Shown here in pieces: positions 1 through 64,000 of a stretch of DNA of 64,000 nt. The stretch lies in assembly GCA_016720655.1 (NCBI GenBank), contig JADKKE010000033.1, positions 177,923 to 241,922 on the forward strand, in the 5' to 3' direction. The stretch's first letter is position 1; the number at the start of each line of letters is the position of its first letter. The notes below the pieces were generated by a model that did no database searches, had not been told where the DNA came from, and worked only from the letters and a program-made list of their open reading frames with translations. A program made the translations under genes and the position numbers. Source of the DNA: Bacteroidota bacterium (GTDB lineage: Bacteria; Bacteroidota; Bacteroidia; AKYH767-A; 2013-40CM-41-45).

Positions 1-909
1 TCAACTACATAACCTGTCTTTGTGCCGGCGCACTTGTCATCTCCGTCAGCAACTCCATCTTTATCCGCGTCGGGACAACCTTTCAATGTTGACAATCCAG
101 CGACAAGAGGACAAGCATCATCTTTATCAGTAATTCCATCACCATCTGCATCGGGACAACCTTTCATTTCTGTGATACCGGCTACATCCGGACAAGCATC
201 GATGTAATCGGCGATTCCGTCTTTGTCTTTATCCAACGGACATCCTGTTGCATCTACAGCAACTCCTGTCGGTGTATTTTCGCATTTGTCAAGACGATCT
301 GCCACACCGTCTTTATCAGCATCTTTTTTATTTCCAAAATTGAATGTAAGACCAACCATGTGCAATAAGTATGCATCATTTTCTGAGGCGACAACACCAT
401 CACGGGTATCAGCAGTTGAGTAGAGGAAAGTTTCCTGAATATTCAACATGAGAGTTGGGCCCATTTTGAAATTAATTCCGGCTCCGAAAGAAGGTGCAAT
501 GAAGTCGATCTTCTTTTCCGTGATGCCTACATTCTTATCAAATAGCATGGCTCCTCCGCCAACAAAAAGATAAGGTCGAACGGGAGAGGCCGGACCCAAA
601 ATATTGAATCTGAAATTTACCGAAACAGTAGAAACATCCCTGCGAAATCTTCCGTTCGGACGATTGTAACCAAGTGTTCCTTTCGTCGCCAATAAATTCA
701 AATCAAGATGCCCACCGATGTACCTGGAGAAAGTGATTCCGCCGAAACCGTACAAAGGCATATCTGTTTTGTAAAAATCATTGCCAAGGTCACCTTTGTA
801 CTGTCCAACTCCTGCATGCAAACCAATGTTCCATTTTTTGTCCTGGGTTTGTGCCTGCACGTAGCATGAAGCAATTATTGAAAGTGAAATAAGTAATATT
901 TTTTTCATA
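1..909 (-). CDS. OmpA-family outer-membrane protein with thrombospondin type-3 (TSP3) calcium-binding repeats; 3' end lies beyond the window start
   Basis: On the minus strand, ATG at 907-909 is preceded by an A-run. The product begins [20 protein letters not shown] (signal peptide) followed by a beta-barrel-like segment. Repeated DKDGVADxxDxC / [17 protein letters not shown]3 motifs follow. The ORF is absent from the ORF track because it runs off the window edge. The + strand ORFs 22..207 and 223..423 are its antisense shadow. Confidence 0.7.
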
Positions 910-933
910 ATAATATTGTATATAATTTACCAC

Positions 934-998
934 AAAGGTGAGCAGCCTTCTAAAAACCGATGTTATACAATTCTATCAATTTGTTACATCATTCACAC
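934..998 (-). promoter_or_regulatory. Three-element promoter motif, instance f (GTGAATgATGTAAC-N15-TATAAC-N24-CCTTTG), upstream of the OmpA/TSP3 gene
   Basis: The minus strand reads gtgtgaatgatgtaacaaattgatagaattgtataacacgg...cacctttg. Spacing matches the other five instances within 1 nt. The ATG lies about 25 nt downstream of the TTTG element. Confidence 0.5.
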
Positions 999-1376
999 TT
1001 AACTAAAATTGCGAAATGGCATTAATGGCAATTACACATCTTTAATATTGTCTTCCAAATTGCCAGACTCTTTGAAAAAAGGGTAGATGGAATTGGTGTA
1101 CAATGACGTGTTCTTGTTCAATCCCCTGCTTAATGAATGACAAATTGTTTGTAAGTGTTGTCGAAATCAGAGTCAAATACTTCAATTTTAACTTCAATTG
1201 AGGCTTTTGGATATAAAGAACCTTCTTATTCGTATTTTTAAAAAAACGGACAATTGAAATTCATACATTTGCAAAACGAATAGTCTTCGGCAAAGCGATC
1301 TTCGTGCTTTGAACGGTTTTTTTTTAAGGAGTTTTATTTTTGAAAAACCGTAAACTATAATTCAAAAAAAATATAT

Positions 1377-1937
1377 TTGAAAATCTACATAAAATACATG
1401 GTGAGTATTCGCTGCAAAATGCTCGTTAAGGAGGAGCTTAAGCAGCTGGGATTACATTATGTAAATATTGGTTTGGGAGAAGTTGAGATTATGGAAACCA
1501 TTTCTCATGCTCAACGGGAAAAGTTAAAACAAGCTTTATTGATTTCCGGCCTGGAATTGATGGACGACAAAAAAGCCATGTTGATTGAAAAGATAAAAAA
1601 CATCATTATTGAAATGATTCATTATTCGGAAGAGATTCCGAAAGTAAAGTTTTCCGATTATTTGAGTCAAAAATTGGATTACGACTACACCTATTTATCA
1701 AATCTTTTTTCAGAAACCGAAGGAATTACCATTGAACATTTTTTATTGATTCACAAAATTGAGAAAGTCAAAGAATTAATAATATATGATGAACTGAATC
1801 TGACAGAGATTTCCTATAAGCTTCACTATAGCAGTGTTGCACATTTGTCTAATCAGTTTAAAAAAATTACAGGTCTGACCCCTTCCTTTTTCAAAGCACT
1901 TAAAAATAAGAAGCGCAAGCCCTTAGAGGATATGTGA
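1377..1937 (+). CDS. AraC/XylS-family transcriptional regulator (short form, C-terminal HTH_18)
   Basis: The C-terminal HTH region reads LTEISYKLHYSSVAHLSNQFKKITGLTPSFFK. The 186-aa ORF has a possible alternative start at 1398. Confidence 0.75.
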   Translation: MKIYIKYMVSIRCKMLVKEELKQLGLHYVNIGLGEVEIMETISHAQREKLKQALLISGLELMDDKKAMLIEKIKNIIIEMIHYSEEIPKVKFSDYLSQKLDYDYTYLSNLFSETEGITIEHFLLIHKIEKVKELIIYDELNLTEISYKLHYSSVAHLSNQFKKITGLTPSFFKALKNKKRKPLEDM

Positions 1938-1997
1938 ATGATGTAAGCATCCGTTAAAATTTTGTAACACTTTTCAGCATTAAGAGAAATAATTTTG
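1934..1997 (+). promoter_or_regulatory. Three-element promoter motif, instance a (GTGAATgATGTAAG-N15-TGTAAC-N25-TAATTTTG)
   Basis: The sequence is gtgaatgatgtaagcatccgttaaaattttgtaacac...aataattttg. It lies upstream of the lipoprotein gene at 2015. Confidence 0.5.
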
Positions 1998-2014
1998 TCT
2001 CTTAATCCTGTATC

Positions 2015-2608
2015 ATGCAACGGAAATACACATCAAAGCAAATCATCCGGTATCTTTTCAATAGTTGCTGTTTTGCAAGCCTTTTCGCTTGTAATCCCGG
2101 TGATAATACAATTACTATCAGTAAAGGACTTCTGGATTCGATGCAGGTACAGATTGCTACTTTTACTGTTAATCAGGGTTGGATTGATAAAAACCTGATG
2201 GCCTTTGATACACTTGACTTTACGGTTTTTAGTAATCAGGATTGGACACGAATTCATGAAAGTCATTCAAAAGACATCAAAGTAAATTGGCCGGATGGTC
2301 ACTTTACAATAGGGATTGATCAACACATCAACGACTTGAAAAATATGTTCGTCTATGCACCCGATACGCGAATCAGGCAACATCCAATTCGCTTTGGTTC
2401 CGGAAACATGACCTGTGTAACGGGGGTTATGACTGGCACTTTTAGCAAATCCATGCCGATTGGGAATGGAAAAACCATTCAGCCGACTGGTAAATCCTTT
2501 AGCATTCCAATGTGCACTGTCGGAATTTGGAAGACAGGTGTGATGATTGAAGAATTTCTTTTTTGGGACAATCATGCTTTTATGAAACAAATTGGAATTT
2601 TAAAATAA
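2015..2608 (+). CDS. Lipoprotein with an NTF2/SnoaL-like (ester-cyclase-like) fold, putative
   Basis: The 197-aa ORF has a lipobox-like N-terminus (LFACNPGDN). The family call is tentative. Confidence 0.45.
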   Translation: MQRKYTSKQIIRYLFNSCCFASLFACNPGDNTITISKGLLDSMQVQIATFTVNQGWIDKNLMAFDTLDFTVFSNQDWTRIHESHSKDIKVNWPDGHFTIGIDQHINDLKNMFVYAPDTRIRQHPIRFGSGNMTCVTGVMTGTFSKSMPIGNGKTIQPTGKSFSIPMCTVGIWKTGVMIEEFLFWDNHAFMKQIGILK

Positions 2609-2626
2609 CAATTAAAAACACAATCC

Positions 2627-3213
2627 ATGATATTAGATGCAACAATGGAAGACAAAAGGGAAAAATGGGCAATTGATATGGCTCACAGTGAACTCTCGTT
2701 CAATTAAAGCATCTCATGATTGCTCATGTAAAGGGATCTTTTAAAAGTTTCGATGCAAGCATTTATACAACTGGAAAAGATTTTTCGAGTGCAGAAATCG
2801 ATATTTGGATTGACCCGGCTTCAATTTCAACGGGGGATGAAAAAAGAGACGAACATTTGAAAGGGCCTGATTTTTTTGATGTCCTCAATCATCCTCAAAT
2901 TGCTTTTACTTCTGAAACAATCGGAGAAGCAGACTCAAATGGTAACCATGAACTCTGGGGTGAATTGAGAATGAAAGGAATTAAGAAGAACCTGAAACTC
3001 AATGTTCACTTCGGAGGAATGATGACGGATCCATGGGGCAATGAAAAAGCAGGTTTCACTGTGACCGGTGTGATCAATCGAAATGAATGGGGGCTTATCT
3101 GGAATACCACCATTGAGACTGGCGGAATTTTGGTGAGCGAGGAAGTGAAAATTTCTTGTGAACTTGAATTGACGATGGTAAACCAGAAAGATCTTTCAAT
3201 GGTATTGGAATAA
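2627..3213 (+). CDS. YceI-family (polyisoprenoid-binding) protein, interrupted by a single-base frameshift near 2700
   Basis: The N-terminal piece MILDATMEDKREKWAIDMAHSELSFN* (frame 2) joins MIAHVKGSFKSFDASI... (frame 1, ORF 2716..3213). Together they give the YceI signature W.ID..HS.L.F..KHL...V.G.F. Adding one T at the aattt-type dinucleotide restores SELSFNLKHLMIAHVKGSF. Confidence 0.65.
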
Positions 3214-3366
3214 ACCTTGAATTTCATTTTCCAAAATTTATTTACTGCTGAGGAATTAGTGATTGGTTGAAATCTCTCCTATTTCGTCTATTCGATTAGT
3301 CCGTTGAATTGAGCACTTTTATCTTGTTTTTTGAATACACCGGGTTACACGATTGTGTGATATAAA

Positions 3367-3432
3367 GTGTGAATTATGTAACTTATCCTTAAAGTTATGT
3401 AACGGGTTTCATTCTTCCTGTGCTTAATTTTG
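3367..3432 (+). promoter_or_regulatory. Three-element promoter motif, instance e
   Basis: The sequence is gtgtgaattatgtaacttatccttaaagttatgtaacggg...cttaattttg, with the same 22-nt and 31-nt spacings. It lies upstream of the lmo0937-like gene. Confidence 0.5.
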
Positions 3433-3486
3433 TTGAATTAAATCATATTTCAGTTCATTCACAATTCAGTTAAAAAAATCAATAAA

Positions 3487-3642
3487 ATGGGAAATCTTCT
3501 GTATATAATAGCTGTCATTCTGGTGATAAGCTGGTTGATAGGGTTTGTAGGCTTTCATGCCGGTGGAATTATTCATATTCTATTGGTTATTGCCATCATT
3601 GTGGTTTTGTTAAGCGTTATACAAGGTAGAAAGCCCTTATAA
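3487..3642 (+). CDS. lmo0937-family small membrane protein (51 aa)
   Basis: The product is MGNLLYIIAVILVISWLIGFVGFHAGGIIHILLVIAIIVVLLSVIQGRKPL. It has two TM segments and the family-typical GF..H..G..IH.LLVIA.I..LL.VIQGRK signature. It is below the ORF-track size cutoff. Confidence 0.6.
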   Translation: MGNLLYIIAVILVISWLIGFVGFHAGGIIHILLVIAIIVVLLSVIQGRKPL

Positions 3643-3680
3643 GATAAGCGATGTTCGTTTATTGGAGATGAGGCAATGCT

Positions 3681-5249
3681 ATGAGATTTCTTGCAGTGCT
3701 ATTAATTTTATGTAGTTTAACATTAACGTTATTTTCTCAACAGAAAGTACCGCAGAAAAAGCAAGCTACATTTCCTTCTGATTCGATAGTACCTGGTAAT
3801 AGTTCACCGGAGAAACAGATTAAAAAATCGAAGGAAGAAAAAGTAGAACATTTGTCGGACTCTGTCGGTAATGAGCCGATGCAAAGCAACAGAGTGGATA
3901 CCACTGTGCAAAACAAGTATGGCGACCTGCTCAATGACGATTCTATTTATTCAAAAAGGTATCCAATGTGGATTCCGGTTCTTGAGTCTATCGGATCAAA
4001 TGCAATAACGTGGGCTGGAGATCGCTATATTTTGAGAGACGAATATGCCAGGGTTGGATTGAAATCCTGGAAATCCAATTTTAAAAATGGATGGGAATGG
4101 GATGTCGACAGGTTTGGAATAAATTTTATCGGACATCCTTATTCAGGGACACTTACGTTTAATTCAGGTCGTTCCAATGGATACAATTATTTTCAATCTT
4201 TTTCAATTGCGGTAGGGGGGAGTCTGGTGTGGGAATATTTAGGAGAGAATACGCGACCCTCCTACAATGACATCATCAATACACCGGTGAATGGTGCATT
4301 TCTCGGAGAAATATTGTATCGATTAAGTTCGAACATTCTGGATGACCGGACAAGAGGTTTACCGAGAATTTCTCGTGAAATCCTCGCGGGGATATTAAAT
4401 CCTATGCGTGGACTCAACCGAATACTTCAAGGGAAAACGTTCCATAGAACCAACAAGGAAGTCTACCAAAAAGAGCCGCTGAATGTTACTCTTTATACCG
4501 GGCTGCATTATGTGAATGAGGGTCACAAAGATTTTGGAAAAGGAACAAGAAGTGAATTGTTAAACGCTCAATTCGATTATGGGAACCCATTCGAAATCCG
4601 TTCGAGGAAACCATTTGATTTTTTTAAACTTCGAACCGAGCTTAATTTTGGAGTCGGGCGAAAGATTCTTGATAATGTGACAGGATACGGTATCTTAACA
4701 GGTAAAAACATCAAGCTGAAAAAGCAATCAATCTTGATTGGTTTATTTCAGCACTATGATTATTGGGATAACAAGACTTTTGAGTTGGGTTCGATCGCAT
4801 TTGGCGGTGGACTTTTTTCAAAAATACCACTGAGTAAAACATCAGAAATTTATACAAATATTCACATTGCTGTAATTCCATTTGCCGGCAACAGCACTCA
4901 CTTTGGTCCGGATTCTTCTGAATTCAGGGATTATAATTTCGGTGACGGTTTGGAAGGAAAGTTTGAAAGTACAGTTAACATCGGTAAATATGCTTCAGCA
5001 TCCTTTGTCTATTATTATTATATCATCAGAACATTTGTTGGAGCAAAGGGAAATAATTATATCGGGATTCTAAAACCCAGAATTACTATTCGACTGTACA
5101 AGGACCTCAGTATTGGTTTTGAACATTTTGTTTATTACAATGACAGGTACTTACGGGATTTAGCGGCAATTCATTCTGCAAGAACAGAACAAAAGTTATT
5201 TCTTTCACTCTATTTTGAAGACAAGCAAAGAAGAGGCCATTACAATTGA
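3681..5249 (+). CDS. Secreted hypothetical protein (signal peptide; Bacteroidetes DUF-type)
   Basis: The 522-aa ORF begins MRFLAVLLILCSLTLTLFSQQ. No catalytic motif was recognised. Confidence 0.55.
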   Translation: MRFLAVLLILCSLTLTLFSQQKVPQKKQATFPSDSIVPGNSSPEKQIKKSKEEKVEHLSDSVGNEPMQSNRVDTTVQNKYGDLLNDDSIYSKRYPMWIPVLESIGSNAITWAGDRYILRDEYARVGLKSWKSNFKNGWEWDVDRFGINFIGHPYSGTLTFNSGRSNGYNYFQSFSIAVGGSLVWEYLGENTRPSYNDIINTPVNGAFLGEILYRLSSNILDDRTRGLPRISREILAGILNPMRGLNRILQGKTFHRTNKEVYQKEPLNVTLYTGLHYVNEGHKDFGKGTRSELLNAQFDYGNPFEIRSRKPFDFFKLRTELNFGVGRKILDNVTGYGILTGKNIKLKKQSILIGLFQHYDYWDNKTFELGSIAFGGGLFSKIPLSKTSEIYTNIHIAVIPFAGNSTHFGPDSSEFRDYNFGDGLEGKFESTVNIGKYASASFVYYYYIIRTFVGAKGNNYIGILKPRITIRLYKDLSIGFEHFVYYNDRYLRDLAAIHSARTEQKLFLSLYFEDKQRRGHYN

Positions 5250-5255
5250 ATAAAA

Positions 5256-6086
5256 ATGAGAGCGGAGCAATATAAATTATTTCAATTTCTGAAGATCGTT
5301 ATATTGACGTTTGTATTTCTTACTGTAATTGTAAGTCAGGGAAATGCACAGGATACACTTCAGGGAAAGAAATTTACTGACTACAATTTTTCTCGTTTTA
5401 CACATGAAACGGGTTTGTTTTTCGTGCAACCAGTAAAATGGAAGGGCGCCGATTGGATCCGTTTCGGAGCAATTGCCATCCTGACGGTTTCGATAATTCA
5501 GGTTGACAATGATGTCCGAAAACTGGCTCTTGACAATCCGAAGTATGTAAATACGGTACCAATGGAAATTGGTAATCAATGGGGTGGATTTTTTCTCGTT
5601 CCAATTTCCGCTGTGGCATTGTTGACACATGGAACATTAAGTGATAACAATACAACTAAAAAATTAGGATTTGAAATTGCTCAGGCGGCACTATATTCTG
5701 AAACCATTTCTTTTATTTCAAAAGGCTGTATTGGGAGATCAAGACCATTTACAAACAGAGGGTTTAACGATTATAAGCCGTTTACTTTTTTTGATAGTCC
5801 TCAGAATTCATTTCCGGCGGGTCATGTAGATGCAGCATTTGCATTGTCTACCGTTCTGGCGAAGAACACAGATTCCGGTTGGTTGAAGGTTGCCTCCTAT
5901 ATTCCAGCGGGACTAACCGTTGTATCCCGAATTTATCAAGATGAGCACTGGGCTTCAGACGTTTTTTTAGGAGGCGCAATTGGCTATTTTGTGGGGAATT
6001 GGGTGGTGAATTTACATGAACAAAAAGAATCAACAATTGAATTGACTTCAGTATTCCCTCTTCAAATAAAAATTGCTTTGAATTAA
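5256..6086 (+). CDS. PAP2-superfamily phosphatase (phosphatidic acid phosphatase type 2 / haloperoxidase fold), secreted
   Basis: The three PAP2 motifs are present: KGCIGRSRPF, FPAGHVDAAFA and SRIYQDEHWASDV. There is a signal peptide. Confidence 0.8.
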   Translation: MRAEQYKLFQFLKIVILTFVFLTVIVSQGNAQDTLQGKKFTDYNFSRFTHETGLFFVQPVKWKGADWIRFGAIAILTVSIIQVDNDVRKLALDNPKYVNTVPMEIGNQWGGFFLVPISAVALLTHGTLSDNNTTKKLGFEIAQAALYSETISFISKGCIGRSRPFTNRGFNDYKPFTFFDSPQNSFPAGHVDAAFALSTVLAKNTDSGWLKVASYIPAGLTVVSRIYQDEHWASDVFLGGAIGYFVGNWVVNLHEQKESTIELTSVFPLQIKIALN

Positions 6087-6088
6087 AA

Positions 6089-6940
6089 TTGAAAATGAAG
6101 TTTAAAATTATCATATCACTCTTAATTGCCTTCAGCTTGAATAGCTCTGTCTTTTCTCAAGAGAAGAAAAATGAAGTCACAGCTCCGGAAACACCCAAGG
6201 AGAAACAATTGGAGAAGAAACTTGGAAAACGCTTATACAGCATTCCTCAATTCGCACACGAAACAATTTTATTTATCAAACAGCCAAGTAAGTGGAGTGG
6301 AACAGATTGGCTAAAGTTGGGTATTGTAACAGCCGCAACCTTTGCTGTGATGCCTTTCGACGAACAGATCACGAATTCTACGCAAGGTGAGCAACGATAT
6401 TATAATAGTGTACCTATTGTTGGTGGAAGAGTTTATGGAGAATGGTATGCGATTGGCGGAGTAGCATCGGTTTTTGGTGTGTATGGTCTTATAGCGAAGG
6501 ACACTGCTGCGAAGAAAATAACGATTGAATTGTTGCAAGCCGGACTCTATTCAGAAATAATAACCACTGTATTAAAGGTTGCCATTGGAAGAAAGAGGCC
6601 GGTCGTGACAGAAGATGCATTCTCCTATCGGCCATTCACCCTTCTGGAATACAACTTTCACTCTATGCCCAGCGGCCATACGACAAGTGCATTTGCCTTA
6701 TCAACAGTGATGTCGCGGCATGCGAAGTCTGGTACACTTAAGGTTCTGGCTTACATCCCGGCTGGTTTTACCATGTTTTCAAGAATCTACCAGCACCAAC
6801 ATTGGTTATCCGATGAAATTTTGGCTGCAGCAATTGGATATTTCGCAGGCAATTGGGTCGTGGATTTACATGAAGGGAGAAGACACAAAATAAATGTTAC
6901 CTCTCTTTATCCACTCGGAGTTTCTTATTCCTTCAATTGA
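6089..6940 (+). CDS. PAP2-superfamily phosphatase, tandem paralogue of the preceding gene
   Basis: The motifs are KVAIGRKRPV, MPSGHTTSAFA and SRIYQHQHWLSDE. The start lies 3 bp after the upstream stop. Confidence 0.8.
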   Translation: MKMKFKIIISLLIAFSLNSSVFSQEKKNEVTAPETPKEKQLEKKLGKRLYSIPQFAHETILFIKQPSKWSGTDWLKLGIVTAATFAVMPFDEQITNSTQGEQRYYNSVPIVGGRVYGEWYAIGGVASVFGVYGLIAKDTAAKKITIELLQAGLYSEIITTVLKVAIGRKRPVVTEDAFSYRPFTLLEYNFHSMPSGHTTSAFALSTVMSRHAKSGTLKVLAYIPAGFTMFSRIYQHQHWLSDEILAAAIGYFAGNWVVDLHEGRRHKINVTSLYPLGVSYSFN

Positions 6941-7012
6941 TCTATAGGATATCAATTTAAAAACACTGCAAACAATATTGAATATAAGTTCACAAATTAA
7001 AATTATACTACG

Positions 7013-7231
7013 ATGAATACTAAAAACACCGGAATTATCCTGATTGTAATTGGGATGATCATGATGATTTATACAGGATTCAATTATGTCACAACTAAAA
7101 AAGTTGTAGATCTGGGTCCGATTGAAATTAACAAAGAAACAAACCACCCCGTGCAATGGTCGCCGATTATTGGTGGCATACTGTTGGTTGGAGGCATTGT
7201 GCTCCTTTCTACTAGCAAAGGCAAACAATAA
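7013..7231 (+). CDS. Small hypothetical membrane protein (2 TM)
   Basis: The 72-aa ORF has two hydrophobic helices and sits in a compact coding context. Confidence 0.4.
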   Translation: MNTKNTGIILIVIGMIMMIYTGFNYVTTKKVVDLGPIEINKETNHPVQWSPIIGGILLVGGIVLLSTSKGKQ

Positions 7232-7235
7232 TGAA

Positions 7236-7301
7236 GTGTGAATCATGTAACAAATTCGAAAAGTTGTGTAACAGTTACTGATGGGAAAGCAAAGACCTTT
7301 G
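7236..7301 (+). promoter_or_regulatory. Three-element promoter motif, instance d
   Basis: The sequence is gtgtgaatcatgtaacaaattcgaaaagttgtgtaacag...agacctttg. It lies upstream of the beta-barrel gene at 7324. Confidence 0.5.
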
Positions 7302-7323
7302 GGAAAAGTTTTATACACAGCTT

Positions 7324-8004
7324 ATGAAAAATTTAATCAATAAGACGAATGGGATATTGTTCGCCTGGATTCTCTTAACCGGAAGTATTTCAACTGCGAA
7401 TGCTCAGAAAGCAGAATTCGGAGTGAGGTTAATGCCAACGTTTTCAACCTTCGACTTGAAAACGAGCGGAGGAAATTCAATTAAAGGCGAGGTTGTTTAT
7501 GGATTTGGTGTCGGTGCGTTTTTTGGATTTAACTTTACAGATAATGTGGGTATTCAAATAGAAGGGATCTACAATTCAATTAACCAAAAATACAAAGAGG
7601 TTGATGTTGAAAGGAAAGTAAACTTGAGATATGTGAATATTCCATTATTGCTTTCTTTGAATACAGGTAAAAGCCGCGCTGTTAATTTGAATGTAGTAGC
7701 CGGACCACAAATTGGTCTCAGTGTCGGAAGTAGTGTAACCACCACCGGTTCCGACGGTGTTGCGAATTCAAAAGCAGTACTTGCAGTGAAGAAGGGTGAC
7801 CTTGGATTGGCATATGGAGCCGGTTTGGATTTCGGTCTTAACTCCAGCCATACGGTTCGCCTTGGACTTGGATTCCGTGGCGTGTTTGGATTGATTGACA
7901 TTAGCGATAACAGTGAAACAATGACTACGGATTCGTATTACATCCTTGATAAAACGAAGATTAAAACATATTCAGGATATCTCGGTCTTTCTATTTTATT
8001 TTAA
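7324..8004 (+). CDS. Outer-membrane beta-barrel protein (porin-like, OMP_b-brl family)
   Basis: The ORF has a signal peptide ending ANAQ. Alternating-hydrophobic beta strands are present, with a C-terminal ...GLSILF. Confidence 0.6.
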   Translation: MKNLINKTNGILFAWILLTGSISTANAQKAEFGVRLMPTFSTFDLKTSGGNSIKGEVVYGFGVGAFFGFNFTDNVGIQIEGIYNSINQKYKEVDVERKVNLRYVNIPLLLSLNTGKSRAVNLNVVAGPQIGLSVGSSVTTTGSDGVANSKAVLAVKKGDLGLAYGAGLDFGLNSSHTVRLGLGFRGVFGLIDISDNSETMTTDSYYILDKTKIKTYSGYLGLSILF

Positions 8005-8040
8005 ACACCATCATTGCTCATTTGAACAAGCGTTTTTTCT

Positions 8041-8072
8041 GAAAACCTGTTTCTTTAGGGGGACAGGTTTTC
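8041..8072 (+). terminator. Rho-independent terminator hairpin downstream of the beta-barrel gene
   Basis: A perfect 10-bp stem is formed by GAAAACCTGT ... ACAGGTTTTC. Confidence 0.5.
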
Positions 8073-8204
8073 ACGCATTCAAACCCGATCCAGGACAATT
8101 GAAGCCATAGATCTTTTGTATGTTGCAAAAAGACATCTCGAAAAATGTTCACTTCCACAGGGCATTAATTTTCACTCGGGAAATCATTAATTTTATTTCA
8201 ATAC

Positions 8205-8268
8205 GTGAATGATGTAAGTCTTTTTAAAAATTATGTAATTCATTTTTGATGAATGTATTGAACCTTTG
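8205..8268 (+). promoter_or_regulatory. Three-element promoter motif, instance b
   Basis: The sequence is gtgaatgatgtaagtctttttaaaaattatgtaattc...gaacctttg. It lies upstream of the CsbD-like gene at 8322. Confidence 0.5.
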
Positions 8269-8321
8269 TATCTGAAGAATCTGACAAAAGCCAACGTGAA
8301 AAACAGTCAATACAATTTATC

Positions 8322-8504
8322 ATGATGCAAGGGATTAGCGGAAATTGGGAGGAACAAAAAATTGAATTAAAAAAGAGATTTGCTCTTTTGACTGACAATG
8401 ATTTATTGTTTGCTGATGATAGAAAAGCAGAAATGTGGATTAAGCTTGAAACTAAACTTGGGAAGTCGAAAGAGGAATTGCAGAAAATCATGTCGGCTTT
8501 ATAG
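8322..8504 (+). CDS. CsbD/YjbJ-family general-stress protein (UPF0337)
   Basis: GNWEEQKIELKKRFALLTDNDL...KLGKSKEEL matches the YjbJ pattern GNWKQFKGKVKEQWGKLTDDD...G..KIQ..YG..K. Confidence 0.7.
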   Translation: MMQGISGNWEEQKIELKKRFALLTDNDLLFADDRKAEMWIKLETKLGKSKEELQKIMSAL

Positions 8505-8526
8505 TTGTATGATTGTTGATTAGTAT

Positions 8527-8559
8527 ACCGTTTAACGTGAAGCGTTAAACGGTTTTTTA
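8527..8559 (+). terminator. Rho-independent terminator
   Basis: The stem is CCGTTTAACG-tgaag-CGTTAAACGG, followed by TTTTTT. Confidence 0.6.
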
Positions 8560-8589
8560 AACTAAAAAGAAACTCAAAAAACAGATAAA

Positions 8590-9054
8590 ATGAAAAAATC
8601 AATTTTTACTCTGGCACTACCACTTGGTATAGCCCTAACGGTACTGTCCGCTTGTAGCTCACCGGAACAAAAGGAAGCCGCAGCCCAGGACAAAGTTCAG
8701 GACGCGAAAGAAGAATTAAATACGGTTCAGGCCAATACGAATGCCGAGGAACAAAAAGCGGCCAGTATCGAAGAATGGAAATTATTTAAAAGCGATACTG
8801 AAATACGGATAGGAAATAATGAAAAGCGAATTGCGGAATTAAAGGACAAAATGAAAAAGCCCGGCAAGACGCTTGACCCTTTGTATAAATCACGCATCGA
8901 TGCACTTGAATTGAAAAACCAGGAACTCAAATCAAGGTTGGAAGCATATGAAAAGAATCAAAGCAATTGGGAAACATTCAAACGGGAGTTTAATCACGAC
9001 ATGGATGAATTGGGTGTCGCTTTAGCAGACTTTACAGTGGACAATAAGAATTAA
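8590..9054 (+). CDS. Coiled-coil lipoprotein, hypothetical
   Basis: The lipobox is LSACSS. The rest is K/E-rich helical sequence. Confidence 0.5.
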   Translation: MKKSIFTLALPLGIALTVLSACSSPEQKEAAAQDKVQDAKEELNTVQANTNAEEQKAASIEEWKLFKSDTEIRIGNNEKRIAELKDKMKKPGKTLDPLYKSRIDALELKNQELKSRLEAYEKNQSNWETFKREFNHDMDELGVALADFTVDNKN

Positions 9055-9101
9055 AAACCATTTAGAAGAAAGATCCGGTCATTTAGCGCCCTTATGGAAC
9101 A

Positions 9102-9165
9102 GTGAATCATGTAAACTTTTAATAGAATCATGTAACACGTCAAAAAGCTATGTTCCCCAACTTTG
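9102..9165 (+). promoter_or_regulatory. Three-element promoter motif, instance c
   Basis: The sequence is gtgaatcatgtaaacttttaatagaatcatgtaacacg...ccaactttg. It lies upstream of the second CsbD-like gene. Confidence 0.5.
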
Positions 9166-9202
9166 TAGTGTAATAATTCCATTACACTTAATTCAACAAA
9201 CC

Positions 9203-9403
9203 ATGACAACTCCAACGCCAATTGTGGCTCCAACTAAAGGCAACTGGACTGAGCAAAAAGCAAAGTTGAAAGAAAAATTTTCAACGTTGACTGACGCTGA
9301 TCTTCAGTATGAAAACGGTAAAAAAGATGAAATGATGGATAAAATCCAAATCAAACTCGGAAAAACGAAGGATGAACTTGCTGCAATTATTGCGGCCCTT
9401 TAA
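9203..9403 (+). CDS. CsbD/YjbJ-family general-stress protein, second copy
   Basis: The matching region is GNWTEQKAKLKEKFSTLTDADLQYENGKKDEMMDKIQIKLGKTKDEL. Confidence 0.75.
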   Translation: MTTPTPIVAPTKGNWTEQKAKLKEKFSTLTDADLQYENGKKDEMMDKIQIKLGKTKDELAAIIAAL

Positions 9404-9422
9404 TTCTTTTTAATTCGATACA

Positions 9423-9457
9423 ACATCGTGATGCGGTCAGCGTCACGATGTTTTTTC
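9423..9457 (+). terminator. Rho-independent terminator between the convergent csbD-like and rluF-like genes
   Basis: The stem is CATCGTGA...TCACGATG, followed by TTTTTT. Confidence 0.55.
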
Positions 9458-9460
9458 ATT

Positions 9461-10225
9461 TTACACAGATTCTGAACCTTTACTATTTGACACATCTGCC
9501 GTTTTGCTGGAATTTTGTACCAGCCGATTTATTTCTGCAAGTTCATCAGCAGTAAATTCCCTCCATGTTCCTATCGGGAGATCCCCGAGAGAAATATTCA
9601 TGATTCTTATTCTTTTTAATTTCACCACTTCATAATCCAGGAAGGAACACATCCTGCGAATTTGTCGATTCAGTCCTTGGTTGAGAATAATTCGAAACAC
9701 GTATGTACTTAATTTTTCAACGAAACATTTTGAAGTAACTGTATCTAAAATAGGAATTCCATTTCCCATTCGTTGGATGAATTCTGTCGTTATTGGTTTA
9801 TCGACAGAAACGATGTATTCCTTTTCATGATTGTTTCCTGCTCTTAATATTTTATTTACAATGTTCCCGTCGCTGGTTAAAAAAATTAATCCTTCGGATG
9901 CTTTATCAAGCCTTCCAACAGGAAAAATACGTTGTGGGTAATTTATAAAATCGATAATGTTCTTTTCTATTTTATTTTCTGTTGTACAGGTGATTCCAAC
10001 AGGTTTATTAAATGCGATGTAAACTACTTTGTCAGGGTTTGTTATTGTTTTACCATCAATAGCAATCACATCGCCGGGGAAAACTTTATCACCCAGAATG
10101 CCCGGATTCCCATTGATGGTGACCCGTCCTTGTTCAATTATTTTATCTGCTTCCCTGCGGGAGCAATAACCGGTATCACTGATTGCTTTATTCAGTCGAA
10201 TTGTATTTGTGTTTTCAGGAACCAT
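9461..10225 (-). CDS. rluF: 23S rRNA pseudouridine synthase, RsuA/RluB/RluF family
   Basis: An S4 domain is followed by the catalytic GRLD motif in VGRLDKASEGLIFLTSDG. The protein is 254 aa. Confidence 0.8.
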   Translation of the reverse strand: MVPENTNTIRLNKAISDTGYCSRREADKIIEQGRVTINGNPGILGDKVFPGDVIAIDGKTITNPDKVVYIAFNKPVGITCTTENKIEKNIIDFINYPQRIFPVGRLDKASEGLIFLTSDGNIVNKILRAGNNHEKEYIVSVDKPITTEFIQRMGNGIPILDTVTSKCFVEKLSTYVFRIILNQGLNRQIRRMCSFLDYEVVKLKRIRIMNISLGDLPIGTWREFTADELAEINRLVQNSSKTADVSNSKGSESV

Positions 10226-10417
10226 CTGAGGATTGTTAAAATCAACCGAATGAGTAGTTTTTTAAAGGAAATTATCTATTTTAGAATCTTACAAAATACT
10301 CAATTATTTATTTCATTGCGCATTTTCTATGCAAACATATTTTCCCTCTTCTTTAACAAGCATCTCTAAAGAGGAAATCTGAATCTTGAATAATTTAGCA
10401 GTCAACAAATAGAACTT

Positions 10418-10819
10418 ATGGAAAAAGGAAACAAAGAATCTCCCTGGAAATTAAAGACTCCACCACTTTCGTCTGAATTTGAAATGTATAAGGACGAAAA
10501 AGATGGAAAAGAAATTCTGGTTTGTACAGTTGGGAAAACGGTATTGCATTACGATTATCGATGTCTCAATGATTTGCATGCAATGTTGAAAAAGCACAAA
10601 GACTGGATGGAACTCGGAAGTGCAGACGAACAAAAGCCCGCTAAGGAAGGAACAGTCGAGGAGTGGGGCCGTTCTCCGAAGAACCCGGTTGGAGGTTGGT
10701 ATGGATTAAAAAAGGGACTTCGCGGAAGATTTGGAATGTATATTCCTCCACTCATGGAGAAATTGGGCCTCGCTGAGTTGACTCATGAAGCGAAAGGAAA
10801 TAGGATGAAAGCAAAATAA
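10418..10819 (+). CDS. Hypothetical protein
   Basis: The 133-aa ORF has no recognised motif. Confidence 0.4.
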   Translation: MEKGNKESPWKLKTPPLSSEFEMYKDEKDGKEILVCTVGKTVLHYDYRCLNDLHAMLKKHKDWMELGSADEQKPAKEGTVEEWGRSPKNPVGGWYGLKKGLRGRFGMYIPPLMEKLGLAELTHEAKGNRMKAK

Positions 10820-10910
10820 GCAGAAGAGACGATTTTTGGGTTTAGTAAAAAGGCTATAATATTTATTCAAATCTTCTTTTAAAATAAACGTATAATTCAA
10901 TCTGATCACG

Positions 10911-11258
10911 ATGGCTTACGATGAAAAACTAGCAAACCATACAAGAGAAATTATTTCCCTCACACATAAAAAAGTTGAAGAGAAGAAAATGTTTGGTGGA
11001 CTTTGTTTTATGGTCAATGACAAAATGTGTGTAGGCGTGGAACAGGATCGTTTAATGGTACGCCTTGATCCGAAAAAGTACGATGAGGTAATTGAACTTG
11101 AGGGCTGTCAACCAATGGACTTCACCGGTAAAGTAATGAAAGGATATGTTTTTGTCGACAAGGCCGCTTTGAATACTAAAAAAAGATTAGAGTTCTGGAT
11201 CAAACTTGCTCTTGAGTATAATAAAATTGCTAAGGCCAGTAAGAAGAAGAAAAAATAG
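10911..11258 (+). CDS. TfoX/Sxy N-terminal-domain protein
   Basis: MFGGLCFMVNDKMCVGVEQDRLMVRLD matches the TfoX_N core. Confidence 0.65.
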   Translation: MAYDEKLANHTREIISLTHKKVEEKKMFGGLCFMVNDKMCVGVEQDRLMVRLDPKKYDEVIELEGCQPMDFTGKVMKGYVFVDKAALNTKKRLEFWIKLALEYNKIAKASKKKKK

Positions 11259-11394
11259 CACTCTGTGTTTTCGATCGCACTCAATGATATTTTCTTTGTT
11301 CAGACAACCAGACTTTACTATCGATTCAGTTTAAGGTAAAATGAGCAGCTTGAATTTTAGTAATTCTTCGTTTTCATACGAGGCCACCTGATTT

Positions 11395-11436
11395 TAAAAA
11401 AGAAAGCCGTCACAGAAGTGACGGCTTTCTTTTTTA
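11395..11436. terminator. Bidirectional terminator between TfoX_N and giant gene 1
   Basis: The element reads AAAAAA-AGAAAGCCGTCAC-agaa-GTGACGGCTTTCT-TTTTTT. Confidence 0.65.
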
Positions 11437-11454
11437 ATGGAGTCGGATTTGTAT

Positions 11455-14400
11455 TTACTGAACAGCGATACGGATTGTCCTGGCTTCTGTTCCTTCCTTC
11501 AACAAGGAGAGGAAGTATATACCGTAAGCATATTTGCTCATATCCAGTTCAGTGTAATTGTCGCCTTCATCAGCAGTAATTTCATGCTGCATGTAGATGT
11601 GTCCTACCATATCCGTAAGAATAAGAACATGTTTGTCTTTCTTATCAGAGCTGAAGTTTACTGTTAGTTTTCCAGCCGTTGGATTCGGATAGGCTTCAAA
11701 TGTTCCTGTGAAGTCTGTGGATTCTTCTTCAGCAGTACGACAAGTGAGTGTCACGGCTATAGTCTTACTTTGAATAGCAGACGGTCCGCAAAGGTTATTC
11801 GCTTTTACAGTGAGCACAGCGCTTGTAGAAGTGGCTGTAGTGAATTTCACTTTCACACTTGTTCCGGATGTACTTCCAACAAATGTTGCTCCGCCTGTTA
11901 TTGCCCAGGTGTAAGAAGTAGCACCTGTCACCGAAGCGATGGAATAAGTAACTGACGTTTGTGTTTTACAAACAGAAGCAGCTCCAGAAATAGTCCCGGG
12001 TTGAAGTGTTAATGCTGAAACACCCAGCGAAGAGATCGCACTTGATCCACAAGAATTATTTGCTGTAACAGTTACATTTCCAGTACCCGTGAAACTATTT
12101 CCATAAGTCACTTTAATGGAAGTTCCTGAATTGCTAGTGATACTAGCACCACTTGGAACAGTCCATGTATACGAAGTAGCTCCGGTCACTGCAGCAATAG
12201 AATATGTATTTCCGGATTTTCGACACACATTGCTTGTCGGCCCGGAAATTGTTCCCGGTGCAAGTGGTGTGGAACGAACGGCAAGAGTTGATACCGGGCT
12301 GCTTCCGCATGCATTCGTTGCGTAGACTGTCACATTTCCTGATGTAAATCCTGCAGGGAATGTGATGTATACCCTGTCGAAGGTGCTGTCAACCGTAAGC
12401 GGGTTTCCGGTTAATCCGGAGCCTTTGGAGATGACTGCACCCGCCGGAGCTGTCCATGTGTAAGAAGTTGCATTCGGGAATTTGTAAATTCTATACTCGC
12501 GCGTAGTACCAGCACAAACACCCATTGTTGGATTTTCCGATGAGGTGAATATCGGAGGGATTACCAGCATACCCAATACCAATTTCAATTGCGGGCCGCT
12601 TGTTCCGATGCAATTGCTTGCTTGTACAGCCAATAAACCAATTACATATCCTGTTACAAAATTAATTGTAATCGAATTTGTCCCCTGACCGGATGCGATG
12701 GTCGCTCCCGGAGCAATCAATGTCCATGTATAACTTGTTGCGTTGGCAACAGGAGCGATGGAGTAGGTTGCTGTTAAAGGACCACAAATTGTAGCAGGAC
12801 CGGTAATCGTTCCGGGTGTAGCGGGACTCGCAGTGAAACGCGTGAGTGATTTGCACGTGAAAATACTGTTGCCGCATGCATTCACTGCTTTAACACAGAG
12901 TAATCCGCCGCTGTAAGTGCTTCCGAAATTGACTGTAATTGATGCGGCGGTTGAAGAACCTGTCACACCTGTTGGCAATGTCCACACATAGGAAGTGGCT
13001 CCGGCAACAGGAGTGATGCTAAATACAACACCATTTTGTCCTCTGCATCCACCGGAAGGTCCGGTGATTGCTCCAGGTGCTGATGGCGCACTTCCTGACA
13101 CAACAATTACAGCTGTTGAAGCACTTGAACAGTTTTTGGAATCGGTCACCTGTACAGTATATATACCCTGAGCAAGACCAGAAATACTTGTTGTGGTTTG
13201 TCCGCCTGGTGTCCACAAATATGTGTAACCCGGTGTTCCTCCCGATGCAACAACTGAAGCCGACCCGGTGTTTCCGGTGCAACCTGTAGGTGTGACCGAA
13301 GTAACTCCACTGATTGCAGTAGGAACTGTAATTGTTGCAGAGGCAGAAGCCAAACATCCTTTCACATCGGATACAGTATAGGAATATGTCCCGGAAGAAA
13401 GTCCGCTAACCGGCGAACCTCCGTAAACATAGAATCCATTGCCACCGGTTGCAGACAATACAACACTTCCTGTTTGACCAAAGCAATCCGGATCGGTAGG
13501 TGTGGCGGTAAGTTCCAATGGAGTCGGAGCTGCATTAATAATTGCGACAGCTGTTGCGGTACAACCATTAATATCGGATACTGTATAGTTGTATGTTCCT
13601 TCACTGAGATTTGTGACAGCATCTCCACCGGTAGTGTAAGGTGCTGTACCTCCGGAAGGAGTTAAGGTTACACTTCCTGATTCACCAAAGCAATTCGGCT
13701 GAGTGGTAAATGCATTCAATACAACAGTTGAAGGAGCTGTATTGATTGTTACGAATACCATTTCACTACAACCATTCGAATCGTTTACAAAATAAGTATA
13801 CACACCTCCTGAGAGATTGCTAGTATTTGATCCGGAGAAGGTGTATGGTGGAATCCCTCCTGTTGCACTCAAGACTACATTTCCGGTCTGACCAAAACAA
13901 CTTGGTTGAGTTACAGAAACATTGAGATACAATCTTGGCGGGAACTGACTGATGATCACCTCAACTGTATTGCTGCAGCCATTATCATCAGTTACGGTGT
14001 AATGATAAGTTCCGGCATTGAGGTTCACCTGTGCATCGCCGCTATAGGTATAATTTCCTGTACCACCCGTAGCCGTCAGATCAACACTTCCGAATTCACC
14101 GAAGCAATGTGGTTGAGAAACATTCACATTCAATACGAGTGGATCAGGAATGATAAGTGATCCGTTTTCATATTGAACAGTATAATTGGAATCGGCAGCA
14201 AAGCTGAATCCGGATGGAACAATCTGATAGGTTCCTCCTTGTGTCAATGGACTCACGACCTGGTCAAGATCATCAAGAACAGTAAACGTTGGTCCGGATG
14301 CCGGTGTAACACCTGTTGAATCCTGGTTCTTAAATCCGGAAACAGTAGCTGTGAATGCAGGAGTTTCAAAACATGCGAGGTTCTGATCGTCTGCAGTTAC

Positions 14401-17400
14401 AGTAAGTGTTGCCGGGAGAATGGTGAGACTTCCCAGTTCGTAGCTGATATCAAAATTATCGGAGAAGAAAGCACCCGGTACTACGATCCATGTACCCACT
14501 GTTGTACCGGTGATAAGATTCACCGACTTGAGTTCGGTAGTAGTATCGGTTGAGGTAACATCATCTTCATCCAAAACAACTGCAATGTTATCGCCATTGT
14601 TGGTATTCACATCAATACTGTCTACTTGCGTCGTACCGTTGGTGATTACACGAGGATTGGTAATCACGCGTGGATTTGTAATCACCCGTGGGTTCGCCAT
14701 TGCGCGTGAATGCAATCCTGCACCCGGACTTTCGAGAACGATCAGCGAAGAATCCGCATCGAAATTGAACACCGATTCCGTAGCAAGATCGACGATGATT
14801 GTCGAATCTATTACAGTGAGTGTATTGGTGATAACCCTTGGATTTGTAATGACCCTGGGGTTCGCCAATGCATTACCTGTCGCAACGATTGCAAGATTTG
14901 CAAAGTCGGAGTTGGTGATCACGCGCGGATTTGTAATCACTCGTGGATTAACAAGAACCAGCGCATTCGACATTGTCAACTGGTGACTTTGCTGAATCGA
15001 ATCGAGGAAGTGAGCCTGATTAGAAGCATCAATATTCGACGGATCATAGATGTAATTAAACTGGAAATCACCGATTTTGTCACCATAAGTAAGGGTAGTA
15101 TCTTTTGGTGAAATCACGATAGGCATTTTCTGAATTGTCAAACCGCCCGGGTAGAAATGATATTCGTATTGAGCATTCAATGCCGAATCAATTGGATCGG
15201 AAAGATTGAGGGGAGACATGGAATTCGCTACCTGATACAAGCCAACACCACTTTCAGCAGTAGCAAGAGTTTGGTAGTTTAAGTTATCCAATTTCAATTC
15301 CGCAGCGGTGAGACTGTCTTCCGACAAATCTTTACCGTCAACAAGAATGGTCGAAGTGAACTCCGGTAATTTTTCTCCGTATTTCTTTGCCTTGTTGTCC
15401 ACCTGAACAGTGAGGACGCGTTTCACAGAATTGAAGAAGAACAAACCGTTGGAGAATCCGCCGTCATTCAGATTCGGAACTGTTGGAGGAGTATACACTT
15501 GAATGATCGGATTTCCCAGGAAGGTTGGAATCGTTGCAGTGAGGTGTGTATTGTCAATAAATATGGTGGTCAATGCCGTTCCATCCATATAGATAGTGGA
15601 TGAATCATCGAAATAAGCACCACTGACAGTAACATCAAAAACCACAGTTCCCGGAACAATCGAAGTATCTGGACGCATAAGAGAATCGATAACAGGTTTT
15701 CCTGTAGCGAAGCTGCTAATTGCTGCAGTAGCATTTATTAATCCGGCACCGGATTCATAGTCAAATCCACCGGCACCCATATCAATAGCCGTTGATTTCA
15801 AAATAGAACGCAGACTATCAGGAAGCATATTTTCAGAATAGAATTTCTGTCTTGCCTGAAGCACCAGAGCGGCGACACCCGCAGCATGCGGAGCAGCACA
15901 AGAAGTTCCATAGAAATTATAAACTCCATCCAGCTCAAGATCTTTCGAGAAGAAATTCACAGATGTATTTACTCCATCCGGAGCAGTGAAATCCGGTTTG
16001 TCGCGAACGACTCCGCGTACTGCTGTTCCACCAATAGAAGAAAACGGTTCTATTACCGGAGCAAGGTTGTTGTTGAACACCGGCGTTTGAGTATAACGTG
16101 CAGCACCAACAGACATTGCACCGTCAGCATTCGCTTGTCCAATAATCGTAGAACCTCCGTTTGGATATTCCTTGATTGTAATATCTCCACGATAAACGAC
16201 ATATTTGAATTTCATTGGTGTAACAGAATCAAGTGTCCAGGTACGTGAAATGATGATGTTGGCATCAACATCCGATTTCACAGTAAATGGCAATACTTCG
16301 ATTGGGTCACCCCAGTTGTTTTTGCGATTCAGTCCAAAGAGTTTGGTTCCGGTAACATCCGTGAGGTAAATATCAAAATCGTTTTGTGCACCGGGTAATT
16401 GCTTCAGTGAATAGATCGAATCATCCCATTGCAACACGAGCGTATAAGCTCCTTTTTTCAAACCGATTTTTTGAAGGTAATCTCCTCCGCCAAAATCATG
16501 CACCTTACCGGTAATTCCGGCAGGAGCAGGTATCGGATTGAATGTTCCCTCGAATGATGCATTGCCGAAGTTTCCGGCAGATGTGAAATAACTCACTCCA
16601 AGATCACGTACATAGTTTACGGCTTTCGAAACAATTCCATCCTGGAAATAAGGTTCTGTAATGTAGGTTACGTCATCAACGATTACATCGCAGGTATCTT
16701 CTGCAAGAGCAACAATTCCTTCAGCAAAATCTCCGGCACTGATAAATCCTGTGCGGAATGCAAGGGTTGCTTTTGGAGCAATGTCATGCACAATTTGTAG
16801 CATAGCACGCCCTTCATCCAAACCTTTACCAAACGGATAATCAAGCAACACTTCAACTTCTCTTGTGTTCACCGGATTGCCTGGACCTGGAAGATCTTTG
16901 TTTCCGATATCAATATTTTTCGGATTGCCTGAAATAGTATTATAACTATCGGACATCACACCAATCTTAATTCCTTCTCCATCCAAATCAAACATCGATC
17001 TGGCAGAATCAGATTTCATTGAACGATCACCTTGTGAGGTAATAAATCCTGCGCTGGAAACCGCTGAATAATTCGGTCTCACGAAATTGATCATGGATGG
17101 AAGCGAATCCAGTTTTTTCAAATTGACGATCGGGTAATAACCTGTGATGATGATGGATGTATCTCCGTTATCAATCAATCCGGTCATTCCATAAGGAGCT
17201 GTTTGCAACAAAGCAAGCGTTGGATAGTATTGATTGATATTGGTAATGACATCAATGAGGACAGAACCAAAATCATCGAATTGGAAGATGACGTTATTGG
17301 TGTCTGGTCCGATTGAATCCGGATTCTCATACAACTGTGTTAATTCCGGTCCGAGAACAGTAGTTACCTTTCCGGAATCAGGCGCGTTGTAATACGGAAG

Positions 17401-20400
17401 AATACAATTGGTTACAAACACTTCTGTGAAAGCGGTCAAAGAACAACCATTGTTATCAGTAAGCGTGTAACTATATGTTCCGGCAACAAGGTTTATCGTA
17501 TCTGATCCTGTAATTGTATACGGAGGAGTACCACCTGATGGTACTAGGGACAATGGCTCCGGTAGTAGAAGTTTCAAGACAAACGATAGTGCTATCTGTT
17601 ACTCCGGACAAAACAAGTACATCCGGTTGAGAAACAAAAATACTATCACTTGCACTACAACCAACACTATCAATTACTGTAAAATAGAGAACAGTGTCTG
17701 AACCCGAAAACGAGCCATAACTCTGAATGCCTGTTCCTGAGAATGGCGGGATACCTCCGTTTACAGAAACGTTTAGTGTAAACGATTCACCATGACAATT
17801 CGGTCCGGAAGCGGTTGCCGAAACAGACATAAAAGGTGAAACAATTATTGTCACACTTGAACAAGATCCCGGAGAGGCACAACCACCTTCACCCCGTACA
17901 AAATATTCTGTAGTGTCTGTTGGAGTGACGTCAATCGAGGAACCGGTGCCAACGACCAGACCCGATCCACAGCTATCTGCATACCATGTCCAGTCGGTTG
18001 CGTCATTGAGATTTCCGGAAACAACAGAGAGTGTTGTTGTTCCACCAGAGCAAATAATGTCTTGTGAGACTGATATTACCGGAACATCGGGTTCGTTACA
18101 ATTTCCGATTCCGATGGTAATCGTTGTATCAAAGGAACATGGTACTCCGTCTGTAATGCTGAGAGAATAACTTCCTGCGGAAAGTCCTGTGAAGGAACCG
18201 GTCGCGTTAGTGATGTTTACAGCACCACCATCGCTGATAGAGTAAGAGTAACCACCAATAACACCACCGCTTGCAGGTCCAACAGAAATAGACCCATCGG
18301 CTGCACTTGCGACAGATTCATTTACGACTACTACAGAACCCGGAAGAATTGGATCGAATTGATAGATCACAATAGTGTCTGTAGTCTGGCATCCAAATAA
18401 ATCTGTACCGATCACGGAGTAAGGAGTCACTACAGTAGGAGATACGGTGATGTAAGACGTTGTTTCGCCTGTATTCCAGAGATAGGAATTGGAACCACTT
18501 GCCGCCAACACAGTTGAAGAGCCAGGACAAATCTCCCAGTCAAAACTTGGCCCAGCATTTACTTGAGCATTTCTAATTTCGATCGGTTCAGAAATTCCAA
18601 CACAGGCACCGGATGTAACAGTTACAGAATAACTTCCCGGACCAGCAACAGCAATTGAATAAAGTGTTTCAGTAGTGGACCACAAATACGCATCGTAAGA
18701 TCGCGGAGCAATTTGTCCAATCGCAACTGCATCAATTTCATTCCAATCATGAACAAACGGAGAGTTCATAGCAATTCGTACTGCAGAAACAGGGAATGCT
18801 GTCATACTGAAACTGATGTGCAGTTTGTGAGCAACTTCAGGAAGTGAACCTGCCGTAGCTGTATAAACAACCTGATAGGAACTTGTATATGGATTTAAAA
18901 CATAAACAGTATCAATAGAACCCGGTGCATACGTTTCAAAGATGTCAATGAAGTTAATTGGCGCCGGATTTGCAAATCCTACTTCGATAAACTCACGTGA
19001 CTGATCCTGGTAATTCGGTGCCCATGCGTTGGCATTGTCACCGTATGCAGGATAAACGTTTGGTGCTCCAAGTATTTGAACTGCACCAAAGTCAGGAGTA
19101 GTGTATTCGCTGCTGAAAGCGATCACAGAATTTGCGTAGCGAAGATTGTTGTATTCGGAGACAATCAGGGTGTCACTGATAGAGTTACAAACAGGCATTC
19201 CTGCGATCAATGTGTTGGTAATAACCGGACGAAGAACCTGAGTTGTTGCATCTAAATCATTACAATCCGAACTGTCCAGCACATAACCACTGGGTTGGCC
19301 AATTGAAACCTGGCTCACAAATGGATTTCCGAAGGAATCTCCATCGGCATCTTCATAGTATGTCAGCGGAATTCCTTCATCAATATTTCCGTCACAGTTG
19401 TCGTCAATTCCATTGGCGATTTCACCGCCGGTTGAACTGCCATTGTACATGCGAAGAATTTCTTCTTCGGAAAGTTCTCTTCCATAAACCAGCACTTCGT
19501 CAATTTTCCCGTGAAAGAAATAGTTTAATACCGGACTTTCATCGGCACCAATAAGAAGTGCGTGACCGCTTGCACCAAAACTGATTGTAGGTTCGTAGCG
19601 ATAGGCAACAGGCACACCATCGATATAAAGTTTTGCTGTATCTGTATTCGAATTGAATGAGAAAGCCACATGCGTCCAATCGCCACTCGCTGAATATGGC
19701 GCATCAATAAATGCAGAAATCGGATCTGCACCATATTCATTACCAATAAAATCATCCGATAAGTTAGCATACAGGTTCCATGAATTGCCTGAACCTGCAC
19801 CAAATGCTTTGCTTAAAATTGTGGCATTTAATGGCGAGCCGGATGTCGGATTAATCCATGCAGCCAGAGTTAGATCAGAAACGTTGAAGCTACCGGTATT
19901 TGGCACTTCGATGTACGCATCAGTACCATTAAATTCATATGCATTATCCGCAACACCGAATCTATCAGTTGTTAGGGTTGCATTGTGAACGATTCCGTTG
20001 TTTCCTGCAGGGCCGTTGTCATTTGCATCTCCGTTGAAGGGAAGATACACAGCAGCTCCCGGTAACAATGAGAATGGAGGGTGAACATTTTGGTTGTTAT
20101 CATTACAATCAAACATATCAGTAACGTAACCATCCGGTGGAGCACAAATTGAGGCAACACTCAAAGGGACTCCTACGTTTCCGAATCCATCACCGTCAGC
20201 ATCCTGATATGCGGTAATAGTACTGATGTCCGAACAATTGCCTGCCATACTAAAGCCTGTTGGTTTTACCCAATTCGAAGTTGTACCGCTCAAATTAAAA
20301 TTATGAAGAGTACCATCACGGTTAAAACCGCTGGAATCTACCAACACATCAACAGCAGGCATGGTGTTATTGGCAAAAGCCACACCCTGATTAAAATTGT

Positions 20401-23314
20401 AGGACGCAACCATGCCAAATTGATAATGGGTCATTTCGCAGCTCATGTTGAGTTCAACTTCTGTTGCACAAAGAGCTCTGTCCCAGATTCTCAATTCATC
20501 AATCGAGCCTCTCCAGGATTCTCCACCATCCCATTGTGAACCGATCAATAAGGTTGCTACAGGGTTTAATGGCGGTACAGCGGTTGGACTTGGTATTGCA
20601 AATCCTCTTGTCTCCATCAGAACACCATCAAGATAGAAGTAGGTGTTGTCAGTGGTGCGAACAACAGTATAATTGTGCCAGGATAAATCCAAAGGAAACG
20701 GAACAGATGTATACCATGCATCACCGATACGGATAACCCCATCAAAGTTTTGTCCGATGTAAAAGTTTCGTCCTTGCGAAACGATATCAACCATTTCTCC
20801 AAAGATTGGATTGTCATATTTCGCCCAAATGGAAATTGAGTATGGACTATCATTTACAGGAATTACTTCACTCGGCACCTCTACGTAATCATCCGCCCCG
20901 TCAAAATGCAAGGCTTCTCCGGGAGAAGGAGGCAATGCTTCTCCAATTTGGAAATCACTGAATGATTGAAGTGCACCAACGGTGATGGATAAATTGTCAT
21001 TGTCATATACAGGAACGGAGAACCAGTCAGGATCATCGTATTTCGAACCGACAAAAAGGAATGGGTCGGCACTTGGATCTACATCGGTCGCTGCCCAGGT
21101 GAGATGTGCATCCAATCCCAGAATAGATGCGGTAGTGTTGGTGATCGTCCAGAATCTGTTTACACTTTTATCCTGATCAATTCCGGAAGTAACAATAGCC
21201 GGGTGATCGCCTGCTTCTGTTTTGGCAAGAATATAACCGGGATCTGTAATGGATGCAGTTAGTGTGAGTGGAACATAAGTATCCCCATCTCCAATATCGT
21301 ATGGTAAAGTAATGGAGTTGTTGAAGTAGCGCTCCATATTGCCGACTACATAACTGACTTCCGATGCGCCGGATACAGCAGTAGTTGCGCCAATCTTGAG
21401 GCTGTTACCACCGGTATAAATTTTACCCTGATCAAACAATAAATTTGCACTCACCAATTGATCACCATCGAGTGTAATATTATTGGAATTATTCAGACGC
21501 AAATTTGCAAATTCACCAGTACCTGTGATCCATTGCATATTTGTGCCACCCATATCAAATGCATCAACACTGATGATTCCGTTGTTTTGGATGGTGTCTC
21601 CAGTAAAAATCAATTCATTTCCTTGAAAAGTAGTGCCTGATTCAGTTTCAATTCTTCCTGCAAGTTCACCATTACTTCCATCAATACCCAAAGTGCCATT
21701 CTGGATTGAAAGATTACCGTAATTATTAAATGTGAAACCAGAGAAGAATGTAGAAAGGCCACCCCCGGATATGATCACTAAACCTCCAATATTATTATTA
21801 AAAATACCATCGGAAGTTGGTGAACTGATATCCGCATTATTCGTAATATCAAAAACAAAATAGTTGTTGAATACAGAACCATCAACAATAGTCATCAAAG
21901 TGTTCGAACTAAAATCACAAGTAGTGTAATTATTTAGTACAGCACCTGCTTCAAGACTATGATCAGAGTTTCCGTCGATTGAAAAACTACAACCCTGCCG
22001 TATATTAAAGACACCGGCCCCGCCGAGGTGTGTGAGCCCGCCCCAGTTAAACGACGATGAGCCCGTAAATTCAGCAACACCGTCAACGACAATAGAAGCA
22101 GTATTCATATTGATCGTACCATTACAGGTAAGATCATCACCAGCCCCGTTCAGCAAATGCAAAGTGCCTTCGGAGAGAGATAACTGTCCACCATTTTCGA
22201 TGACCAACTGATCTGCATCAATGCCTTGAGATGCATTTGAAATGTTATGACCGGCGCGAATTGTAATCACTCCGCTGTTTACTCCATCTGGTGCATCGGT
22301 AGCAGCAACCCAAAAGGTACCATCATATATTTCCCATGTTGTAGAGTCTCTCCAATTGCCACTACCCGAGGTGCGATAATCATAGTTCGGAGTTGGCAGA
22401 GTGAATTCCCAAAGCTCTGAACCATTTGCAGCATCAGTAGCTGCAACATACAAATGATTGTTGTAATTCCCACTTCCACTACCGGGAATGATATCTGCCG
22501 CTAAACTTACAGAGGATCCATCGTAGGAAAACAACTCTTGTCCGCTCGTTCCGTTATTTGCATTAAAATATATTTTTCCGTTATAAACGGTTAATTGTTG
22601 AGGAGTAGAGCTGCCAACACCCGGATTAATATCTGCAGCAAGTGACACAGTGCTTCCATTGTATTTCCACAGCTCACTTCCATTGGTACCATCATTTGCT
22701 GTAAAATATAAATCGCCGGCAAACCCAACAAAACTTGAAGGACCAGAACCAATTGCTCCAGGGCGGATGTCTGCAATAAAACTTATTGTGACGCCATCAT
22801 AAGAATAAAGTTCAGGTCCGGCCGTTCCGTTATTGGCCGTAAAGTACAGTTTGCCACCAAATACATAGAGCGATTGCGGTGAAGCATTTCCAGCACCTGT
22901 ACTGATATCCGAAACTCTCGATGCGGATATTCCATCATACACCCAAAGTTCTGTTCCGAAAACTCCGTCACTCGCCTGGAAATACAATTTGCTATTGTAA
23001 ACTGTGAGATAAGAGGGATTTGAACCAAGAGTTCCAACACGCACATCTGCTTTTAGGCTGGCAGATGTACCATTGAAAGCATACAACTCCGAACCGGTTG
23101 CGCCATCTGTAGCACTAAAAAACAGTTGTCCTGCATAGACAACAAGAGATTGAGGTACAGAATTACCAGTACCAGGATTGAGATCGGTGACCCGAGTCTG
23201 AGCAGTGATAGAATTCCTGCTAATGAGACTCATGAACAAGATAAAGAACAATACACTGAATGTTCGGTTCTTTACAGGTTGATTTTTGAAACTGTTTTGA
23301 AATTGTGTTTTCAT
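11455..23314 (-). CDS. Giant T9SS-secreted multidomain protein (about 3,950 aa), split by one frameshift near 17548
   Basis: ORF-track pieces 17471..23314 and 11455..17577 join at ...ETSTTGA|LSLVPSGGTPPY. The junction matches the continuous paralogue sequence TSTTGSLSLVPSGG. An extra C in gccatt is the likely cause. The N-terminal domains are a signal peptide, six ELWxxDG repeats, a beta-helix-like module, two LamG/ConA-like domains, two DADGDGFGN MopE-like motifs and SprB-type repeats. A subtilisin S8 domain follows (GIKIGVMSDSY...HDIAPKA...GTSCAAPHAAGVAALV). Then come the NPRVITN heptad block, an MBG-like domain, six or more SprB repeats, PKD-like domains and a T9SS CTD (YPNPTAGKLTVNF...). 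Confidence 0.8.
14644..14950 (-). repeat. NPRVITN heptapeptide tandem-repeat block in giant gene 1 (2+2+3 copies)
   Basis: The protein reads ...VLVNPRVITNPRVITNSDFANLAIVATGNALANPRVITNPRVITNTLTV...AMANPRVITNPRVITNPRVITNG. Codons vary between copies. Confidence 0.8.
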
Positions 23315-23636
23315 GTTATTTAGGTGTGTTTGTTTTCAATTCATAAATGAAAAGGTTTAAGCCAACATTCTTCAAATAGTATAATTTGAATGAAAGCGTA
23401 ATTTTCTTTTCATCGGTTTTGGTTTAAATAATCAAAGAATTATTTCAAAGATTCTTTTTGAAATAAATTCTTGTTGTGCAACAATCAGTTGTATAAAATA
23501 TATGTATTGAGGACGTTAGTCCGGACAAGCATGAAAGCATTAACAATGCTGTGAGTCTATTCTAAAAGAATAAACCGGAAAGGCAAAATGTCAGAGAAAC
23601 AGCCCTTTTCAGGACTCCAAGATAATCTTTATTGGC

Positions 23637-23657
23637 TAATTGTCAAGGCATTGGTTG
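23637..23657. promoter_or_regulatory. Conserved upstream island 1 of giant gene 1 (TAATTGTCAAGGCATTGG)
   Basis: A near-identical block, taatagtcaaggcattaggg, sits at 36093..36113 upstream of giant gene 2. The surrounding sequence is diverged. Confidence 0.35.
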
Positions 23658-23929
23658 ATGATAAAGGTCGTTTTTGGGTTAGAAATAATAATATTTTGGT
23701 AAAGGGAGTGTTACGGTTTTGGCAAACTGACTTTAAAACTTGGTGAATTTCTTGCTTCGTATTTTTTTGTTTGGTTCAAATTGTGTTCTGGCAAAGATTT
23801 TTTAGCAATTTTTTCTTTGAAACGCAATGTTTATAGGAGCCCCGGCCATATTTCCGGGTATGATGTTTCGGGAAATATTCCCTGAACTTCTCCCTGATTT
23901 TGGAATTCCAACACAAACATAGGTACATA

Positions 23930-24045
23930 AAAAGCAAAACCTAATTGGTTTTTAGTCACTTATCTCGTCAAAGCATCCGGCTGTTTGCAGATTCTGAGCA
24001 CTTGTCATTCCCAGCCTGCCAATTGAAAAATAATTTATCTTTTTT
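23930..24045. promoter_or_regulatory. Conserved upstream island 2 of giant gene 1 (AAACCTAATTGGTTTTT.G.CACTTATC ... GCCAATTGAAAAATAA)
   Basis: It matches 36375..36490 upstream of giant gene 2 with the same internal spacing. It lies about 300 bp from island 1 in both copies. Confidence 0.4.
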
Positions 24046-24094
24046 CATGGAAGCATTGGTCGAACAGGGTTATGCTTTTCTATTCATAAATAAT

Positions 24095-24142
24095 CAAACA
24101 ACCAAAAAGCCGGAGTTTATACCCCGGCTTTTTGGTTGTTTG
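24095..24142. terminator. Perfect 19-bp palindromic bidirectional terminator downstream of giant gene 2
   Basis: The element reads CAAACAACCAAAAAGCCGG-agtttatacc-CCGGCTTTTTGGTTGTTTG. Confidence 0.7.
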
Positions 24143-24197
24143 ATTTCGAGTGTTCAGAATAAAGACGTAATTATTCGGAGCACAAGTGTTGATCTAA

Positions 24198-27100
24198 TTA
24201 ATCAACGGCAACACGGATACTTTGTGTACTTCCGTTTCCATTGTCAAGACTAAACATGTAGAGACCTGTTGCCGATTGGCTCAAATCAATTTCGAAGATG
24301 TTTTTGCCTTCAACAGCATCGATGATTTCCATGAACACAACATTTCCAAGGAGGTCAACCACTTTTGCGATGTATCGTGCTTTCGCTTCGGAATTGAAAC
24401 TTACCGTGAGTATTCCCTTGGTTGGATTTGGATATGCACTCAACGATTCAGAATTAATAGCATCCTGTTCTACAGTTCTGCAACCGGCATTGATGGCAAT
24501 TGTTTTTTGTGCAGGCTGACCTGGACCGCACGCATTGTTCCCGTTGACTTTAAGTGTTGCGCTTGCCGATAAAGAGTAGTTAAAGTTTAGAGTAGCACTT
24601 GTGCCGGTAGGGATCATCGATGGGCCACCGGTTACTGACCAGGAATAGGTATTCGCTCCCTGAATTGTCGCAATTGAGTATTGTTGTGTTGAACTTTTGC
24701 AAACAGAAGCGGGACCGGTGATAATTCCGGCTGCTGCAGGCCGGGCTGTTATGGAATAACAACGTGCCACACCGGCACCACATGCATTGGTTGCTGATAC
24801 ACAAATATTCCCTGTTCCCGTGAAGGCAGCGAAATTGACGGAGATGGAAGTGGATCCGGTAAGAGGAGTGAGTGCTGTTACTCCGGCAGGTATTGTCCAG
24901 CTATAACCTGTTGCACCTGCAATGGCAACAATTGAATAAGTTACATTGGTCATTCCGCAAACCGCACTATTAGGACCAGTAATACTTCCCGGTTGAGCAG
25001 GAGCAGAATGTATTGTATATGCACGACTGAAACTACCGCATGCATTTACTGTTGTTACAGTGAGCACACCACTTGTCCAGGTCGGACTGAAATTCACAAC
25101 ACAAGAATTGTTACTTGTAGAAGCAATGTTTGCATTTCCCGAAATGGACCAGTTGTATGAAGCAGTTCCGTTGACTGAGCCCATCGAATAGGTCACTCCC
25201 GAAGTTCCGGGACAAACAAATCCCGGACCAACCAATGCATTGGAATGTGTTGGTGTTCCTGTGATACTTAGCTGTCGGGTCGAGCTAATACCAATACAAT
25301 TACTTGCATATACATTTATTGTTCCTTGCCCGAATCCCGCTGGCACACTCACCTGCACACTGTTCGTTCCCTGACCACTGAGTAGTGTTACCCCGGTTCC
25401 GGAAACATTCCAAACGTAGCTCAGAGCGTTTGCAACTGCAGGAATTGCATAAGTGTATGTTGCGGGCCCACATGCAAGAGCAGGACCAGTAATAAATCCG
25501 GGGTTAGCAGGTTTTATAGCGAGGACAGGAACGTTTTTACAATTACTTATTCCATTACCACAATCGTTCACAGGTGTTACACAAATGAAACCACCATTGT
25601 AATTATTCGCGAATGAAACAGTAATTGAATTGCTGCTGGAAATTCCGGAACAACCACCCGGCATTGACCAGATGTAACTTGTTGCTCCGGGAACAGGCAG
25701 GATGGAATAAACAATTCCACTTGTATTTCTACAGGCACCGCTTGGGCCAGTGATTGCACCGGCATTTCCCGGACCCGATCCGGTGCTGGCAACAGCAATG
25801 GTTGCATTTCCAGAACATCCGTTTACATCCGTGATTGAAACAGAATAATTTCCTGCAGCAAGACCGCTTGCATTGGCAGTTGTTCCGCCAACAGGACTCC
25901 ATAAGTAAGTATAAGAACCGGTTCCTCCGCTGGCAACAACAGCTGCAGTACCATTACTGAATCCGCAATTATCAGGCGTGGAACTTGCAAGGCCTTCTAC
26001 TTTGGTTGGTTGGGTAAGAACAACAGATTTATTCACACTGCATCCATTGGCATCTGAAACTGTAAAGGTCCAAGTTCCCGCATTGTACGAGAATGTTCCT
26101 GTTCCTGTATAGGGAACAGAGCCGCCACTTGCTGTGATTGAAATATTTGCAAAACCATTGTAGCATGGAATAGTTCCTGCAGTTGCGTAAGCATACAATG
26201 TATCCGGTTCAATGATTGTTGCGGAGGATGTAGAAGTGCAACCATTTGAATCCATCACTGTGTAATAATAGACACCTCCGTGTAGATTGGATACAGAATC
26301 TCCTGTGAAAGTATACGGTGCAGTTCCACCATCACCGGTGAGACTCACACTTGCTGTCTGTCCGGCACATACAGGCTGCGTCGCGGATGCAGAAAGTACA
26401 AGAGGATCAGGGAGTGTGAGGGATCCGTTTTCATACTGAATAGTATAATTCGAATCGGCAGCAAAGCTGAATCCGGATGGAACAATTTGATACGTTCCAC
26501 CTTGTGTCAATGGACTAACGACCTGGTCAAGATCATCCAGAATTGTAAACGTTGGTCCGGATGCAGGGGTAACACCTGTGGAGTCCTGATTTTTAAATCC
26601 GGAGACTGTCGAGGTGAATGCAGGAGTTTCAAAACAGGCAAGATTCAGATCGCCTGCAGTGACAGTAAGTGTTGCAGGAAGAATGGTGAGACTTGCCAGT
26701 TCGTAGCGGATGTCAAAATTATCAGAGAAGAATGCGCCCGGAACTACGATCCATGTACCCACGGTTGTACCTGTGATAAGATTCACAGATTTGAGTTCGG
26801 TAGTGGTATCAGTTGAGGTAACGTCATCTTCATCCAATACAACCGCAATATTATCGCCGTTGTTGGTTGTTACATCAATACTGTCTACTTGTGTCGTACC
26901 ATTGGTGATCACACGCGGATTGGTAATTACACGTGGGTTGGTAATCACGCGTGGGTTCGCCATTGCACGTGAATGCAATCCTGCTCCCGGACTTTCGAGA
27001 ACGATCAGTGAAGAATCCGCATCGAAATTGAATACCGATTCCGTAGCAAGGTCGACGATGATTGTCGAATCGATTACAGTGAGTGTATTGGTGATAACCC

Positions 27101-30100
27101 TAGGATTCGTGATGACGCGTGGATTTGCCAATGCATTTCCTGTCGCAACGATTGCAAGATTTGCAAAGTCAGAGTTGGTGATCACACGCGGATTGGTGAT
27201 CACTCGTGGATTTACAAGAACCAGAGCATTCGACATTGTCAACTGGTGACTTTGTTGAATCGAATCGAGGAAGTGAGCCTGATTAGCAGGATCAATATTC
27301 GACGGATCGTAAGTGTAATTAAACTGGAAGTCACCGATCTTGTCACCATACGTGAGTGTGGTATCTTTTGGAGAAATCACGATTGGCATTTTCTGGATTG
27401 AAATTTTACCAGGAAAGAACACATACTCATAGGTAGCCGCAAGTGCCGAATCTACAGGGTCATTAAGGTCGAAAGGCGGTCTGGATGCAGCAAGTTGATA
27501 GTTTCCAACTCCGCTTTCGCTGGATGCAGCTGTTTGGTAAATCAGATTGTCAAGGCCTACATCTGCTAATGAAAGATTGTGGTCGGAGAGCAATTCACCA
27601 TCAATCAAAATGGTGGCAGTGAATTCAGGAAGCTTTTCTCCATATTTTTTAACCTGGTCATCAGTCTGAATTGTCAGAATTGGTTTCACGGAATTGAAGA
27701 AATACAAACCATTGGAGAACCCGCCATCATTGCCATTTGGAGACATTGGTGGATTGTATACCCTGATAATAGGATTATCGCTGAAGACAGGGAACTCACC
27801 TGACAAATGATTTTCATCAATAAAGACCGTTGGGATTTCTACACCATTCAAATAAATGATTGATGAATCAGTAAAATAAGTCCCTTGTACAATAGCAATG
27901 ATTGGAGCTGTGCCCGGGGTGACGGCAGCCGTTGTTTCGATGAGTGAATCAATTACTGGTTTAGGTGTTGCGAAGGAACGGATCGCAGCAGCAGCATCGA
28001 TCAATCCTGAACCTGAAGAAAAATCAAATCCAGGTGCTCCCATATCCACAGCAGTAGATTTAAGAACGGATCGCAAAGAATCCGGCAACATTTGTTCGTT
28101 ATAAAACTTCTTCTTCGCTTGTAAAACAAGTGCGGCCACACCAGCAGCATGCGGAGCAGCGCAGGATGTTCCGTAGAAGTTATACAAATTGTCGTGCTCT
28201 TCATCTTTGGAATAAAAATTCACAGAGGTATTGACTCCATCCGGAGCAGTAAAGTCCGGCTTGTTGCGCACCTGTCCGCGCACGGGTGCTCCACCTACTG
28301 AAGAGAATGTTTCGATGATTGGAGCAGCATGATTGAAGACAGGAGTTTGTGTATAGCGCGCCGCTCCCACTGACATAGCACCATCGCAATTGGCCTGGCC
28401 AATAATCGTTGACCCACCATTTGCATGCTCATCAATGGTCATATCGCCACGGAATACTACATATTTAAAATGCATCGGCGTGACAGAGTCCTGAGTCCAT
28501 GAACGGACAATCATTATGTTTGCGTCCACATTTGACTTAACCGTGAAAGGCAGGACTTCAATAGGATCACCCCAGTTATTTTTTCTATTCAGTCCAAATA
28601 ATTTTGTTCCTGTGATATCTGTCAGGTATACATCGTAATCGTTTCGGGCTCCAGGTAATTGTTTCATTGAATAAATGGAATCATCCCATTGCAATACCAA
28701 AGTATAGGCACCTTTTTTCAATGAAATTTTTTGCAAATAATCCCCCCCTCCAAAATCATGTGCTCTTCCAATGACTCCGGCCGGAGCTTGCATGGCGTTG
28801 AAAACACCCTCATAAGAAGTATTTCCAAAATTTCCGGCAGATGTGAAATAACTCACACCCTGATCTCTTACATAATTTACAGCCTGGGAAACAATTCCAT
28901 CCTGAAAGAATGGTTCTGTTATATACGTTACATCGTCCACGATCACATCACAGGAGTCTTCCTGAAGAGCAACGATACCTTCGGCAAAATCTCCGGCGCT
29001 GATAAATCCAGTTCGGAATGCAAGCTTAGCCTTTGGAGCGATGTCATGTACGATTTGCAACATCGCGCGTCCTTCATCCAGCCCTTTGCCGAGCGGGTAT
29101 TCAAGGACAACTTCTACCGGTTCGGTATTGACTGGATTTCCCGGTCCTGGTAAATCATGGTTGCTGATATCGATATTTTTCGGATTTCCGGAAATGGTAT
29201 TGTAGCTGTCGGACATGACACCGATTTTGATCCCCGATCCATCGAGACCAAACATTGATCGCGCAGAATCAGATTTCATTGAACGATCTCCTTGCGAATT
29301 GATAAAACCTGCAGCGGCTACCGGAGAATAATTCGAGCGGGCAAAATTGATCAGTGCAGGAATCGAATCCAGTTTTTTCAAATTTTCGACGGGAAAATAA
29401 CCGGTGATTGTAATTGTTGTATCACCGTTATCTATAAGACCTGTCATTCCATACGCTGGTGATTGCAACAAAGCATATGTTGCAGGGTACTGATTGATAT
29501 TGGTAATTACATCAATCAAAACATCACCCAAACTATCAAATTGAAAGATGACATTATTGGTTTCCGGGCCTATCGAGTCAGGGTTCTCGTACAATTGTGT
29601 CAATTCAGGACCAAGTACAGTATTCACTTTTCCGCTATCCGGTGCATTGTAATACGGGAGAATGCAATTGGTAACAAAAACTTCAGTGAGTTTCGTAAGA
29701 GAACAGCCATTGTTATCGGTAAGCAGATACGAATAAGTGCCTGCGACCAGATTGCTTGTATCTGAGCCGGTGATAGAGTAAGGAGAAGTACCTCCGGATG
29801 GAACCAGCGATAAACTTCCTGTTGTTGAAGTCTCCAGACAAACAATAGTGCTGTCAGTAATTCCGGCTAACACAAGTGCATCGGGTTGGCTTACAAAAAC
29901 ATTAGTTGCAGCAGTACAACCTGCATTATCAGTAATCGCATACATGAAAGAAGTATCGGCAGCACTAAATCCGGAAAATGACTGTGCACCATCATTGAAA
30001 TAAGGAGGAGTTCCTCCGCTGCCGATTACATTGACAAGAAAACCATCGCCATGGCAATTCGGTGAAAAAGGAGTCACGGAAATTCCAGGAGTTTCATTAA

Positions 30101-33100
30101 CTGTGATAGAAATGATGCCACAAGAACCCGGCGTTGAACATCCACCTTCACCTCTTGCAAAATAGGTAGTTGAAAGGAGGGGAGTCACGGTTATCGAAGG
30201 ACCATTCCCGATGGGTGAGCCACCACATGATCCTTCGTACCAAAACCAGTCGGTTGCATCGTTTAAATTTCCGGAAGCGATCGAAAGAGTTGTACTGGCG
30301 CCACTACAAAGTATTGTGGAGCTTGCAGAAATCGTTGGAACATCTGGTTCATTGCAAGCGGTCAACAATTCTCCAACCTGAAAATCTCCAAAAGTAAAGA
30401 CACCGGCAATTGAAAGATCCGTAGCATTTTGAGCAAAAGTTGACATGGAGCCCCAGTTCGGAGCATTGTATTTATATGCAACAAAATTGGATGGATTAGC
30501 ACCCGCATCAACATCCGCCGTATCCCAATATAAATACACATAACAAGCATTATTCGTTAGCGCATCTGTTTCGATATGGTAATTTTTATTTACTGTTTTT
30601 GCCGTGTTAAGTCCTGAGGAAGCAATTGCAGGATGATCACCCGCATCTACGCTTACCGTTACAGTACCATTCGTGAGCATACCATTCGGCAAAACTCCGA
30701 TACGTCCAAAATGAATTGAATCGCCAACTTCAAAATAGAAGAGAAATGGAGTTGCAAAATAATGCGACATATTTCCGTCAACCCAACTAAACGAACTTGT
30801 TGCAGTTGATACATTCGTATCCATGATCATTGTGTAGGGACGAACATGAATAATTCCAAGACCAAATATCACATTGTTGACAATGGTTTGATCGGATCCC
30901 ATTCTCAGACCATTTGCATTGTACATGTATAAATTGCTGATCCTTCCCATTGTGCTTCCGCCCAAATACTGGCGGTTAAGACCATCGAAAATCAGGTTGT
31001 TCAATGCAATTGTTCCATCATTAATGATCGTATCACCTGTAAAATGCATCTCTTCATTTCCTGCAAGTGTTGCACCGGATTGAATTTCATAATATCCTGA
31101 ATGGACACCTATATTTCCAGCAATACTATAGGGAGTATTTATGGTAAAAGAGCCGCTACTTACAATAACTCTTCCGTAATTATTAAATACAACATCATCA
31201 AAGGAACCGGTGCCGGTTGACGTTTCGCCATTTCCGTTTTTCACAATTATTCCACCCGGCATGTTGTTTACGAATGCATCAAAATCGAGCGCTCTGAAAT
31301 CATCATCACTATTGATGTTGAGTGTTCCATAATTGTTAAGAAACGTACTATTGAAAATCTGGATAGCTCCGGTGTCCCAGTTGCAGGTAGAATAATTGTT
31401 CAGGATGGTTCCGTTTGTCAGGCGGTGGTCGCCTGCTCCATTAATTGTGAACGTTGCACCACTTTGAATATCCATCGTTCCATCTGAGCGGATGACAGAG
31501 AAGTCATTCCAAGTGAATGATGCGGTGTTTTCAATTACCACACTGGCGGAATTTAAACGTAAGGTCCCGGAAGTGATAAAGCTTGTTCCGGTAATGATAA
31601 ATGAACCCTGGCAACTAAAATCTGTTCCGGCTCCATCATTTAAATCAAGCCTTCCATTTATTATGGAAAGCGATGCGAGCGGAGTGACAGTCAATTCATC
31701 AGCAGTTTGGTTTGTTGTAATTGCAATATTGTGATTAATTGTAATGGTACTATCGGACGCAGAAGGAGGAACGGAGGCTGTAATCCAGGTGCAACCGTCA
31801 AATACTTGCCAATTTCCAGCAACACTCCATTCACCATCAGCTTGTGTTCGGTATTCATTTGTCGTAATACACTCATCAATTACACTGTTGCAATTGTCAT
31901 CGATCCCATTGAAAAGAATTTCCGTTGCTCCCGGATTTGCCAAGGCATTGCTGTCGTCGCAATCTGTGCTGTCCGCAACATAATTCAGTGGAGCGAGGCA
32001 ACCGGCATATAAAAATTGAGTTTGATCTCCATATCCATCTCCGTCTCCATCCAGGTAATAAGGGACCAGAACACATGGTGTATCGATGGTAAAACTTGAC
32101 ATTTCTGACCCCGTACATTCGGATGCACTACCACCGGCGTTATAAGGATAAACGACTATGATGTAATGACCAATCGCCGGCATTGGAATGTCGAAACTGG
32201 TTCCCACAATTACTGTGTCAAAGCTAAACGAGTTGGAAGGTTGATCATTACCCGAAATCGTGTAGAAAGTGGCTTCAGGAATTGGATCAAAAGAAATGCT
32301 GAGATTCGGACTGCTGTTTGGATCTGTAGTGGAGCCTTGAAGTGGTAATGTGATCGTTGTTAAACATGGAGGAGCAACGTATTGAAAAAACGTTTTTAAA
32401 CTTAAGCCCCCTCCAAAACAACCGGCATCATTTCTTGAACCATCACTGATATCATTGTATCCCGGATTTGGGTCTCCGCCATTGATAGCATCGGAGCCGG
32501 GGAAAAGAGCGCCATCGGAAACAACGATTGTATTGGAAGTCCCTGTATTCGTATTGTCCGGAGTAAAACCTGCACTGAAATCAATGCCGCTGCCGGATTC
32601 TTTTCTGAAGAAGTTATAATTGAATTCCGCAGGCTGACCATCCAGAACCTCGTAGCCGAAAGTAGTACATTCATTTACATAAATCAGATTGTTTTGACAA
32701 GCCAATTTGGTCCACCGGCAAAACAAGCGGCAATATTGCACGAACCCTTACTGATAATGGTATTGTTTACAAAAAAGCTGTTGCCGGCATTGTAAACAGC
32801 AGTTGTATTCGCCAGACCACTGGGTCCGAGACCTCCTCCTTGCCAGAGCATAGAAAGTAAGTTGTTCGAGATGTACAGTGGATTTTGGTTGTTGGTAAGC
32901 AAGATTGCATTTCCGGTCTGTGTGATGTAAACCTGATTGCCAAGAATCAGGATTTGCTCATCTGTGTTTGTCGCATTTGCAATATTTATTCCATCACCAT
33001 CGGCAAACACATAGCATGCCCGAATGACACCACGACCCGTTGTAATGCCAGTTCCACTTCCGCTTTGGAAAACAGAATCACGTTCAAGAATGGGAACGCC

Positions 33101-35848
33101 CGGAGCAGAACTCAGTTGCATCGTTCCATAAATTGCACAATCCTGCACAATCATGGTATCATCAGTCAAAGAGTTATTGTAGACCGAGCCGTTGGTTAAC
33201 TTAGCATTATAGATTTTCCATCCACTCTGCAACACCACATCACCTGTGATACTGAATTTTTCTCCATTTACTGCAGTGTTGAATACCAGAAAACCAAGGC
33301 CCGGATCTCCGGAGCTAATGGTTTCAGGATAAGATAAACCGCCTGCGCGCGGATAAACTAAAATTGTATCTCCTGAAACGGAAGCAGTGATGGCATCTCC
33401 GATTGTTGTGAATGCACCATTCAATCCGTTTTCTTCAACGTAGTGAGTTGTGGGTGGTACAAGTGGCAAAGCTTCTCCTATTTCTACATCTCCGGACGAT
33501 TGAATTCCGGAAATGGAAATGGAAAGATTGTCTGTGCTATTCACAGTTAATGGAAGCCAATTCGGGTTGTTATAAATAGCAGCAGAAAAATTAAAGGGGT
33601 CTGCTATTCCATCCAAATCACCTGGAGCCCAATTTAAAAACGCTTCTGCTGTGCTAAAATTTGTGCCCACATCAGTAATCGTCCAATGACGGTTCACACT
33701 TTTGGTTGCATCAATCCCGGAAGTCGCTACAGCCGGGTGATCACCTGCATCAGTTCTGACCAAAATATACCCCGGAGTTGAAATGGTTGGATTCAAATCA
33801 ACCTGAAGATATTGAGTCTGGTCACCAACGAAAAATGGCAGTGTTCCGGAATTTGCGAAATAACGTTGCAAATTTCCATCGATATAACTCGTGCCGGAAG
33901 CTCCTAATACAGCCGTGGTTTCACCAATTAGAAAACTATTATTTCCTGTATGGATAACTCCGTTGTCAAACAATAAGTTTGCAGTAATAGTCTGATTGCC
34001 TGTTAATGTAATTCCACTCGGGTTGAAAATATGCAGATTCGTAATTTCGCCATTGCCACCAATTATTTGTGCGGAAGTTCCGGACATATCAAAAGCATCG
34101 AAGGCAATCGTTCCGTTGTTCACGATGCTGTCGCCGGTAAAAGTCCACTCGTTCCCTGTTAAAGCAGCGCCGGGTTCAATTTGATAATAGCCAGGGTTTA
34201 CGCCATTGCTTCCATCAATTTGAATCGTTCCCTGATCAATAATGACTGTTCCATAGTTATTAAAAGTGAAACCGGAAAAGAAAATGGATACACCGGTTCC
34301 GCTATTTTCAAGGATTGAACCTGCCAGATTGTTAAAGATTCCATCAGAAGTTGTAGAGCGTATGTCTCCATCATTATCAATATTAAAAGTACCATGGTTA
34401 TTAAAAACTGAACCATCCAGAATTCTCAACTCTCCGGAATCACTCCAGCTACAGGTTGTGTAATTGTGAAAAACACAACCTGATTCCAGGAATGCAGGCG
34501 AAGAAATGTTGAATCCATTTAGCGCTCTTACATTGTATGTGCCGGTACCACCGACATGTGAATCGCCTCCCCATGAAAAATCGCCATCTGTAGGTATTTC
34601 AACTACACCATCATTGACAATTGTTCCGGTGTTTAAATTCAGTGCTCCAAAACATACAAGATCATCACCAGCACTGTCGAGCACTGTGAGCGTGCCTTCT
34701 GAAATAAAAAGGGCTCCGCCATTTTGTATCACGATCTGATCTCCGGAAATGTTTTGTGAGTTATTTGAAATATTATAACCGTTTCGAATTGTAATCACTC
34801 CACTGTTCGTGCCATCAGGAGCGAAACTTGCAGGGATCCATGAAGTGCCATCAAAAACTTCCCAGGCAAGCGGGTTGTTCCATCCAAATAATCCTGCAAC
34901 AGATCGGTAGTCACCTGTTTCTGCGGGCGAGTATTCCCAAAAATCTGTTAGGAAAATTGATCCATCGCTTCCCGTTCCCAGAAATCCTTTACTGGCGATT
35001 GAAAAACCAGGGGCTCCGGTTCTTCCGACAGCTGGAAAATCTGAAATTGCCAGCCAACTGTTAGAGCCAGGATCATAACTATAAAAATCACTTGGATAAT
35101 TAGGAATCAAATCTTGCCCCAATCCAACATATGCTAAACCATTCACCGCAAAGCCGGAAGCATCGTATCTTGCCTGCCCGGGAAATGAAGCTTTCGCTGT
35201 CCATGTATTGATTGAAGGATCGTATTCGTAGAAATCATTTAGAGCACTTGCATTTAAACCAGTGCCTACATAGCCTTTTGATCCAATTGCAATTCCTACG
35301 GCCAGAGTACGCGGTCCGCCGGGTAATGAGGCAATGGAAGTCCATGAATCAAGAATGGGATCGTATTCCTCAAAATCATCAAATGTTCCGCCTGAACCGA
35401 TATTGAAGCCGGTTCCAACATATCCTTTGCCATTCACTGAAAAAGCGACAGCTTGGTTCTGGCAACAGAAAGCATGTTTGCTTTCTGTACCCATGTGTTG
35501 TTGGAAGGATCGTATTCATACAAATCGTTGTGGTTTATTATTCCATCCGATCCAGTACCTACATATCCTTTTGCCCCAATTGAAAATGCCGCCGCATTGA
35601 TTCGTGGATTACCGCCAAAATCAGCCAGCTGGGTCCAGGTATTTATTGTAGGATCGAATTTCCACCAATCCTTTTCTATGCTTCCTGTTTGACCTAAACC
35701 CATATACCCATTGCTTCCAATGTTGATGGCCACACCTCCGATCGACCTGCTCCCGCAAATCAGATTTTCGCTCCCAGGAATCAGATTGCGCTTGATTGTT
35801 TAAATAGAAGAATAACAAGGATAATGTAGTGAATACCAGTTTTTTCAT
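24198..35848 (-). CDS. Giant T9SS-secreted multidomain protein, paralogue of gene 1 (about 3,880 aa), split by three or more frameshifts
   Basis: The start codon at 35848 opens with MKKLVFTTLSLLFFYLNNQAQ. Frameshifts lie near 35780, near 35470 (a T5 run that should be T6; this restores ARTKLSLFSVNGKGYVGTG) and near 32700 (an aaa/aaaa run; the piece 24198..32741 has no ATG). The domains are Kelch-like repeats (YVGTG...YEYDP.NTW), two beta-helix modules and a YYLDGDGDGYGD MopE-like motif. Further on are SprB repeats, the S8 peptidase, the NPRVITN block, an MBG-like domain, more SprB and PKD-like repeats and a T9SS CTD (YPNPTKGILTVSF...). Confidence 0.75.
26903..27215 (-). repeat. NPRVITN heptapeptide repeat block in giant gene 2
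   Basis: The protein sequence is identical to the block in gene 1. The DNA is about 90 % identical. Confidence 0.8.
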
Positions 35849-36092
35849 TGAAGACGTGCTTGAAAGTGTTAAGATGCAATCGTGTTGATGGATATTTTTG
35901 GACGATTATATTTATGCTTTATTTGTTTGAATTGATCAGGGCATCAAAAATTGAATATATTCATATACATGAATAGTTAGTCCATTATCACCAACCAGAT
36001 TGGAATCAGGTAAGTGACAAAAAACAAATTGATAATAGAAAAGCCAGAGAAACGTGCGTTTTATAGGCTTTCAAGATAGTCTTTAAATTTTA

Positions 36093-36113
36093 ATAGTCAA
36101 GGCATTAGGGCCA
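36093..36113. promoter_or_regulatory. Conserved upstream island 1 of giant gene 2
   Basis: It matches 23637..23657. Confidence 0.35.
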
Positions 36114-36374
36114 TTTTAGGTAAAATTTTATGTTTATTTAATATGTGTTCATTGGGTTCAGAATGGGTGGGTTGGTATATCGCTAAGAATTCTTGGTAAA
36201 TGATACTCTGGTATTTTTCATACGATTTGGTAAGGTGGTGAAAGGATCCGTTTACCCTCAATCTCAGTAAACCGATTACCGAAAGAGCCGGATAAAACAA
36301 TGCCTTTCACAACCTAAGCAGAATTTTGCTTCAGTGTATTTTTAAAGACTGCTGGTCTCAGAAACAAAAATAAC

Positions 36375-36490
36375 CTCTTAAAAATTAAAACCTAATTGGT
36401 TTTTGAGCACTTATCTTGTAAAAGAGCCACTGATAGGCCGATAGCGTACACTTATCACTCTCTGAGTGCCAATTGAAAAATAAATTAATT
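36375..36490. promoter_or_regulatory. Conserved upstream island 2 of giant gene 2
   Basis: It matches 23930..24045. Confidence 0.4.
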
Positions 36491-36575
36491 TTGGAATTTG
36501 GTCAGGCCGAACTCGTAATTCTATTCTTTATTTGGAATGTAAGGTCAAAAAACCATGCTCCTGTCTTTTAAGAAA

Positions 36576-38072
36576 TCAATTGTAGCCCTCAATCTGAAAA
36601 GCAATTACGTTTTTATTGGAAAATAGAATTTTGGTTGTGTAATTTTTTTCGATCTCCTGAAAAACCTCTTGTTGATGGGCGATGATCCTGTCTCCAGGCA
36701 ACAATTCAACTGCTTTTTTAAAACTGAAATGAACGCCTTTGTCATTCAATAATCGAATGTAAAACAAGAGATGTGTTGGAAATCCATCGTGAACCAGATA
36801 AAAATTATCCAGATTGTATTTTCCCTTCATTGCCGATTGTAAGAAATGGCTGATCTCATACTTTTGTGAATCCCATGTTTCCTCATTGGTTTTCAGAGTA
36901 CGTTTCAATGAAGTTCTTAGAGGTTCATAAAAAATGAACATAATCACAAGGACACAAATTATTCTAATGATCCCGCTGTTATTATGTTTTTTAAAATTGC
37001 GATAGAAACCATAAATAAAATTCAAGCCAAGTGAAATCAAAATTGAAAAGAAGGGGAATAATGGAATATCATACCAATAGCATTTCGTTTGTGAAAAGGA
37101 AATTATCAGGAGAAAACTAAACACAAGAAGTGTCGCAAAGAAGGTCAGATCAGACAATGGTGAATTTTTTTTATCCAAAAACCCAATTAAAATTCCAAAT
37201 GGAATCAACAAATACCAGAACCTAAGCCGGTCATGAATTAAATTTGAGATATAATACAAAAAATCACCGGAATGATTTTCAATTGTATTGAGAAATCGAC
37301 CACCAAGCTCATTCGAAAATACTGCATCGAAATATCCGGGATTTATTTTTTCACGGAGCAAATAATATCCAAGAGCGATAAACAGAAATGTAATCGAGCC
37401 AACATAAAATTCTCTTAGATGAAAAAGCGCAAGTAATTTTTTTTTAAAAATGGTATAAATGAACAAGGCAGGAAGAAATAGCAATCCTGAAACTCCTTTT
37501 GTCAACACAGAAAGGGATAAGAATAAGAAAAACAAAAGGAGAAATCCGGAATTGTTTTTATTAATATGCAAATAATAACTCAAACATGCTGCTGTTGTGA
37601 ACAACGTAAGTAATGCATCGTAATCCCCTGTTCTCGTACCATGAAAATTCATATATCCGGTGAGCGTCACCAAAACAAGAGCAGAAAAAACGCCAAGGAT
37701 TTTATTTTTTAAATATTCGTAACAAAATATAAAAACGAGAATGCAGGTTAGAAGACCCGCAAAAGCAGAAGGAAAGCGAATAGCAAATTCTCCGGGGCCG
37801 AACAGATAAATACACAGGACCTGGCACCAGATCATCAATGGCGGTTTTGTATTCCATAAATCAGGGATCCCTTCATAATGCGTAACCATGAATTGATGAT
37901 CCTTAGCCATTTCCAATGCATTAATGGAATTTCGGGCTTCATCATATTCCCGGACAGGCAACGAAGATAAATTTCCGAAGAGCAAAAAAGCGATACTGCC
38001 AAAGAGCAATAAAATCCATAGTATGGATGATTTGTTTTTTAGAAAAGAACGGAATAAAGGAATAGTATTCAT
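36576..38072 (-). CDS. Glycosyltransferase family 39 (ArnT/PMT-like, GT-C fold) integral membrane protein
   Basis: The 498-aa ORF has about 11 TM segments. The N-terminal loop motif is YDEARNSINALEMAK. Confidence 0.65.
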   Translation of the reverse strand: MNTIPLFRSFLKNKSSILWILLLFGSIAFLLFGNLSSLPVREYDEARNSINALEMAKDHQFMVTHYEGIPDLWNTKPPLMIWCQVLCIYLFGPGEFAIRFPSAFAGLLTCILVFIFCYEYLKNKILGVFSALVLVTLTGYMNFHGTRTGDYDALLTLFTTAACLSYYLHINKNNSGFLLLFFLFLSLSVLTKGVSGLLFLPALFIYTIFKKKLLALFHLREFYVGSITFLFIALGYYLLREKINPGYFDAVFSNELGGRFLNTIENHSGDFLYYISNLIHDRLRFWYLLIPFGILIGFLDKKNSPLSDLTFFATLLVFSFLLIISFSQTKCYWYDIPLFPFFSILISLGLNFIYGFYRNFKKHNNSGIIRIICVLVIMFIFYEPLRTSLKRTLKTNEETWDSQKYEISHFLQSAMKGKYNLDNFYLVHDGFPTHLLFYIRLLNDKGVHFSFKKAVELLPGDRIIAHQQEVFQEIEKNYTTKILFSNKNVIAFQIEGYN

Positions 38073-38375
38073 CGAATGAATTCAAAGATTAAACCCGCGA
38101 CATCAATTGAAAAAGCAAGATTGGGAATCAAATGTATAATTTATATTGAAGGTTTAAGATGCCCCTCGGTTTAGCTTTGCAATTTCGATGCAATTCAAAC
38201 TGAATAGTGCCGTTGAAATGAGAAGCCAGAGCGAAGTTGGCTCCTTGTTTAATTGATTTTATTGAGTATTACACTCACCCAATATTTTATAGGTTTCGCC
38301 AATTAATTGAAACATTGTTTAAATGATCTGTCAATATTGACTAGCTTTATTTTTTATCGATAATGATTTTTCAAA

Positions 38376-40343
38376 ATGTGCACAACAAAATACCTCTTCG
38401 TTCTGGCAAAAATGCTTCTGCTCATTGGTTTTTTTTCCTTTGAAATCGCCGCGCAACCAAAAACATTTCTCAAAACATACAATTCAGGAAACTGTGGATT
38501 TTCAGTTCGTGAAGTAAACTCGAATTCGTATGCTGTCGCAGGGGGAACCGGATTGTATTACAACTATCATTTTTTCATGATGTCTCCGATCGTTTCGACA
38601 AACGTTCATTTATTCAAAGCGAACGTGGACGGACTTTTAATGTGGGAGAAAATTTTCAGTGCTCCCGGATCGCGAACGCTTGCTACCTGGATGGAGCTGA
38701 CCCAAGACAGTGGTTTTATCCTAACCGGCCACATGAATCAGGATGTAATTTGGCCTCCGGATAGCAACGATATATTTTTAATGAAAACAGATTCTTCCGG
38801 AACAATTCAATGGTCTAAAAAACTCGATACCGGAAAAGATGAGCTTGCCTATTGTGTTCGACAGACAAACGATGGTGGTTATATAGTTTCCGGTTTTCAT
38901 GACGCACTTCCGGTGAGTCTTGCAGGGGCAACATATGCAATGCTCACCAAAACAGATTCGAACGGAAATGTACTGTGGAATAAAAAATACTCTCTGGCCG
39001 TTCGTGATCTTGATACAGGCGAAGCATTGGTATGGGTTGTGAGACAAACAGCAGACGGAGGTTATGTACTTGTGGGGACCACAGCGGGTTCTCACGCTGC
39101 AGATCTTTATGTGATCCGCACCGATTCAAATGGTGATTTGGTCTGGGCTAAATCCTACGAACACGACAACAGTTCATTGCGTTTTTCGATGGGTCTTGAT
39201 ATTCTTGAAAGTCTGTCTGGAGATTTTGTTATTGCAGGATCTCTTGATAAAGACCAGACACTCACACAATACAATTACCCCTATATTTTAAAAATCAGCA
39301 GCACCGGAACCTTAATAACAGCAAAGTTTTTTGATTCAGTTCCTGTTCAGGTTTTTCAAAGCGGTTTTTCATCGGTCGAACAAACACCCGATGGAGGTTT
39401 TTTCTTTACCGGAATGGGTGGCTATGGTGGGTTTGGCGATCAGGCTCAATTGCTCAAGACCGATGTCGATTTCAATATGCAATGGTCGAGACAGTATTCC
39501 TTTGACGGGATTGCAACAATGGGTTCCAGATCCGGGCGTAGTACGAGCGATGGTTGTTATGTTTTTACCGGAAAACGTCAGTTCGCAGGAACAGCATTGT
39601 TGAAAACAGATCCCTTTGGTCTGGTGCCCTGTAAATCTCCGGGAACATTAGTGGAACTCATTCCATCGATTCTTGAGGTGAACAGATTTCCGTCCTCTCT
39701 TTCCGGAATCAATGCAAGTAATGTTCCGTTTATCACACTCCCCGGCCTGGTGGATACGACAACTGTTTGTCCACTTTCTCTTGCCATCTTACCTGTAGAA
39801 TTGTTGTCATTCACTGCATCCCCCGTGCAGGGAAATCAGGTTGCTGTGGACTGGCAGACAGCTTCTGAAATCAACAATGATTATTTTCTTGTCGAGAAAA
39901 GTGTCGACGGAAATAATTTTACAGGCATAGGCATTGTAAAAGGTTCAGGGAATTCGACGGAAACTCGGAAGTACAGATTACTCGATGAAAATTTAGATCC
40001 GGATCCTATACTTTATTACAGGTTGGAGCAATTCGATTTCGATGGGAACAATCATTTTTCAAAAGTTATTCCTGTCAGAATTTTCAATGAAGACTTGAAG
40101 ATTGTATCAATTCAGAGTGATTGGTATTCTCAAAAACTCACGATAAACATACAATGCAATTCGACTAACAGTCTGTCGACTACGCTTACCGACATGCTCG
40201 GAAGAACGATTTCCTTGAAGTCATATGTTTCCGGAAATGGAATGCACTCAATTTATTTTCCTGTACAAACACTATCAAGAGGTGTATATGTTCTGACTTT
40301 GAGCGATGGACTAACTGTACTGTCCCGCAAATTGATCTGGTAA
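38376..40343 (+). CDS. T9SS-sorted secreted protein with beta-propeller-type repeats
   Basis: There is a signal peptide. Repeated D(G)GYI..G blades follow. The C-terminus ...RGVYVLTLSDGLTVLSRKLIW matches a Por_Secre_tail. Confidence 0.65.
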   Translation: MCTTKYLFVLAKMLLLIGFFSFEIAAQPKTFLKTYNSGNCGFSVREVNSNSYAVAGGTGLYYNYHFFMMSPIVSTNVHLFKANVDGLLMWEKIFSAPGSRTLATWMELTQDSGFILTGHMNQDVIWPPDSNDIFLMKTDSSGTIQWSKKLDTGKDELAYCVRQTNDGGYIVSGFHDALPVSLAGATYAMLTKTDSNGNVLWNKKYSLAVRDLDTGEALVWVVRQTADGGYVLVGTTAGSHAADLYVIRTDSNGDLVWAKSYEHDNSSLRFSMGLDILESLSGDFVIAGSLDKDQTLTQYNYPYILKISSTGTLITAKFFDSVPVQVFQSGFSSVEQTPDGGFFFTGMGGYGGFGDQAQLLKTDVDFNMQWSRQYSFDGIATMGSRSGRSTSDGCYVFTGKRQFAGTALLKTDPFGLVPCKSPGTLVELIPSILEVNRFPSSLSGINASNVPFITLPGLVDTTTVCPLSLAILPVELLSFTASPVQGNQVAVDWQTASEINNDYFLVEKSVDGNNFTGIGIVKGSGNSTETRKYRLLDENLDPDPILYYRLEQFDFDGNNHFSKVIPVRIFNEDLKIVSIQSDWYSQKLTINIQCNSTNSLSTTLTDMLGRTISLKSYVSGNGMHSIYFPVQTLSRGVYVLTLSDGLTVLSRKLIW

Positions 40344-40756
40344 TTTAATTTCGCTTTATTAATTTGCCCCTTACTTCGGTATTTCCGGAATCACATCAAC
40401 CCCTTCCTCTCATTATTTGGTTAACCTTGTCCTTTGAATTTTTTTTTGGTTTAACCTTTTCAGGACAAAGAAAAATACAAATTTCATTTTTATAATTTCG
40501 ATCCACTGGATTATTGTTGGATAAGCTGAAGTGTTTAAGTTTAGCGTTCAATAAGATTCGCTTGAACATTTCAGCATTTCTCAGATGTGTTTTTTTAAAT
40601 TATAGTGTGATTTTCCATTGATTTGTCAGGCGAATCTGTTAACACTGCTCTGTGAAAAAGAACTTGCGAGAGGATGGTACCAGCGTTCTTATTTCCCAAT
40701 CTTTACCAGATTAATCGTCTGACCATTTCACTGGATTCGTTCATCTTGCCAACTGT

Positions 40757-42199
40757 ATGAAAAAGAAGCATTTCATAGTTTTTATTTTTTCTTTATTTTT
40801 TTGTATTCAAAATTTGTTAGCGCAATCTACATTGAATACAATGAGTGACGTGAATAACGTATTTGAAGAAGTTGAATTCAAAGTGATGTTGCAAACCGAT
40901 ATGCAAAAAGCGGAATCCCTGGATCTGCCATCGAAAAAATATTTTATATCAATGAGTAATTACATTGATTTAAATGTGATCGGGAAAGGGAAGTCGCTTG
41001 TTTTGAGTTCTGATAAAATTACAACATTTATTCTTTCGCAATTAGGTACAGTGAATTCCGCTGAGCAACTCGGAGAAAAATTACTGAATGCATACATCAA
41101 CGAAGAATTTTCGGAAACGGAAAAAAAGGCTGGCAACGAGAAAGAGAAACCCAAGGTGTCATTGGGCGGATATTTTGTTACAGAATATGAATACCACCAG
41201 GAGCCCGATGGTGTTTTTCATTCTATGTTGGAAATCAATCAAACCAGGATTTTTGTGGCAGCCGAGATCAATTCTTCGGACCAGAAAAATCGAATTTCAT
41301 TTTTAGGAGAATGGAATCCGATCCCGGAAGAAGTAATTCATCAGGTTGACGAGGTTACCTTTGTTCGCGACTCTGTCGCCTATACAATTAGTAATCCCGG
41401 AGACAATGGAGGAATGATTCACATGGGTTCAGACGAAATGATTCCATTTGAACGCTTGTATGTAAAAGTTGCGAATGTTGCAGGGACAAAAGTAAACGTC
41501 ACAGCAGGCCAATTCAGAAATCCATTTGGTTTCTGGAGTGATTATACATCACACAGAAATTTTACATCTACAAAAGGCAATCAGCTGGTGAATGGTTTTG
41601 CACTTAAAAAGATAGATCTGGGAGTAAAGCTTGATGGAGAATTGAAAGGAGGCTGGGAGTGGGCCGCAGCGATCATGCATGGCAGACTTTCCCGCACATC
41701 TCCACTCAGCAGGGAGGATACTGACGACATGAAAGATTTTTGTGGTCATCTTCGGTACAATGCAAAAAAATTCTCACTCGGAGCATCGGCATATTTGGCT
41801 GAATTCAATACCAAACGCATTGCCCTTGGTCTCGATTACCAGGTAAATTTCAAAAAAATTACTATCAGCGGGGAAACTGTTTATCAACGAAATTCGAATC
41901 CATCAGAAATATTTTCAGGCATTGATGATTTGAAAGAGTTTAAATCACTTTCTTCATACCTTCAGTTTGATCTTGAACTATCACACAAATTTCATTTGTA
42001 TGGCTTGTATGAAATATGGGATTTCCGGGTTGATAATGTACTGGTCGCACCGAATCCGGAAGCCAAACTATTTCATGGAATCAAATATATTTTTAACAAC
42101 AATTTACATTGGATGGTCATCGAATATGGACATATGTTTCATAAAGGATATGACAAAGGCTTTACACACTTCTCAACGTCGGTTGATTTGACATTTTGA
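40757..42199 (+). CDS. Outer-membrane porin-like protein, hypothetical
   Basis: There is a signal peptide. The sequence is rich in beta strands and ends in a C-terminal aromatic (…VDLTF). Confidence 0.45.
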   Translation: MKKKHFIVFIFSLFFCIQNLLAQSTLNTMSDVNNVFEEVEFKVMLQTDMQKAESLDLPSKKYFISMSNYIDLNVIGKGKSLVLSSDKITTFILSQLGTVNSAEQLGEKLLNAYINEEFSETEKKAGNEKEKPKVSLGGYFVTEYEYHQEPDGVFHSMLEINQTRIFVAAEINSSDQKNRISFLGEWNPIPEEVIHQVDEVTFVRDSVAYTISNPGDNGGMIHMGSDEMIPFERLYVKVANVAGTKVNVTAGQFRNPFGFWSDYTSHRNFTSTKGNQLVNGFALKKIDLGVKLDGELKGGWEWAAAIMHGRLSRTSPLSREDTDDMKDFCGHLRYNAKKFSLGASAYLAEFNTKRIALGLDYQVNFKKITISGETVYQRNSNPSEIFSGIDDLKEFKSLSSYLQFDLELSHKFHLYGLYEIWDFRVDNVLVAPNPEAKLFHGIKYIFNNNLHWMVIEYGHMFHKGYDKGFTHFSTSVDLTF

Positions 42200-42212
42200 A
42201 CACGATCCGAAA

Positions 42213-42734
42213 ATGAAGAAATATTTTCGCTTTATTCTACTCTACCTTTTCATCGTCTTACCCGGGGCGAATGCAGGAATTTTGCAAAACAATTATAAGT
42301 TCGAAGCCATTTATATTTATTCTTTTACAAAATACATCAGTTGGCCTTACCATGCCATCGGAAATCAATTTGTTATTGGTGTGTATGGGTATTCTCCAAT
42401 CAGCATGGAATTGTCAACAGCAACTGCGGGGAAACAAGTGGGAAATAAAAATATTGTCGTAAAAGTATTTAATGCATTAGAGGAAATTGAAAATTGTCAG
42501 GTGTTGTTTGTCACTACTGAATTTGAAAATGAAATCCCCGAATTAACTGTACTGGCAAATTCTAAGCACATTCTGATTGTCACTCAGGGCCAACAAATGA
42601 CTCAAAAAGGTGCCGGGATTAATCTGGTGAAAATCGATGGGAAGCAGAAATTTGAACTCAGCGAAACCATTTTAAAAAACGCAGGCCTCAAGATTTCCAA
42701 TCAATTGCTACCGCTTGCAATACTTGTTAAATAG
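42213..42734 (+). CDS. YfiR-like DUF4154 periplasmic protein
   Basis: The 173-aa ORF has a signal peptide. The region …CQVLFVT…ILIVTQ…GAGINL… resembles DUF4154. Confidence 0.5.
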   Translation: MKKYFRFILLYLFIVLPGANAGILQNNYKFEAIYIYSFTKYISWPYHAIGNQFVIGVYGYSPISMELSTATAGKQVGNKNIVVKVFNALEEIENCQVLFVTTEFENEIPELTVLANSKHILIVTQGQQMTQKGAGINLVKIDGKQKFELSETILKNAGLKISNQLLPLAILVK

Positions 42735-42957
42735 TAAGGAAAATGAACAATCCTATTCAAGGTCAATAACATGAATTCATAATTCAGGTTCTGCAGGATC
42801 CCAAAAAACAGAAGAGTTTCGAATTGTTTACATTTAGTTAACCTGATCCTTTAGGTTTAATCAACAGTGTTGTCTAATTTTGAACGCCCGAAACATAAGT
42901 CAAACACTTTGCATTTAAATCGGAGGAATTGGCAGATTGTTAAAATTTCTACCTTAA

Positions 42958-43863
42958 TCAAACCTGAACTCGTACCGCTCCGCAGCTATTGATATTGGTT
43001 CGAATGCCGTGAGACTCTTGCTCTGCAATGTAGTCGAAGAACACGGAATCACACATTTTAAAAAAGGTGAGTTGATCCGGATCCCTTTGAGGCTTGGAGA
43101 GGATGTTTTTAATTCAGGGAAGATTTCTTCTGCAAGAGCAATACGGTTTCAAAAAACGATGCATGCATTTAAATTACTCATCGATGTTTTTGAACCGATC
43201 TCTTTTCGGGCTTGTGCTACAGCTTCCATGAGGGAGGCTTCGAATGGGGAAGAGTTGGTAAGACAAATCCAAAAAGAGTGCGGACTGAAAATTGAAATTA
43301 TTTCCGGAAAAGAAGAAGCTGAATTAATTTACTCAAATCATATAGAAGAAGAGCTCGATCACGATCGTTCCTATTTGTATATTGATGTTGGAGGCGGGAG
43401 TACAGAATTGACATTATTCGATCGTGGCGTTTGTATCGTTTCCCAGTCTTTCAATATCGGAACCTTACGTTGGTTACAAGGGAAGAGTACAAAAGAGCAA
43501 TGGGAAGAATTTAAGGCCTGGGTAAAGAAAATTTCCGAAAACCATGGCCCTTTAATCGCCATTGGATCCGGTGGGAATATTAATAAAATTTTTAAAATGC
43601 TCGGAAGGAAAGACAAGCCACTTCCATTTCCTGTACTTAAAGAGTTGTACGATGAAATGAAAATTCATTCAGTAGAAGAAAGAATGGAAATCTGGGGCCT
43701 CAATCCGGATAGAGCTGACGTTATCGTACCGGCAGCGAAAATATTTTTAGGCGTTATGAAAGCGGCACAAATTGAAGAAATTATTGTCCCACAGATTGGG
43801 CTGGCAGACGGAATCATTCATCAACTTCATGAGCAGAATTCACGTCTTGTGCAATTGAAATAA
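42958..43863 (+). CDS. ppx: Ppx/GppA-family exopolyphosphatase/guanosine pentaphosphate phosphohydrolase
   Basis: The N-terminus carries the ATPase motif ...YRSAAIDIGSNAVRLLL. The ORF is open back to a stop at 42955 but has no in-frame ATG. The ORF track used a GTG at 43009, so the start is uncertain. Confidence 0.7.
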   Translation, partial: SNLNSYRSAAIDIGSNAVRLLLCNVVEEHGITHFKKGELIRIPLRLGEDVFNSGKISSARAIRFQKTMHAFKLLIDVFEPISFRACATASMREASNGEELVRQIQKECGLKIEIISGKEEAELIYSNHIEEELDHDRSYLYIDVGGGSTELTLFDRGVCIVSQSFNIGTLRWLQGKSTKEQWEEFKAWVKKISENHGPLIAIGSGGNINKIFKMLGRKDKPLPFPVLKELYDEMKIHSVEERMEIWGLNPDRADVIVPAAKIFLGVMKAAQIEEIIVPQIGLADGIIHQLHEQNSRLVQLK

Positions 43864-43867
43864 CTTC

Positions 43868-45565
43868 TTATTTAAGTTTTAGAAATTTAGTAGTTAGCAG
43901 CTGTCCATCGATCTCGGTGCGGATGATATATGTACCCTGATCAAGGCGAGAAACATTCAGTTCTTGATTCTGTTCATCGACAATCCACTCTTGAGTTGAG
44001 ATAATTTTTCCAAATACATTCCAAATTTCTGTGTGACATTTTTTTCCGACAGAAAGGGAAGGCAACTGCAGTTTAAGATTGTTTTGAGTCACAGGATTTG
44101 GCCATACTGAAATGGCATTTGAAGATTCGCCTTCTTCTATGCCGGTTCCGGAAGACACCAGAAATTGCCCCATCATGCCATCATCTTCGTGCATTAGGAT
44201 ATGACAATGATACATATATGGAATTGCAGGGTCTGAATAATCTTCGAACTTCATGATTAGTCGAACGGTTTCATTTGGAAGAAGCAACACATCATCTTTG
44301 AATCCCAATTCTTGAGGAGGAGGAATAATTCCATCACGGTCAAGAATGAAAAACTGGACATCATGAATATGAAATGGATGTGCCATCATACTTTGATTTG
44401 AAATTGACCAAACTTCAATGTGATTCAGTGGAACCGTGTAATCAATCCGCATCATGTCGAAGGATTGGCCATTGAAATAAAATGGTCCTTCATAGGAAGT
44501 GCTGCTCTGTGGGGTGATAGTGATCCAGCGTGTCTCATTGGAAAAAGCTTCTAACAGTGGCGTGACCTGGACAAGGGAAGAGGGTATCGAATTCACGGCT
44601 GTTGAAGTTGGAGAAACAACATCGATCCGGAGAATATTAAAATCAACTCCATTCAAGGGGCAATCCCAGGTGCTGTCCATTCCTGAAATCAATGGCCCAC
44701 CATGGACACCCATCGGAAATTCAGAAGCGTAACTCATCAGATAAATAGTTTGTCCAAAGTAATGAAGCAGATCTATAAGAATTTCTGCTCTTTCACCCGG
44801 CGATAAACGAATCCGTGTTGTACTTACCGGTGCTTGCAACAAACCCCCATCGCTTGCAATAATGGAAAATGGAATATTTCCACTAAATCCAAAATTAAAA
44901 TTTCTGGATTGTGACGCATTGAGAAGACGCAATCGTACGACCTGACGGGGAAGATTGATTTGTGGATTGACTGTTCCATTTACCAATAGAATGCTATCGT
45001 TCATGCCTCTCCAGAGGACCTGGTTCATGGAATCAAATTGTTGAGTCTGCACAATGATTGGAAAATCATCGACACCATATGTTCTTGGGAGGTTGAGCGT
45101 AGATTCTACACTGTCGCGAACAATAATTAATCCTGCCGCACCGCGCATTGCTTGTTCACCTGTTCGCATGTGAAGATGTGGATGATACCAATAGGTTGCG
45201 GCATTATTTTTTACTGTGAACTGAGCAAGCCAGCTTGTGTTCGGGAGAATCACCGTATGCGGACCACCATCTGCAACCGCCGGAACATGCAATCCATGCC
45301 AATGCACAGTACTGGTATCCATCAGTTGGTTTTCAACGGTTAGACTTACAAAATCACCTTTGTTCAGAATCAGCGTGGGACCGAGATAAGAATAAGAATT
45401 GAATGCATTGGTAAATGTTTTTGTTCCGTTTATAAATGCAGTACTATCAGCATGTAGACGCAAGAGTATACTCGTACCGGAAAGTGTATCCGGAATTGCT
45501 ATCGGATTTTGTGCAGAAGCGAAAAGGGAAAATCCGGTTAATAAAGCTGCAATAAAAAATTTCAT
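43868..45565 (-). CDS. Multicopper oxidase (laccase/CueO-like) with T9SS C-terminal sorting domain
   Basis: The copper sites are HWHGLHVP, WYHPHLH, HPFHIHDVQF and HCHILMHEDDGMMGQF. There is a signal peptide. The tail reads ...VWPNPVTQNNLKLQL...TYIIRTEIDGQLLTTKFLKLK. Confidence 0.85.
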   Translation of the reverse strand: MKFFIAALLTGFSLFASAQNPIAIPDTLSGTSILLRLHADSTAFINGTKTFTNAFNSYSYLGPTLILNKGDFVSLTVENQLMDTSTVHWHGLHVPAVADGGPHTVILPNTSWLAQFTVKNNAATYWYHPHLHMRTGEQAMRGAAGLIIVRDSVESTLNLPRTYGVDDFPIIVQTQQFDSMNQVLWRGMNDSILLVNGTVNPQINLPRQVVRLRLLNASQSRNFNFGFSGNIPFSIIASDGGLLQAPVSTTRIRLSPGERAEILIDLLHYFGQTIYLMSYASEFPMGVHGGPLISGMDSTWDCPLNGVDFNILRIDVVSPTSTAVNSIPSSLVQVTPLLEAFSNETRWITITPQSSTSYEGPFYFNGQSFDMMRIDYTVPLNHIEVWSISNQSMMAHPFHIHDVQFFILDRDGIIPPPQELGFKDDVLLLPNETVRLIMKFEDYSDPAIPYMYHCHILMHEDDGMMGQFLVSSGTGIEEGESSNAISVWPNPVTQNNLKLQLPSLSVGKKCHTEIWNVFGKIISTQEWIVDEQNQELNVSRLDQGTYIIRTEIDGQLLTTKFLKLK

Positions 45566-45643
45566 TTTTTAAATTTCATTTCCTGAACAGAAAGACTGTC
45601 ATTTTGGGAACATTTATTTTGTACCAAAATTACAATTCAATAG

Positions 45644-48600
45644 TTAACGAACCAATGTTACATGTCCAATAAACCGATGCAGTTTTCCATTGTAATCGTG
45701 AACATTAATGATGTATTCATATACATCATTTTGACAAAGGGCTCCATTCCCGAAGAAAGTTCCATCCCAGGCCATTCCCGGTAAGTTGGAATGAAAAATT
45801 TTCACACCCCAACGATCAATGATCCACATGTCGTAATCGATGAATCCAATTCCCTGAGCAATAAATGTTTCGTTGATACCATCCTTATTAGGAGTAAATG
45901 CATTGGGAATGTAAATAGCAAATTCCTGTTCCACTTTCAGGATGCTGTATATCGTATCTGTACATCCGCCATTGTTGGTGACAATGAGTTGAACTATATA
46001 CGAACCTGTATCAGGATAAATATGTGAAGGACTTGATTCGGCAGATGTCGCAGACCCATCTCCAAAATTCCATTCCCAGTAATTTGCATCAATACTGTTG
46101 TCGTTGAAAAATATTTCAGGATTGTAACTCGAGACAACATTGGACGATTGATAAAAAGCAGCGGTAGGGAAACCATGCACAATCACAGTATTTTCAACAG
46201 TAACCGTATCCGCACATCCTTCCGGAGAAATTATTGCCAATGAAATATCGTAATGTCCGGGCTGTTCGTAGATATGTGAGGGATTGGAGTCAGTGGAAAG
46301 TGTATTGTCATCCAAATTCCAAAAATAGGAAGAACCGGACTGCTGCGGATAGTAATTTTGAAATTCAACAGCTACAGGCATACAGCCCTGGATCTGGTGT
46401 GGGAGAAAATCAACCAAAGGAAGTGGGTGAACAATAACACTCACAGTATCCTTTGCAACCGGAGAACAGCCATCTGAAACCGTAACAATAAAAGTAGAAT
46501 CCGATTCGGGATGAACCGAAGCGTCGGCAGTGATAATACTGCTGTCGTTCCATGCATACTGATAGGGTCCGCCATTTCCTCCTCCGGCCAGAGCGGAAAT
46601 AGTTGTAGACTCACCAAAACATATTTCCGGAATAATATCTGCAATTACTGATAAGGCCGGGTGTACAGTAACCACGATTGAATCCGGATCAAGTGAACAA
46701 TTGTTAGAATCCAGAACAATCACAGTATAGATTGTTGTTATGGCAGGTGAAACGATTAGTGAATCTCCGGGGTCACCCGTGTTCCAGAGAAAATTATACG
46801 GTGGAGTTCCTCCGCTGGCATTGGCTGTCAACACAGTTTCCTGGCCGATGCATTTTGTTACAGGTCCGGAACAATTTAAATTTAGCGCCGGTGGTTCATC
46901 GATTGTTACAGAAGTAGTGATCGTGCATCCGAAGGAATCCGTGACTGTAACAGTATAGTCACCGGCATGCAGGTTTGTTGCTTCACTGTTTGTATATCCA
47001 CCCGGTGTCCATGAATATTGAAATGGACTTGTACCTCCTGAAGCAATCACAGCAACAGATCCCTGTGCAGAGTCTTTACACAATGCCGGAGTACTGCTTG
47101 TTATGGCAAGTAGCAATGTATCTGAAAAATAACGACACTATCTATTGATATACAGGAATTGGTATCGGTTACTGTGACGGTATAAAGCACATTCGAATCG
47201 GGCGCAACAATTATCTCTTGAGTAGTTGCTCCACCCGGATTCCACGCATAAACGATTCCTCCGCTTGCTTGTAATGTATCCTGTTCTCCAAAGCATAAAA
47301 ACAGATCCGGGCCGGCATTCGCTATTGGCAATGGATGTACGGTGATTCGAGTTGTATCTTGTGCTTCACAACCATTGGTATCAATAACATGTACGATGTA
47401 ACTCGTACTTGTGTCCGGAGCAATGGCAATGTTCTGAGTCGTACCGGATCCAGGATTCCAGGAATACGTGAAGGGTCCTGATGAGGCGCGTAAGGTGTCA
47501 CTTTCACCAAAACAAATTGCCCGGTCGGCACCGGAATTTACAAGAGGTAAATTGTGAACTGTGACATGCACAAGATCGGTATCCTGGCACCCGAATGCAT
47601 CGGTTACTTCAACAATATAATTTGTACTTGAACTTGGTTTGACAAGAAGAAACTGTGTCGTATCACCTGTAGGAATCCACGAATAATGAACACCTCCGGT
47701 CGCTCCAAGTGTGGTCGAATCGTTTAAACAGATTTCTGTATCCGGCCCGGCATTAGCAACAGGAAGCGGTTTTACATATACCCAAACACGATCTTCAGCA
47801 GAACAATTGTTGGTGTCGACAATAGACAATGTATACACTGTTGTGCTGAGCGGGTTCACGATTATCTGTTGTGTCGTTGCTCCTCCTGGATTCCATGTAT
47901 AACTGCTTCCGGCAGATGCATTCAGTGTTGCAGCGTCTCCAATACAAATTGTCTGATCAATTCCTGCAAATGCACTTGGAATTGAATTCACCTGAACACG
48001 AACAGTATCCCAGGAATGACATCCATTGGTATCGGTCGCCGTAATAATGTAATCTGTGGTGACTGAAGGATGAACAGAAATTTGCGAAGTAGTTGCCCCT
48101 CCCGGACTCCATGAATATGTTACCTGGCCAAATGCATTTGCTGAAATCGTGGTCGTGTCTCCCAGACAGATAACTCTGTTTGAACTCACATTCAGATTGG
48201 GCCCCCGACGCACAAAAACCGTAACCGTATCCGTATTCTGACAACCGTAAATATTGGTGGCGGTGAAAATATATGGCTGCGTACTTCCCGGATTCACAGT
48301 GATGGATGCAGTTGTTGCATTTCCCGGGAACCATGTGTGCGTCGCTCCGCCAATTCCTACCAGTGTTGCATAAGCTCCATTACAGATTGTTTGATCCAAG
48401 CCGGCATTGGGAGCCGGCAATCCGGAAATCGTTACTGCGTGTGCAACAGAATCAATACAGCCATCAACATTTTGAACAACGAGTGAAACCATATAATTAC
48501 CGGCAGCGGCATAAACATGAGCCGGACTTTGAACCGGTGATGTTGCACCATCTCCAAAATACCATGTCCAGTCTATGATTGTACTGGGCGAGACAGAGTG

Positions 48601-50286
48601 GTCAGTAAAATTCAACTGTGCATTTACACATGCATTGCTTGGAGTAAAAGTGGCAGTTGGATGGTTGAGAGAAAGGTGAAGTGTTTGAATTAGTGTGTCA
48701 ATGCATCCTCCAGCTGTTTGAACAATCAGCCGAACTGGATAATTGCCGGCTGTTGCAAATGTATGCGCAGGGTTCTGCAAGAGAGAAGTACCTCCGTCGC
48801 CGAAATTCCAGGAATAAGAAGAGATCACACCTCCACTCACACTGGATAAATTAGTGAATTGAACATTCAGACTCGAACAAGAAAAATTGCTTGTAAAATT
48901 TGCAAGCGGCACTCCGGCCGCAGGATTCACCATTGCAGTATCCGAATTAAAACAAGATCCACCCGAAGCCGTTACAATATAAGTTCCGGGTCCGGTGGTT
49001 ATCGATGACGTGGTTTGCCCTGTATTCCAGAGATAAGTATAAACTCCACTGCCACCGGAGGCGACGGCATTTAAAGTTGCAGTCGCATTGCAACCAATTG
49101 TAAAATCAGGACCAGCGTCAACATCGAGTCCGCCTACAGTAATGCAATATGAATAAATCTGATTTCCGGCATACGGACAATTGTCATCAGTAACGACAAC
49201 TGTGAAACAATGTGGGTTCGGACTTATATCGGCCTGTGTAGGTGTCCAGCAAAAAGTCGCAGTCTCGCGATGACCGGGAAGTGTTGTCAGGATTCCACCG
49301 GGAATGGAATGATCCCAATCGATATAAGTATTCTGAACTGCATCACCATCACCTGAATTTATTGTGAAACAGGTTTGTGAACCGGCACATACGGTCATGG
49401 AAAAAACATTGGTTCCATTCATACCTGTAAGTGTTGGCAAAATATTGTTACAGGTAATCACAGTGACCTGTATGTCCCGTTCAACACTTCCGATGAGGAC
49501 GCCATTCCTGAATTCCTGAACAAGTACGGCCATTACAGTAACTTCCAGGCTTGTCGGAGTCATGCAAATATCACCCGTGAGCGGATTGAAACTAACGGCA
49601 GGGTTAGATGAAAGTGGAGACGTTGCTGTAAAAGGAGGCAGGTAAGCGACAGAAAGTCCGGCAGAATCGTAGGGAGTAATCATTGAATAGGCAAGGGAGT
49701 CGCCATCCACATCAAAACCTCCGTGATTGTAACAAAACTGTTGCCCCATGCAAGCAAATGGAACCGGCTTGTTGGAAAAAACAGGTGAATTGTTGCAAGG
49801 TGTTATGGTGTTGTTCAACGTTGCATAAATATACATGAGCGTATTGCCCGGTACATCAATATTGGTGATCGCCCAGTTTCTGCAACACAAATTGAAACTA
49901 AAAGTCCAGTCAGCACACGGACCGGGAAGATTCACAATTCCTCTGTATACATATTCCTGAATTCCGGTGAACTGTCCGCCATTACATGTGGTGGTATCGT
50001 TTCGGCAGATCGGACTAATTTCCTGACCTGTGCCAGGAATCTGATAGATGGTCAGAGTGTCATCACCGAAACAGGAAGAATTAAAATGAATGAGTGCGGC
50101 AGTATCTGCTTCAACTCCGGCGCAATCGCGATAAAAAGAAAGAGTAATCTCATAACTGTTTCCACCCAAACAACGGTAAGTCAGATCGGATCCCATAGAG
50201 TGACTGGCTTGCAACTTTTGGTGGCTTGCAAGCATCATCAGGAGGATGAGAAGAAAGGAAAAGTATTTAACCGGAATTCGGTTCAT
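45644..50286 (-). CDS. Large SprB/Ig-repeat adhesin (~1,550 aa) with type-B T9SS C-terminal domain, split by a frameshift near 47110
   Basis: It begins with a signal peptide and an N-terminal domain, followed by about 12 repeats of the form P.ANAG.D..IC.G...TL.A.GG..Y.W.PG..T...I.V.P..T..Y.V.V.D.NGC. The C-terminus reads PNAFTPNKDGINETF...DRWGVKIF...WDG. The junction DSVVIF|...LLLAITSSTPALC is restored by changing a T5 run to T6. Confidence 0.75.
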
Positions 50287-50607
50287 TGTCGTTGGAAGGT
50301 GGAAAGGGGCATTAATTTACAAGAAATCAGCTTAATAACCGCGCAACTTAGGTCAATTTTCTGGTTGAAGAATGAATTAATAGGTAAAAACCCGCTTCTA
50401 ATCGGTGTTTCATGGCTTTTTATTAAAATTAAGCAGAACCGGATTGAAATTTATTGGAAAAATCTTCTGCTTTTAATTTGAGCATTTGAAAATAATAGGA
50501 GATTCCGTTTGGGACAAGCTATTCCACCATTACCTTGGCTCAGGGTTTTCGAAATACAAATCGATCCAATGAACCACATGAATATGGTTTTTTAAGCGTC
50601 TTATCAG

Positions 50608-51603
50608 GTGAATGAAATTAAATTGATAAAAAATAGTTTTCAAAAAGAATCTGCCATTCTGCTACTCTTGTTTTTTCCGGCAGCTATCTGGATTGCCATT
50701 AACGATCACGCACCGATGTTATGGAAAGTTACGCATCCATTCTCGGATGCTGTTTTCGGCGTAGTGAATCAGGAGTTTCCGGGGCCATTGGTGTACAGAA
50801 TTATGCTTCCGTATACAGTTAGTTTTTTACACGATTTGTTTCCAATGATTTCGTATATAAAATTTGATTTCGGAATTAAAGTAATGATATTGTTCGGGAT
50901 ACAATTTTCATTTTTCAGGTTTCTCCGTAATTTTTTCACTGGTGAACTGAGTCTATTAGGAGTATTGTGGCTTGATTTATTTATTGATTACTGTCTTTCA
51001 TTTTTTCTCGGTTCCAACATTTTTGAGAGTGCTGACCTCATGAATATATTATTCATGAGCCTGGCGCTTCAGTTTCTGTATAAAAAAAAGCTGCCTTGGT
51101 TTTATCTCCTGCTTTTTATTGGAATGTTCAATCGGGAAACACTGTTGATATTGTTGGTGCCGGTGATGCTTGGGTATTTTCGTTCGGAATACAAGTTTAA
51201 GGTTGTTCTTTTCACAGTGCTTGCTCTTGTGATTCCATTTGTCGGGATTCGGTTGGCAATTCATCCTGCGAGTGGGCAACATTTCTTATTTGACTTCATC
51301 AAACAAAATTTTCCATATCCTGGAAATTCTGAAAATTTATTTGCTTTGAAATCGCTCTTTCGTTTCGGAATCCTTCTGGGTCCGGTGATTATTCTGGCTG
51401 CGTATAAATTCAGAAAAAAGACTCCGTTTTTATTACGTACAGGAACGGCATTTATCTTATTGCTGCTGCTCCATTTTCTGGTAGGCCGTATCATTGAGTC
51501 TCGTTTGTGGATGCCTGCATTTATTCTTCTCATTCCTCTGGCTCTGGAGACGATACGGACTATTTTTTCAGGCAAAGAAATTCCTGAACTTCGAAACGAA
51601 TGA
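50608..51603 (+). CDS. Polytopic membrane protein, hypothetical (possibly GT-C-like)
   Basis: The 331-aa ORF has about 9 TM helices. Confidence 0.5.
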   Translation: MNEIKLIKNSFQKESAILLLLFFPAAIWIAINDHAPMLWKVTHPFSDAVFGVVNQEFPGPLVYRIMLPYTVSFLHDLFPMISYIKFDFGIKVMILFGIQFSFFRFLRNFFTGELSLLGVLWLDLFIDYCLSFFLGSNIFESADLMNILFMSLALQFLYKKKLPWFYLLLFIGMFNRETLLILLVPVMLGYFRSEYKFKVVLFTVLALVIPFVGIRLAIHPASGQHFLFDFIKQNFPYPGNSENLFALKSLFRFGILLGPVIILAAYKFRKKTPFLLRTGTAFILLLLLHFLVGRIIESRLWMPAFILLIPLALETIRTIFSGKEIPELRNE

Positions 51604-51610
51604 AATTAAC

Positions 51611-53014
51611 TTAGTTGCCGGTAACTCCATAAATCTGGTCGAGTAGCCAGTTTTTGTCTGAAATATTCTGGTGTGAAATAATTTCGTTTTTTACGGCATT
51701 CAGTTTTGTTGTGCTTGTTCCCGCACGAAAGATTTTTAACGTGTAGCGGATAAAATTCAAATAGATTTCCTTTTGGTAAGCAGAGACCAGTTTATTCCGG
51801 CGAATAAATATTTTGAATGCTGAAATATGGTGCAACATCGTTTCTACATCATCCAATTCAAAATATACCTTCAGCAAAATTGAACGAGCATCCAATTGAT
51901 AATAGAGATCGGTAAATTCTACTGCCTGAAGAAGTTTTAACGTTTGCCTGAAATTTTTATGATAATAGGAAAGCATCGCCGAATTGTAGGTGAGCGCGTT
52001 CGCGCGTTCATCAATAGGCAGAAAATTAAGATATTTTCGAATAAATTCCCTCACCCATTTTTCTTCCTGCAAACGCAAACCAAGTGTTACAATATTCTTG
52101 TATTCCCATGGTGAGAAATCACCGTGATTCATTATTCTTTTGTTCGAAAGTATTGTTTTGTACAATTCAAATAGAATTTTTCTGTAGCCATCATTTCCTG
52201 TATTGATCATACGGATACAGAAATTCTTTACATATTGATAGGTGTTATTGAGATCCGGAATCGGGAATTTTGTATTGGACAGATTAATGAGTTTCACAAC
52301 ACGCAGAAAATAATCTTCACTTTCTTTTTCCGGGCTTGTGAGCATCATCAGTATCCCATAGTAGACTTCAATAAGTGGCGACTGAAAAAAATTATTCCTT
52401 ACGATGAGCTCACAAATATCCTCGATGAGCAGCATATCAGTTTCTGTATTGAACACATTTCGAAGATTAATGAGCTCACATTGCAACTGAAGTTTTCTCA
52501 GAAAATAAAAATGATCAAGGTTGCTAAGGATGCTCAGGTAATCGGCTTGTCGCACACGCGTTGCTGAATATTGATGGTCAAGCTCTGCGCTCTGGTATTG
52601 GTACAGATAGAATGAAACACTTTCAAGAGGATCCAGTTGCCGGAAACGGAATTTTGCAAATGCATGAGCCTTCACAGCGTTCCTTTCCGCTAGTGATCTT
52701 CTTAATTGCAGCAAGTATTGATGCTGATCTTTTTCGAATTCACGAAGGGCAAGAAAATTTTCGATATGCCCTGACAAATAGGAAAAAAGATAGCGCACTT
52801 GCTTATCATCATACCGTTTGCCGGGGAACAGGGATTTGTAAAGACTCTTTTTATCAATGGTTTTAGTTTGTGGAGTGTCTTTGCTGAGCAACTCAAACAA
52901 CTGCACTACCTTTGGGTTTGATATATATATAGGAGAAGCCAGATAGGCTTCAAAAGCTGCCGTTTCAGTGTGCTTCAGAATACCCAACAATTCCTGTACC
53001 TTGATGGTCCGCAT
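51611..53014 (-). CDS. Hypothetical all-alpha cytoplasmic protein
   Basis: The 467-aa ORF has no recognisable motif. It converges on the preceding gene with an 8-bp gap. Confidence 0.45.
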   Translation of the reverse strand: MRTIKVQELLGILKHTETAAFEAYLASPIYISNPKVVQLFELLSKDTPQTKTIDKKSLYKSLFPGKRYDDKQVRYLFSYLSGHIENFLALREFEKDQHQYLLQLRRSLAERNAVKAHAFAKFRFRQLDPLESVSFYLYQYQSAELDHQYSATRVRQADYLSILSNLDHFYFLRKLQLQCELINLRNVFNTETDMLLIEDICELIVRNNFFQSPLIEVYYGILMMLTSPEKESEDYFLRVVKLINLSNTKFPIPDLNNTYQYVKNFCIRMINTGNDGYRKILFELYKTILSNKRIMNHGDFSPWEYKNIVTLGLRLQEEKWVREFIRKYLNFLPIDERANALTYNSAMLSYYHKNFRQTLKLLQAVEFTDLYYQLDARSILLKVYFELDDVETMLHHISAFKIFIRRNKLVSAYQKEIYLNFIRYTLKIFRAGTSTTKLNAVKNEIISHQNISDKNWLLDQIYGVTGN

Positions 53015-53218
53015 GGCTGAATTGATAATTTCTTCAAAGATAAAAAAATCATCTTGCTGACAAATGCCTATAAATAGTTAAAATATTTCGAATATTAAGG
53101 AGTAAATGTGTTAATTACATTGAAAACAAGTGCTGACAAACTTCATAATTTGTATTTTTATTCTGAGCTTACCCGCTCTATGTTTGTAGCGTGAAATTGT
53201 ATCCACAATTTTGTACTA

Positions 53219-56200
53219 ATGCAGAAGACTATGAAAACGATCTCCAGATTTTACCTCCGGCTTTTGGCCATATTATTTCTTCTCCCATTGATCAGCAATG
53301 CCGCAGACTATTATTGGGTTGGTGGCTCTGGTAACTGGAGCGATTATTCCAATCACTGGGCAACAAGCAGTGGAGGAAGTGTATTCCATGCGGGTATTCC
53401 AACTCTCAATGATGATGTCATCGTTGATAATCTTTCTTTTTCCGCGCCGGGTCAAACTCTTCTGCTGGACTCTACTTTTTACTATTGTAAAAGTATGACC
53501 TGGTCCGGCATTCAGTTTAATCCTGAACTTCAAGGAAACGGAGCAACCCTCTATGTTTACGGATCACTCACACTTGATCCGGCAATGGTATTCAGCAATA
53601 CCTTGCTGGTATTTCGTGGAACAGGTGCCGGGAATACGTTCAGTCCCGGAAATCAGACTTTTTACCATATCACATTCGACAGCTTTGGTGAATACAGTCT
53701 GAGCGATGCATTGCACAGCAATCAGGATATTCGGCTTCAGTCAGGAGCAAGCCTGGATGCAAATGGTTACGACATTACCTGTCGTTCCATTTTTTCCGAT
53801 AATGGAACAAACATAACCCTCGGCGATATTGATATTAATCTCGATGGTGTTTGGAATGACGCTCAAACATCACGAACGGTTCAGCTGAACGGAAATGTCG
53901 TGAATAGTGCATCCACAAATTTATTCTTCCACTGCAACATTGGTTTTGTGAATGCTATTGTTAATCCTATTGTTGTTGATTCGATCTCATTCTCGAATAC
54001 CGGTTCGGTTCATGGTACCACGGCCAATTATCTTTCGGTTGCGGCGGTTTCAAATCTGAACACGTGTACGATCGGCAAAGCTTTATTTGGAGCTTCGGAT
54101 GCATATCTCACCGATTGTACATTTGATACTTTGCAAGGACATTCCTTTGTGTTTAGCGGTGATGCTACTGTAATTACAGTCAATAGTCTTTTCGATTTAC
54201 AATCCGACTGCAACAATCTTGCATCACTAAAAAGTTTCAACTCTCCTTCCGGATATACGGAACTAAACATTCCTTCCGGAACTGTAAGTATTGACTGGGT
54301 AAATCTTGAAGCCATTCACGCAATCGGAGGAGCTACATTTGTTGCAAACAATGTCATCGATCTTGGAAATAATACCGGTTGGTCCATTACACCGATCACC
54401 CCACGCGACTTGTATTGGGTGGGCGGAAGTGGCAACTGGAACGACGGAGCACATTGGTCACTAACAAGCGGTGGCAGCAGTGCCGGATGCAAACCAACAT
54501 TGCTCGACAATGCATTTTTTGATGCCAATTCATTCTTAGGCAATGACACTGTTACATCAGATCAATACGAAGTTGAAGTCAACTCCCTCAGTGTTTCTGG
54601 ATTGACAAGCAACCCGATGTTCCTGGGATCAATTCTATCTGTGTATGGTTCCCTTACACTTGATCCGCAATTGCGTTGGCAAATGATGAGTGTGCATCTG
54701 AAAGGAAATGTTCCTCTGCAAACGATTACAACAAATGGACTTGCTTTGAATTATGTCGAAGTACTTTCAGGTTCAAGCTATCAATTGCAGGATGATCTTT
54801 ATTGTGAAGAATTTTATCTGATAACAGGAGAATTGAATCTGAATGGAAAACGTCTGGATGCAACCATAGTGAATACTTATACGGGAACTACATTGGATGC
54901 GTTTAATTCTACAATTTCCGGAAAAGAAATAACATTAAGTAGTGTAGTGAACGGTTCAAATTCGACTTCCTTAATACTTGACCGGCCAGCCTCTGTACTG
55001 TTAAGTCCTGGAAATTTTTACAGTGTACTCTTTCAGGAAGATGGAGTATTAACTTCTGATCTGACTGCACATTATTTAACGGCAAATTCAAATCTTGAAG
55101 TGAACGATACTGTTTATGTTGTTGTTGCGGATTTGCACAAGAATACTCATTGGAAATCAACAGGTGTAATCGATTCATTGTTGTTGAATAATGGAGGATA
55201 CAATCTCACACTTGATCCGGGAGTTTTTCTCAATATCAATGCGACAATTATCAGCAATGGAGATTGTAATCATTTGGTCGGCATAAATTCTTCTGTCTAT
55301 GGACAACAAGCAAACATCGGAATTGCAAGCGGACCCCTTACCATTGATTATGTTCAGGTCAGTAATATTATTGCAAATTCCACGATTACGGCAAACAACA
55401 GTATCGATGCCGGAAATAATTTAGGATGGACAATCAATTCACCTGCATCCAGAAATCTTTTTTGGATCGGTGGAAGTGGAAACTGGAGCGATGCTGCACA
55501 TTGGTCTCTCAGTAGCGGAGGATCAGCAGCTTCCTGCATTCCCTCTGCTGTGGACAATGTGGTCGTGGATTCAAATTCAGGACTCGCATCCGGTACGATG
55601 ACAGTTGATTTATCAAATGCAGCTGTGCACAATATTGATCTCAGTAATGCGGGTCCGGGAATTGTATTGACCGGAGAAAATTTGCAGGTCATGGGCTCGA
55701 TGTCTCTTGCTTCCGGAATGGATTGGCAACTGACAACCTTAACACTGAGTCCGCAATCGGGTACGAGTCAAATCACAAGTTCGGGTACTCGTTTCTTTGA
55801 TGTTGTTGTGAATGGAACCGGAACGATTTCTCTTAATGATGAATGGTATGGAAGAACACTCGACATTCAGAGTGGATCTTTCGATATGAATGGACAGGAT
55901 CTGAGCACTTCTGTGATCACTAGTGCTACGGGAACTAATTTTATCAGCGGTGCTGTGACGATTACTGTTGCAAACTTTTATCTCCAGGGCTCAATTTCAA
56001 ATTCATCGTCGACTGATTTTATTTGCAAACATTTACCGGTACCCTACAATGTGAACAATTTATTTTTATTCCGCACTTCTGGAACTTACCGGGACATCAC
56101 AGTTATGGAATCGGGTCTTTCTTTTCTGAATACAGATGTGAATTGTCGTGTGATCACTGCGTACGGGGATTTTTCCTATGCCGGTTATGCGAGTGTTGAT

Positions 56201-57541
56201 ACAGTTCAGAAAATGGTAGCATTCGGTAATCTTACGACAGGCTCTCTTGTGATCGACACACTTTTCCTGAACAATCCGGGCAAAACAACAAATATGGTAA
56301 GTAGTTTGACCATCGGCAGCGAGCTGATTGCAAACGGAACACCTGCTTTTCCAATTCTCCTGCAGGGAAGTACTTTTGCAGTACTCAATAAAGCATCCGG
56401 ACAAGTTTGTCTGAGCGATGTCCTTGTTAGCAATGTAACAACAGGCGGCGGTGCACAGTTTTATGCGGGCCAGGGTTGTGTAGATCTTGGCGGAAACACA
56501 GGCTGGCAATTTATTCCTTGCACAGTGACCTCGGATGTTTGGCCCGGCGATGCAAACTATGATCTAATTTGTGACAATGTTGACATCCTTAATATTGGTG
56601 TTGCATTTAATGAATCAGGTCCGCTGCGTACAGGGGCATCAACTTCATGGGTCGCACAACCGGCAAATGATTTTGGCACATGGTTCAGCAATGCAGTGAA
56701 TATGAAACATGCCGATTGCGACGGAGATGGAACGGTGAACTATGCAGATACATTGGCTGTGAATCAGAATTACAGTTTGAACCATCCTGCACGACTTGCC
56801 AATGTTCCGAATCACATCGACTCCTCTTTACCTCCTTTGACCTTGGTGGCATCTCCGGATACTGTGGCCCCCTCCGCTACGGTATTCGTTGATGTCCAGC
56901 TTGGAACATCACTATTGCCAGTTGATAGTTTGTATGGAATAGCATTCAGCGTTCATTATGATCCGGCCATCATTGATGCAAATTCCTTGCATGCAGATTT
57001 TGCTGGCTCATGGCTGGGTACAGTCGGAACAGATATGATCGGGTTTGTTCGAAATAATCCTGCAGAAGGCCGTGTGGATTTCACGCTTTGCAGAACAGAT
57101 CATACTAATATTTATGGCGGCAATGGACATTTGGTATTGTTTGATGTTGTAGTTGTTGATAATATTTCAACGCTAAGCGATGCCTTGTTTAGTTTATCCA
57201 ATGTCACAGCAATAACCTATACACAGTTCAATCTTGCTATTGGACGAATGAACGACACCATTACTGTTGATCCACTACTGGGTATTCACAAACCTGTTGA
57301 TCTCGCATCAAACTTCTTCGTTTTCCCGAATCCGGCTAAAGATAAAGTAACGATTGTGTCGCACGATGTACAATTGAAATCTATCCTCGTCTATGATATG
57401 CAAGGCCGGATAGTACAGAGTGTAAATCCGGGATTTAACGAAGCGACAATCAACCTGATTAATTTATCCTCCGGCGTATATGAAATGCGTTGCATCACCG
57501 ACAAAGGAGATTATCACTCCCGCCTTCAAATAACCCGGTAA
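53219..57541 (+). CDS. T9SS-sorted secreted protein with 3 x ~370-aa repeats plus dockerin-like and cohesin-like modules
   Basis: There is a signal peptide. Repeats begin YYWVGGSGNWSD..HW..SSGG at about aa 30, 400 and 745. A dockerin-like pair follows (GDANYDLICDNVDILNIG ... ADCDGDGTVNYADTLAV). A cohesin-like segment is next (TVAPSATVFVDVQLGT...YGIAFSVHYDPAII). The tail reads FPNPAKDKVTIV...GVYEMRCITDKG. Confidence 0.7.
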   Translation: MQKTMKTISRFYLRLLAILFLLPLISNAADYYWVGGSGNWSDYSNHWATSSGGSVFHAGIPTLNDDVIVDNLSFSAPGQTLLLDSTFYYCKSMTWSGIQFNPELQGNGATLYVYGSLTLDPAMVFSNTLLVFRGTGAGNTFSPGNQTFYHITFDSFGEYSLSDALHSNQDIRLQSGASLDANGYDITCRSIFSDNGTNITLGDIDINLDGVWNDAQTSRTVQLNGNVVNSASTNLFFHCNIGFVNAIVNPIVVDSISFSNTGSVHGTTANYLSVAAVSNLNTCTIGKALFGASDAYLTDCTFDTLQGHSFVFSGDATVITVNSLFDLQSDCNNLASLKSFNSPSGYTELNIPSGTVSIDWVNLEAIHAIGGATFVANNVIDLGNNTGWSITPITPRDLYWVGGSGNWNDGAHWSLTSGGSSAGCKPTLLDNAFFDANSFLGNDTVTSDQYEVEVNSLSVSGLTSNPMFLGSILSVYGSLTLDPQLRWQMMSVHLKGNVPLQTITTNGLALNYVEVLSGSSYQLQDDLYCEEFYLITGELNLNGKRLDATIVNTYTGTTLDAFNSTISGKEITLSSVVNGSNSTSLILDRPASVLLSPGNFYSVLFQEDGVLTSDLTAHYLTANSNLEVNDTVYVVVADLHKNTHWKSTGVIDSLLLNNGGYNLTLDPGVFLNINATIISNGDCNHLVGINSSVYGQQANIGIASGPLTIDYVQVSNIIANSTITANNSIDAGNNLGWTINSPASRNLFWIGGSGNWSDAAHWSLSSGGSAASCIPSAVDNVVVDSNSGLASGTMTVDLSNAAVHNIDLSNAGPGIVLTGENLQVMGSMSLASGMDWQLTTLTLSPQSGTSQITSSGTRFFDVVVNGTGTISLNDEWYGRTLDIQSGSFDMNGQDLSTSVITSATGTNFISGAVTITVANFYLQGSISNSSSTDFICKHLPVPYNVNNLFLFRTSGTYRDITVMESGLSFLNTDVNCRVITAYGDFSYAGYASVDTVQKMVAFGNLTTGSLVIDTLFLNNPGKTTNMVSSLTIGSELIANGTPAFPILLQGSTFAVLNKASGQVCLSDVLVSNVTTGGGAQFYAGQGCVDLGGNTGWQFIPCTVTSDVWPGDANYDLICDNVDILNIGVAFNESGPLRTGASTSWVAQPANDFGTWFSNAVNMKHADCDGDGTVNYADTLAVNQNYSLNHPARLANVPNHIDSSLPPLTLVASPDTVAPSATVFVDVQLGTSLLPVDSLYGIAFSVHYDPAIIDANSLHADFAGSWLGTVGTDMIGFVRNNPAEGRVDFTLCRTDHTNIYGGNGHLVLFDVVVVDNISTLSDALFSLSNVTAITYTQFNLAIGRMNDTITVDPLLGIHKPVDLASNFFVFPNPAKDKVTIVSHDVQLKSILVYDMQGRIVQSVNPGFNEATINLINLSSGVYEMRCITDKGDYHSRLQITR

Positions 57542-57555
57542 ACATTTTACCAAAT

Positions 57556-57598
57556 AAAAAAAAGCGAGCCGTACCCACAAGTACAGCTCGCTTTTTTA
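57556..57598. terminator. Bidirectional terminator
   Basis: The element reads AAAAAAAGCGAGC-...-GCTCGCTTTTTT. Confidence 0.6.
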
Positions 57599-57670
57599 TG
57601 TTCAATTAATCTGATGTGAGGCTGAACCTACAATCTACAATCATCAATCAAAAATCTACAATCCTCCGGC

Positions 57671-58496
57671 TCACTTCCCTTTTTCATTGCTCAGCGCTTC
57701 ATTAAAAGTAAAATCCACACTTGATCCTTCTGTTTTCAGAACTGCATTCTCGGTAAATGTATCGTTCCAGCGGAGGAGCATCTCTACTTTTTGCATATCC
57801 ATTGAAGCACCACCTTGCATTCGGTTCCATTCTGCAACAAATGCAGCATCTTCGCCTTTGTACAGGAGTATTGGTTTTGGATTGGTTTGTGCAGTAGCAT
57901 AGTCGTTTCCATCCGGCATTTTTACAGAAATTCGTGAAGGATAAATTATTCCAATCTGATCACCGGTATACACGCACTTAAATTTAACAGCTGTTTTGTC
58001 GGTTTCTTTGGACAGCTTACTCATGGTGCAATTGAAGTTACCCGAACTGAATTGGGTTTTGGGAGGGAGGCAAACGAAAATCAGGTGTTGCAATTCCTTT
58101 TTTATTTTCCGGAATCCTGTAGAGACCACCCACGACAAACGAATAATTTTTTATTGTGTTATATCCTGTTCCTTTGAGGTTGATCACACGTGATGCGGAA
58201 CCGAAGGGTTCAACAACAACCCATTTTTCTGTCGGACTTGATTCTTTTCCATCAATTTTAAATTTACTCTCTTCTGGCTTGTACAAAATAAAGTCGCCGG
58301 ATTTATTGGTGATCCGTACCTTGAATTTTATTTCCGCATCTGTAGCGACAGCATCAACGAAACCAATACTGAACTCATTCGTTTCGTATTTTGTTTCGTT
58401 GTAATAAATTTTTTCATATTTAATTTCCTTTTCATTTTTTTGCGAAAATCCGGTGATTGTGCAAACCAGGAGACTGATGATTAATAAATATTTCAT
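57671..58496 (-). CDS. Secreted hypothetical protein (~275 aa), frameshifted near 58100
   Basis: The pieces 58038..58496 (signal peptide MKYLLIISLLVCTITGFSQ) and 57671..58138 overlap. The junction lies at a T6 run (ccttttttatttt). Confidence 0.45.
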
Positions 58497-58649
58497 ATCG
58501 AATGTTTTTTAGCGAAACAAAATTATTGAAATCTCTGAGAAATAAAAACCGGATGAATTTCTATAGCAAAGCTGGCCTTCTTGCTCTGTTTTTTATAATA
58601 CTCGATTCAAAATACTGATGGATCGGGTAGCCGTACCGAAAATGATCGT

Positions 58650-61196
58650 TTACGGTAAAACGGTTTCGTTTCTTGTTTGAACCGGGACAGTGAGAACAAT
58701 CTGGGTTCCATCATTGGATTTAATCTGAAGATTCCCACCCATCATTGTGGCTCTTTCCTGCATCCCAAGCAAACCAAGGGTTTTGGGAGATTTCAAGGTT
58801 TTTTTATCGATACCGTGACCATTGTCGCTGATGGTGAGAATGATATTTCCATGCTTCCGAATGAGGGAACTATTCACATTGGATGCTCCGGAATGTCTGG
58901 CAATATTCGTAAGTGATTCCTGGTAAACCCTGAAAATTCCGGTGGCAGTTGCCTTTTCGTAGGGGTCATCAGCGAGGCTGGTTGAGAAGTCGGTGTGAAT
59001 GCCTGTCCGTTTCTGAAACTCCTGACTTTGCCATTCCAGAGCGGCGACCAATCCAAGATCATCAAGAATTCCAGGGCGCAGTTCTGTTGAAATTCGTCGT
59101 ACTGTTTTTACAGTGTCATCGACCAGAGTAATCATATTTTCCACTTTAGAATCCAGCTGATCGATTTCTTTTGGTAGTTTCCTCCGTAGCCAGGATAAAT
59201 CGATTTTCAGACTGGTCAATTGTTGTCCCAATTCATCGTGAATTTCCCGCGATATTTTTGTTCGCTCTTCCTCACGCACCTTAAGTAAATGTGAAGAAAG
59301 CAAGCGAAGTTGCTCATTCATCAGGCTCATTTCCTGTTGCGCATTTTTTTGAATGGAAATATCTCTTGTGATTGCCAGGGAGGAGATAATTTCTCCTGAT
59401 GAATTTCTCATGGGTACAACATGCGACTCAACCCATCGGTTAGTACCCGTTAAGGTTGTAATTTCGAATTCATATTTGAATGGGCGGCCCTCATCGAATA
59501 CCAAATTTGAAAATTTCTGATACTCAAGTTTGTACGCGTCATGAATAAGGTAAAGGACATTTTTTCCAATCACCTGTTCGCTATTTTTTGCTTCAATCAT
59601 CTCCAGACCGGCAGGATTCATTTCCAGAATTATTCCATTTCGATCAACCAATTTGATGCATTCCGGTTCTGTTTGCACAATCGTTCGTAACCTGTTTTCG
59701 CTTTCTGCGAGATCCTCTTGGTATTTTTTAATGCTGGTGAGATCAAATAATGTTCCAATCAGTTTTACAGGCAATCCAAGTTCATTTCTAAGAATGAATC
59801 CCCGGATATAATAAACACCGTATGTTCCATCGGAACGCAATATTCGGAATTCATCAGACCAGTAAGGGCTTTCGGATTCGAAGGCTTTGACAACTCCGGA
59901 CATTACCCGTATTGTATCATCCGGATGAATCAAACTTTGAAAAAAGTTTATATTCATTTCAATGGAGCCCGGCTCGTATTTTAGCAATTTGAAAAGATTG
60001 TCACTCCACCACGATTTCCATTCTTCCAAATCCACCTCCCAAACACCATCGTTGGTGGCCATCAGCGCATATTGAAAGCGTTCATTTGTCTTTCGAATTT
60101 CCGCTTCATTTCGAAGTCGTTCACTTATATCACGAACAGTTCCCAGGATTCTTCCGTCAGGCAGCTGCGTGCCACTCATTTCTACCGGAATTTGGATATC
60201 GCCTTTGCACTTCAATTGTTTCGTTGAAAAATTCGTTGTCCCTTTAAGAAAATTATCAAACCATTGATCCGGTTTTTTTCCGTTTATTTCAAAAAGTTCT
60301 TTGATATTCATTCCTTTCAATTCGTCTTCCGAATAGCCAAAGAGAGCAAGGGCGCTGCTGTTTACTTCTATGTTGTTTCCGGTTTCATCCGCGATGAAAA
60401 TAGCATGTTCAGAAGATTCGAGGAGTGCCTGAAAGCGGAGTTCGCTGTTTAATAATTTTCGCTTAGCAATAATTTCTTCAGTGACATCAATAGCAAGAAC
60501 ATTTCTGACTCTTCGATTATTGAATTCAATTGTATGGTAGTGAATTTCAGCAAAGATAATTGAACCATCTTTTTTCTGATGCTTCCAGACTCCACTATAA
60601 TGCTCCTGATCGTTTGTGTTTTTTACATGATCAAGATATTTTTGGAGCTCTTCAGGCGGTCGAATTTCGGTTGCACGCATTGATAAAAACTCTTCCCGCG
60701 TATAGCCATAATGTTTAATTGCAGCAGTATTAACATCTATGTATCGAAGTGACTCCACATCGACAGTCCACATTGGAACTGGATTCATTTCGAAAAGAAT
60801 CTGATACTTTTTATTCGATTCAAAATCAGGGTTCCATTCTTTTTTTCGATTTGTAATTTCTTTAATAATCAGTGTAGTACCTGTTGGTGAAGGATAAATT
60901 GAAAAATGGTACCATTTGTTGAATGGAGGATAATAATCTTCCAGAAAAACATTGGATTGCTCGCTCTTGCTTTTTTGAAGCTCAATAAAAAATTTCTGAT
61001 TCACCAGTCCCTGAAACTCATCAAAGATGCTTTTGCCAAGAATATTTATACCTCGTTTCTCCAAAATATTCTGAGCAAATGGATTGACATATATGCAAAC
61101 ATCATCCATATTGAGTGAAATAATTGCATCATTGATTCGATCCAGCATTTCTGCAACACTGATTCCGGAATTCTGAATTCCCGCTTGTTCGTTCAT
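58650..61196 (-). CDS. Multi-PAS sensor histidine kinase (HisKA_3/NarL-type DHp + HATPase_c)
   Basis: At least four PAS/PAC modules are present. The H-box is EEERTKISREIHDELGQQLTSLK. The C-terminal ATPase region reads ...ILTISDNGHGI...GLLGMQERA. There are no TM segments. Confidence 0.85.
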   Translation of the reverse strand: MNEQAGIQNSGISVAEMLDRINDAIISLNMDDVCIYVNPFAQNILEKRGINILGKSIFDEFQGLVNQKFFIELQKSKSEQSNVFLEDYYPPFNKWYHFSIYPSPTGTTLIIKEITNRKKEWNPDFESNKKYQILFEMNPVPMWTVDVESLRYIDVNTAAIKHYGYTREEFLSMRATEIRPPEELQKYLDHVKNTNDQEHYSGVWKHQKKDGSIIFAEIHYHTIEFNNRRVRNVLAIDVTEEIIAKRKLLNSELRFQALLESSEHAIFIADETGNNIEVNSSALALFGYSEDELKGMNIKELFEINGKKPDQWFDNFLKGTTNFSTKQLKCKGDIQIPVEMSGTQLPDGRILGTVRDISERLRNEAEIRKTNERFQYALMATNDGVWEVDLEEWKSWWSDNLFKLLKYEPGSIEMNINFFQSLIHPDDTIRVMSGVVKAFESESPYWSDEFRILRSDGTYGVYYIRGFILRNELGLPVKLIGTLFDLTSIKKYQEDLAESENRLRTIVQTEPECIKLVDRNGIILEMNPAGLEMIEAKNSEQVIGKNVLYLIHDAYKLEYQKFSNLVFDEGRPFKYEFEITTLTGTNRWVESHVVPMRNSSGEIISSLAITRDISIQKNAQQEMSLMNEQLRLLSSHLLKVREEERTKISREIHDELGQQLTSLKIDLSWLRRKLPKEIDQLDSKVENMITLVDDTVKTVRRISTELRPGILDDLGLVAALEWQSQEFQKRTGIHTDFSTSLADDPYEKATATGIFRVYQESLTNIARHSGASNVNSSLIRKHGNIILTISDNGHGIDKKTLKSPKTLGLLGMQERATMMGGNLQIKSNDGTQIVLTVPVQTRNETVLP

Positions 61197-61524
61197 GTGT
61201 GTTTCTTTTAATTAACCCCTCCACTAAGCGTTATAATCATCTCTGGTTAACACGTAAATCTTTACCTTTCGCACGATTCAAAGTAAATGATTAGAAAATA
61301 AAAAGCCCTCGTTTCCACAACAGGCTTTTTTTAGTATTGATTCGAATTCTGTCACTTTCGCGCAGTTCAGAATTATTTCCAGTGTATTAAAGGTAGTGAC
61401 AAGAGTGTGAAAAAGAAAGACTTTTCGCTTTGCTTAGATTAAATTTATTAATAACCGGAAATTGAATTCTTTCCAGGCGGGATCAGGGAAGAATGAAAGC
61501 GAAAGCTGAACCCTGCGCTTTTTG

Positions 61525-63159
61525 TTAATGTCCGGCAGCCAACTGTTGATCGAAATCCATTCCCTGGTCCTTGAGTATTTTTTTCGTCCGAAGTGCATGC
61601 CATGCCATGTAAGCAAAACAAAGCAAAGGTAAGACATAACTGAAGTGTGTATAGGATAATCCTGCAATACCTTCAGGATGAACTTTGTCGAAATCACAGA
61701 TTACGCCTTGCATTGGCGGAATGATGGCGCCTCCGAGAATCATCATAATGAGAAATGCGGAACCCTGACTGGTATACTTCCCAAGCCCTGCGATTGCCAA
61801 TGCAAAAATACAGGGCCACATTACTGAACAACAAAGACCACCACTGATAAAAGCGAAGGTGCTTACCTGGCCCGTGGTTAAGAGTCCAATTAACATTGCA
61901 AGTGTTCCGAAAGCAGCCATTGTGAACAGCATTCTTGCCGGGCGTTCGTTTGCATAGAAAAAAGCAAGAATGAGGAAACACACACAAATGATATATACGT
62001 ATAGATTGCTCACATCATTTCCGCGAAGATGATTTACCAGCAGGATAATGCCGAAAGCAAGCAAAGGCACAATAACGGTGAGGAGTTGCTTTGTTGACTT
62101 CTTTAAATTGAAGACTGCAACGGCACCGGTCCATCGACCAATCATCAGACTTCCCCAGTAGAGAGATATAAATTGCGAGATGAATTTTGCATCCAATCCG
62201 CCAAACTCAGGCTGGCGCAACAATGCCCCCATATTACTTTGTACTGTTACTTCCATCCCAACATAAATGAAGATGGCAATCATTCCAAGCACAAGTTGTG
62301 GATATTGCATGGCTCCCCACCCTTTTGGATTTTTTTGGGCGGCAATGAGCGCATAAAACAGGAGTCCAAGTATAACCACCAGTGAACCAAGAACCAGATA
62401 CACTTTTTCATTTTCACCGAACATTGTGTTAAAAAACAACAAGACAATAGTCGGAACTGCAATCAGAAACAAAAGTGACATTGCCTTGGAACTATTTTCC
62501 ACATGTTCTTCCAGGCGAATTGTAGGAAGTTTTTTTGAAGTCAGAAAGAAAATAGCAACAAGGAAAAACAAACCACCAAGAATGAGGTAAAGCGTTCGTA
62601 TCGATTGGATAGTTGCATTTCCGTCATTGTTCAGGTCACCGAAGAGCACATAACTCACTGCGAGGGGACCCAACAGAGTGCCGAGCGAATTGACCCCACC
62701 TGCAAAATTCAGTCGATGCGCACCCGTAGCCGGATTTCCCAAAGCGATGGCAAAAGGTTGTGCAGCGGTTTGTTGAAGTGAAAAACCAAGCGCGATGATA
62801 AAGAAACAGGCCAGAACCATACCGAAAGTGGCATGATCTCCGGAAGCGATGAAAGCAAGGGAAACTGCACCAATCACTGACATGCTCAGCCCAAGGATGA
62901 TTCCGTTTTTATATCCTATCCGGTTAAGAATATCCACCCCTGAAATCGTGGAAAACAAATAGAGCAGGAGGGAACCGAAAAAATAAGCACCATAAAAAGA
63001 GGTGTCGATTAATTGCGATTGGAATTGGTCGAGGTTAAAATGAGTCTTGCAGAAAGGGATAAATATTCCGTTTGAAGCGGCAACAAATCCCCAGAAAAAG
63101 AAGACTGTAACGAGTGTTGGCAATGCTCCTTTGCTGATGGCCTGACTTGAATTTCCCAT
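61525..63159 (-). CDS. MFS sugar transporter, FucP/GluP (L-fucose or glucose/galactose:H+ symporter) family
   Basis: There are 12 TM helices. The N-terminal signature is LVTVFFFWGFVAASNGIFIPFCK...QLIDTSFYGAYFFGS. Confidence 0.8.
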   Translation of the reverse strand: MGNSSQAISKGALPTLVTVFFFWGFVAASNGIFIPFCKTHFNLDQFQSQLIDTSFYGAYFFGSLLLYLFSTISGVDILNRIGYKNGIILGLSMSVIGAVSLAFIASGDHATFGMVLACFFIIALGFSLQQTAAQPFAIALGNPATGAHRLNFAGGVNSLGTLLGPLAVSYVLFGDLNNDGNATIQSIRTLYLILGGLFFLVAIFFLTSKKLPTIRLEEHVENSSKAMSLLFLIAVPTIVLLFFNTMFGENEKVYLVLGSLVVILGLLFYALIAAQKNPKGWGAMQYPQLVLGMIAIFIYVGMEVTVQSNMGALLRQPEFGGLDAKFISQFISLYWGSLMIGRWTGAVAVFNLKKSTKQLLTVIVPLLAFGIILLVNHLRGNDVSNLYVYIICVCFLILAFFYANERPARMLFTMAAFGTLAMLIGLLTTGQVSTFAFISGGLCCSVMWPCIFALAIAGLGKYTSQGSAFLIMMILGGAIIPPMQGVICDFDKVHPEGIAGLSYTHFSYVLPLLCFAYMAWHALRTKKILKDQGMDFDQQLAAGH

Positions 63160-63423
63160 AGAATACTTTTCTGAGTAATTGGATTTGAAAATAAGGATAT
63201 TCCCCTGCGATCGGGGCTAATCCTGCAACGTTGTAAAAATAGAAGAATGGTCAATTTGATTAAATCTCCTGCAAATAGTTTTGAACACTATCCATTCAAT
63301 TATTCGGACAGGTTTGGGGTGCTCGGAATTCTGAAATTTTACTTGCAGATCCGAAATATTGAATAAATTTGATCTGATCATATCAGGGATTTTAATTTTT
63401 GTCATTTTTTAAAACTGATTTTT

Positions 63424-63913
63424 ATGCATGCATTACGAATTGTTCTCATTGAAGACAACCGGGAGACGGCTAAAATGATTGAGGATTTTCTGCATACAAA
63501 TTTAAAATGGCAGAAACAATAGTGTATTCTTCGGAGAAGAGGCGATAGAAAAGACAAAAAATTACGCTGGAATTATTTATCATCGATTACTATCTTGATT
63601 CTGTAGACCCAAGGCTTTGGATGGTATCCAGATTATGATGCGATTGAAGGATGAACACGATGCACCGGTTATTTTTCTGAGTTCTCAGGAGAATGCAACG
63701 ATTTCAGCGAATACGATTAAATATGGAGCAGAAGATTATGTAGCGAAAAACAGTCAGGATTCTTTTAACAGACTCGAAATTGCAATCAACAATGTTTTGC
63801 ACAATATTCAATTACAAAAGGACATAGTGAAACAAAGACGATTTATCGGAATTATGGCATTCATTTTTTTAACCTTGATAGCCGGAGTAATTCTCACCAA
63901 AGTACTGAATTGA
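63424..63913 (+). pseudogene. Response-regulator receiver domain with C-terminal TM segment, disrupted by three or more frameshifts
   Basis: It begins MHALRIVLIEDNRETAKMIEDFLHTNLKWQKQ* (63424..). Fragments in other frames read ETIVYSSE..EAIEKTKNYAGII, IIDYYLDSVDP and DGIQIMMRLKDEHDAPVIFLSSQ (ORF 63617..63913). Together they rebuild a CheY-like receiver. The C-terminus FIGIMAFIFLTLIAGVILTKVLN is hydrophobic. Confidence 0.5.
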
Positions 63914-64000
63914 GAAACCGGCTTATTTTCTTTTTCGAAAAGTGGTTACAAGTAGCATATAGACAATGCAGGGGACCCAAATCCACAACAATTCACTTTT

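Follow-up and report, generated by a model that had tools for sequence, protein, structure and literature searches.

A three-element promoter motif and its neighbouring AraC-family gene recur across Bacteroidota and appear to define an undescribed stress regulon

Six sites in the window, the whole 64-kb stretch of Bacteroidota DNA analysed here, share one precisely spaced architecture around a gene for a 186-aa AraC-family protein. We consider it probable that these sites are activator-dependent promoters, with the locally encoded protein as the most likely cognate activator. Motif and neighbouring AraC gene recur across the phylum and apparently mark an activator-driven stress regulon, of which no earlier description was found in the searchable literature, Rfam or NCBIfam. 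The features are as follows; bit scores refer to a weight matrix built from sites in other genomes.

3..908, minus strand: outer-membrane beta-barrel protein with thrombospondin type-3 repeats (Pfam OMP_b-brl 8.8e-10, TSP_3 8.4e-12); extends past the window start
933..1002, minus strand: promoter site 1, exact motif, 47.2 bits, precedes the OMP_b-brl/TSP_3 gene; distal 20-bp box 1002-983, proximal box 972-960 (GTATAAC variant), -7-like CACCTTTG 940-933
1377..1937, plus strand: candidate regulator, 186-aa AraC-family protein, TTG start (Pfam HTH_18 3.8e-14)
1928..1997, plus strand: promoter site 2, exact motif, 43.5 bits; distal box 1928-1947, proximal box 1958-1970, canonical -7 box TAATTTTG 1990-1997
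2015..2608, plus strand: SnoaL-like lipoprotein, first gene past site 2 (Pfam SnoaL 8.8e-10)
2627..3213, plus strand: YceI-like gene (Pfam YceI 1e-32 for 2716-3213)
3363..3432, plus strand: promoter site 3, exact motif, 50.9 bits; distal box 3363-3382, proximal box 3393-3405, -7 box TAATTTTG 3425-3432
3487-3642, plus strand: DUF5670/lmo0937-family mini-protein (Pfam, NCBIfam)
3681-5249, plus strand: DUF3943 protein (Pfam, NCBIfam)
5256-6086, plus strand: first PAP2 protein (Pfam, NCBIfam)
6089-6940, plus strand: second PAP2 protein (Pfam, NCBIfam)
7013-7231, plus strand: 72-aa membrane protein
7232..7301, plus strand: promoter site 4, exact motif, 52.2 bits; distal box 7232-7251, proximal box 7262-7274, -7-like GACCTTTG 7294-7301
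7324..8004, plus strand: outer-membrane beta-barrel protein (Pfam OMP_b-brl_2 1.7e-19)
8199..8268, plus strand: promoter site 5, exact motif, 53.6 bits; distal box 8199-8218, proximal box 8229-8241 (TGTAAT), -7-like AACCTTTG 8261-8268
8322..8504, plus strand: CsbD/YjbJ-like 60-aa protein (NCBIfam PRK10428 (YjbJ) E 1e-4)
9096..9165, plus strand: promoter site 6, exact motif, 44.0 bits; distal box 9096-9115, proximal box 9126-9138, -7-like CAACTTTG 9158-9165
9203..9403, plus strand: CsbD-family 66-aa protein (Pfam CsbD 2.9e-7)

Architecture and promoter character of the sites

The sequence GTGAATNATGTAA occurs exactly six times in the window (984-996 on the minus strand, and 1934, 3369, 7238, 8205 and 9102), and the pattern TGTAA-N16-TRTAAY returns the same six sites where 0.21 are expected, none of 100 shuffles reaching six. 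With the 70-column other-genome matrix the sites score 43.5-53.6 bits, compared with 8.8 bits for the best of 50 window shuffles, and no further position in the rest of the window attains 8 bits. Thus the shared architecture described in the first-pass annotation is real and lies far beyond chance. The consensus of the 70-bp site is AAATGTGTGAATnATGTAAC-N10-ARTTrTGTAACa-N21-nAcYTTTG. Two of the earlier distances have to be corrected: the box starts had been placed 22 nt apart, while the in-register period from TGTAA to TGTAA is 21 nt (exactly 21 in 199 of about 220 homologous box pairs), and the 30-nt spacing given for the minus-strand instance was a miscount, TTTG starting 31 nt past the start of the second TGTAAC in all six sites. 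The elements that had been named stand, yet the motif extends further than described, since aAATGT lies 5' of GTGAAT, ARTTr precedes the second TGTAAC, and the spacer between the boxes is T-rich and then A-rich. In an alignment that includes 93 metagenome sites not matching the search pattern, conserved columns are limited to the three elements; flanks and spacers between the elements are not conserved across sites, and columns 40-55 hold almost no information. The distal 20-bp site consists of two conserved blocks about 9-10 bp apart, which could correspond to the two HTH units of one AraC-type domain in adjacent major grooves, and a block spacing of about 9 bp, not 10.5, counts against this explanation. 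At the proximal site the ARTTrTGTAAC block alone is kept.

Promoter association had been proposed from the window, and the homologous sites agree with it: they are directional and promoter-proximal, with an ORF start 10-120 nt downstream in 88% of 452 sites compared with 16% when the orientation is reversed and 32% for random positions. The median distance from TTTG to ATG is 40 nt. The flavobacterial sigmaA box is TAnnTTTG at -12 to -5 (PMC9723704). TTTG occupies the place of the Bacteroidota sigmaA -7 box and the second repeat the -33 position, so both earlier assignments fit. The likeness to a Bacteroidota sigmaA promoter (-33 TTTG / -7 TAnnTTTG) lies in nAnYTTTG at a promoter-like distance from start codons and in a perfect TAATTTTG in two of the six window sites. 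Unlike in such a promoter, only 25% of sites carry the first T of the -7 box, the base before TTTG is preferentially C, and the TGTAAC box replaces the -33 TTG, which is absent at the expected position of the aligned sites. Transcription would start a few nt past TTTG, and leaders would measure roughly 10-50 nt.

The AraC-family protein and its linkage to the motif

The candidate regulator has an HMA-like domain of beta-alpha-beta-beta-alpha-beta topology at its N-terminus, followed by a linker helix and an AraC-type DNA-binding domain with two HTH units. In Foldseek searches with the structure model (pLDDT 84.9), the N-terminal part matched Atx1/GolB/CadA HMA domains (probability 0.97-0.99) and the C-terminal part AraC/MarA/SoxS DNA-binding domains (TM about 0.8; 1bl0, 7w5w, 1d5y). 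Identity across Bacteroidota orders is 66-78%, the N-terminus MK[LI]YIKYMVS is kept in orthologues, and the HTH helices are near-invariant, matching the invariance of the motif. Cultured bacteria that carry the regulator include Emticicia, Arcicella rosea, Flavobacterium fluvii and Solitalea koreensis.

Comparative linkage strongly supports the AraC gene as the partner of the motif, as had been suspected from its position. Motif sites are present in 78 of 80 orthologue loci, in line with the expectation of conservation in related genomes (245 sites in all, 0 in shuffles); 228 of the 245 share the orientation of the regulator, and their density is highest within 1 kb of its gene. In 30 of the 80 loci a site lies at most 250 nt upstream of the regulator gene, in many lineages at a distance of about 90 nt from its start, and in 25 a site lies on the stop codon of the gene (together 55/80). 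The weight matrix and these loci depend on selection by AraC; the window and a metagenome set are independent checks. Among 120 metagenome loci (674 kb) picked by the motif alone, 16 contain an AraC orthologue where about 0.15 are expected (Poisson p < 1e-24, assuming one copy per 3-6 Mb). AraC-like proteins are the commonest gene family there (22 ORFs in 19 loci, 12 of the 19 with stop-codon overlap), and no other DNA-binding family is found among the top gene clusters. In about 85% of these loci the regulator is not nearby, so the linkage is statistical and not obligatory; the regulon is compact, as the first-pass annotation had it, within this window, but in the unbiased sample most sites are not next to the regulator. 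In the window, GTGAAT of site 2 overlaps the AraC stop codon (atG-TGA-AT). The AraC gene itself has no motif upstream and instead canonical TAnnTTTG boxes at 1335-1342 and 1372-1379; autoregulation is therefore not universal.

The geometry matches a class-II activator site of the AraC/XylS type. Two protomers may bind in tandem on the same DNA face, 21 bp apart, probably held together by the HMA-like domains, with the proximal site at the place that the -33 TTG takes in a Bacteroidota sigmaA promoter. The missing -33 element and the degenerate -7 box (nAcYTTTG, not TAnnTTTG) suggest that RNA polymerase depends on the bound activator, and activation would resemble that by AraC at araI1-I2 and XylS at Pm. 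AraC/XylS operators consist of 21-bp same-orientation tandem sites over the -35 of a weak promoter. Both regulators, AraC of E. coli (araI1-araI2, pBAD) and XylS of the Pseudomonas TOL plasmid (Pm), belong to the same DNA-binding domain family as the candidate regulator. The motif shares with their operators two same-orientation sites with a 21-bp period, of which the distal is the stronger, while the weaker proximal one overlaps the -35-equivalent element of a weak promoter. The differences are a small HMA-like ferredoxin fold (about 62 aa) in place of a cupin/ligand-binding domain, a core promoter of the Bacteroidota -33/-7 type, unrelated box sequences, and a stress and envelope regulon instead of a catabolic operon. 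MarA/SoxS/Rob, with their 20-bp asymmetric marbox, are similar in the two-block site, the two-HTH domain (structural TM about 0.8), the dispersed stress-type regulon and class-II placement at some promoters. However, MarA and SoxS bind a single box as monomers, whereas here a second in-register box is kept at every promoter and the protein has an additional N-terminal domain.

Alternative readings of the sites

It is improbable that the AraC-family protein acts mainly as a repressor or anti-activator that blocks the core promoter until a signal arrives. The proximal box does overlap the core promoter region, and the canonical -7 boxes of the window regulator gene could allow constitutive synthesis. 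Repressed promoters, however, normally have a good core, whereas these sites lack the -33 TTG and have a systematically degenerate -7 box; activators of this family (AraC, XylS, RhaS, MelR) classically use tandem direct repeats on one face that end at the -35 equivalent. The probable orthologous island of F. psychrophilum is low in all 64 samples, which would fit repression, but such laboratory silence is equally expected of an uninduced activator. Similarly unlikely is another DNA-binding protein encoded elsewhere, of the LytTR response regulator or CRP/FNR type, as the reader of the repeats, with the AraC gene merely a regulon member. LytTR-type response regulators use direct repeats with a 21-bp period, which fits; the distal box holds AAATGTGA-like bases resembling a CRP half-site, most motif sites lie away from an AraC gene, and the regulator gene stands in synteny with a two-component system. 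Yet its response regulators consist of a receiver domain only, the motif is an asymmetric direct repeat and not the palindrome expected for CRP/FNR, no DNA-binding family other than AraC is enriched in motif-anchored loci, and fixed placement on the AraC stop codon or about 90 nt upstream is the usual sign of a cognate autoregulated factor.

Very unlikely, in our view, is a -35/-10-type promoter of an alternative sigma factor for general stress, for instance one of the ECF type. The GTAAC of the motif is similar to ECF -35 elements (GGAAC, GTAAC and the like), the F. psychrophilum table includes an ECF promoter of the GTAAC type, and the gene content is like that of sigmaB/sigmaS/EcfG regulons. 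But no conserved element follows TGTAAC at 16-17 nt, the sole downstream element is 24 nt off and looks like a sigmaA -7 box, sigma-factor genes are not enriched near the sites, and the duplication of TGTAAC 21 nt upstream with a longer distal block would be needless for a sigma factor. Six near-identical copies in 8 kb might also suggest a transcribed RNA element or a dispersed mobile repeat, a reading to which we give almost no weight: an Rfam search of the motif returned no match, the copies neither share a fold nor fold with unusual stability (z-scores -1.3 to +1.7), the repeats are direct, not inverted, with unconserved flanks and inter-element spacers, they keep a fixed position with respect to the start codons downstream, and transcription is predicted to begin only downstream of the motif.

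Regulon content and signalling context

Pfam and NCBIfam confirmed most earlier gene annotations in the window (OMP_b-brl with TSP_3, HTH_18/AraC, SnoaL, YceI, DUF5670, DUF3943, two PAP2, OMP_b-brl_2 and CsbD); of the two supposed YjbJ/CsbD paralogues, 9203..9403 matches Pfam CsbD, while the likeness of 8322..8504 is weak and Pfam gave no match. Both are followed 3' by terminator hairpins (9422-9452 and 8527-8553, respectively). The ATG lies 24 nt past TTTG at site 1 (at 908) and 17 nt past it at site 2, where the YceI-like gene is probably co-transcribed with the SnoaL-like lipoprotein gene. Its reading frame is broken near 2703, the 5' part (WAIDMAHSELSFN*) lying in another frame; intact YceI homologues stand after the motif in other loci. 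Genes 3487..7231 on the plus strand are tightly spaced and form a probable operon. Elsewhere DUF5670 follows the motif 18 times, PAP2 6 times and homologues of the 7324..8004 beta-barrel protein 8 times; homologues of the DUF3943 and small membrane proteins also occur there.

Across the phylum the genes after the motif (among them CsbD, lmo0937/DUF5670, OmpA, BON, YtxH, Usp, ferritin, YceI, MlaE, ice-binding-like) are of the general-stress/envelope type, as anticipated, CsbD being the most frequent small member elsewhere (48 instances); the regulon would thus comprise small stress proteins and envelope proteins. This content overlaps that of the sigmaB (Firmicutes), sigmaS (Gammaproteobacteria) and PhyR-NepR-EcfG (Alphaproteobacteria) regulons. 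CsbD/YjbJ, lmo0937-family, YceI, BON/OsmY-like, YtxH, Usp and ferritin/Dps-like proteins are members of these regulons in other phyla. Unlike those systems, the promoter geometry here shows no alternative sigma, and an activator appears to work on the housekeeping one. The probable orthologous locus of F. psychrophilum is silent, together with its neighbours, in 32 conditions including several stresses (lowest expression quartile throughout, hardly any start sites across about 50 kb), which gives no support to simple "general stress" induction. In about half of the genomes the regulator may be autoregulated and co-transcribed with the PAS hybrid histidine kinase and receiver-only response regulator (Pfam) of the syntenic two-component system, which would probably supply the signal; this genomic coupling is reminiscent of the PhyR pathway. 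The AraC-family protein is a candidate general-stress regulator for Bacteroidota.

The composite promoter motif in the window and across Bacteroidota

Six non-coding stretches of the window share one promoter architecture, in which a distal box, a proximal TGTAAC box and a downstream TTTG element follow each other with common spacing. Within the 64-kb window the pattern GTGAATNATGTAA is matched perfectly six times, always between 984 and 9114, and TGTAA-N16-TRTAAY picks out these six sites again (0.21 expected; 0 of 100 shuffles reach six). Aligned on the G of GTGAAT, all six sites carry TTTG at column 63, the minus-strand copy included, and the gaps from TTTG to the ATG measure 24, 17, 54, 22, 53 and 37 nt. 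A 70-column matrix built from foreign sites scores the window sites at 43.5-53.6 bits, compared with less than 8 elsewhere in the window and 8.8 for the best of 50 shuffles. At 28868-28880, a one-mismatch match lacks an in-register second box and TTTG, stays below 8 bits and was taken as chance. Pattern searches, reading of the sequence from 1 to 10200 and ORF listing agree on the common architecture that the first-pass annotation had proposed. Two of its measurements have to be corrected: the boxes, given as 22 nt apart, are separated by 21 nt when TGTAA is compared with TGTAA in register, and the minus-strand site, for which a spacing shorter by one nt had been claimed, is spaced like the other five. 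The spacer between the boxes (columns 14-27; for example window 8219-8232) has a T-run in columns 14-19 and is then A-rich in columns 22-25, which suggests a segment that may be intrinsically bent or have a narrow minor groove between two protomers.

The gene calls were checked with Pfam and NCBIfam. The assignments made from sequence reading stand, with a weaker match for the YjbJ/CsbD-like ORF at 8322-8504.

Genes around the sites, annotated by Pfam/NCBIfam (window positions)
3-908, minus strand: OMP_b-brl plus TSP_3
1377-1937: HTH_18/AraC protein
2015-2608: SnoaL-like lipoprotein
2716-3213: YceI
3487-3642: DUF5670 (the lmo0937 family)
following genes: DUF3943, then two PAP2 genes
7324-8004: OMP_b-brl_2
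8322-8504: YjbJ/CsbD-like ORF, weaker match
9203-9403: CsbD

Some further features of the region were observed. The YceI gene is apparently frameshifted (2627-2716): its 5' part (…WAIDMAHSELSFN*) and the remainder at 2716-3213 are in different frames, and set against intact homologues it appears to lack one T in aatt(t)aaag near 2703, which makes it a pseudogene or points to an indel in the assembly. A coiled-coil lipoprotein gene (8590-9054), weakly similar to the sll1863 stress-protein family, lies between the two csbD units; it lacks its own motif site and follows a terminator (8527-8553), and its homologues in other genomes have the motif directly 5' in five instances. On the minus strand, 11455-17577 encodes a 2040-aa secreted protein in which NPRVIT(N) peptide units are repeated and Ig-like repeats are numerous, and upstream of it (11360-11434) there is a sub-threshold Rfam match to Thr_leader (29 bits versus a gathering score of 55). 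A terminator scan of the window is overall at chance (8 versus 7.8 expected), with the two post-csbD hairpins among those flagged, and a scan for E. coli-type sigma-70 promoters is uninformative (31 versus 32.5 expected).

A scan of one genome per species yielded at least 590 loci encoding a relative of the AraC-family protein, the best 80 of which were kept with 10-kb flanks. Represented among the 80 are Flavobacterium, Emticicia, Arcicella, Lacihabitans, Marinifilum, Paludibacter, Draconibacterium, Prolixibacteraceae, Saprospiraceae, Sphingobacteriales, Aquimarina and others. A loose match finds 217 sites in these loci, with the consensus aAATGTGTGAATnATGTAAC-tttTtt-N4-ARTTrTGTAACa-N21-nAcYTTTG and information content limited to the elements of this consensus. 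The boxes are tandem and in the same orientation: the AATnrTGTAAC units align in register, and the offset from TGTAA to TGTAA is 21 nt in 199 of about 220 pairs. This bears out the proposed direct repeat of about two helical turns, the arrangement that characterizes AraC/XylS class-II sites. At a matrix threshold of 20 bits, sites occur in 78 of the 80 orthologue loci, with 245 sites in 1.31 Mb versus none in shuffled loci, so that the motif is conserved in related genomes; 228 of the 245 lie on the strand of the regulator. Motif sites score about 27-62 bits, with no false positives in 1.3 Mb of shuffled sequence. The Bacteroidota-type regulator is also found on contigs labelled as Candidatus Saccharibacteria, Cyanobium or Balneolaceae MAGs (loci L030, L063, L012 and L075). 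The L030 contig carries eight motif sites, and at least the first two of these contigs are probably mis-binned.

The sites are placed like promoters. At 88% of 452 testable sites, an ORF of 50 aa or more begins 10-120 nt downstream in motif orientation, compared with 16% in the reverse reading and 32% at random positions, and the next ATG-initiated ORF follows TTTG at a median distance of 40 nt (interquartile range 31-56 nt). The flavobacterial sigmaA -7 box is TAnnTTTG at -12 to -5 (PMC9723704). The element nAcYTTTG resembles this box, and two window sites are perfect (TAATTTTG). The columns of the element have A at 0.85, T at 0.99, T at 0.99, T at 0.72 and G at 0.56; the first T of the box is present in only 25% of sites, and C is favoured before TTTG. 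TAnnTTTG is not enriched window-wide (55 versus 62 expected), so the short box alone is no evidence. If TTTG is the -7 box with G at -5, the proximal box would cover about -44 to -32 and the distal one about -74 to -55. A -33 TTTG/TTG 19-21 nt upstream of the -7 box is absent, with a-c-t-T-n in columns 35-39 and no G above 0.13. Together with the degenerate -7 box, this leaves the core promoter incomplete, as expected for an activator-dependent promoter.

The AraC-family protein and its link to the motif

The regulator belongs to the AraC/XylS family by its C-terminal two-HTH domain of about 100 aa (Pfam HTH_18, 3.8e-14; HTH_AraC, 2.5e-10), and profile matches in the PDB are the DNA-binding domains of YesN, AraT and XylR. 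NCBIfam holds no specific model for it, all matches being far below cut-offs. Its relatives number in the thousands. The 120 best-scoring ones among the matches listed, which include Emticicia, Ferruginibacter and Solitalea, are 73-100% identical over 91-100% of the query, and at least 590 species-level genomes conserve the protein at 66-78% identity. The N-terminus MK[LI]YIKYMVS is kept across the alignment, with positions 2 and 3 nearly invariant, which validates the TTG start at 1377. An AlphaFold2 model based on the orthologue alignment (mean pLDDT 84.9, pTM 0.71) predicts a beta-alpha-beta-beta-alpha-beta domain (residues 2-62), a long helix (65-83) and a seven-helix AraC domain. In Foldseek searches the C-terminal half of the model matches the DNA-binding domains of AraC, MarA, SoxS, Rob, YesN and AraT at a target-normalised TM of 0.7-0.8, with 1bl0, 7w5w and 2k9s among the structures matched by the two-HTH domain.

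The N-terminal 62 aa adopt the ferredoxin-like fold of HMA proteins in the model (DSSP: E2-6, H11-23, E28-32, E35-38, H44-56, E60-62). Foldseek pairs this domain with the HMA copper chaperones Atx1, GolB, CadA and TTHA1718 with a probability of 0.97-0.99 and a target-normalised TM of 0.62-0.71, at weak E-values of 0.15-0.4. Pfam detects no HMA here even at E up to 1, and in place of the CxxC of the first loop the orthologues have an invariant S10-x-x-C13; one paralogue (L180:3298-3855) has CSRC at this position. We infer a degenerate HMA fold that would serve in dimerisation or partner binding.

Several lines of evidence connect this protein with the motif. In the 80 orthologue loci, site density is highest in the kilobase upstream of the regulator gene and at the gene (6.0 and 3.9 per 10 kb), compared with 0.3-1.1 per 10 kb at 4-10 kb upstream. 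A site lies within 250 nt upstream of the regulator start in 30 of the 80 loci, and in another arrangement, present in 25 loci and the same as in the window, the G-TGA-AT of a site overlaps the regulator stop codon; one or the other is found in 55 of the 80. For an unbiased sample, metagenomes were scanned by the motif alone, giving 120 loci (674 kb). An orthologue (at least 55% identity) is present in 16 of these against about 0.1-0.2 expected for a single-copy gene (p <1e-24), and AraC-like ORFs form the largest ORF family (22 ORFs in 19 loci). The stop-codon site recurs in 12 of these 19 loci, and in others the site is about 90 nt upstream of the start. The regulon had been described as compact. 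This is right for the window, with six sites in 8.2 kb and zero in the remaining 55 kb, but does not extend to the unbiased sample, in which most sites lie away from the regulator, although they tend to cluster among themselves (at least two sites in 65 of 120 loci).

Site geometry and conservation fit this link as well. An almost invariant motif is paired with an almost invariant DNA-binding domain. In the distal site of 20 bp, the blocks TGTGAA and TGTAAC are conserved at a separation of about 9-10 bp, and the two-HTH AraC/MarA domain contacts two such blocks in adjacent major grooves. The proximal site consists only of the AATnrTGTAAC unit, 21 bp downstream of its distal counterpart. Strong distal and weak proximal sites on one face of the DNA, ending at the -35 equivalent, are known from araI1-I2 and from the XylS sites at Pm, and the motif shows the same tandem arrangement. 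Position, the unbiased sample, matching conservation and geometry all point to the adjacent AraC-family protein as the predicted binder of the motif.

The window copy of the regulator gene has no motif site upstream and is preceded by canonical TAnnTTTG boxes at 1264-1271, 1335-1342 and 1372-1379; an ordinary sigmaA promoter may therefore drive it. Just upstream of the gene there is also a hairpin with a long run of T (1291-1325), so that this promoter would possibly stand behind a terminator- or attenuator-like element. Paralogues were also seen. Two AraC copies occur in one locus in L092 (853-2046), L175 (6593-10706) and L192 (964-2393), tandem-adjacent in L092 and L192, and in L092 the second copy is preceded, at about 90 nt, by the stop-codon site of the first. 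More distant paralogues (45-52% identity; L087, L105 and L180, one of them with CxxC) are likewise near motif sites.

Other readings of the motif

A role of the regulator as repressor at the motif sites fits poorly with promoters that miss the -33 element and have a degenerate -7 box. Reading of the repeats by a different transcription factor, LytTR-like or CRP-like, is not supported: the motif-anchored loci are not enriched in any other DNA-binding family, none appearing among the top ORF clusters of the 120 loci, and the syntenic response regulators are without any DNA-binding domain. Conserved elements at a fixed distance could also be recognised by an ECF or other alternative sigma factor. 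This is disfavoured, as no conserved -10 element such as CGT follows 16-17 nt after TGTAAC, where information is about zero (columns 40-55), the TGTAAC box is duplicated 21 nt upstream with an extra distal block, and a sigma gene is neither enriched near nor linked to the sites. An RNA element or mobile repeat is excluded for practical purposes. Rfam gives no match in the region (1-12000, E up to 1), its sole hit being the sub-threshold Thr_leader outside, and the six sites have no stable or shared fold (z-scores -1.3 to +1.7).

The interpretation of the first-pass annotation, a general-stress regulon with a shared cis-element that the AraC-type protein would activate, is supported. Judged by its sequence features, the system would be an AraC/XylS-type class-II activator with tandem direct repeats, mechanistically a well-known kind. 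The motif had been called undescribed, and we found no account of it, of the regulator or of the regulon in the searchable full-text literature (most subscription journals lie outside), Rfam or NCBIfam. The YjbJ motif of the Breaker lab (PMC11109978) is a Streptococcus RNA candidate and unrelated to the promoter motif.

Regulon content, a probable signalling module and meaning for Bacteroidota

The first ORFs downstream of 445 sites (210 from the motif-anchored set) were clustered, and representatives were annotated by Pfam and NCBIfam.

Families downstream of motif sites (instances)
Ice_binding/DUF3494 proteins with T9SS sorting tail: 49
CsbD: 48
the regulator itself: 37
OmpA with coiled coil: 26
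DUF5670/lmo0937: 18
small cupin: 18
DUF6600: 15
receiver-only response regulators: 13
MlaE: 12
OMP beta-barrel: 8
BON: 7
YtxH: 7
PAP2: 6
ferritin: 4
Usp: 3
YceI: 2

Several small membrane proteins are found repeatedly, too. Among the families, many are hallmark members of the sigmaB, sigmaS or EcfG regulons in other phyla. With CsbD/YjbJ, BON, YtxH, Usp, ferritin, YceI and the lmo0937 family in the clusters, the stress-type content proposed for the window genes is found again, and the label "general stress type" is reasonable for the content.

In 44 of the 80 orthologue loci the next gene module on the regulator's strand includes a hybrid histidine kinase downstream, its representative having three PAS domains, HisKA, HATPase and a receiver domain (Pfam), and 41 loci have a receiver-only response regulator of about 144 aa close by (kinase/receiver examples in orthologue loci: L052:10581-13283, L040:12584-13018 and L056:10548-14350). 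Two arrangements are largely mutually exclusive (Fisher p = 6.6e-7 and 2.4e-6, 80 loci). In arrangement A a site upstream of the regulator is combined with a kinase downstream (27 loci, 27 of the 30 with an upstream site), and in arrangement B a stop-codon site goes without a downstream kinase (21 loci, 21 of the 25 with a stop-codon site). The window shows arrangement B, and a search of it for homologues of the syntenic kinase and receiver was negative. From this synteny, the PAS hybrid kinase and the receiver-only protein are the probable signalling module of the regulator. Arrangement A would place regulator, kinase and receiver in one autoregulated operon, coupling a positive feedback loop to a phosphorelay.

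In F. psychrophilum OSU THCO2-90, a 540-nt AraC-family gene (THC0290_1150) is followed directly by a 64-aa ORF, then by genes for a hybrid kinase and for a response regulator of 144 aa. This probable orthologous locus matches arrangement A in order and sizes; F. urumqiense (L056) has AraC gene, kinase and 144-aa regulator in the same order. In F. psychrophilum, 103 CDS are in the lowest expression quartile in 64 of 64 samples (PMC9723704 Table S4), and all four genes of the probable locus are among them, together with many THC0290_1141-1210 neighbours encoding Usp, ABC permease and ATPase, outer-membrane and peptidoglycan-binding proteins. The locus is silent in 32 of 32 conditions, and the TSS table has no more than two start sites, both weak, between 1,337,317 and 1,386,917 (PMC9723704). 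The low-expression region around it spans about 50-60 kb. This silence fits a regulon that is off without its activating signal, and the stresses sampled (growth phase, osmotic, peroxide, plasma, freshwater) may not provide that signal.

Unusual for an activator of this kind are the phylum-wide conservation of regulator and 70-bp composite promoter together, the HMA-like N-terminal domain predicted by the model, the apparent link to a PAS hybrid kinase and receiver-only phosphorelay, and a stress-type regulon that would be run by an activator, not by an alternative sigma factor. Only tentatively, and with more doubt than confidence, we propose that the HMA-like/AraC protein masters a phylum-wide stress/dormancy programme on the housekeeping sigma factor, with a normally silent island, of the sort observed in F. 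psychrophilum, that receives its signal via the syntenic PAS kinase and receiver; the phosphorylated receiver would perhaps dock on the HMA-like domain.

Gene regulation in Bacteroidota is poorly mapped. To our knowledge, the phylum has no known equivalent of sigmaB, sigmaS or EcfG, and we know of no regulator of its "general stress" genes of the CsbD/BON/YtxH/Usp type. The analysis yields an information-rich cis-element, a specific candidate regulator and a probable sensory module of PAS hybrid kinase and receiver-only protein, and the question is directly testable in cultured Flavobacterium, Emticicia, Arcicella and Solitalea. The motif promoter would also be a ready-made, tightly controlled part for Bacteroidota genetics. 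The regulon can be predicted by sequence alone in thousands of genomes and MAGs, and it could account for a gene block that is silent in the largest flavobacterial expression compendium.

Follow-up and report, generated by a model that had tools for sequence, protein, structure and literature searches.

A tandem pair of giant putative T9SS cargo proteins with a subtilase-like unit and a seemingly non-canonical active site in a Bacteroidota bacterium

The giant gliding adhesins SprB and RemA of Flavobacterium are repeat-rich T9SS cargo, and the C-terminal domain (CTD) of SprB is of type B. The Csp proteases (CspB, CspA and CspC) function in spore germination of Firmicutes and are subtilases that keep their prodomain and carry a beta-rich domain as an insert; the triad of CspB is the canonical Ser/His/Asp one, and CspC is a pseudoprotease. 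For the S8 family (subtilisin BPN' and others) and the S53 family (sedolisins, kumamolisin), residue roles are those given in PMC11593635 and PMC6278154; in S53, a Glu stands in place of the S8 His (PMC6278154). A report on Bergeyella cardium describes small subtilases of the KP-43 subfamily, with S8 fold and propeptides, as proposed T9SS cargo (PMC11982257).

We have analysed a 64-kb stretch of DNA (the window) from an uncultured bacterium of the Bacteroidia (Bacteroidota), the nearest named relative of which is ‘Ca. Pollutiaquabacter’. Two paralogous genes lie side by side on its minus strand, to which all features below belong, from the ATG of gene 2 at 35848 to the stop of gene 1 at 11455; both these ends and the paralogy had been correctly given in the preliminary description. 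Gene 1 (G1, 11455-23314) and gene 2 (G2, 24198-35848) have conceptual proteins of 3,952 and 3,883 aa. These sizes agree with the ~3,900 aa given before, but are valid only after stitching of ORFs across frameshifts that had been missed, as neither gene is a single uninterrupted ORF. From the ORF lists and a frame map, gene 1 comprises two overlapping ORFs (23314-17471 and 17577-11455) separated by one frameshift, and gene 2 comprises fragments starting at 35848 and at 35799-35437, 35515-32687 and 32747-24198, with four frameshifts. The spacer between the genes is 883 bp. A terminator-like hairpin with a 20-bp stem (24095-24142) follows ~55 nt past the gene 2 stop (the scan found 5 sites against 0.5 expected), which implies that the two genes are probably separate transcription units.

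All five single-base frameshifts are most likely sequencing or assembly errors. The one in gene 1 is a surplus base relative to gene 2 at ~17554 (17540-17560, within ...ACCGGAGCCATTGTCCCTAGTACCA...), recognised by a gap in the DNA alignment and by three-frame comparison with the paralogue; the corrected reading joins TTGA to LSLVPSGG. Two homologues (P0020 and L001) are unbroken over this site, and the gene 1 orthologue in L001 crosses it as one continuous ORF of >3,288 aa with 80% identity. At the 5' end of gene 2, three 1-nt deletions (~35773, ~35741 and ~35456; 35456-35773) are directly visible in the frame map and the MAFFT alignment of the window with L020 (contig JAGNOP010000226.1 of GCA_017990035.1). 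They total -3, yet the shifted frame meets a stop at 35624. Over the first 965 aa, the homologue on that contig (P0261) is 97% identical in amino acids and 98.1% in nucleotides, with the frame intact. The fourth deletion of gene 2 (~32700; 32695-32705) was deduced from protein homologues: it falls in a run of four A, where five would restore ...GGPNWLVKNNLIYVNE..., and the stitched peptide aligns across it without gaps to P0020 and the L001 ORF. Since intact frames occur at four of the five sites, in the 98.1%-identical contig and in orthologues at a greater distance, error is the likelier cause.

Real mutations that made pseudogenes of one or both genes in the source strain are a possible, though unlikely, explanation. 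It would concern gene 2 especially, which would be dead, with translation from its ATG ending after ~75 codons. Five frameshifts in 24 kb as assembled speak for such decay, and the three 5' deletions of gene 2 lie inside 317 nt, tighter than a uniform error rate predicts; such clustering would suit a real inactivation of this gene in the source strain. The fragments, however, are free of in-frame stops and show no other sign of decay, and conserved domains score normally on either side of every break. Moreover, the window has seven frameshifts in all, most of them adjoining short base runs; two unrelated genes bear like lesions at T and A/C runs, and the long-read-style ‘complete’ MAG of a relative has similar breaks at non-homologous sites.

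Read as intact genes with sequencing errors, the pair has a common and a variable part. HMM searches (Pfam/NCBIfam) found Peptidase_S8, SprB, two MBG_2 and five PKD_6 domains in both proteins, two Laminin_G_3 domains and five ELWxxDGT repeats in gene 1, and Kelch repeats in gene 2, an architecture that had been read from the letters with accuracy. The T9SS sorting domains claimed for both are likewise real matches, of type A and at the C-terminus (gene 1, 11485-11691, PF18962 41 bits and TIGR04183 30 bits; gene 2, 24222-24434, 44 and 30 bits; cut-offs 27 and 23 bits). The window holds further T9SS cargo genes; no T9SS machinery genes were found within its 64 kb.

The signal-peptide-like N-terminus of gene 1 is followed by the five ELWxxDG(T) repeats, a putative beta-propeller (approximately 22325-23176; TIGR04534, 226 bits), by a beta-solenoid-like module of ~500 aa and then a beta-sandwich (20915-22402, blastp), and by a block of two Laminin_G_3 domains that is absent from gene 2 (19457-20872; PF13385, E 8e-43). 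The second LamG domain occupies 19457-19930 and the boundary of the first is approximate. In gene 2, Kelch repeats (34910-35799; Pfam Kelch_1/3/4/6 on both fragments) form another putative beta-propeller, broken by three frameshifts and unbroken in P0261. Homologues of the ~500-aa module lie at 33449-34951 and 30348-31850 (blastp identity 40% and 31%); the second beta-helix module reported for gene 2 does exist as this further copy, but its ‘pectate-lyase-like’ label finds no support by HMM. The module matched no Pfam family in the HMM search, and its AlphaFold model (pLDDT 81.7, short beta-strands) gave only weak Foldseek matches (TM 0.2-0.3), to tailspikes, autotransporters and generic beta-helix proteins. 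Metal-binding-like motifs, DADGDGFGN (20177-20203) and DADGDSFGN (19325-19351), had been considered a trait of gene 1; gene 2 also has one MopE-like DxDGDG motif, the sole one above the Pfam threshold.

The protease unit deserves closer description. In gene 1 it spans 15685-17430 (PF00082, 50 bits, restricted to profile positions 159-288) and consists of a prodomain-like alpha/beta region and a catalytic domain with a beta-sandwich insert; the unit of gene 2 (27948-29690) scores 59 bits. Thus the S8 assignment is supported by HMM, but for the C-terminal half only (positions 140/159-288), with the Asp and His regions outside the match. Every peptide motif quoted earlier was located in the sequence. 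Gene 1 has the Ser codon of GTSCAAPH at 15901-15903, the SAGN motif with its Asn at 16564-16581, VHDIAP at 16774-16791, the invariant Glu of DEGRAM at 16813-16815 and the SDSY motif at 16942-16962; the Ser and Glu codons of gene 2 are at 28164-28166 and 29073-29075. The gene 2 domain, 83% identical to that of gene 1, was modelled with AlphaFold2 (pLDDT 85.7, pTM 0.87), and its best Foldseek matches were CspB, CspA, CspC and unprocessed pro-subtilisins, with E down to 5e-18.

Among the relatives compared, Ser509, Asn287 (oxyanion), Glu206 and Gly207 are invariant, and the active site of the family seems to do without the usual histidine. By spacing and predicted helix position, the invariant Glu-Gly appears to occupy the expected position of His64-Gly65. 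In the model, the helix 206-217 starts at Glu206 and runs directly into the AP strand, and the 12 residues from Glu206 to Ala218 equal the distance from Glu78 to Ala90 in kumamolisin. When this helix region is aligned to chains of S8 and S53, statistical support is weak and the registers conflict: HMMER sets His64 opposite Tyr198, and global hhalign sets kumamolisin Glu78 opposite Arg208. His311, located in the insert, is also invariant and could be an alternative base.

The preliminary description had proposed an active-looking S8 enzyme of canonical type, whose triad would be the Asp of GVMSDSY, the His of VHDIAP and the Ser of GTSCAAPH. We consider this improbable, even though the Pfam S8 score exceeds the cut-off, the Ser and AGN motifs are typical of S8, and His215 and Asp216 are kept in ~95% and ~96% or more of relatives (His215 being otherwise Tyr, Asn, Arg, Gln, Phe or Ser). 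Aligned with BPN' by hhalign, in which VHDIAPKAKLAF matches residues 81-92, His215 of VHDIAP falls opposite Leu82 and not His64, at the distal end of the helix beside the N-terminal end of the next strand. Asn takes the place of Asp161 in 11-24% of relatives (13 of 115 and 30 of 125). Of the named triad the Ser is therefore secure, as is the oxyanion Asn, but the named His and Asp are not: both vary, whereas Ser509 and Glu206 never do, and the Pfam match leaves out the regions of both.

Instead, as in the pseudoprotease CspC, the unit may be inert or have no target but itself, and the proteins may be purely adhesins or stalks, an idea to which we likewise give little credence. CspC is among the best fold matches, the active site is non-canonical and without an equivalent of His64, and the remaining architecture (SprB, PKD, Ig, Kelch, LamG) is adhesin-like. 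Pseudoenzymes, however, have usually lost the nucleophile. Here, Ser, Asn, Asp205, Glu206, Asp252 and Asp253 are 94-100% conserved in >130 diverse representatives, the last four being an acidic set at the active-site edge, and the protease domain is under strong purifying selection.

Divergence between the copies bears on the origin of the pair. The block shared in DNA (14134-17672 and 26397-29931) is 76.5% identical, with an offset dropping from 12,263 to 12,259; the ~90% identity over 3.4 kb at a constant offset of 12,262, stated before, is reached only in a tract of ~985 bp (14145-15129), and the remainder of the block is 55-81% identical. Once stitched, the two proteins are collinear homologues for most of their length, with 40% identity at aa ~100-890 (blastp) and 63% over ~1,980 residues at the C-terminal end. 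The difference lies in a central block, where gene 1 has the two LamG domains and gene 2 another beta-rich module and the second copy of the ~500-aa module. Downstream, the SprB/PKD arrays are far more diverged (26-53% aa identity), as had been noticed. The collinearity and the unlike central block support the tandem duplication with module shuffling that had been suggested.

Gene conversion of the protease core, part of the same suggestion, is not supported. In the protease region dS is saturated (1.1 to >3), with dN of ~0.04-0.2 and 77-93% aa identity, and the protease core is therefore an ancient duplication kept by purifying selection. Support for homogenisation by gene conversion is limited to the ~985-bp tract (14145-15129 in gene 1, ~90% identical to 26408-27392 in gene 2), which has sharp edges in mismatch density and dS of 0.3-0.6 against saturated flanks. 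It encodes a linker between MBG domains with NPRVIT(N) hexapeptides (seven in gene 1, at 14641-14694, 14827-14862 and 14914-14949; in gene 2 at 26904-26957, 27090-27125 and 27177-27212, by repeat and motif search). Across the tract, the two proteins share 97% of their amino acids, against 62-68% between either of them and the ‘Ca. Pollutiaquabacter’ homologues (L003 and L004), which are 67% identical to each other. That the pair is one gene duplicated, or a chimera, through repeat mis-assembly is most improbable: the seven frameshifts attest to a plainly error-prone assembly, and the stretch in question is long and rich in repeats, but the copies differ at 24% of DNA positions with saturated synonymous divergence, and at 10% even in their most alike tract, have unlike N-terminal and central modules, and are too divergent in alignment for an assembly duplication, while one independent contig has the same junction of the PMT gene with the gene 2 5' end and a second carries part of gene 1.

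We therefore propose the following arrangement. Each protein would open with a Sec signal peptide and a distal ligand-binding head. In gene 1 this head would consist of the ELWxxDG propeller with both LamG domains, in gene 2 of the Kelch propeller with additional beta-rich modules. Next would come a stalk of beta-solenoid and Ig/SprB type, then the internal pro-subtilase unit with its beta-sandwich insert and, C-terminal to it, the MBG domains, further spacers of the SprB and PKD_6 kinds and the type A CTD. The latter would direct T9SS export and cell-surface attachment, giving a long surface-tethered protease whose binding target is set by the head; the paralogues would thus present the same protease to different targets. 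The internal prodomain may lead to self-cleavage, splitting the chain into halves that may stay together as in Csp proteases. We infer attachment to the surface and autoprocessing, and likewise the activity and its substrates, from this arrangement. Overall, the account of an old, separately transcribed tandem pair of surface-tethered proteases, with Glu-Gly in the base position, frameshifts due to error and conversion confined to the linker, is in our view reasonably probable.

Comparison with S8 subtilases shows both likeness and departure. The fold is alike (Foldseek probability 1.0, TM 0.73-0.77 normalised to mature subtilisins), and the GTSxAxPH nucleophile and AGN oxyanion motifs correspond, as does the PF00082 match. 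By spacing, the invariant Glu-Gly stands where His64 is expected; the calcium-loop segment 75-83 is apparently absent, the Asp32 region reads S-D/N-S-Y with a register off by one residue, and ~130 residues of beta-sandwich are inserted after the oxyanion Asn. As in S53, a Glu opens the helix leading into an ‘AP-x-A’ strand, at the same distance from the Ala-Pro. The S53 Asp four residues past this Glu is an invariant Met here, and the oxyanion residue is Asn, as in S8, and not the Asp of S53. No S53 chain was found by profile search or among the 50 Foldseek matches listed.

The Csp proteases are the top structural matches (E 5e-18 to 6e-16) and share the retained prodomain and the inserted beta-rich domain, but sequence identity is just 12-16%, and germination of Firmicutes spores is unrelated in its biology to Bacteroidota T9SS cargo. 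SprB and RemA resemble the pair as giant T9SS cargo with SprB repeats; SprB differs in its type B CTD, against type A here, and has no protease domain, and no gliding context was evident in the 64-kb window. The KP-43-type subtilases of Bergeyella cardium (PMC11982257) belong to a different family, since the match to the KP-43 structure 1wmd was poor (Foldseek).

The nearest system is a large Bacteroidota family to which both genes belong by the sequence of their protease core and which is already named in databases (‘S8 family serine peptidase / MBG domain-containing protein’) yet unstudied. Its protease core gave >2,665 matches at 90% clustering and 3,810 representatives at E<=1e-30, which puts the family at no fewer than 3,800 clusters, and we found no paper on it; ‘poorly characterised’, as these proteins had been called, is apt for the literature, but not for the size and naming of the family. 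Members share a ~1,100-aa core, in which a prodomain-like region is joined by a subtilase that carries the beta-sandwich insert, by MBG_2 domains and by a type A CTD. Identity along the whole of this core is 40-55%, and both proteins keep every family-invariant residue. Giant relatives exist (P0132, 4,259 aa; P0144, 3,691 aa; the L001 ORF, >3,288 aa). Typical members, however, have 1,400-1,900 aa against ~3,900 aa here, the additions being ~2,000 aa of N-terminal binding and stalk modules, the SprB and PKD_6 arrays, and the NPRVITN hexapeptide clusters, seen so far in this clade only.

The two tandem minus-strand genes (gene 1, 11455-23314; gene 2, 24198-35848) encode two new, unusually large members of a T9SS protease family that is already known and named, though uncharacterised. 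Their ~1,100-aa core matches more than 2,665 proteins, mostly of 1,400-1,900 aa, from Chitinophagaceae and other Bacteroidota; all combine S8, MBG_2 and a C-terminal sorting domain (CTD) and carry the database names 'S8 family serine peptidase' or 'MBG domain-containing protein'. An exhaustive search returned 3,810 representatives at 50% identity (E<=1e-30), giants of 3,400-4,260 aa among them. Among the nearest relatives in the genome scan were an uncultured Flavobacteriales MAG (L001; 89% identity in the peptidase) and a Bacteroidia MAG (L002). Ca. Pollutiaquabacter aromativorans CP185379.1 carries two non-adjacent homologues, at 3.58 Mb (L003) and 2.66 Mb (L004), with 77% and 70% identity, and a homologue from a Blastocatellia MAG (L017) keeps DEG..AM and HD.AP. 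In the Pollutiaquabacter MAG, designated 'complete', the giant homologues span roughly 4,000-4,900 aa with two apparent single-base frameshifts each, so both genes are probably absent or fragmented in its protein annotation.

Pfam and NCBIfam assign to gene 1 five ELWxxDGT repeats, two Laminin_G_3 domains, Ig_7, five SprB repeats, Peptidase_S8, a CoaZ-type repeat, two MBG_2, five PKD_6 and Por_Secre_tail/TIGR04183, and to gene 2 Kelch repeats, Cu-binding_MopE, Ig_7, Peptidase_S8, two MBG_2, two SprB, five PKD_6 and the same Por_Secre_tail/TIGR04183. These searches support the S8, SprB, MBG and PKD domains and T9SS tails of the preliminary description, together with its ELWxxDG repeats and LamG pair in gene 1 and Kelch repeats in gene 2. 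For the SprB repeats (PF13573), gene 1 scored 91 bits (five stretches) and gene 2 scored 33 bits (two stretches). The stitched proteins are collinear, with 40% identity over residues ~100-890 and 63% over ~1,980 C-terminal residues, and differ chiefly in propeller type and central block. A type A CTD scores above curated thresholds at the extreme C-terminus of both (PF18962, TIGR04183), and, by eye, each N-terminus starts with basic residues and has a hydrophobic segment and an AQ/AQS motif, a putative Sec signal. A module of ~500 aa, of which gene 1 has one copy and gene 2 has two, had been called pectate-lyase-like, and nothing indicates such an enzyme: no Pfam family matched it even at E<=1, and Foldseek returned weak matches to beta-helix proteins (tailspikes, autotransporter passengers; best E 7e-4, TM 0.13-0.29) and E>0.5 against polygalacturonases. 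Its AlphaFold model (pLDDT 81.7) has short stacked strands followed by a sandwich, and it is plausibly a generic beta-solenoid.

An ORF listing and a three-frame minus-strand map confirmed the outer ends of the pair, with the ATG of gene 2 at 35848 and the stop codon of gene 1 at 11455, and showed both loci to be discontinuous, each broken by frame switches. The only switch in gene 1 falls within 17474-17598, where alignment of the paralogues places one extra base at ~17554: gene 2 reads ...TSTTGSLSLVPSGGT..., and gene 1 reads ...TSTTGA and then, in frame +1, LSLVPSGGT. The gene 1 orthologue of the Flavobacteriales MAG (80% aa identity), an unbroken ORF of more than 3,288 aa, reads through this break, as does the homologous protein P0020. 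Gene 2 switches frame near 35770-35740, at ~35450 and at ~32700. Compared with L020, a relative's contig (GCA_017990035.1) that is syntenic (PMT gene, then gene 2) and 98.1% identical to window 38081-32953, the window is short of single bases at ~35773, ~35741 and ~35456. These three deletions at the 5' end of gene 2 (35456-35773) total -3, so the downstream body returns to the frame of the ATG; a stop at 35624 lies inside the shifted stretch. The first two deletions sit in a patch with additional substitutions between the window and L020. The fourth lesion lies in an A-run, across which the stitched reading ...GGPNWLVKNNLIY... aligns gap-free to P0020 and the Flavobacteriales orthologue. A chimeric query spanning all break points matched mostly Kelch proteins, yet it recovered P0261, the homologue carried by L020, for the 5' end of gene 2. 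The stitched conceptual proteins measure 3,952 aa (gene 1) and 3,883 aa (gene 2).

That gene 2 is really inactivated seems to us unlikely, and the idea keeps what weight it has because three lesions cluster within 317 nt at its start, more tightly than random error predicts. Against it, the frames are intact in close relatives at four of the five sites in the two genes, the Pollutiaquabacter MAG has similar breaks at other positions, and unrelated genes of the window are hit likewise: in a gene at 45644-50286 (-), one base missing from a T-run near 47110 leaves ORFs of 1,061 and 490 aa, and in a small lipoprotein-like gene at 57671-58496 (-), the frame shifts at an A/C-run close to 58060, which gives two overlapping ORFs. 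A conserved, programmed site in gene 1 was rejected, as the break in a Pollutiaquabacter homologue lies ~30 codons off in a different context. With seven frameshifts in the window pointing to an indel-prone assembly, the pattern favours consensus errors. At ~22466, a 99%-identical short-read contig (L019, 545-848; ENA sample ERZ23795167) has 303 more bases, about two ELWxxDG repeats, which may reflect either strain variation in repeat number or a repeat collapsed in the window.

A shared block of ~90% identity had been proposed between the two genes. Blastn gave a single long match (14134-17672 versus 26397-29931) at 76.5%, and in sliding windows ~90% identity is confined to ~14145 to ~15129, with 55-81% elsewhere. 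A codon-wise Nei-Gojobori scan resolves two regimes of divergence. In the protease (17553-15754) amino acid identity is 77-93% and dS is saturated (1.1 to >3), so this part is an ancient duplication that purifying selection has maintained. At 15033-14134, dS is 0.3-0.6 and amino acid identity 92-100%, and the high-identity tract has sharp borders, with 1-7 mismatches per 30 nt within them and 8-19 beyond. Within the tract the two genes share 97% identity, each shares 62-68% with the two Pollutiaquabacter homologues, and those share 67% with one another, which indicates that the ~1-kb tract has evolved in concert in this genome, i.e. by gene conversion and not under constraint. Extreme purifying selection was rejected as the cause, since the same stretch is 32-38% divergent in the Pollutiaquabacter homologues. 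The gene conversion suggested beforehand was right in kind and misplaced, as it hits the linker between MBG domains rather than the protease; the pair itself is real, and the finding had been overstated. Frameshifts damage the assembly, the duplication is ancient and the conversion tract is short.

This linker contains seven NPRV(I/V)TN hexapeptides per gene, grouped 2+2+3 (14641-14949 and 26904-27212). Clusters of them are also found in both Pollutiaquabacter homologues (L003 12476-12785, L004 12480-12810) and are absent from 120 other family members. The copies use differing synonymous codons, and the hexapeptides are under selection at the peptide level; processing sites are one possibility.

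The pro-subtilase unit of gene 2 (27948-29690, minus strand; 581 aa, residues numbered accordingly) was modelled from an alignment of 52 sequences with pLDDT 85.7 and pTM 0.87. The model comprises a prodomain-like beta-alpha-beta-beta-alpha-beta element (residues 57-119), a subtilase core and a beta-sandwich (~292-420) inserted directly after the oxyanion Asn. In the PDB it matches CspB/CspA/CspC and pro-subtilisins in unprocessed form best (E 5e-18 to 1e-10), and mature subtilisins match at a target-normalised TM of 0.73-0.77. PF00082 scores 50.4 and 59.3 bits (cut-off 21.8), covering only profile positions 159-288 and 140-288, and alignment of the whole peptidase domain to PDB sequences is likewise confined to the Ser-motif region. 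There, GTSCAAPH aligns with the motif around Ser221 in several PDB subtilases, with model helix 508-530 starting at the Ser, and SAGN aligns with the AAGN motif of subtilisin BPN' (Asn155), the S8 oxyanion Asn.

The active site had been described as a triad of the Asp in GVMSDSY (Asp161), the His in VHDIAP (His215) and the Ser in GTSCAAPH (Ser509). Conservation scored in 115 close relatives and 133 diverse representatives upheld the Ser, invariant but for one Thr. VHDIAPKAKLAF aligns to BPN' residues 81-92 (hhalign), so His215 corresponds to Leu82, at the opposite end of helix C from the catalytic Ser, and it is replaced in 3/115 and 6/130 sequences. Asp161 gives way to Asn in 13/115 and 30/125; in the model S160-D161 ends a strand, and HMMER sets Ser160, not Asp161, opposite Asp32. 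Asn287 of AGN (115 and 131 sequences) and Asp253 are invariant, and Met210 nearly so (115/115 close relatives, 129/130 diverse representatives). No His was found at or near the position of His64, where, by predicted register, a helix begins with the Glu206-Gly207 of DEGRAM, unvarying in 127/127 diverse representatives, Glu206 also reaching ≥90% in the 52-sequence alignment. This helix (206-217) runs straight into the AP-x-A strand.

In subtilisin, the distance from His64 to Ala85 is 12 residues once the calcium loop 75-83 is subtracted. Glu206 to Ala218 also spans 12 residues, as does Glu78 to Ala90 of kumamolisin (sequence checked against 1GT9). Spacing and helix start fit Glu206 as an S53-type Glu in the place of His64; profile alignments are insignificant and their registers conflict. 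Local and global hhalign comparisons of the family profile with kumamolisin and BPN' are reliable only at the AP strand and the AGN region, the global register for Glu206 not being significant. Taking spacing, predicted secondary structure and conservation together, our reading is that Glu206 would serve the family as base for Ser509, with an oxyanion hole of the S8 kind and Asp161 or Asp253 as candidate acid. His311, in the insert, remains the alternative base. The marginal, gapless S8 matches of an N-terminal-half profile against the PDB (E 0.04-0.1), which place His64 opposite a non-conserved Tyr/Phe/Leu, were discounted, since the absence of the calcium loop was judged to impose that register.

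At least four other genes in the window bear CTDs, which argues for a T9SS host. Type A tails occur in three further genes (38376-40343, 43868-45565 and 53219-57541), a multicopper oxidase included, and the gene at 45644-50286 (-) is a T9SS cargo gene with PKD, Ig_7, SprB and a CHU_C type B tail; this density of cargo is unusually high. A PMT_2-family glycosyltransferase (36576-38072, minus strand) lies directly upstream of gene 2, an arrangement kept in L020 (1-1506; a 98%-identical MAG contig), and could be linked to cargo glycosylation. A terminator-like 20-bp hairpin after gene 2 and the 883-bp spacer suggest that the two genes are probably transcribed separately. The putative Sec signal and type A CTD would direct export by the T9SS, CTD removal and surface attachment. 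From module order, a binding head (propeller, LamG) would form the distal tip of a long beta-solenoid/Ig/SprB stalk, with the protease mid-chain and SprB/PKD spacers adjoining the anchor. The internal prodomain-like unit predicts self-cleavage, which, with the protease embedded mid-chain, would cut the protein into two fragments; in Csp proteases the prodomain stays bound after processing. Strong selection on the protease and differing heads suggest one enzyme with two specificities, for substrates or for surfaces.

The locus itself is a case of ordinary diversification of paralogues in T9SS cargo, with one enzyme, different heads and a short gene-conversion tract. It also cautions that frameshifts easily split giant genes in error-prone assemblies, which are then lost from protein databases. 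The most interesting point is the apparent, as yet unproven, Glu-for-His active site at the level of the family: thousands of Bacteroidota surface proteins labelled 'S8 serine peptidase' appear to lack the catalytic His and to have an invariant Glu instead. If confirmed, this would be a new catalytic arrangement in a textbook protease fold and would be relevant to the ways in which these bacteria, abundant in the environment, digest particulate substrates or hold on to them. Our literature search found nothing specific on this family or on any Glu-for-His subtilase.

SprB repeats are common to both genes and to SprB-type gliding adhesins, whereas the CTDs are type A in place of the type B (SprB/CHU_C-like) tail of the latter, and no sprC/sprD-type partner operon occurs among the neighbours of the two genes in the window. 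Among subtilases, the base element of S8 is the dipeptide His64-Gly65 (PMC11593635), and S53 enzymes have a homologous Glu in place of the His, a non-homologous Asp as acid and Asp as the oxyanion residue (PMC6278154). Unlike S53, the present family has the near-invariant Met210 instead of Asp at +4 after the Glu, and the invariant, S8-like Asn287 instead of the oxyanion Asp. Tentatively, and at somewhat less than even confidence, we propose that throughout this family, which counts at least 3,800 clusters, the protease unit may be a third catalytic type within the subtilase fold, located mid-chain in ~4,000-aa surface proteins in this clade and standing between S8 and S53: it would join a Ser motif of S8 type and an Asn oxyanion hole to an invariant Glu-Gly for His64-Gly65, without the S53 Asp at +4 and with an Asp32-like position that tolerates Asn.

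Follow-up and report, generated by a model that had tools for sequence, protein, structure and literature searches.

Identical hexapeptides with different codons: a candidate repeat-built insertion domain in T9SS-type S8-like proteases of Bacteroidota

Why would a giant bacterial protein carry one short peptide in several identical copies that are written in different codons? The question is raised by two paralogous genes in a 64,000-nt window (the whole stretch of DNA that was analysed) from a Bacteroidota genome (assembly GCA_016720655.1, contig JADKKE010000033.1). An earlier note, made from the letters alone, had described perfectly conserved tandem repeats downstream of an S8 domain in both giant paralogues, and a check of the window's DNA located them there, within a few bases of the positions it gave. 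The repeats and both genes lie on the minus strand, and each gene is divided into two open reading frames (ORFs):

11455..23314, minus strand: giant gene 1, in two ORFs (17471..23314 and 11455..17577)
24198..35494, minus strand: giant gene 2, in two ORFs (32684..35494 and 24198..32741)

The ORFs of gene 1 are parted by a 1-nt frameshift near 17,500, and those of gene 2 overlap in different frames near 32,700; both breaks (~17,500 and ~32,700) fall outside the repeat block. Within the block, where the earlier note had feared that a corrected assembly might change the frame, the reading frame is secure, because the two paralogues, the three orthologues L001-L003, found in other genomes, and a metagenome fragment (L005, 99 % identical) share one peptide despite their differences at synonymous sites. 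We therefore rejected an assembly or frame artefact inside the block, the same peptide being present in independent assemblies. Both genes match a C-terminal T9SS sorting domain (PF18962 / TIGR04183; at 11485-11691 in gene 1), which identifies their products as T9SS cargo, and they carry MBG, SprB and PKD_6 domains; a T9SS C-terminal domain (CTD) was matched in 12 of 16 homologues examined. Their neighbours in the window encode a pseudouridine synthase, an outer-membrane beta-barrel protein, a PMT_2 glycosyltransferase and another CTD protein. None of these neighbours is conserved in related loci, and no RiPP-type enzymes, tailoring enzymes or receptor genes were found among them.

The repeat unit is the hexapeptide NPRVIT and not a heptapeptide, as first described: TRF gives a period of 6 residues or 18 nt, and the apparent heptads arise where neighbouring hexads overlap by a common N. 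The layout of 2+2+3 copies consists of three clusters, (NPRVIT)2N, (NPRVIT)2N and (NPRVIT)3N, each closed by a terminal N. The block that they span is indeed identical in both genes, at a length of 104 and not 110 residues:

14638..14949, minus strand: gene 1, 104-aa block (aa 877-980), an exact match of the gene 2 block
14911..14949, minus strand: gene 1, cluster A, NPRVIT x2 + N (aa 877-889)
14824..14862, minus strand: gene 1, cluster B, NPRVIT x2 + N (aa 906-918)
14638..14694, minus strand: gene 1, cluster C, NPRVIT x3 + N (aa 962-980), TRF period 18
26901..27212, minus strand: gene 2, 104-aa block (aa 1844-1947)
27174-27212, 27087-27125 and 26901-26957, minus strand: gene 2, clusters A, B and C

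Shuffling the gene 1 protein 2000 times never produced a 6-mer with more than two occurrences, which excludes a chance origin of the seven copies of NPRVIT observed. A search for the motif elsewhere in the window found none. Two antisense ORFs (14510..14986 and 26710..27249) were rejected as genes and are by-products of the repeat composition.

An MBG_2 (beta-grasp) domain (PF18676, 'MBG domain, YGX type') is split by an insertion whose core is this block:

14551..15042, minus strand: gene 1, insertion domain (~160 aa, aa ~846-1009)
14398..15126, minus strand: gene 1, split MBG_2 domain with its insertion (aa 818-1060)
26661..27389, minus strand: gene 2, split MBG_2 domain with its insertion

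An ordinary MBG_2 domain has ~72 residues, to which an insertion of ~160 residues with the three hexad clusters is added here. The intact sequence matches only positions 29-72 of the 72-position profile (16.9 bits); once the insert is excised, the match runs over positions 2-72 of 72 at 25.3 bits, above the gathering cut-off of 25 bits, so that a full-length MBG_2 domain is restored. The residues flanking the insert thus form an MBG_2 domain, and normal MBG_2 copies stand on both sides. Besides the three clusters, the insertion of gene 1 contains two conserved non-repeat pieces, 'SDFANLAIVAT' and 'DSTIIVDLATESVFNFDAD'. Sequence and profile searches found no Pfam, NCBIfam or PDB family that covers the insert, as the earlier note had surmised of the motif, and the literature, searched for the motif strings, the MBG domain and repeats of T9SS subtilases, yielded no earlier description. 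The note had also allowed that the block might belong to a widespread annotated repeat family; widespread it is, annotated it is not. The supposed position beside the protease needs a similar adjustment: the block lies downstream in the same cassette, but it is no linker, being nested in the MBG_2-splitting insertion ~260 aa after the catalytic-Ser motif.

The protease itself is S8-like, with the following features in gene 1:

15877..16956, minus strand: S8-like peptidase core, from the Asp motif MSDSYN to the Ser motif GTSCAAPHAAG
16939-16956, minus strand: MSDSYN
16801-16818, minus strand: DEGRAM
16564-16578, minus strand: AGNFG
15877-15909, minus strand: GTSCAAPHAAG

Peptidase_S8 (PF00082) is matched at 50.4 and 59.3 bits against a cut-off of 21.8 bits, over profile positions ~140-288 (the C-terminal half) only, and GTSCAAPHAAG, which has the GTSxAxP form, aligns to the Ser of solved subtilases. 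SDSY (the Asp motif) and AGN are conserved. DEGRAM stands at the HGTH place in 107 of 109 members, a placement made by eye, and is followed by a conserved His in IVHDxAP; PDB profile alignments did not reach this N-terminal half. Either the Glu of DEGRAM or the His of IVHDxAP may be the general base. Each of the three catalytic motifs (Ser, Asp and Asn) is conserved in 92-109 of 109 members, and an omega of 0.05 shows strong purifying selection on the domain. The order of the cassette is pro-like region, S8-like peptidase, Ig/CoaZ-like region, MBG, MBG with insert, and MBG. Among the loci located solely by way of the insert-bearing MBG, every one whose sequence extends far enough upstream (43/43) has the Ser motif ahead of that MBG, at a distance of 252-274 aa and in the same ORF, and on this evidence the insertion domain is an obligate partner of the S8-like protease. 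With the 991-aa cassette as query we obtained 2,808 matches at E<=1e-10 that contain S8, MBG and T9SS CTD domains, corresponding to at least 2,800 T9SS proteins, in Bacteroidota of soil, freshwater, sludge and marine settings. Searches with the 243-aa region or its alignment returned no matches, their word index apparently swamped by the repeats.

What keeps the copies identical can be read from their codons. The blocks of genes 1 and 2 differ at 27 of 312 nt without any amino-acid change (dN effectively 0 at dS 0.41); 26 of the differences are at third-codon positions and one is at the first base of an AGG/CGC Arg codon. Synonymous divergence between the paralogues had been reported from the outset, as had the use of different codons in individual units, and both codon strings then quoted are present. 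Distinct DNA copies account for 7/7 units in gene 1 and 6/7 in gene 2, with a third-position identity between copies of 0.36-0.43, in line with the earlier exclusion of recent slippage. Over 37 gene regions (the two window genes and 35 loci), identical units almost always have distinct DNA (third-position identity 0.33-0.68). Slippage repeats are expected to have near-identical DNA and variable copy number among close relatives, and neither was found: copy numbers are stable within clades, and the 2+2+3 layout is the same in six genes of the NPRVIT/NPRVVT clade (genes 1 and 2, L001, L002 and L004, and also L003 over the part that its sequence covers). These comparisons support purifying selection on the peptide, and not DNA slippage, as the force that holds the repeats, and a function at the DNA or RNA level was rejected because synonymous sites are free to change.

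Selection on the peptide is only part of the reason for identity between the two paralogues, which the earlier note had ascribed to it. Judging by synonymous divergence, which is 0.4-0.65 inside the following tract and >2 outside it, the identity of the blocks comes in part from gene conversion specific to this genome:

14128..15180, minus strand: gene-conversion tract, gene 1 aa ~800-1150 (~350 aa); counterpart in gene 2 at window positions ~26391-27443

Between species, too, no other part of the cassette is as well conserved as the block (0.88-0.91 amino-acid identity, with synonymous sites near saturation), and the species compared show no conversion.

Other lineages of the family have units of their own (NGRAIV, NARALV, ATALVN, RGTALVN, IVNGQAVT and others), in 4-11 copies per protein, and within one protein the copies are again identical and their DNA different. 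Divergence of the unit roughly keeps pace with that of the scaffold, NPRVIT giving way to NPRVVT at 71 % identity and to NGRVVT at 52 %. In the ARALVN/SRALVN clade, the replacement of A by S proceeded as GCN->TCN with the third base retained copy by copy, and mixed intermediates exist. Position 4 varies between lineages (K, T, S, N, Q, P, R) yet is uniform within a protein. Recent slippage or homogenisation of the DNA was rejected, since the copies differ in DNA and the GCN->TCN changes were made copy by copy; to judge from these patterns, each lineage keeps its own unit identical in all copies by selection. The clusters are not interchangeable. Nearly every hexad-type lineage has exactly 2 units in cluster A, the conserved non-unit hexad 'NGTAxV' interrupts cluster C of distant homologues at a shared position, and degenerate hexads cap each cluster, a position-specific architecture that is typical of a fold and not of an array of equivalent sites. 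In some subfamilies, variable-length spacers split the units, and periods are 7, 8, 9, 12, 14 or irregular.

We tentatively favor, at a probability of about 0.4, the reading that the units are beta-strand modules that pack unit on unit in a folded accessory domain of the protease. The NPRVIT hexads would be the building blocks of an undescribed beta-rich insertion domain of ~160 residues nested in the second MBG (beta-grasp) domain of the cassette; each unit would give a short strand and an Asn-capped turn, and the units and the degenerate hexads of the scaffold would pair side by side in long two-unit strands. With each unit packed against copies of itself, a change in a single copy would be disfavored unless neighboring copies changed too, and such self-packing would account for the identical copies in each protein, the scrambled codons and the differing units of the lineages. 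Whereas the anatomy, the selection, the pattern across the family and the coupling to the protease are observed, we infer this packing and an accessory role: the domain would most likely be a rigid platform, as an accessory or stalk, for positioning or gating the protease.

A folded domain is favored by the restoration of MBG_2 on excision, the 43/43 coupling to the protease, the position-specific architecture, selection, conservation and the AF2 model. With a 33-sequence alignment, AF2 reached pLDDT 77 and pTM 0.81; with 15 sequences, the insert had pLDDT 22-47. In the model, cluster A is a coil with beta-bridges (pLDDT 79-90), and cluster B is a single continuous strand of 10 residues, hairpinned to the scaffold strand LTVIDSTIIVDL, which itself consists of two degenerate hexads. 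A structure prediction had been suggested to look for a beta-solenoid or beta-roll; in this one, clusters A and B are modelled as beta structure, cluster B as a hairpin strand and not a helix coil. Several observations count against self-packing. Cluster C, the longest array, stays at pLDDT <50; the clusters are modelled in different local conformations, which suit an external reader as well as self-packing; usual structural repeats tolerate variation at exposed positions, whereas position 4 is uniform here; spacers and periods vary in some subfamilies; and a Foldseek search of the PDB gave no match at E<=0.001 and hence no related solved fold. PDB sequence and profile searches of the insert likewise gave no match. 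The units share with the left-handed beta-helix hexapeptide (PF00132, [LIV]-[GAED]-X2-[STAV]-X) a period of 6, an Asn/Gly turn and aliphatic or small strand residues, and many lineages fit that motif if read V-N-G-R-A-L. However, position i+4 is K, R, Q, N or P, and thus not small, in several lineages, runs comprise 2-3 units, the periods of relatives (7, 8, 9, 12, 14) and the hairpin strand of cluster B do not suit a helix, and Pfam gave no Hexapep match even at E<=1; a canonical left-handed beta-helix was therefore rejected.

In the main rival reading, possible but rather doubtful, the units repeat a single short linear motif that a shared partner recognises. The likeliest such partner is the protein's own S8-like protease, acting in cis or on neighboring molecules. 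The units would then serve as autocleavage or shedding sites, or as docking or pseudo-substrate sites, and co-evolution of unit and protease specificity would force all copies to change jointly. Subtilase clefts have a footprint that matches a unit of 6-8 residues, and surface-anchored subtilases such as PrtP and NalP release themselves by autoproteolysis. Both points suit a reading protease, as do the obligate coupling of the insert to the S8-like domain at a fixed distance, the conserved catalytic motifs and low omega of that domain, the uniformity of all six positions (even those that vary between lineages), the variable spacers of some subfamilies, the change of units by parallel point substitution, and a cluster C that may be flexible. 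Against this, AF2 gives clusters A and B a folded beta structure and not the form of accessible loops, the copy number of cluster A is fixed in a position-specific architecture, and the putative junction of pro-domain and catalytic domain does not track the unit ('AVSS-AG' and 'PVAA-AG' in the window genes versus NPRVITN). That the junction mimics the unit was rejected for the window genes; ALVN-type lineages show a loose fit ('PLVN-IG', 'PLTN-SG').

Lactococcal PrtP, streptococcal C5a peptidase and the NCBIfam family NF040553 (SGO_0316) share with the window proteins an S8-type domain, a beta-domain stalk and a cell-surface anchor. The match to NF040553 is weak (21.5 bits, E 3.9e-5; family cut-off 1400 bits), and the window proteins differ in being Bacteroidota T9SS cargo with MBG, SprB and PKD_6 domains, in matching PF00082 over its C-terminal half only, and in having DEGRAM where HGTH is expected; those families contain nothing like the unit arrays. 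An extension of the protease-reading idea, in our view improbable, would make the array a self-encoded 'specificity code': the upstream fused protease would cut or dock on its own lineage-specific units, and after T9SS export the protein would shed itself or release several identical hexa- to octapeptides. If so, bacteria would have a single-polypeptide equivalent of the polyprotein precursors that subtilisins process, with protease and sites co-evolving by parallel point substitutions.

We think it quite improbable that the units bind a periodic ligand (crystalline polysaccharide, ice, mineral or anionic polymer) in the manner of antifreeze and ice-nucleation solenoids. Strictly regular, selection-kept repeats, a beta-rich array in AF2, display on the surface of polymer-degrading Bacteroidota and a weak Ice_binding Pfam match elsewhere in one homologue would agree with such a surface, but unit chemistry varies (Arg-rich, Thr/Ala, Gly/Ser-rich and aromatic variants), periods differ between subfamilies, and the clusters of the window genes have 2-3 units only.

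By analogy with yeast alpha-factor, KEX2-processed repeat proteins and cyanobactin precursors, the adjacent protease might free identical short peptides (e.g. VITNPR or NPRVIT-type) outside the cell as lineage-specific signals or effectors, a prospect that we regard as remote. Identical units with diverged codons are a signature of polyprotein precursors, and in fungal KEX2-processed repeat proteins and cyanobactin PatE (with PatA/PatG) identical short repeats are tied to a subtilisin-like protease. The window proteins share these traits, and their lineage-specific units and T9SS export would also fit. Here, however, protease and repeats are fused in one giant T9SS protein, and the units, predicted to be beta-strands (clusters A and B within the fold), abut directly without dibasic or other conserved flanking cleavage or recognition sequences. 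They diversify no faster than the scaffold, the window neighbors include no RiPP-type, tailoring-enzyme or receptor genes and none that is conserved in related loci, and the yield would be just 4-11 peptides per protein of 1,600-4,500 aa. Protein-identical units with synonymous divergence and lineage-specific consensus variants are also known from RNA polymerase II CTD heptads, polyubiquitin and neuropeptide/alpha-factor polyproteins; the array resembles these without homology and differs in being extracellular, bacterial, part of a predicted fold and arranged in three clusters.

It is scarcely credible that the repeat is neutral, low-complexity sequence left by recent slippage or gene conversion, or that it arose in assembly. 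Although the tandem 18-nt period, the conversion tract linking the paralogues and the frameshifts elsewhere in both genes would suit this reading, it is refuted by near-saturated synonymous differences among DNA copies in 37/37 gene regions tested, the recurrence of peptide and copy number in independent assemblies, a dN of effectively 0 at dS 0.41, the GCN->TCN pattern and conservation between species without conversion. Of the roles floated in the earlier note, a processing site or a binding module is conceivable, and two others found no support. Nothing that we found supports a propeptide, and the hexads lack the general O-glycosylation sequon of Bacteroidota, D-(S/T)-(A/I/L/V/M/T) (PMC8550257), the Thr of NPRVIT having no preceding Asp. 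A D-S-T sequon is present in the scaffold between clusters B and C, in 43 of 94 homologues.

The feature extends beyond one genome, as an unannotated domain in thousands of T9SS surface proteases that are now labelled only 'S8 family serine peptidase', and it merits a domain model in Pfam/NCBIfam. Its signature is unusual: each residue of the unit is fixed across 4-11 copies while the codons drift, and parallel point mutations change the unit. Few bacterial repeats show such a pattern, homogenisation of their DNA being the norm, and it offers a clean natural system in which to ask how concerted evolution can be driven by selection alone. A possible functional link between subtilases and repeat arrays in these Bacteroidota is suggested as well, which may take the form of an accessory platform, an autoprocessing code or peptide release.

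The NPRVIT repeats lie within a 104-aa block that is identical in two giant paralogues of the window (gene 1 and gene 2), and both open reading frames (ORFs) share the layout ...LVLV-NPRVITNPRVITN-SDFANLAIVATGNALA-NPRVITNPRVITN-TLTVIDSTIIVDLATESVFNFDADSSLIVLESPGAGLHSRAMA-NPRVITNPRVITNPRVITN-G....

11455..17577, minus strand: gene 1 ORF, 2040 aa, containing the repeat block
24198..32741, minus strand: gene 2 ORF, 2847 aa, containing the repeat block
14638-14949, minus strand: 104-aa identical block of gene 1 (aa 877-980)
26901-27212, minus strand: 104-aa identical block of gene 2 (aa 1844-1947)
14128-15180 (gene 1) and 26391-27443 (gene 2): gene-conversion tract of ~350 codons, dS 0.4-0.65 vs >2 outside

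The earlier note had described an identical stretch of 110 aa with tandem NPRVITN heptapeptides. The repeats are real and conserved without a single amino-acid difference between the paralogues, but the stretch measures 104 aa and the unit is the hexapeptide NPRVIT with a period of 18 nt (Tandem Repeats Finder), the "heptads" overlapping in their terminal N. Shuffling the protein over 2000 rounds never yielded a 6-mer count above 2, compared with seven exact NPRVIT copies observed (clusters A, B and C; 2+2+3), which rules out a chance origin. Both giant genes are split into two overlapping ORFs (overlaps at 17471-17577 and 32684-32741), and near 17,500 gene 1 has one base more than gene 2. The orthologues at two related loci, L001 and L002, are unbroken (each one ORF, of at least 4,524 and at least 4,325 aa), so the breaks are either sequencing errors or the result of recent pseudogenisation. 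Both blocks are covered on the opposite strand by long ORFs (158 and 179 aa; 14510-14986 and 26710-27249, plus strand), which are most likely by-products of the repeats' codon composition.

In both genes, Pfam profiles located Laminin_G_3, Kelch-like, Ig_7 and MopE domains in the large N-terminal parts, followed by a pro-like region, Peptidase_S8 (profile matched in the C-terminal half only), MBG_2 domains, SprB repeats, five PKD_6 domains and a T9SS C-terminal sorting domain. The block is flanked by two parts of one MBG_2 domain (MPIVISPKDTTLTYGDKIGDFQFNY N-terminal, KSVNLITGTTVGTWIVVPGAFFSDNFDISYELGSLTILPA C-terminal). Intact, this 243-aa region matched the MBG_2 profile at positions 29-72 only; in silico excision of the insert extended the match to positions 2-72 (25.3 bits, above the gathering cut-off), so the block forms the core of an insertion of ~160 aa that interrupts a beta-grasp MBG domain. 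No family in Pfam, NCBIfam or PDB sequences covers the insertion, as expected from the remark that the motif falls outside common repeat families, and no description of it was found in the searchable literature.

When 1.84 billion representatives were searched exhaustively by phmmer, the 155-aa insert matched 17 proteins only (24-43 % identity), 16 of them with the same insertion; one match, P0011, looks unrelated. Scans of reference genomes and metagenomes yielded 3 and 46 loci. The 991-aa cassette (pro-like region, S8-like peptidase, Ig/CoaZ-like region and three MBG domains, the middle one with the insert) matched 2,808 proteins at E<=1e-10, typically of 1,400-1,700 aa with PF00082, PF18676 and PF18962. 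Their names go no further than "S8 family serine peptidase" or "MBG domain-containing protein", and where a source is named it is a metagenome-assembled genome (MAG) from Chitinophagaceae, Flavobacteriales, Sphingobacteriales and related groups. The homology search proposed for the block therefore revealed a family that is widespread, not confined to this genome, with an unannotated insertion. Although the metagenome loci were recovered with the MBG-plus-insert segment alone, a GTSxxxP catalytic motif lay 252-274 aa upstream of the split MBG, in the same open frame, at all 43 loci with sufficient upstream sequence, so the insert is obligately coupled to the S8-like domain at a fixed distance.

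Every homologue contains clusters A, B and C, with two conserved non-repeat pieces between them, an "xDLxNLSxxAS" helix and "DTTxVVDLAxxSxFNYxxD". The repeated unit differs by lineage and is uniform inside each protein.

Repeat units across the family
Hexads: NPRVIT (window clade), NPRVVT (L004), NGRVVT (L006)
Further hexads: NGRAIV, NARALV, NSRALV, NGRALV, NARNLV, DARAIV, NARAGV
Further hexads: SGKVIT, SGKAIL, RGYAIT / RGFAIT / RGLAIT, NGSALI, VRAAVN, SQRAVV
Further units: ATALVN, RGTALVN, RGVAMVN, GGKALVN, NKFTLVN, NRARGIVN
Octapeptides: IVNGQAVT, GGVPVAIV
Long units: 12-mer NGSGATGRALVN; 14-mer NGGGGTTDTRVLVN

Among 94 full-length inserts, 81 carried at least three and 75 at least four identical 6-mers, with 44 different top units; core identity was 0.74 within proteins vs 0.42 between them. 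Identical units almost always had distinct DNA (37/37 gene regions, comprising the two window genes and 35 loci; third-position identity 0.33-0.68). Within the ARALVN/SRALVN clade, A to S changes were GCN to TCN with the third base of each copy retained. Lineages there are all-A, all-S or mixed (L010, 6 S and 4 A; L013, 4 S and 6 A), and the latter two loci, 93 % identical in DNA, differ in two units by single G/T changes. Concerted change thus runs through parallel point substitutions under selection, without DNA homogenisation. A contingency locus or hypervariable "pherotype" region was rejected, as the units did not outpace the scaffold (a single change at 71 % identity, two at 52 %) and copy numbers were stable within clades. 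A divergent octapeptide subfamily (L046:3102-4034, L047:6001-6936, P0038, P0059 and P0065; units IVNGQAVT, NGLAVSIV and GGVPVAIV) has arrays of 6-11 copies and an expanded cluster A; its weak, sub-threshold Pfam matches to the hairpin-repeat families DUF6799 and Bflower point to beta-hairpin arrays but carry no weight as evidence.

In the window, all seven NPRVIT copies have distinct DNA in gene 1 and six of seven in gene 2 (third-position identity 0.36 and 0.43). Between the paralogues, 27/312 positions of the block differ with no amino-acid change (dS 0.41, Nei-Gojobori; the lone count scored as "non-synonymous" arises from AGG/CGC Arg as a path artefact). The synonymous differences and the purifying selection on the peptide proposed earlier are thus borne out by the suggested dN/dS comparison, and the inference of selection was understated; slippage or artefact is excluded as the source of the repeats. 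The block lies inside a low-dS tract (gene 1 aa ~800-1150, dS 0.4-0.65) spanning the MBG with the insert and the one after it, whereas paralogue dS is 2.2 in the protease region and saturated in the regions on either side, so gene conversion contributes to the perfect identity of the two blocks. The paralogues of a related MAG (L001 vs L002) showed no reduction in synonymous divergence and no such tract; the conversion is specific to the window genome. The block was the best-conserved cassette segment in every between-genome comparison (amino-acid identity 0.88-0.91 to L001/L002 and 0.75-0.77 to L004; elsewhere 0.73-0.83 in the S8 region and 0.58-0.76 in the flanks), while about half or more of conserved codons differed synonymously. 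L001, L002 and L003, from MAGs of uncultured Bacteroidetes and Flavobacteriales, retained all NPRVIT units within their coverage (88 %, 83 % and 93 % identity over the 243-aa region).

In the S8-like domain, DEGRAM, placed by eye, stands at the HGTH position of subtilisins in 107/109 homologues (16801-16818 in gene 1, 29061-29078 in gene 2); judged in the same way, its spacing to "AP" resembles that of sedolisin/kumamolisin, in which the general base is Glu, and a conserved His follows in IVHDxAP. Many homologues (including P0017, P0084, P0100 and P0114) have a putative pro-domain/catalytic junction "PP-L-x-N-x-G" (PLVN-IG, PLTN-SG) resembling the "...ALVN-G" unit ending of the same lineages; in the window genes the junction reads AVSS-AG and PVAA-AG (16990-17040 region). 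It could offer a clue to the specificity of the protease. A D-S-T triplet in the scaffold between clusters B and C (14800-14808, gene 1 aa 924-926) conforms to the O-glycosylation sequon of Bacteroidota (PMC8550257). Hexad-type homologues often carry D-T-T or D-S-T, but the sequon occurs in only 43/94 family members. Directly upstream of gene 2, on the same strand, lies a PMT_2-family (dolichyl-phosphate-mannose-type) glycosyltransferase (36576-38072, minus strand) with no counterpart in the flanks of 49 related loci. A third predicted T9SS cargo (38376-40343, plus strand) adjoins the giant genes, with a weak C-terminal Por_Secre_tail match just below the gathering score; by tblastn it is weakly similar to L003 and L043.

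AlphaFold2 left the insert unmodelled with a 15-sequence alignment (pLDDT 22-47) but reached pLDDT 77 and pTM 0.81 with 33 sequences; confidence was good for the beta-grasp core and for one long helix, at residues 34-51 of the 243-aa piece. Cluster A (residues 60-72) was predicted as coil with beta-bridges in a region of pLDDT 79-90. Cluster B (residues 89-100) gave a single continuous strand (91-100) in a hairpin with 103-114, its partner LTVIDSTIIVDL consisting of two degenerate hexads. For cluster C (residues 150-178), pLDDT stayed below 50. Foldseek found no similar structure in the PDB.

The array of identical units in this novel insertion domain is real, selected and family-wide; unlike the array, its location and its S8-like coupling, the reason for copy identity is something we infer. 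Our preferred reading is a beta-rich fold in which units pack on one another (probability about 0.4). It rests on the structured models of clusters A and B, on stable copy numbers, on units that change at the same rate as the scaffold and on a position-specific architecture: nearly everywhere cluster A consists of two units, every cluster is capped by degenerate hexads and a conserved non-unit hexad, "NGTAxV", holds a fixed place in cluster C. In the main rival reading, somewhat less probable, the protease reads all units as equivalent sites (autocleavage, shedding or docking), which would better explain the within-protein uniformity of positions free between lineages, the variable spacers of some subfamilies and the possible flexibility of cluster C; packing and protease reading are not mutually exclusive. 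A periodic ligand-binding surface is unlikely, and release of identical peptides slightly more so. With MBG_2 as host domain, the overall design is like that of surface-anchored subtilases. The period-6 motif recalls left-handed beta-helix hexapeptides, but it fails the tests for that family; in its evolutionary signature the array is comparable, by analogy only, to RNA polymerase II CTD heptads or polyprotein precursors. The feature is a widespread domain without annotation that follows an unusual mode of concerted evolution.
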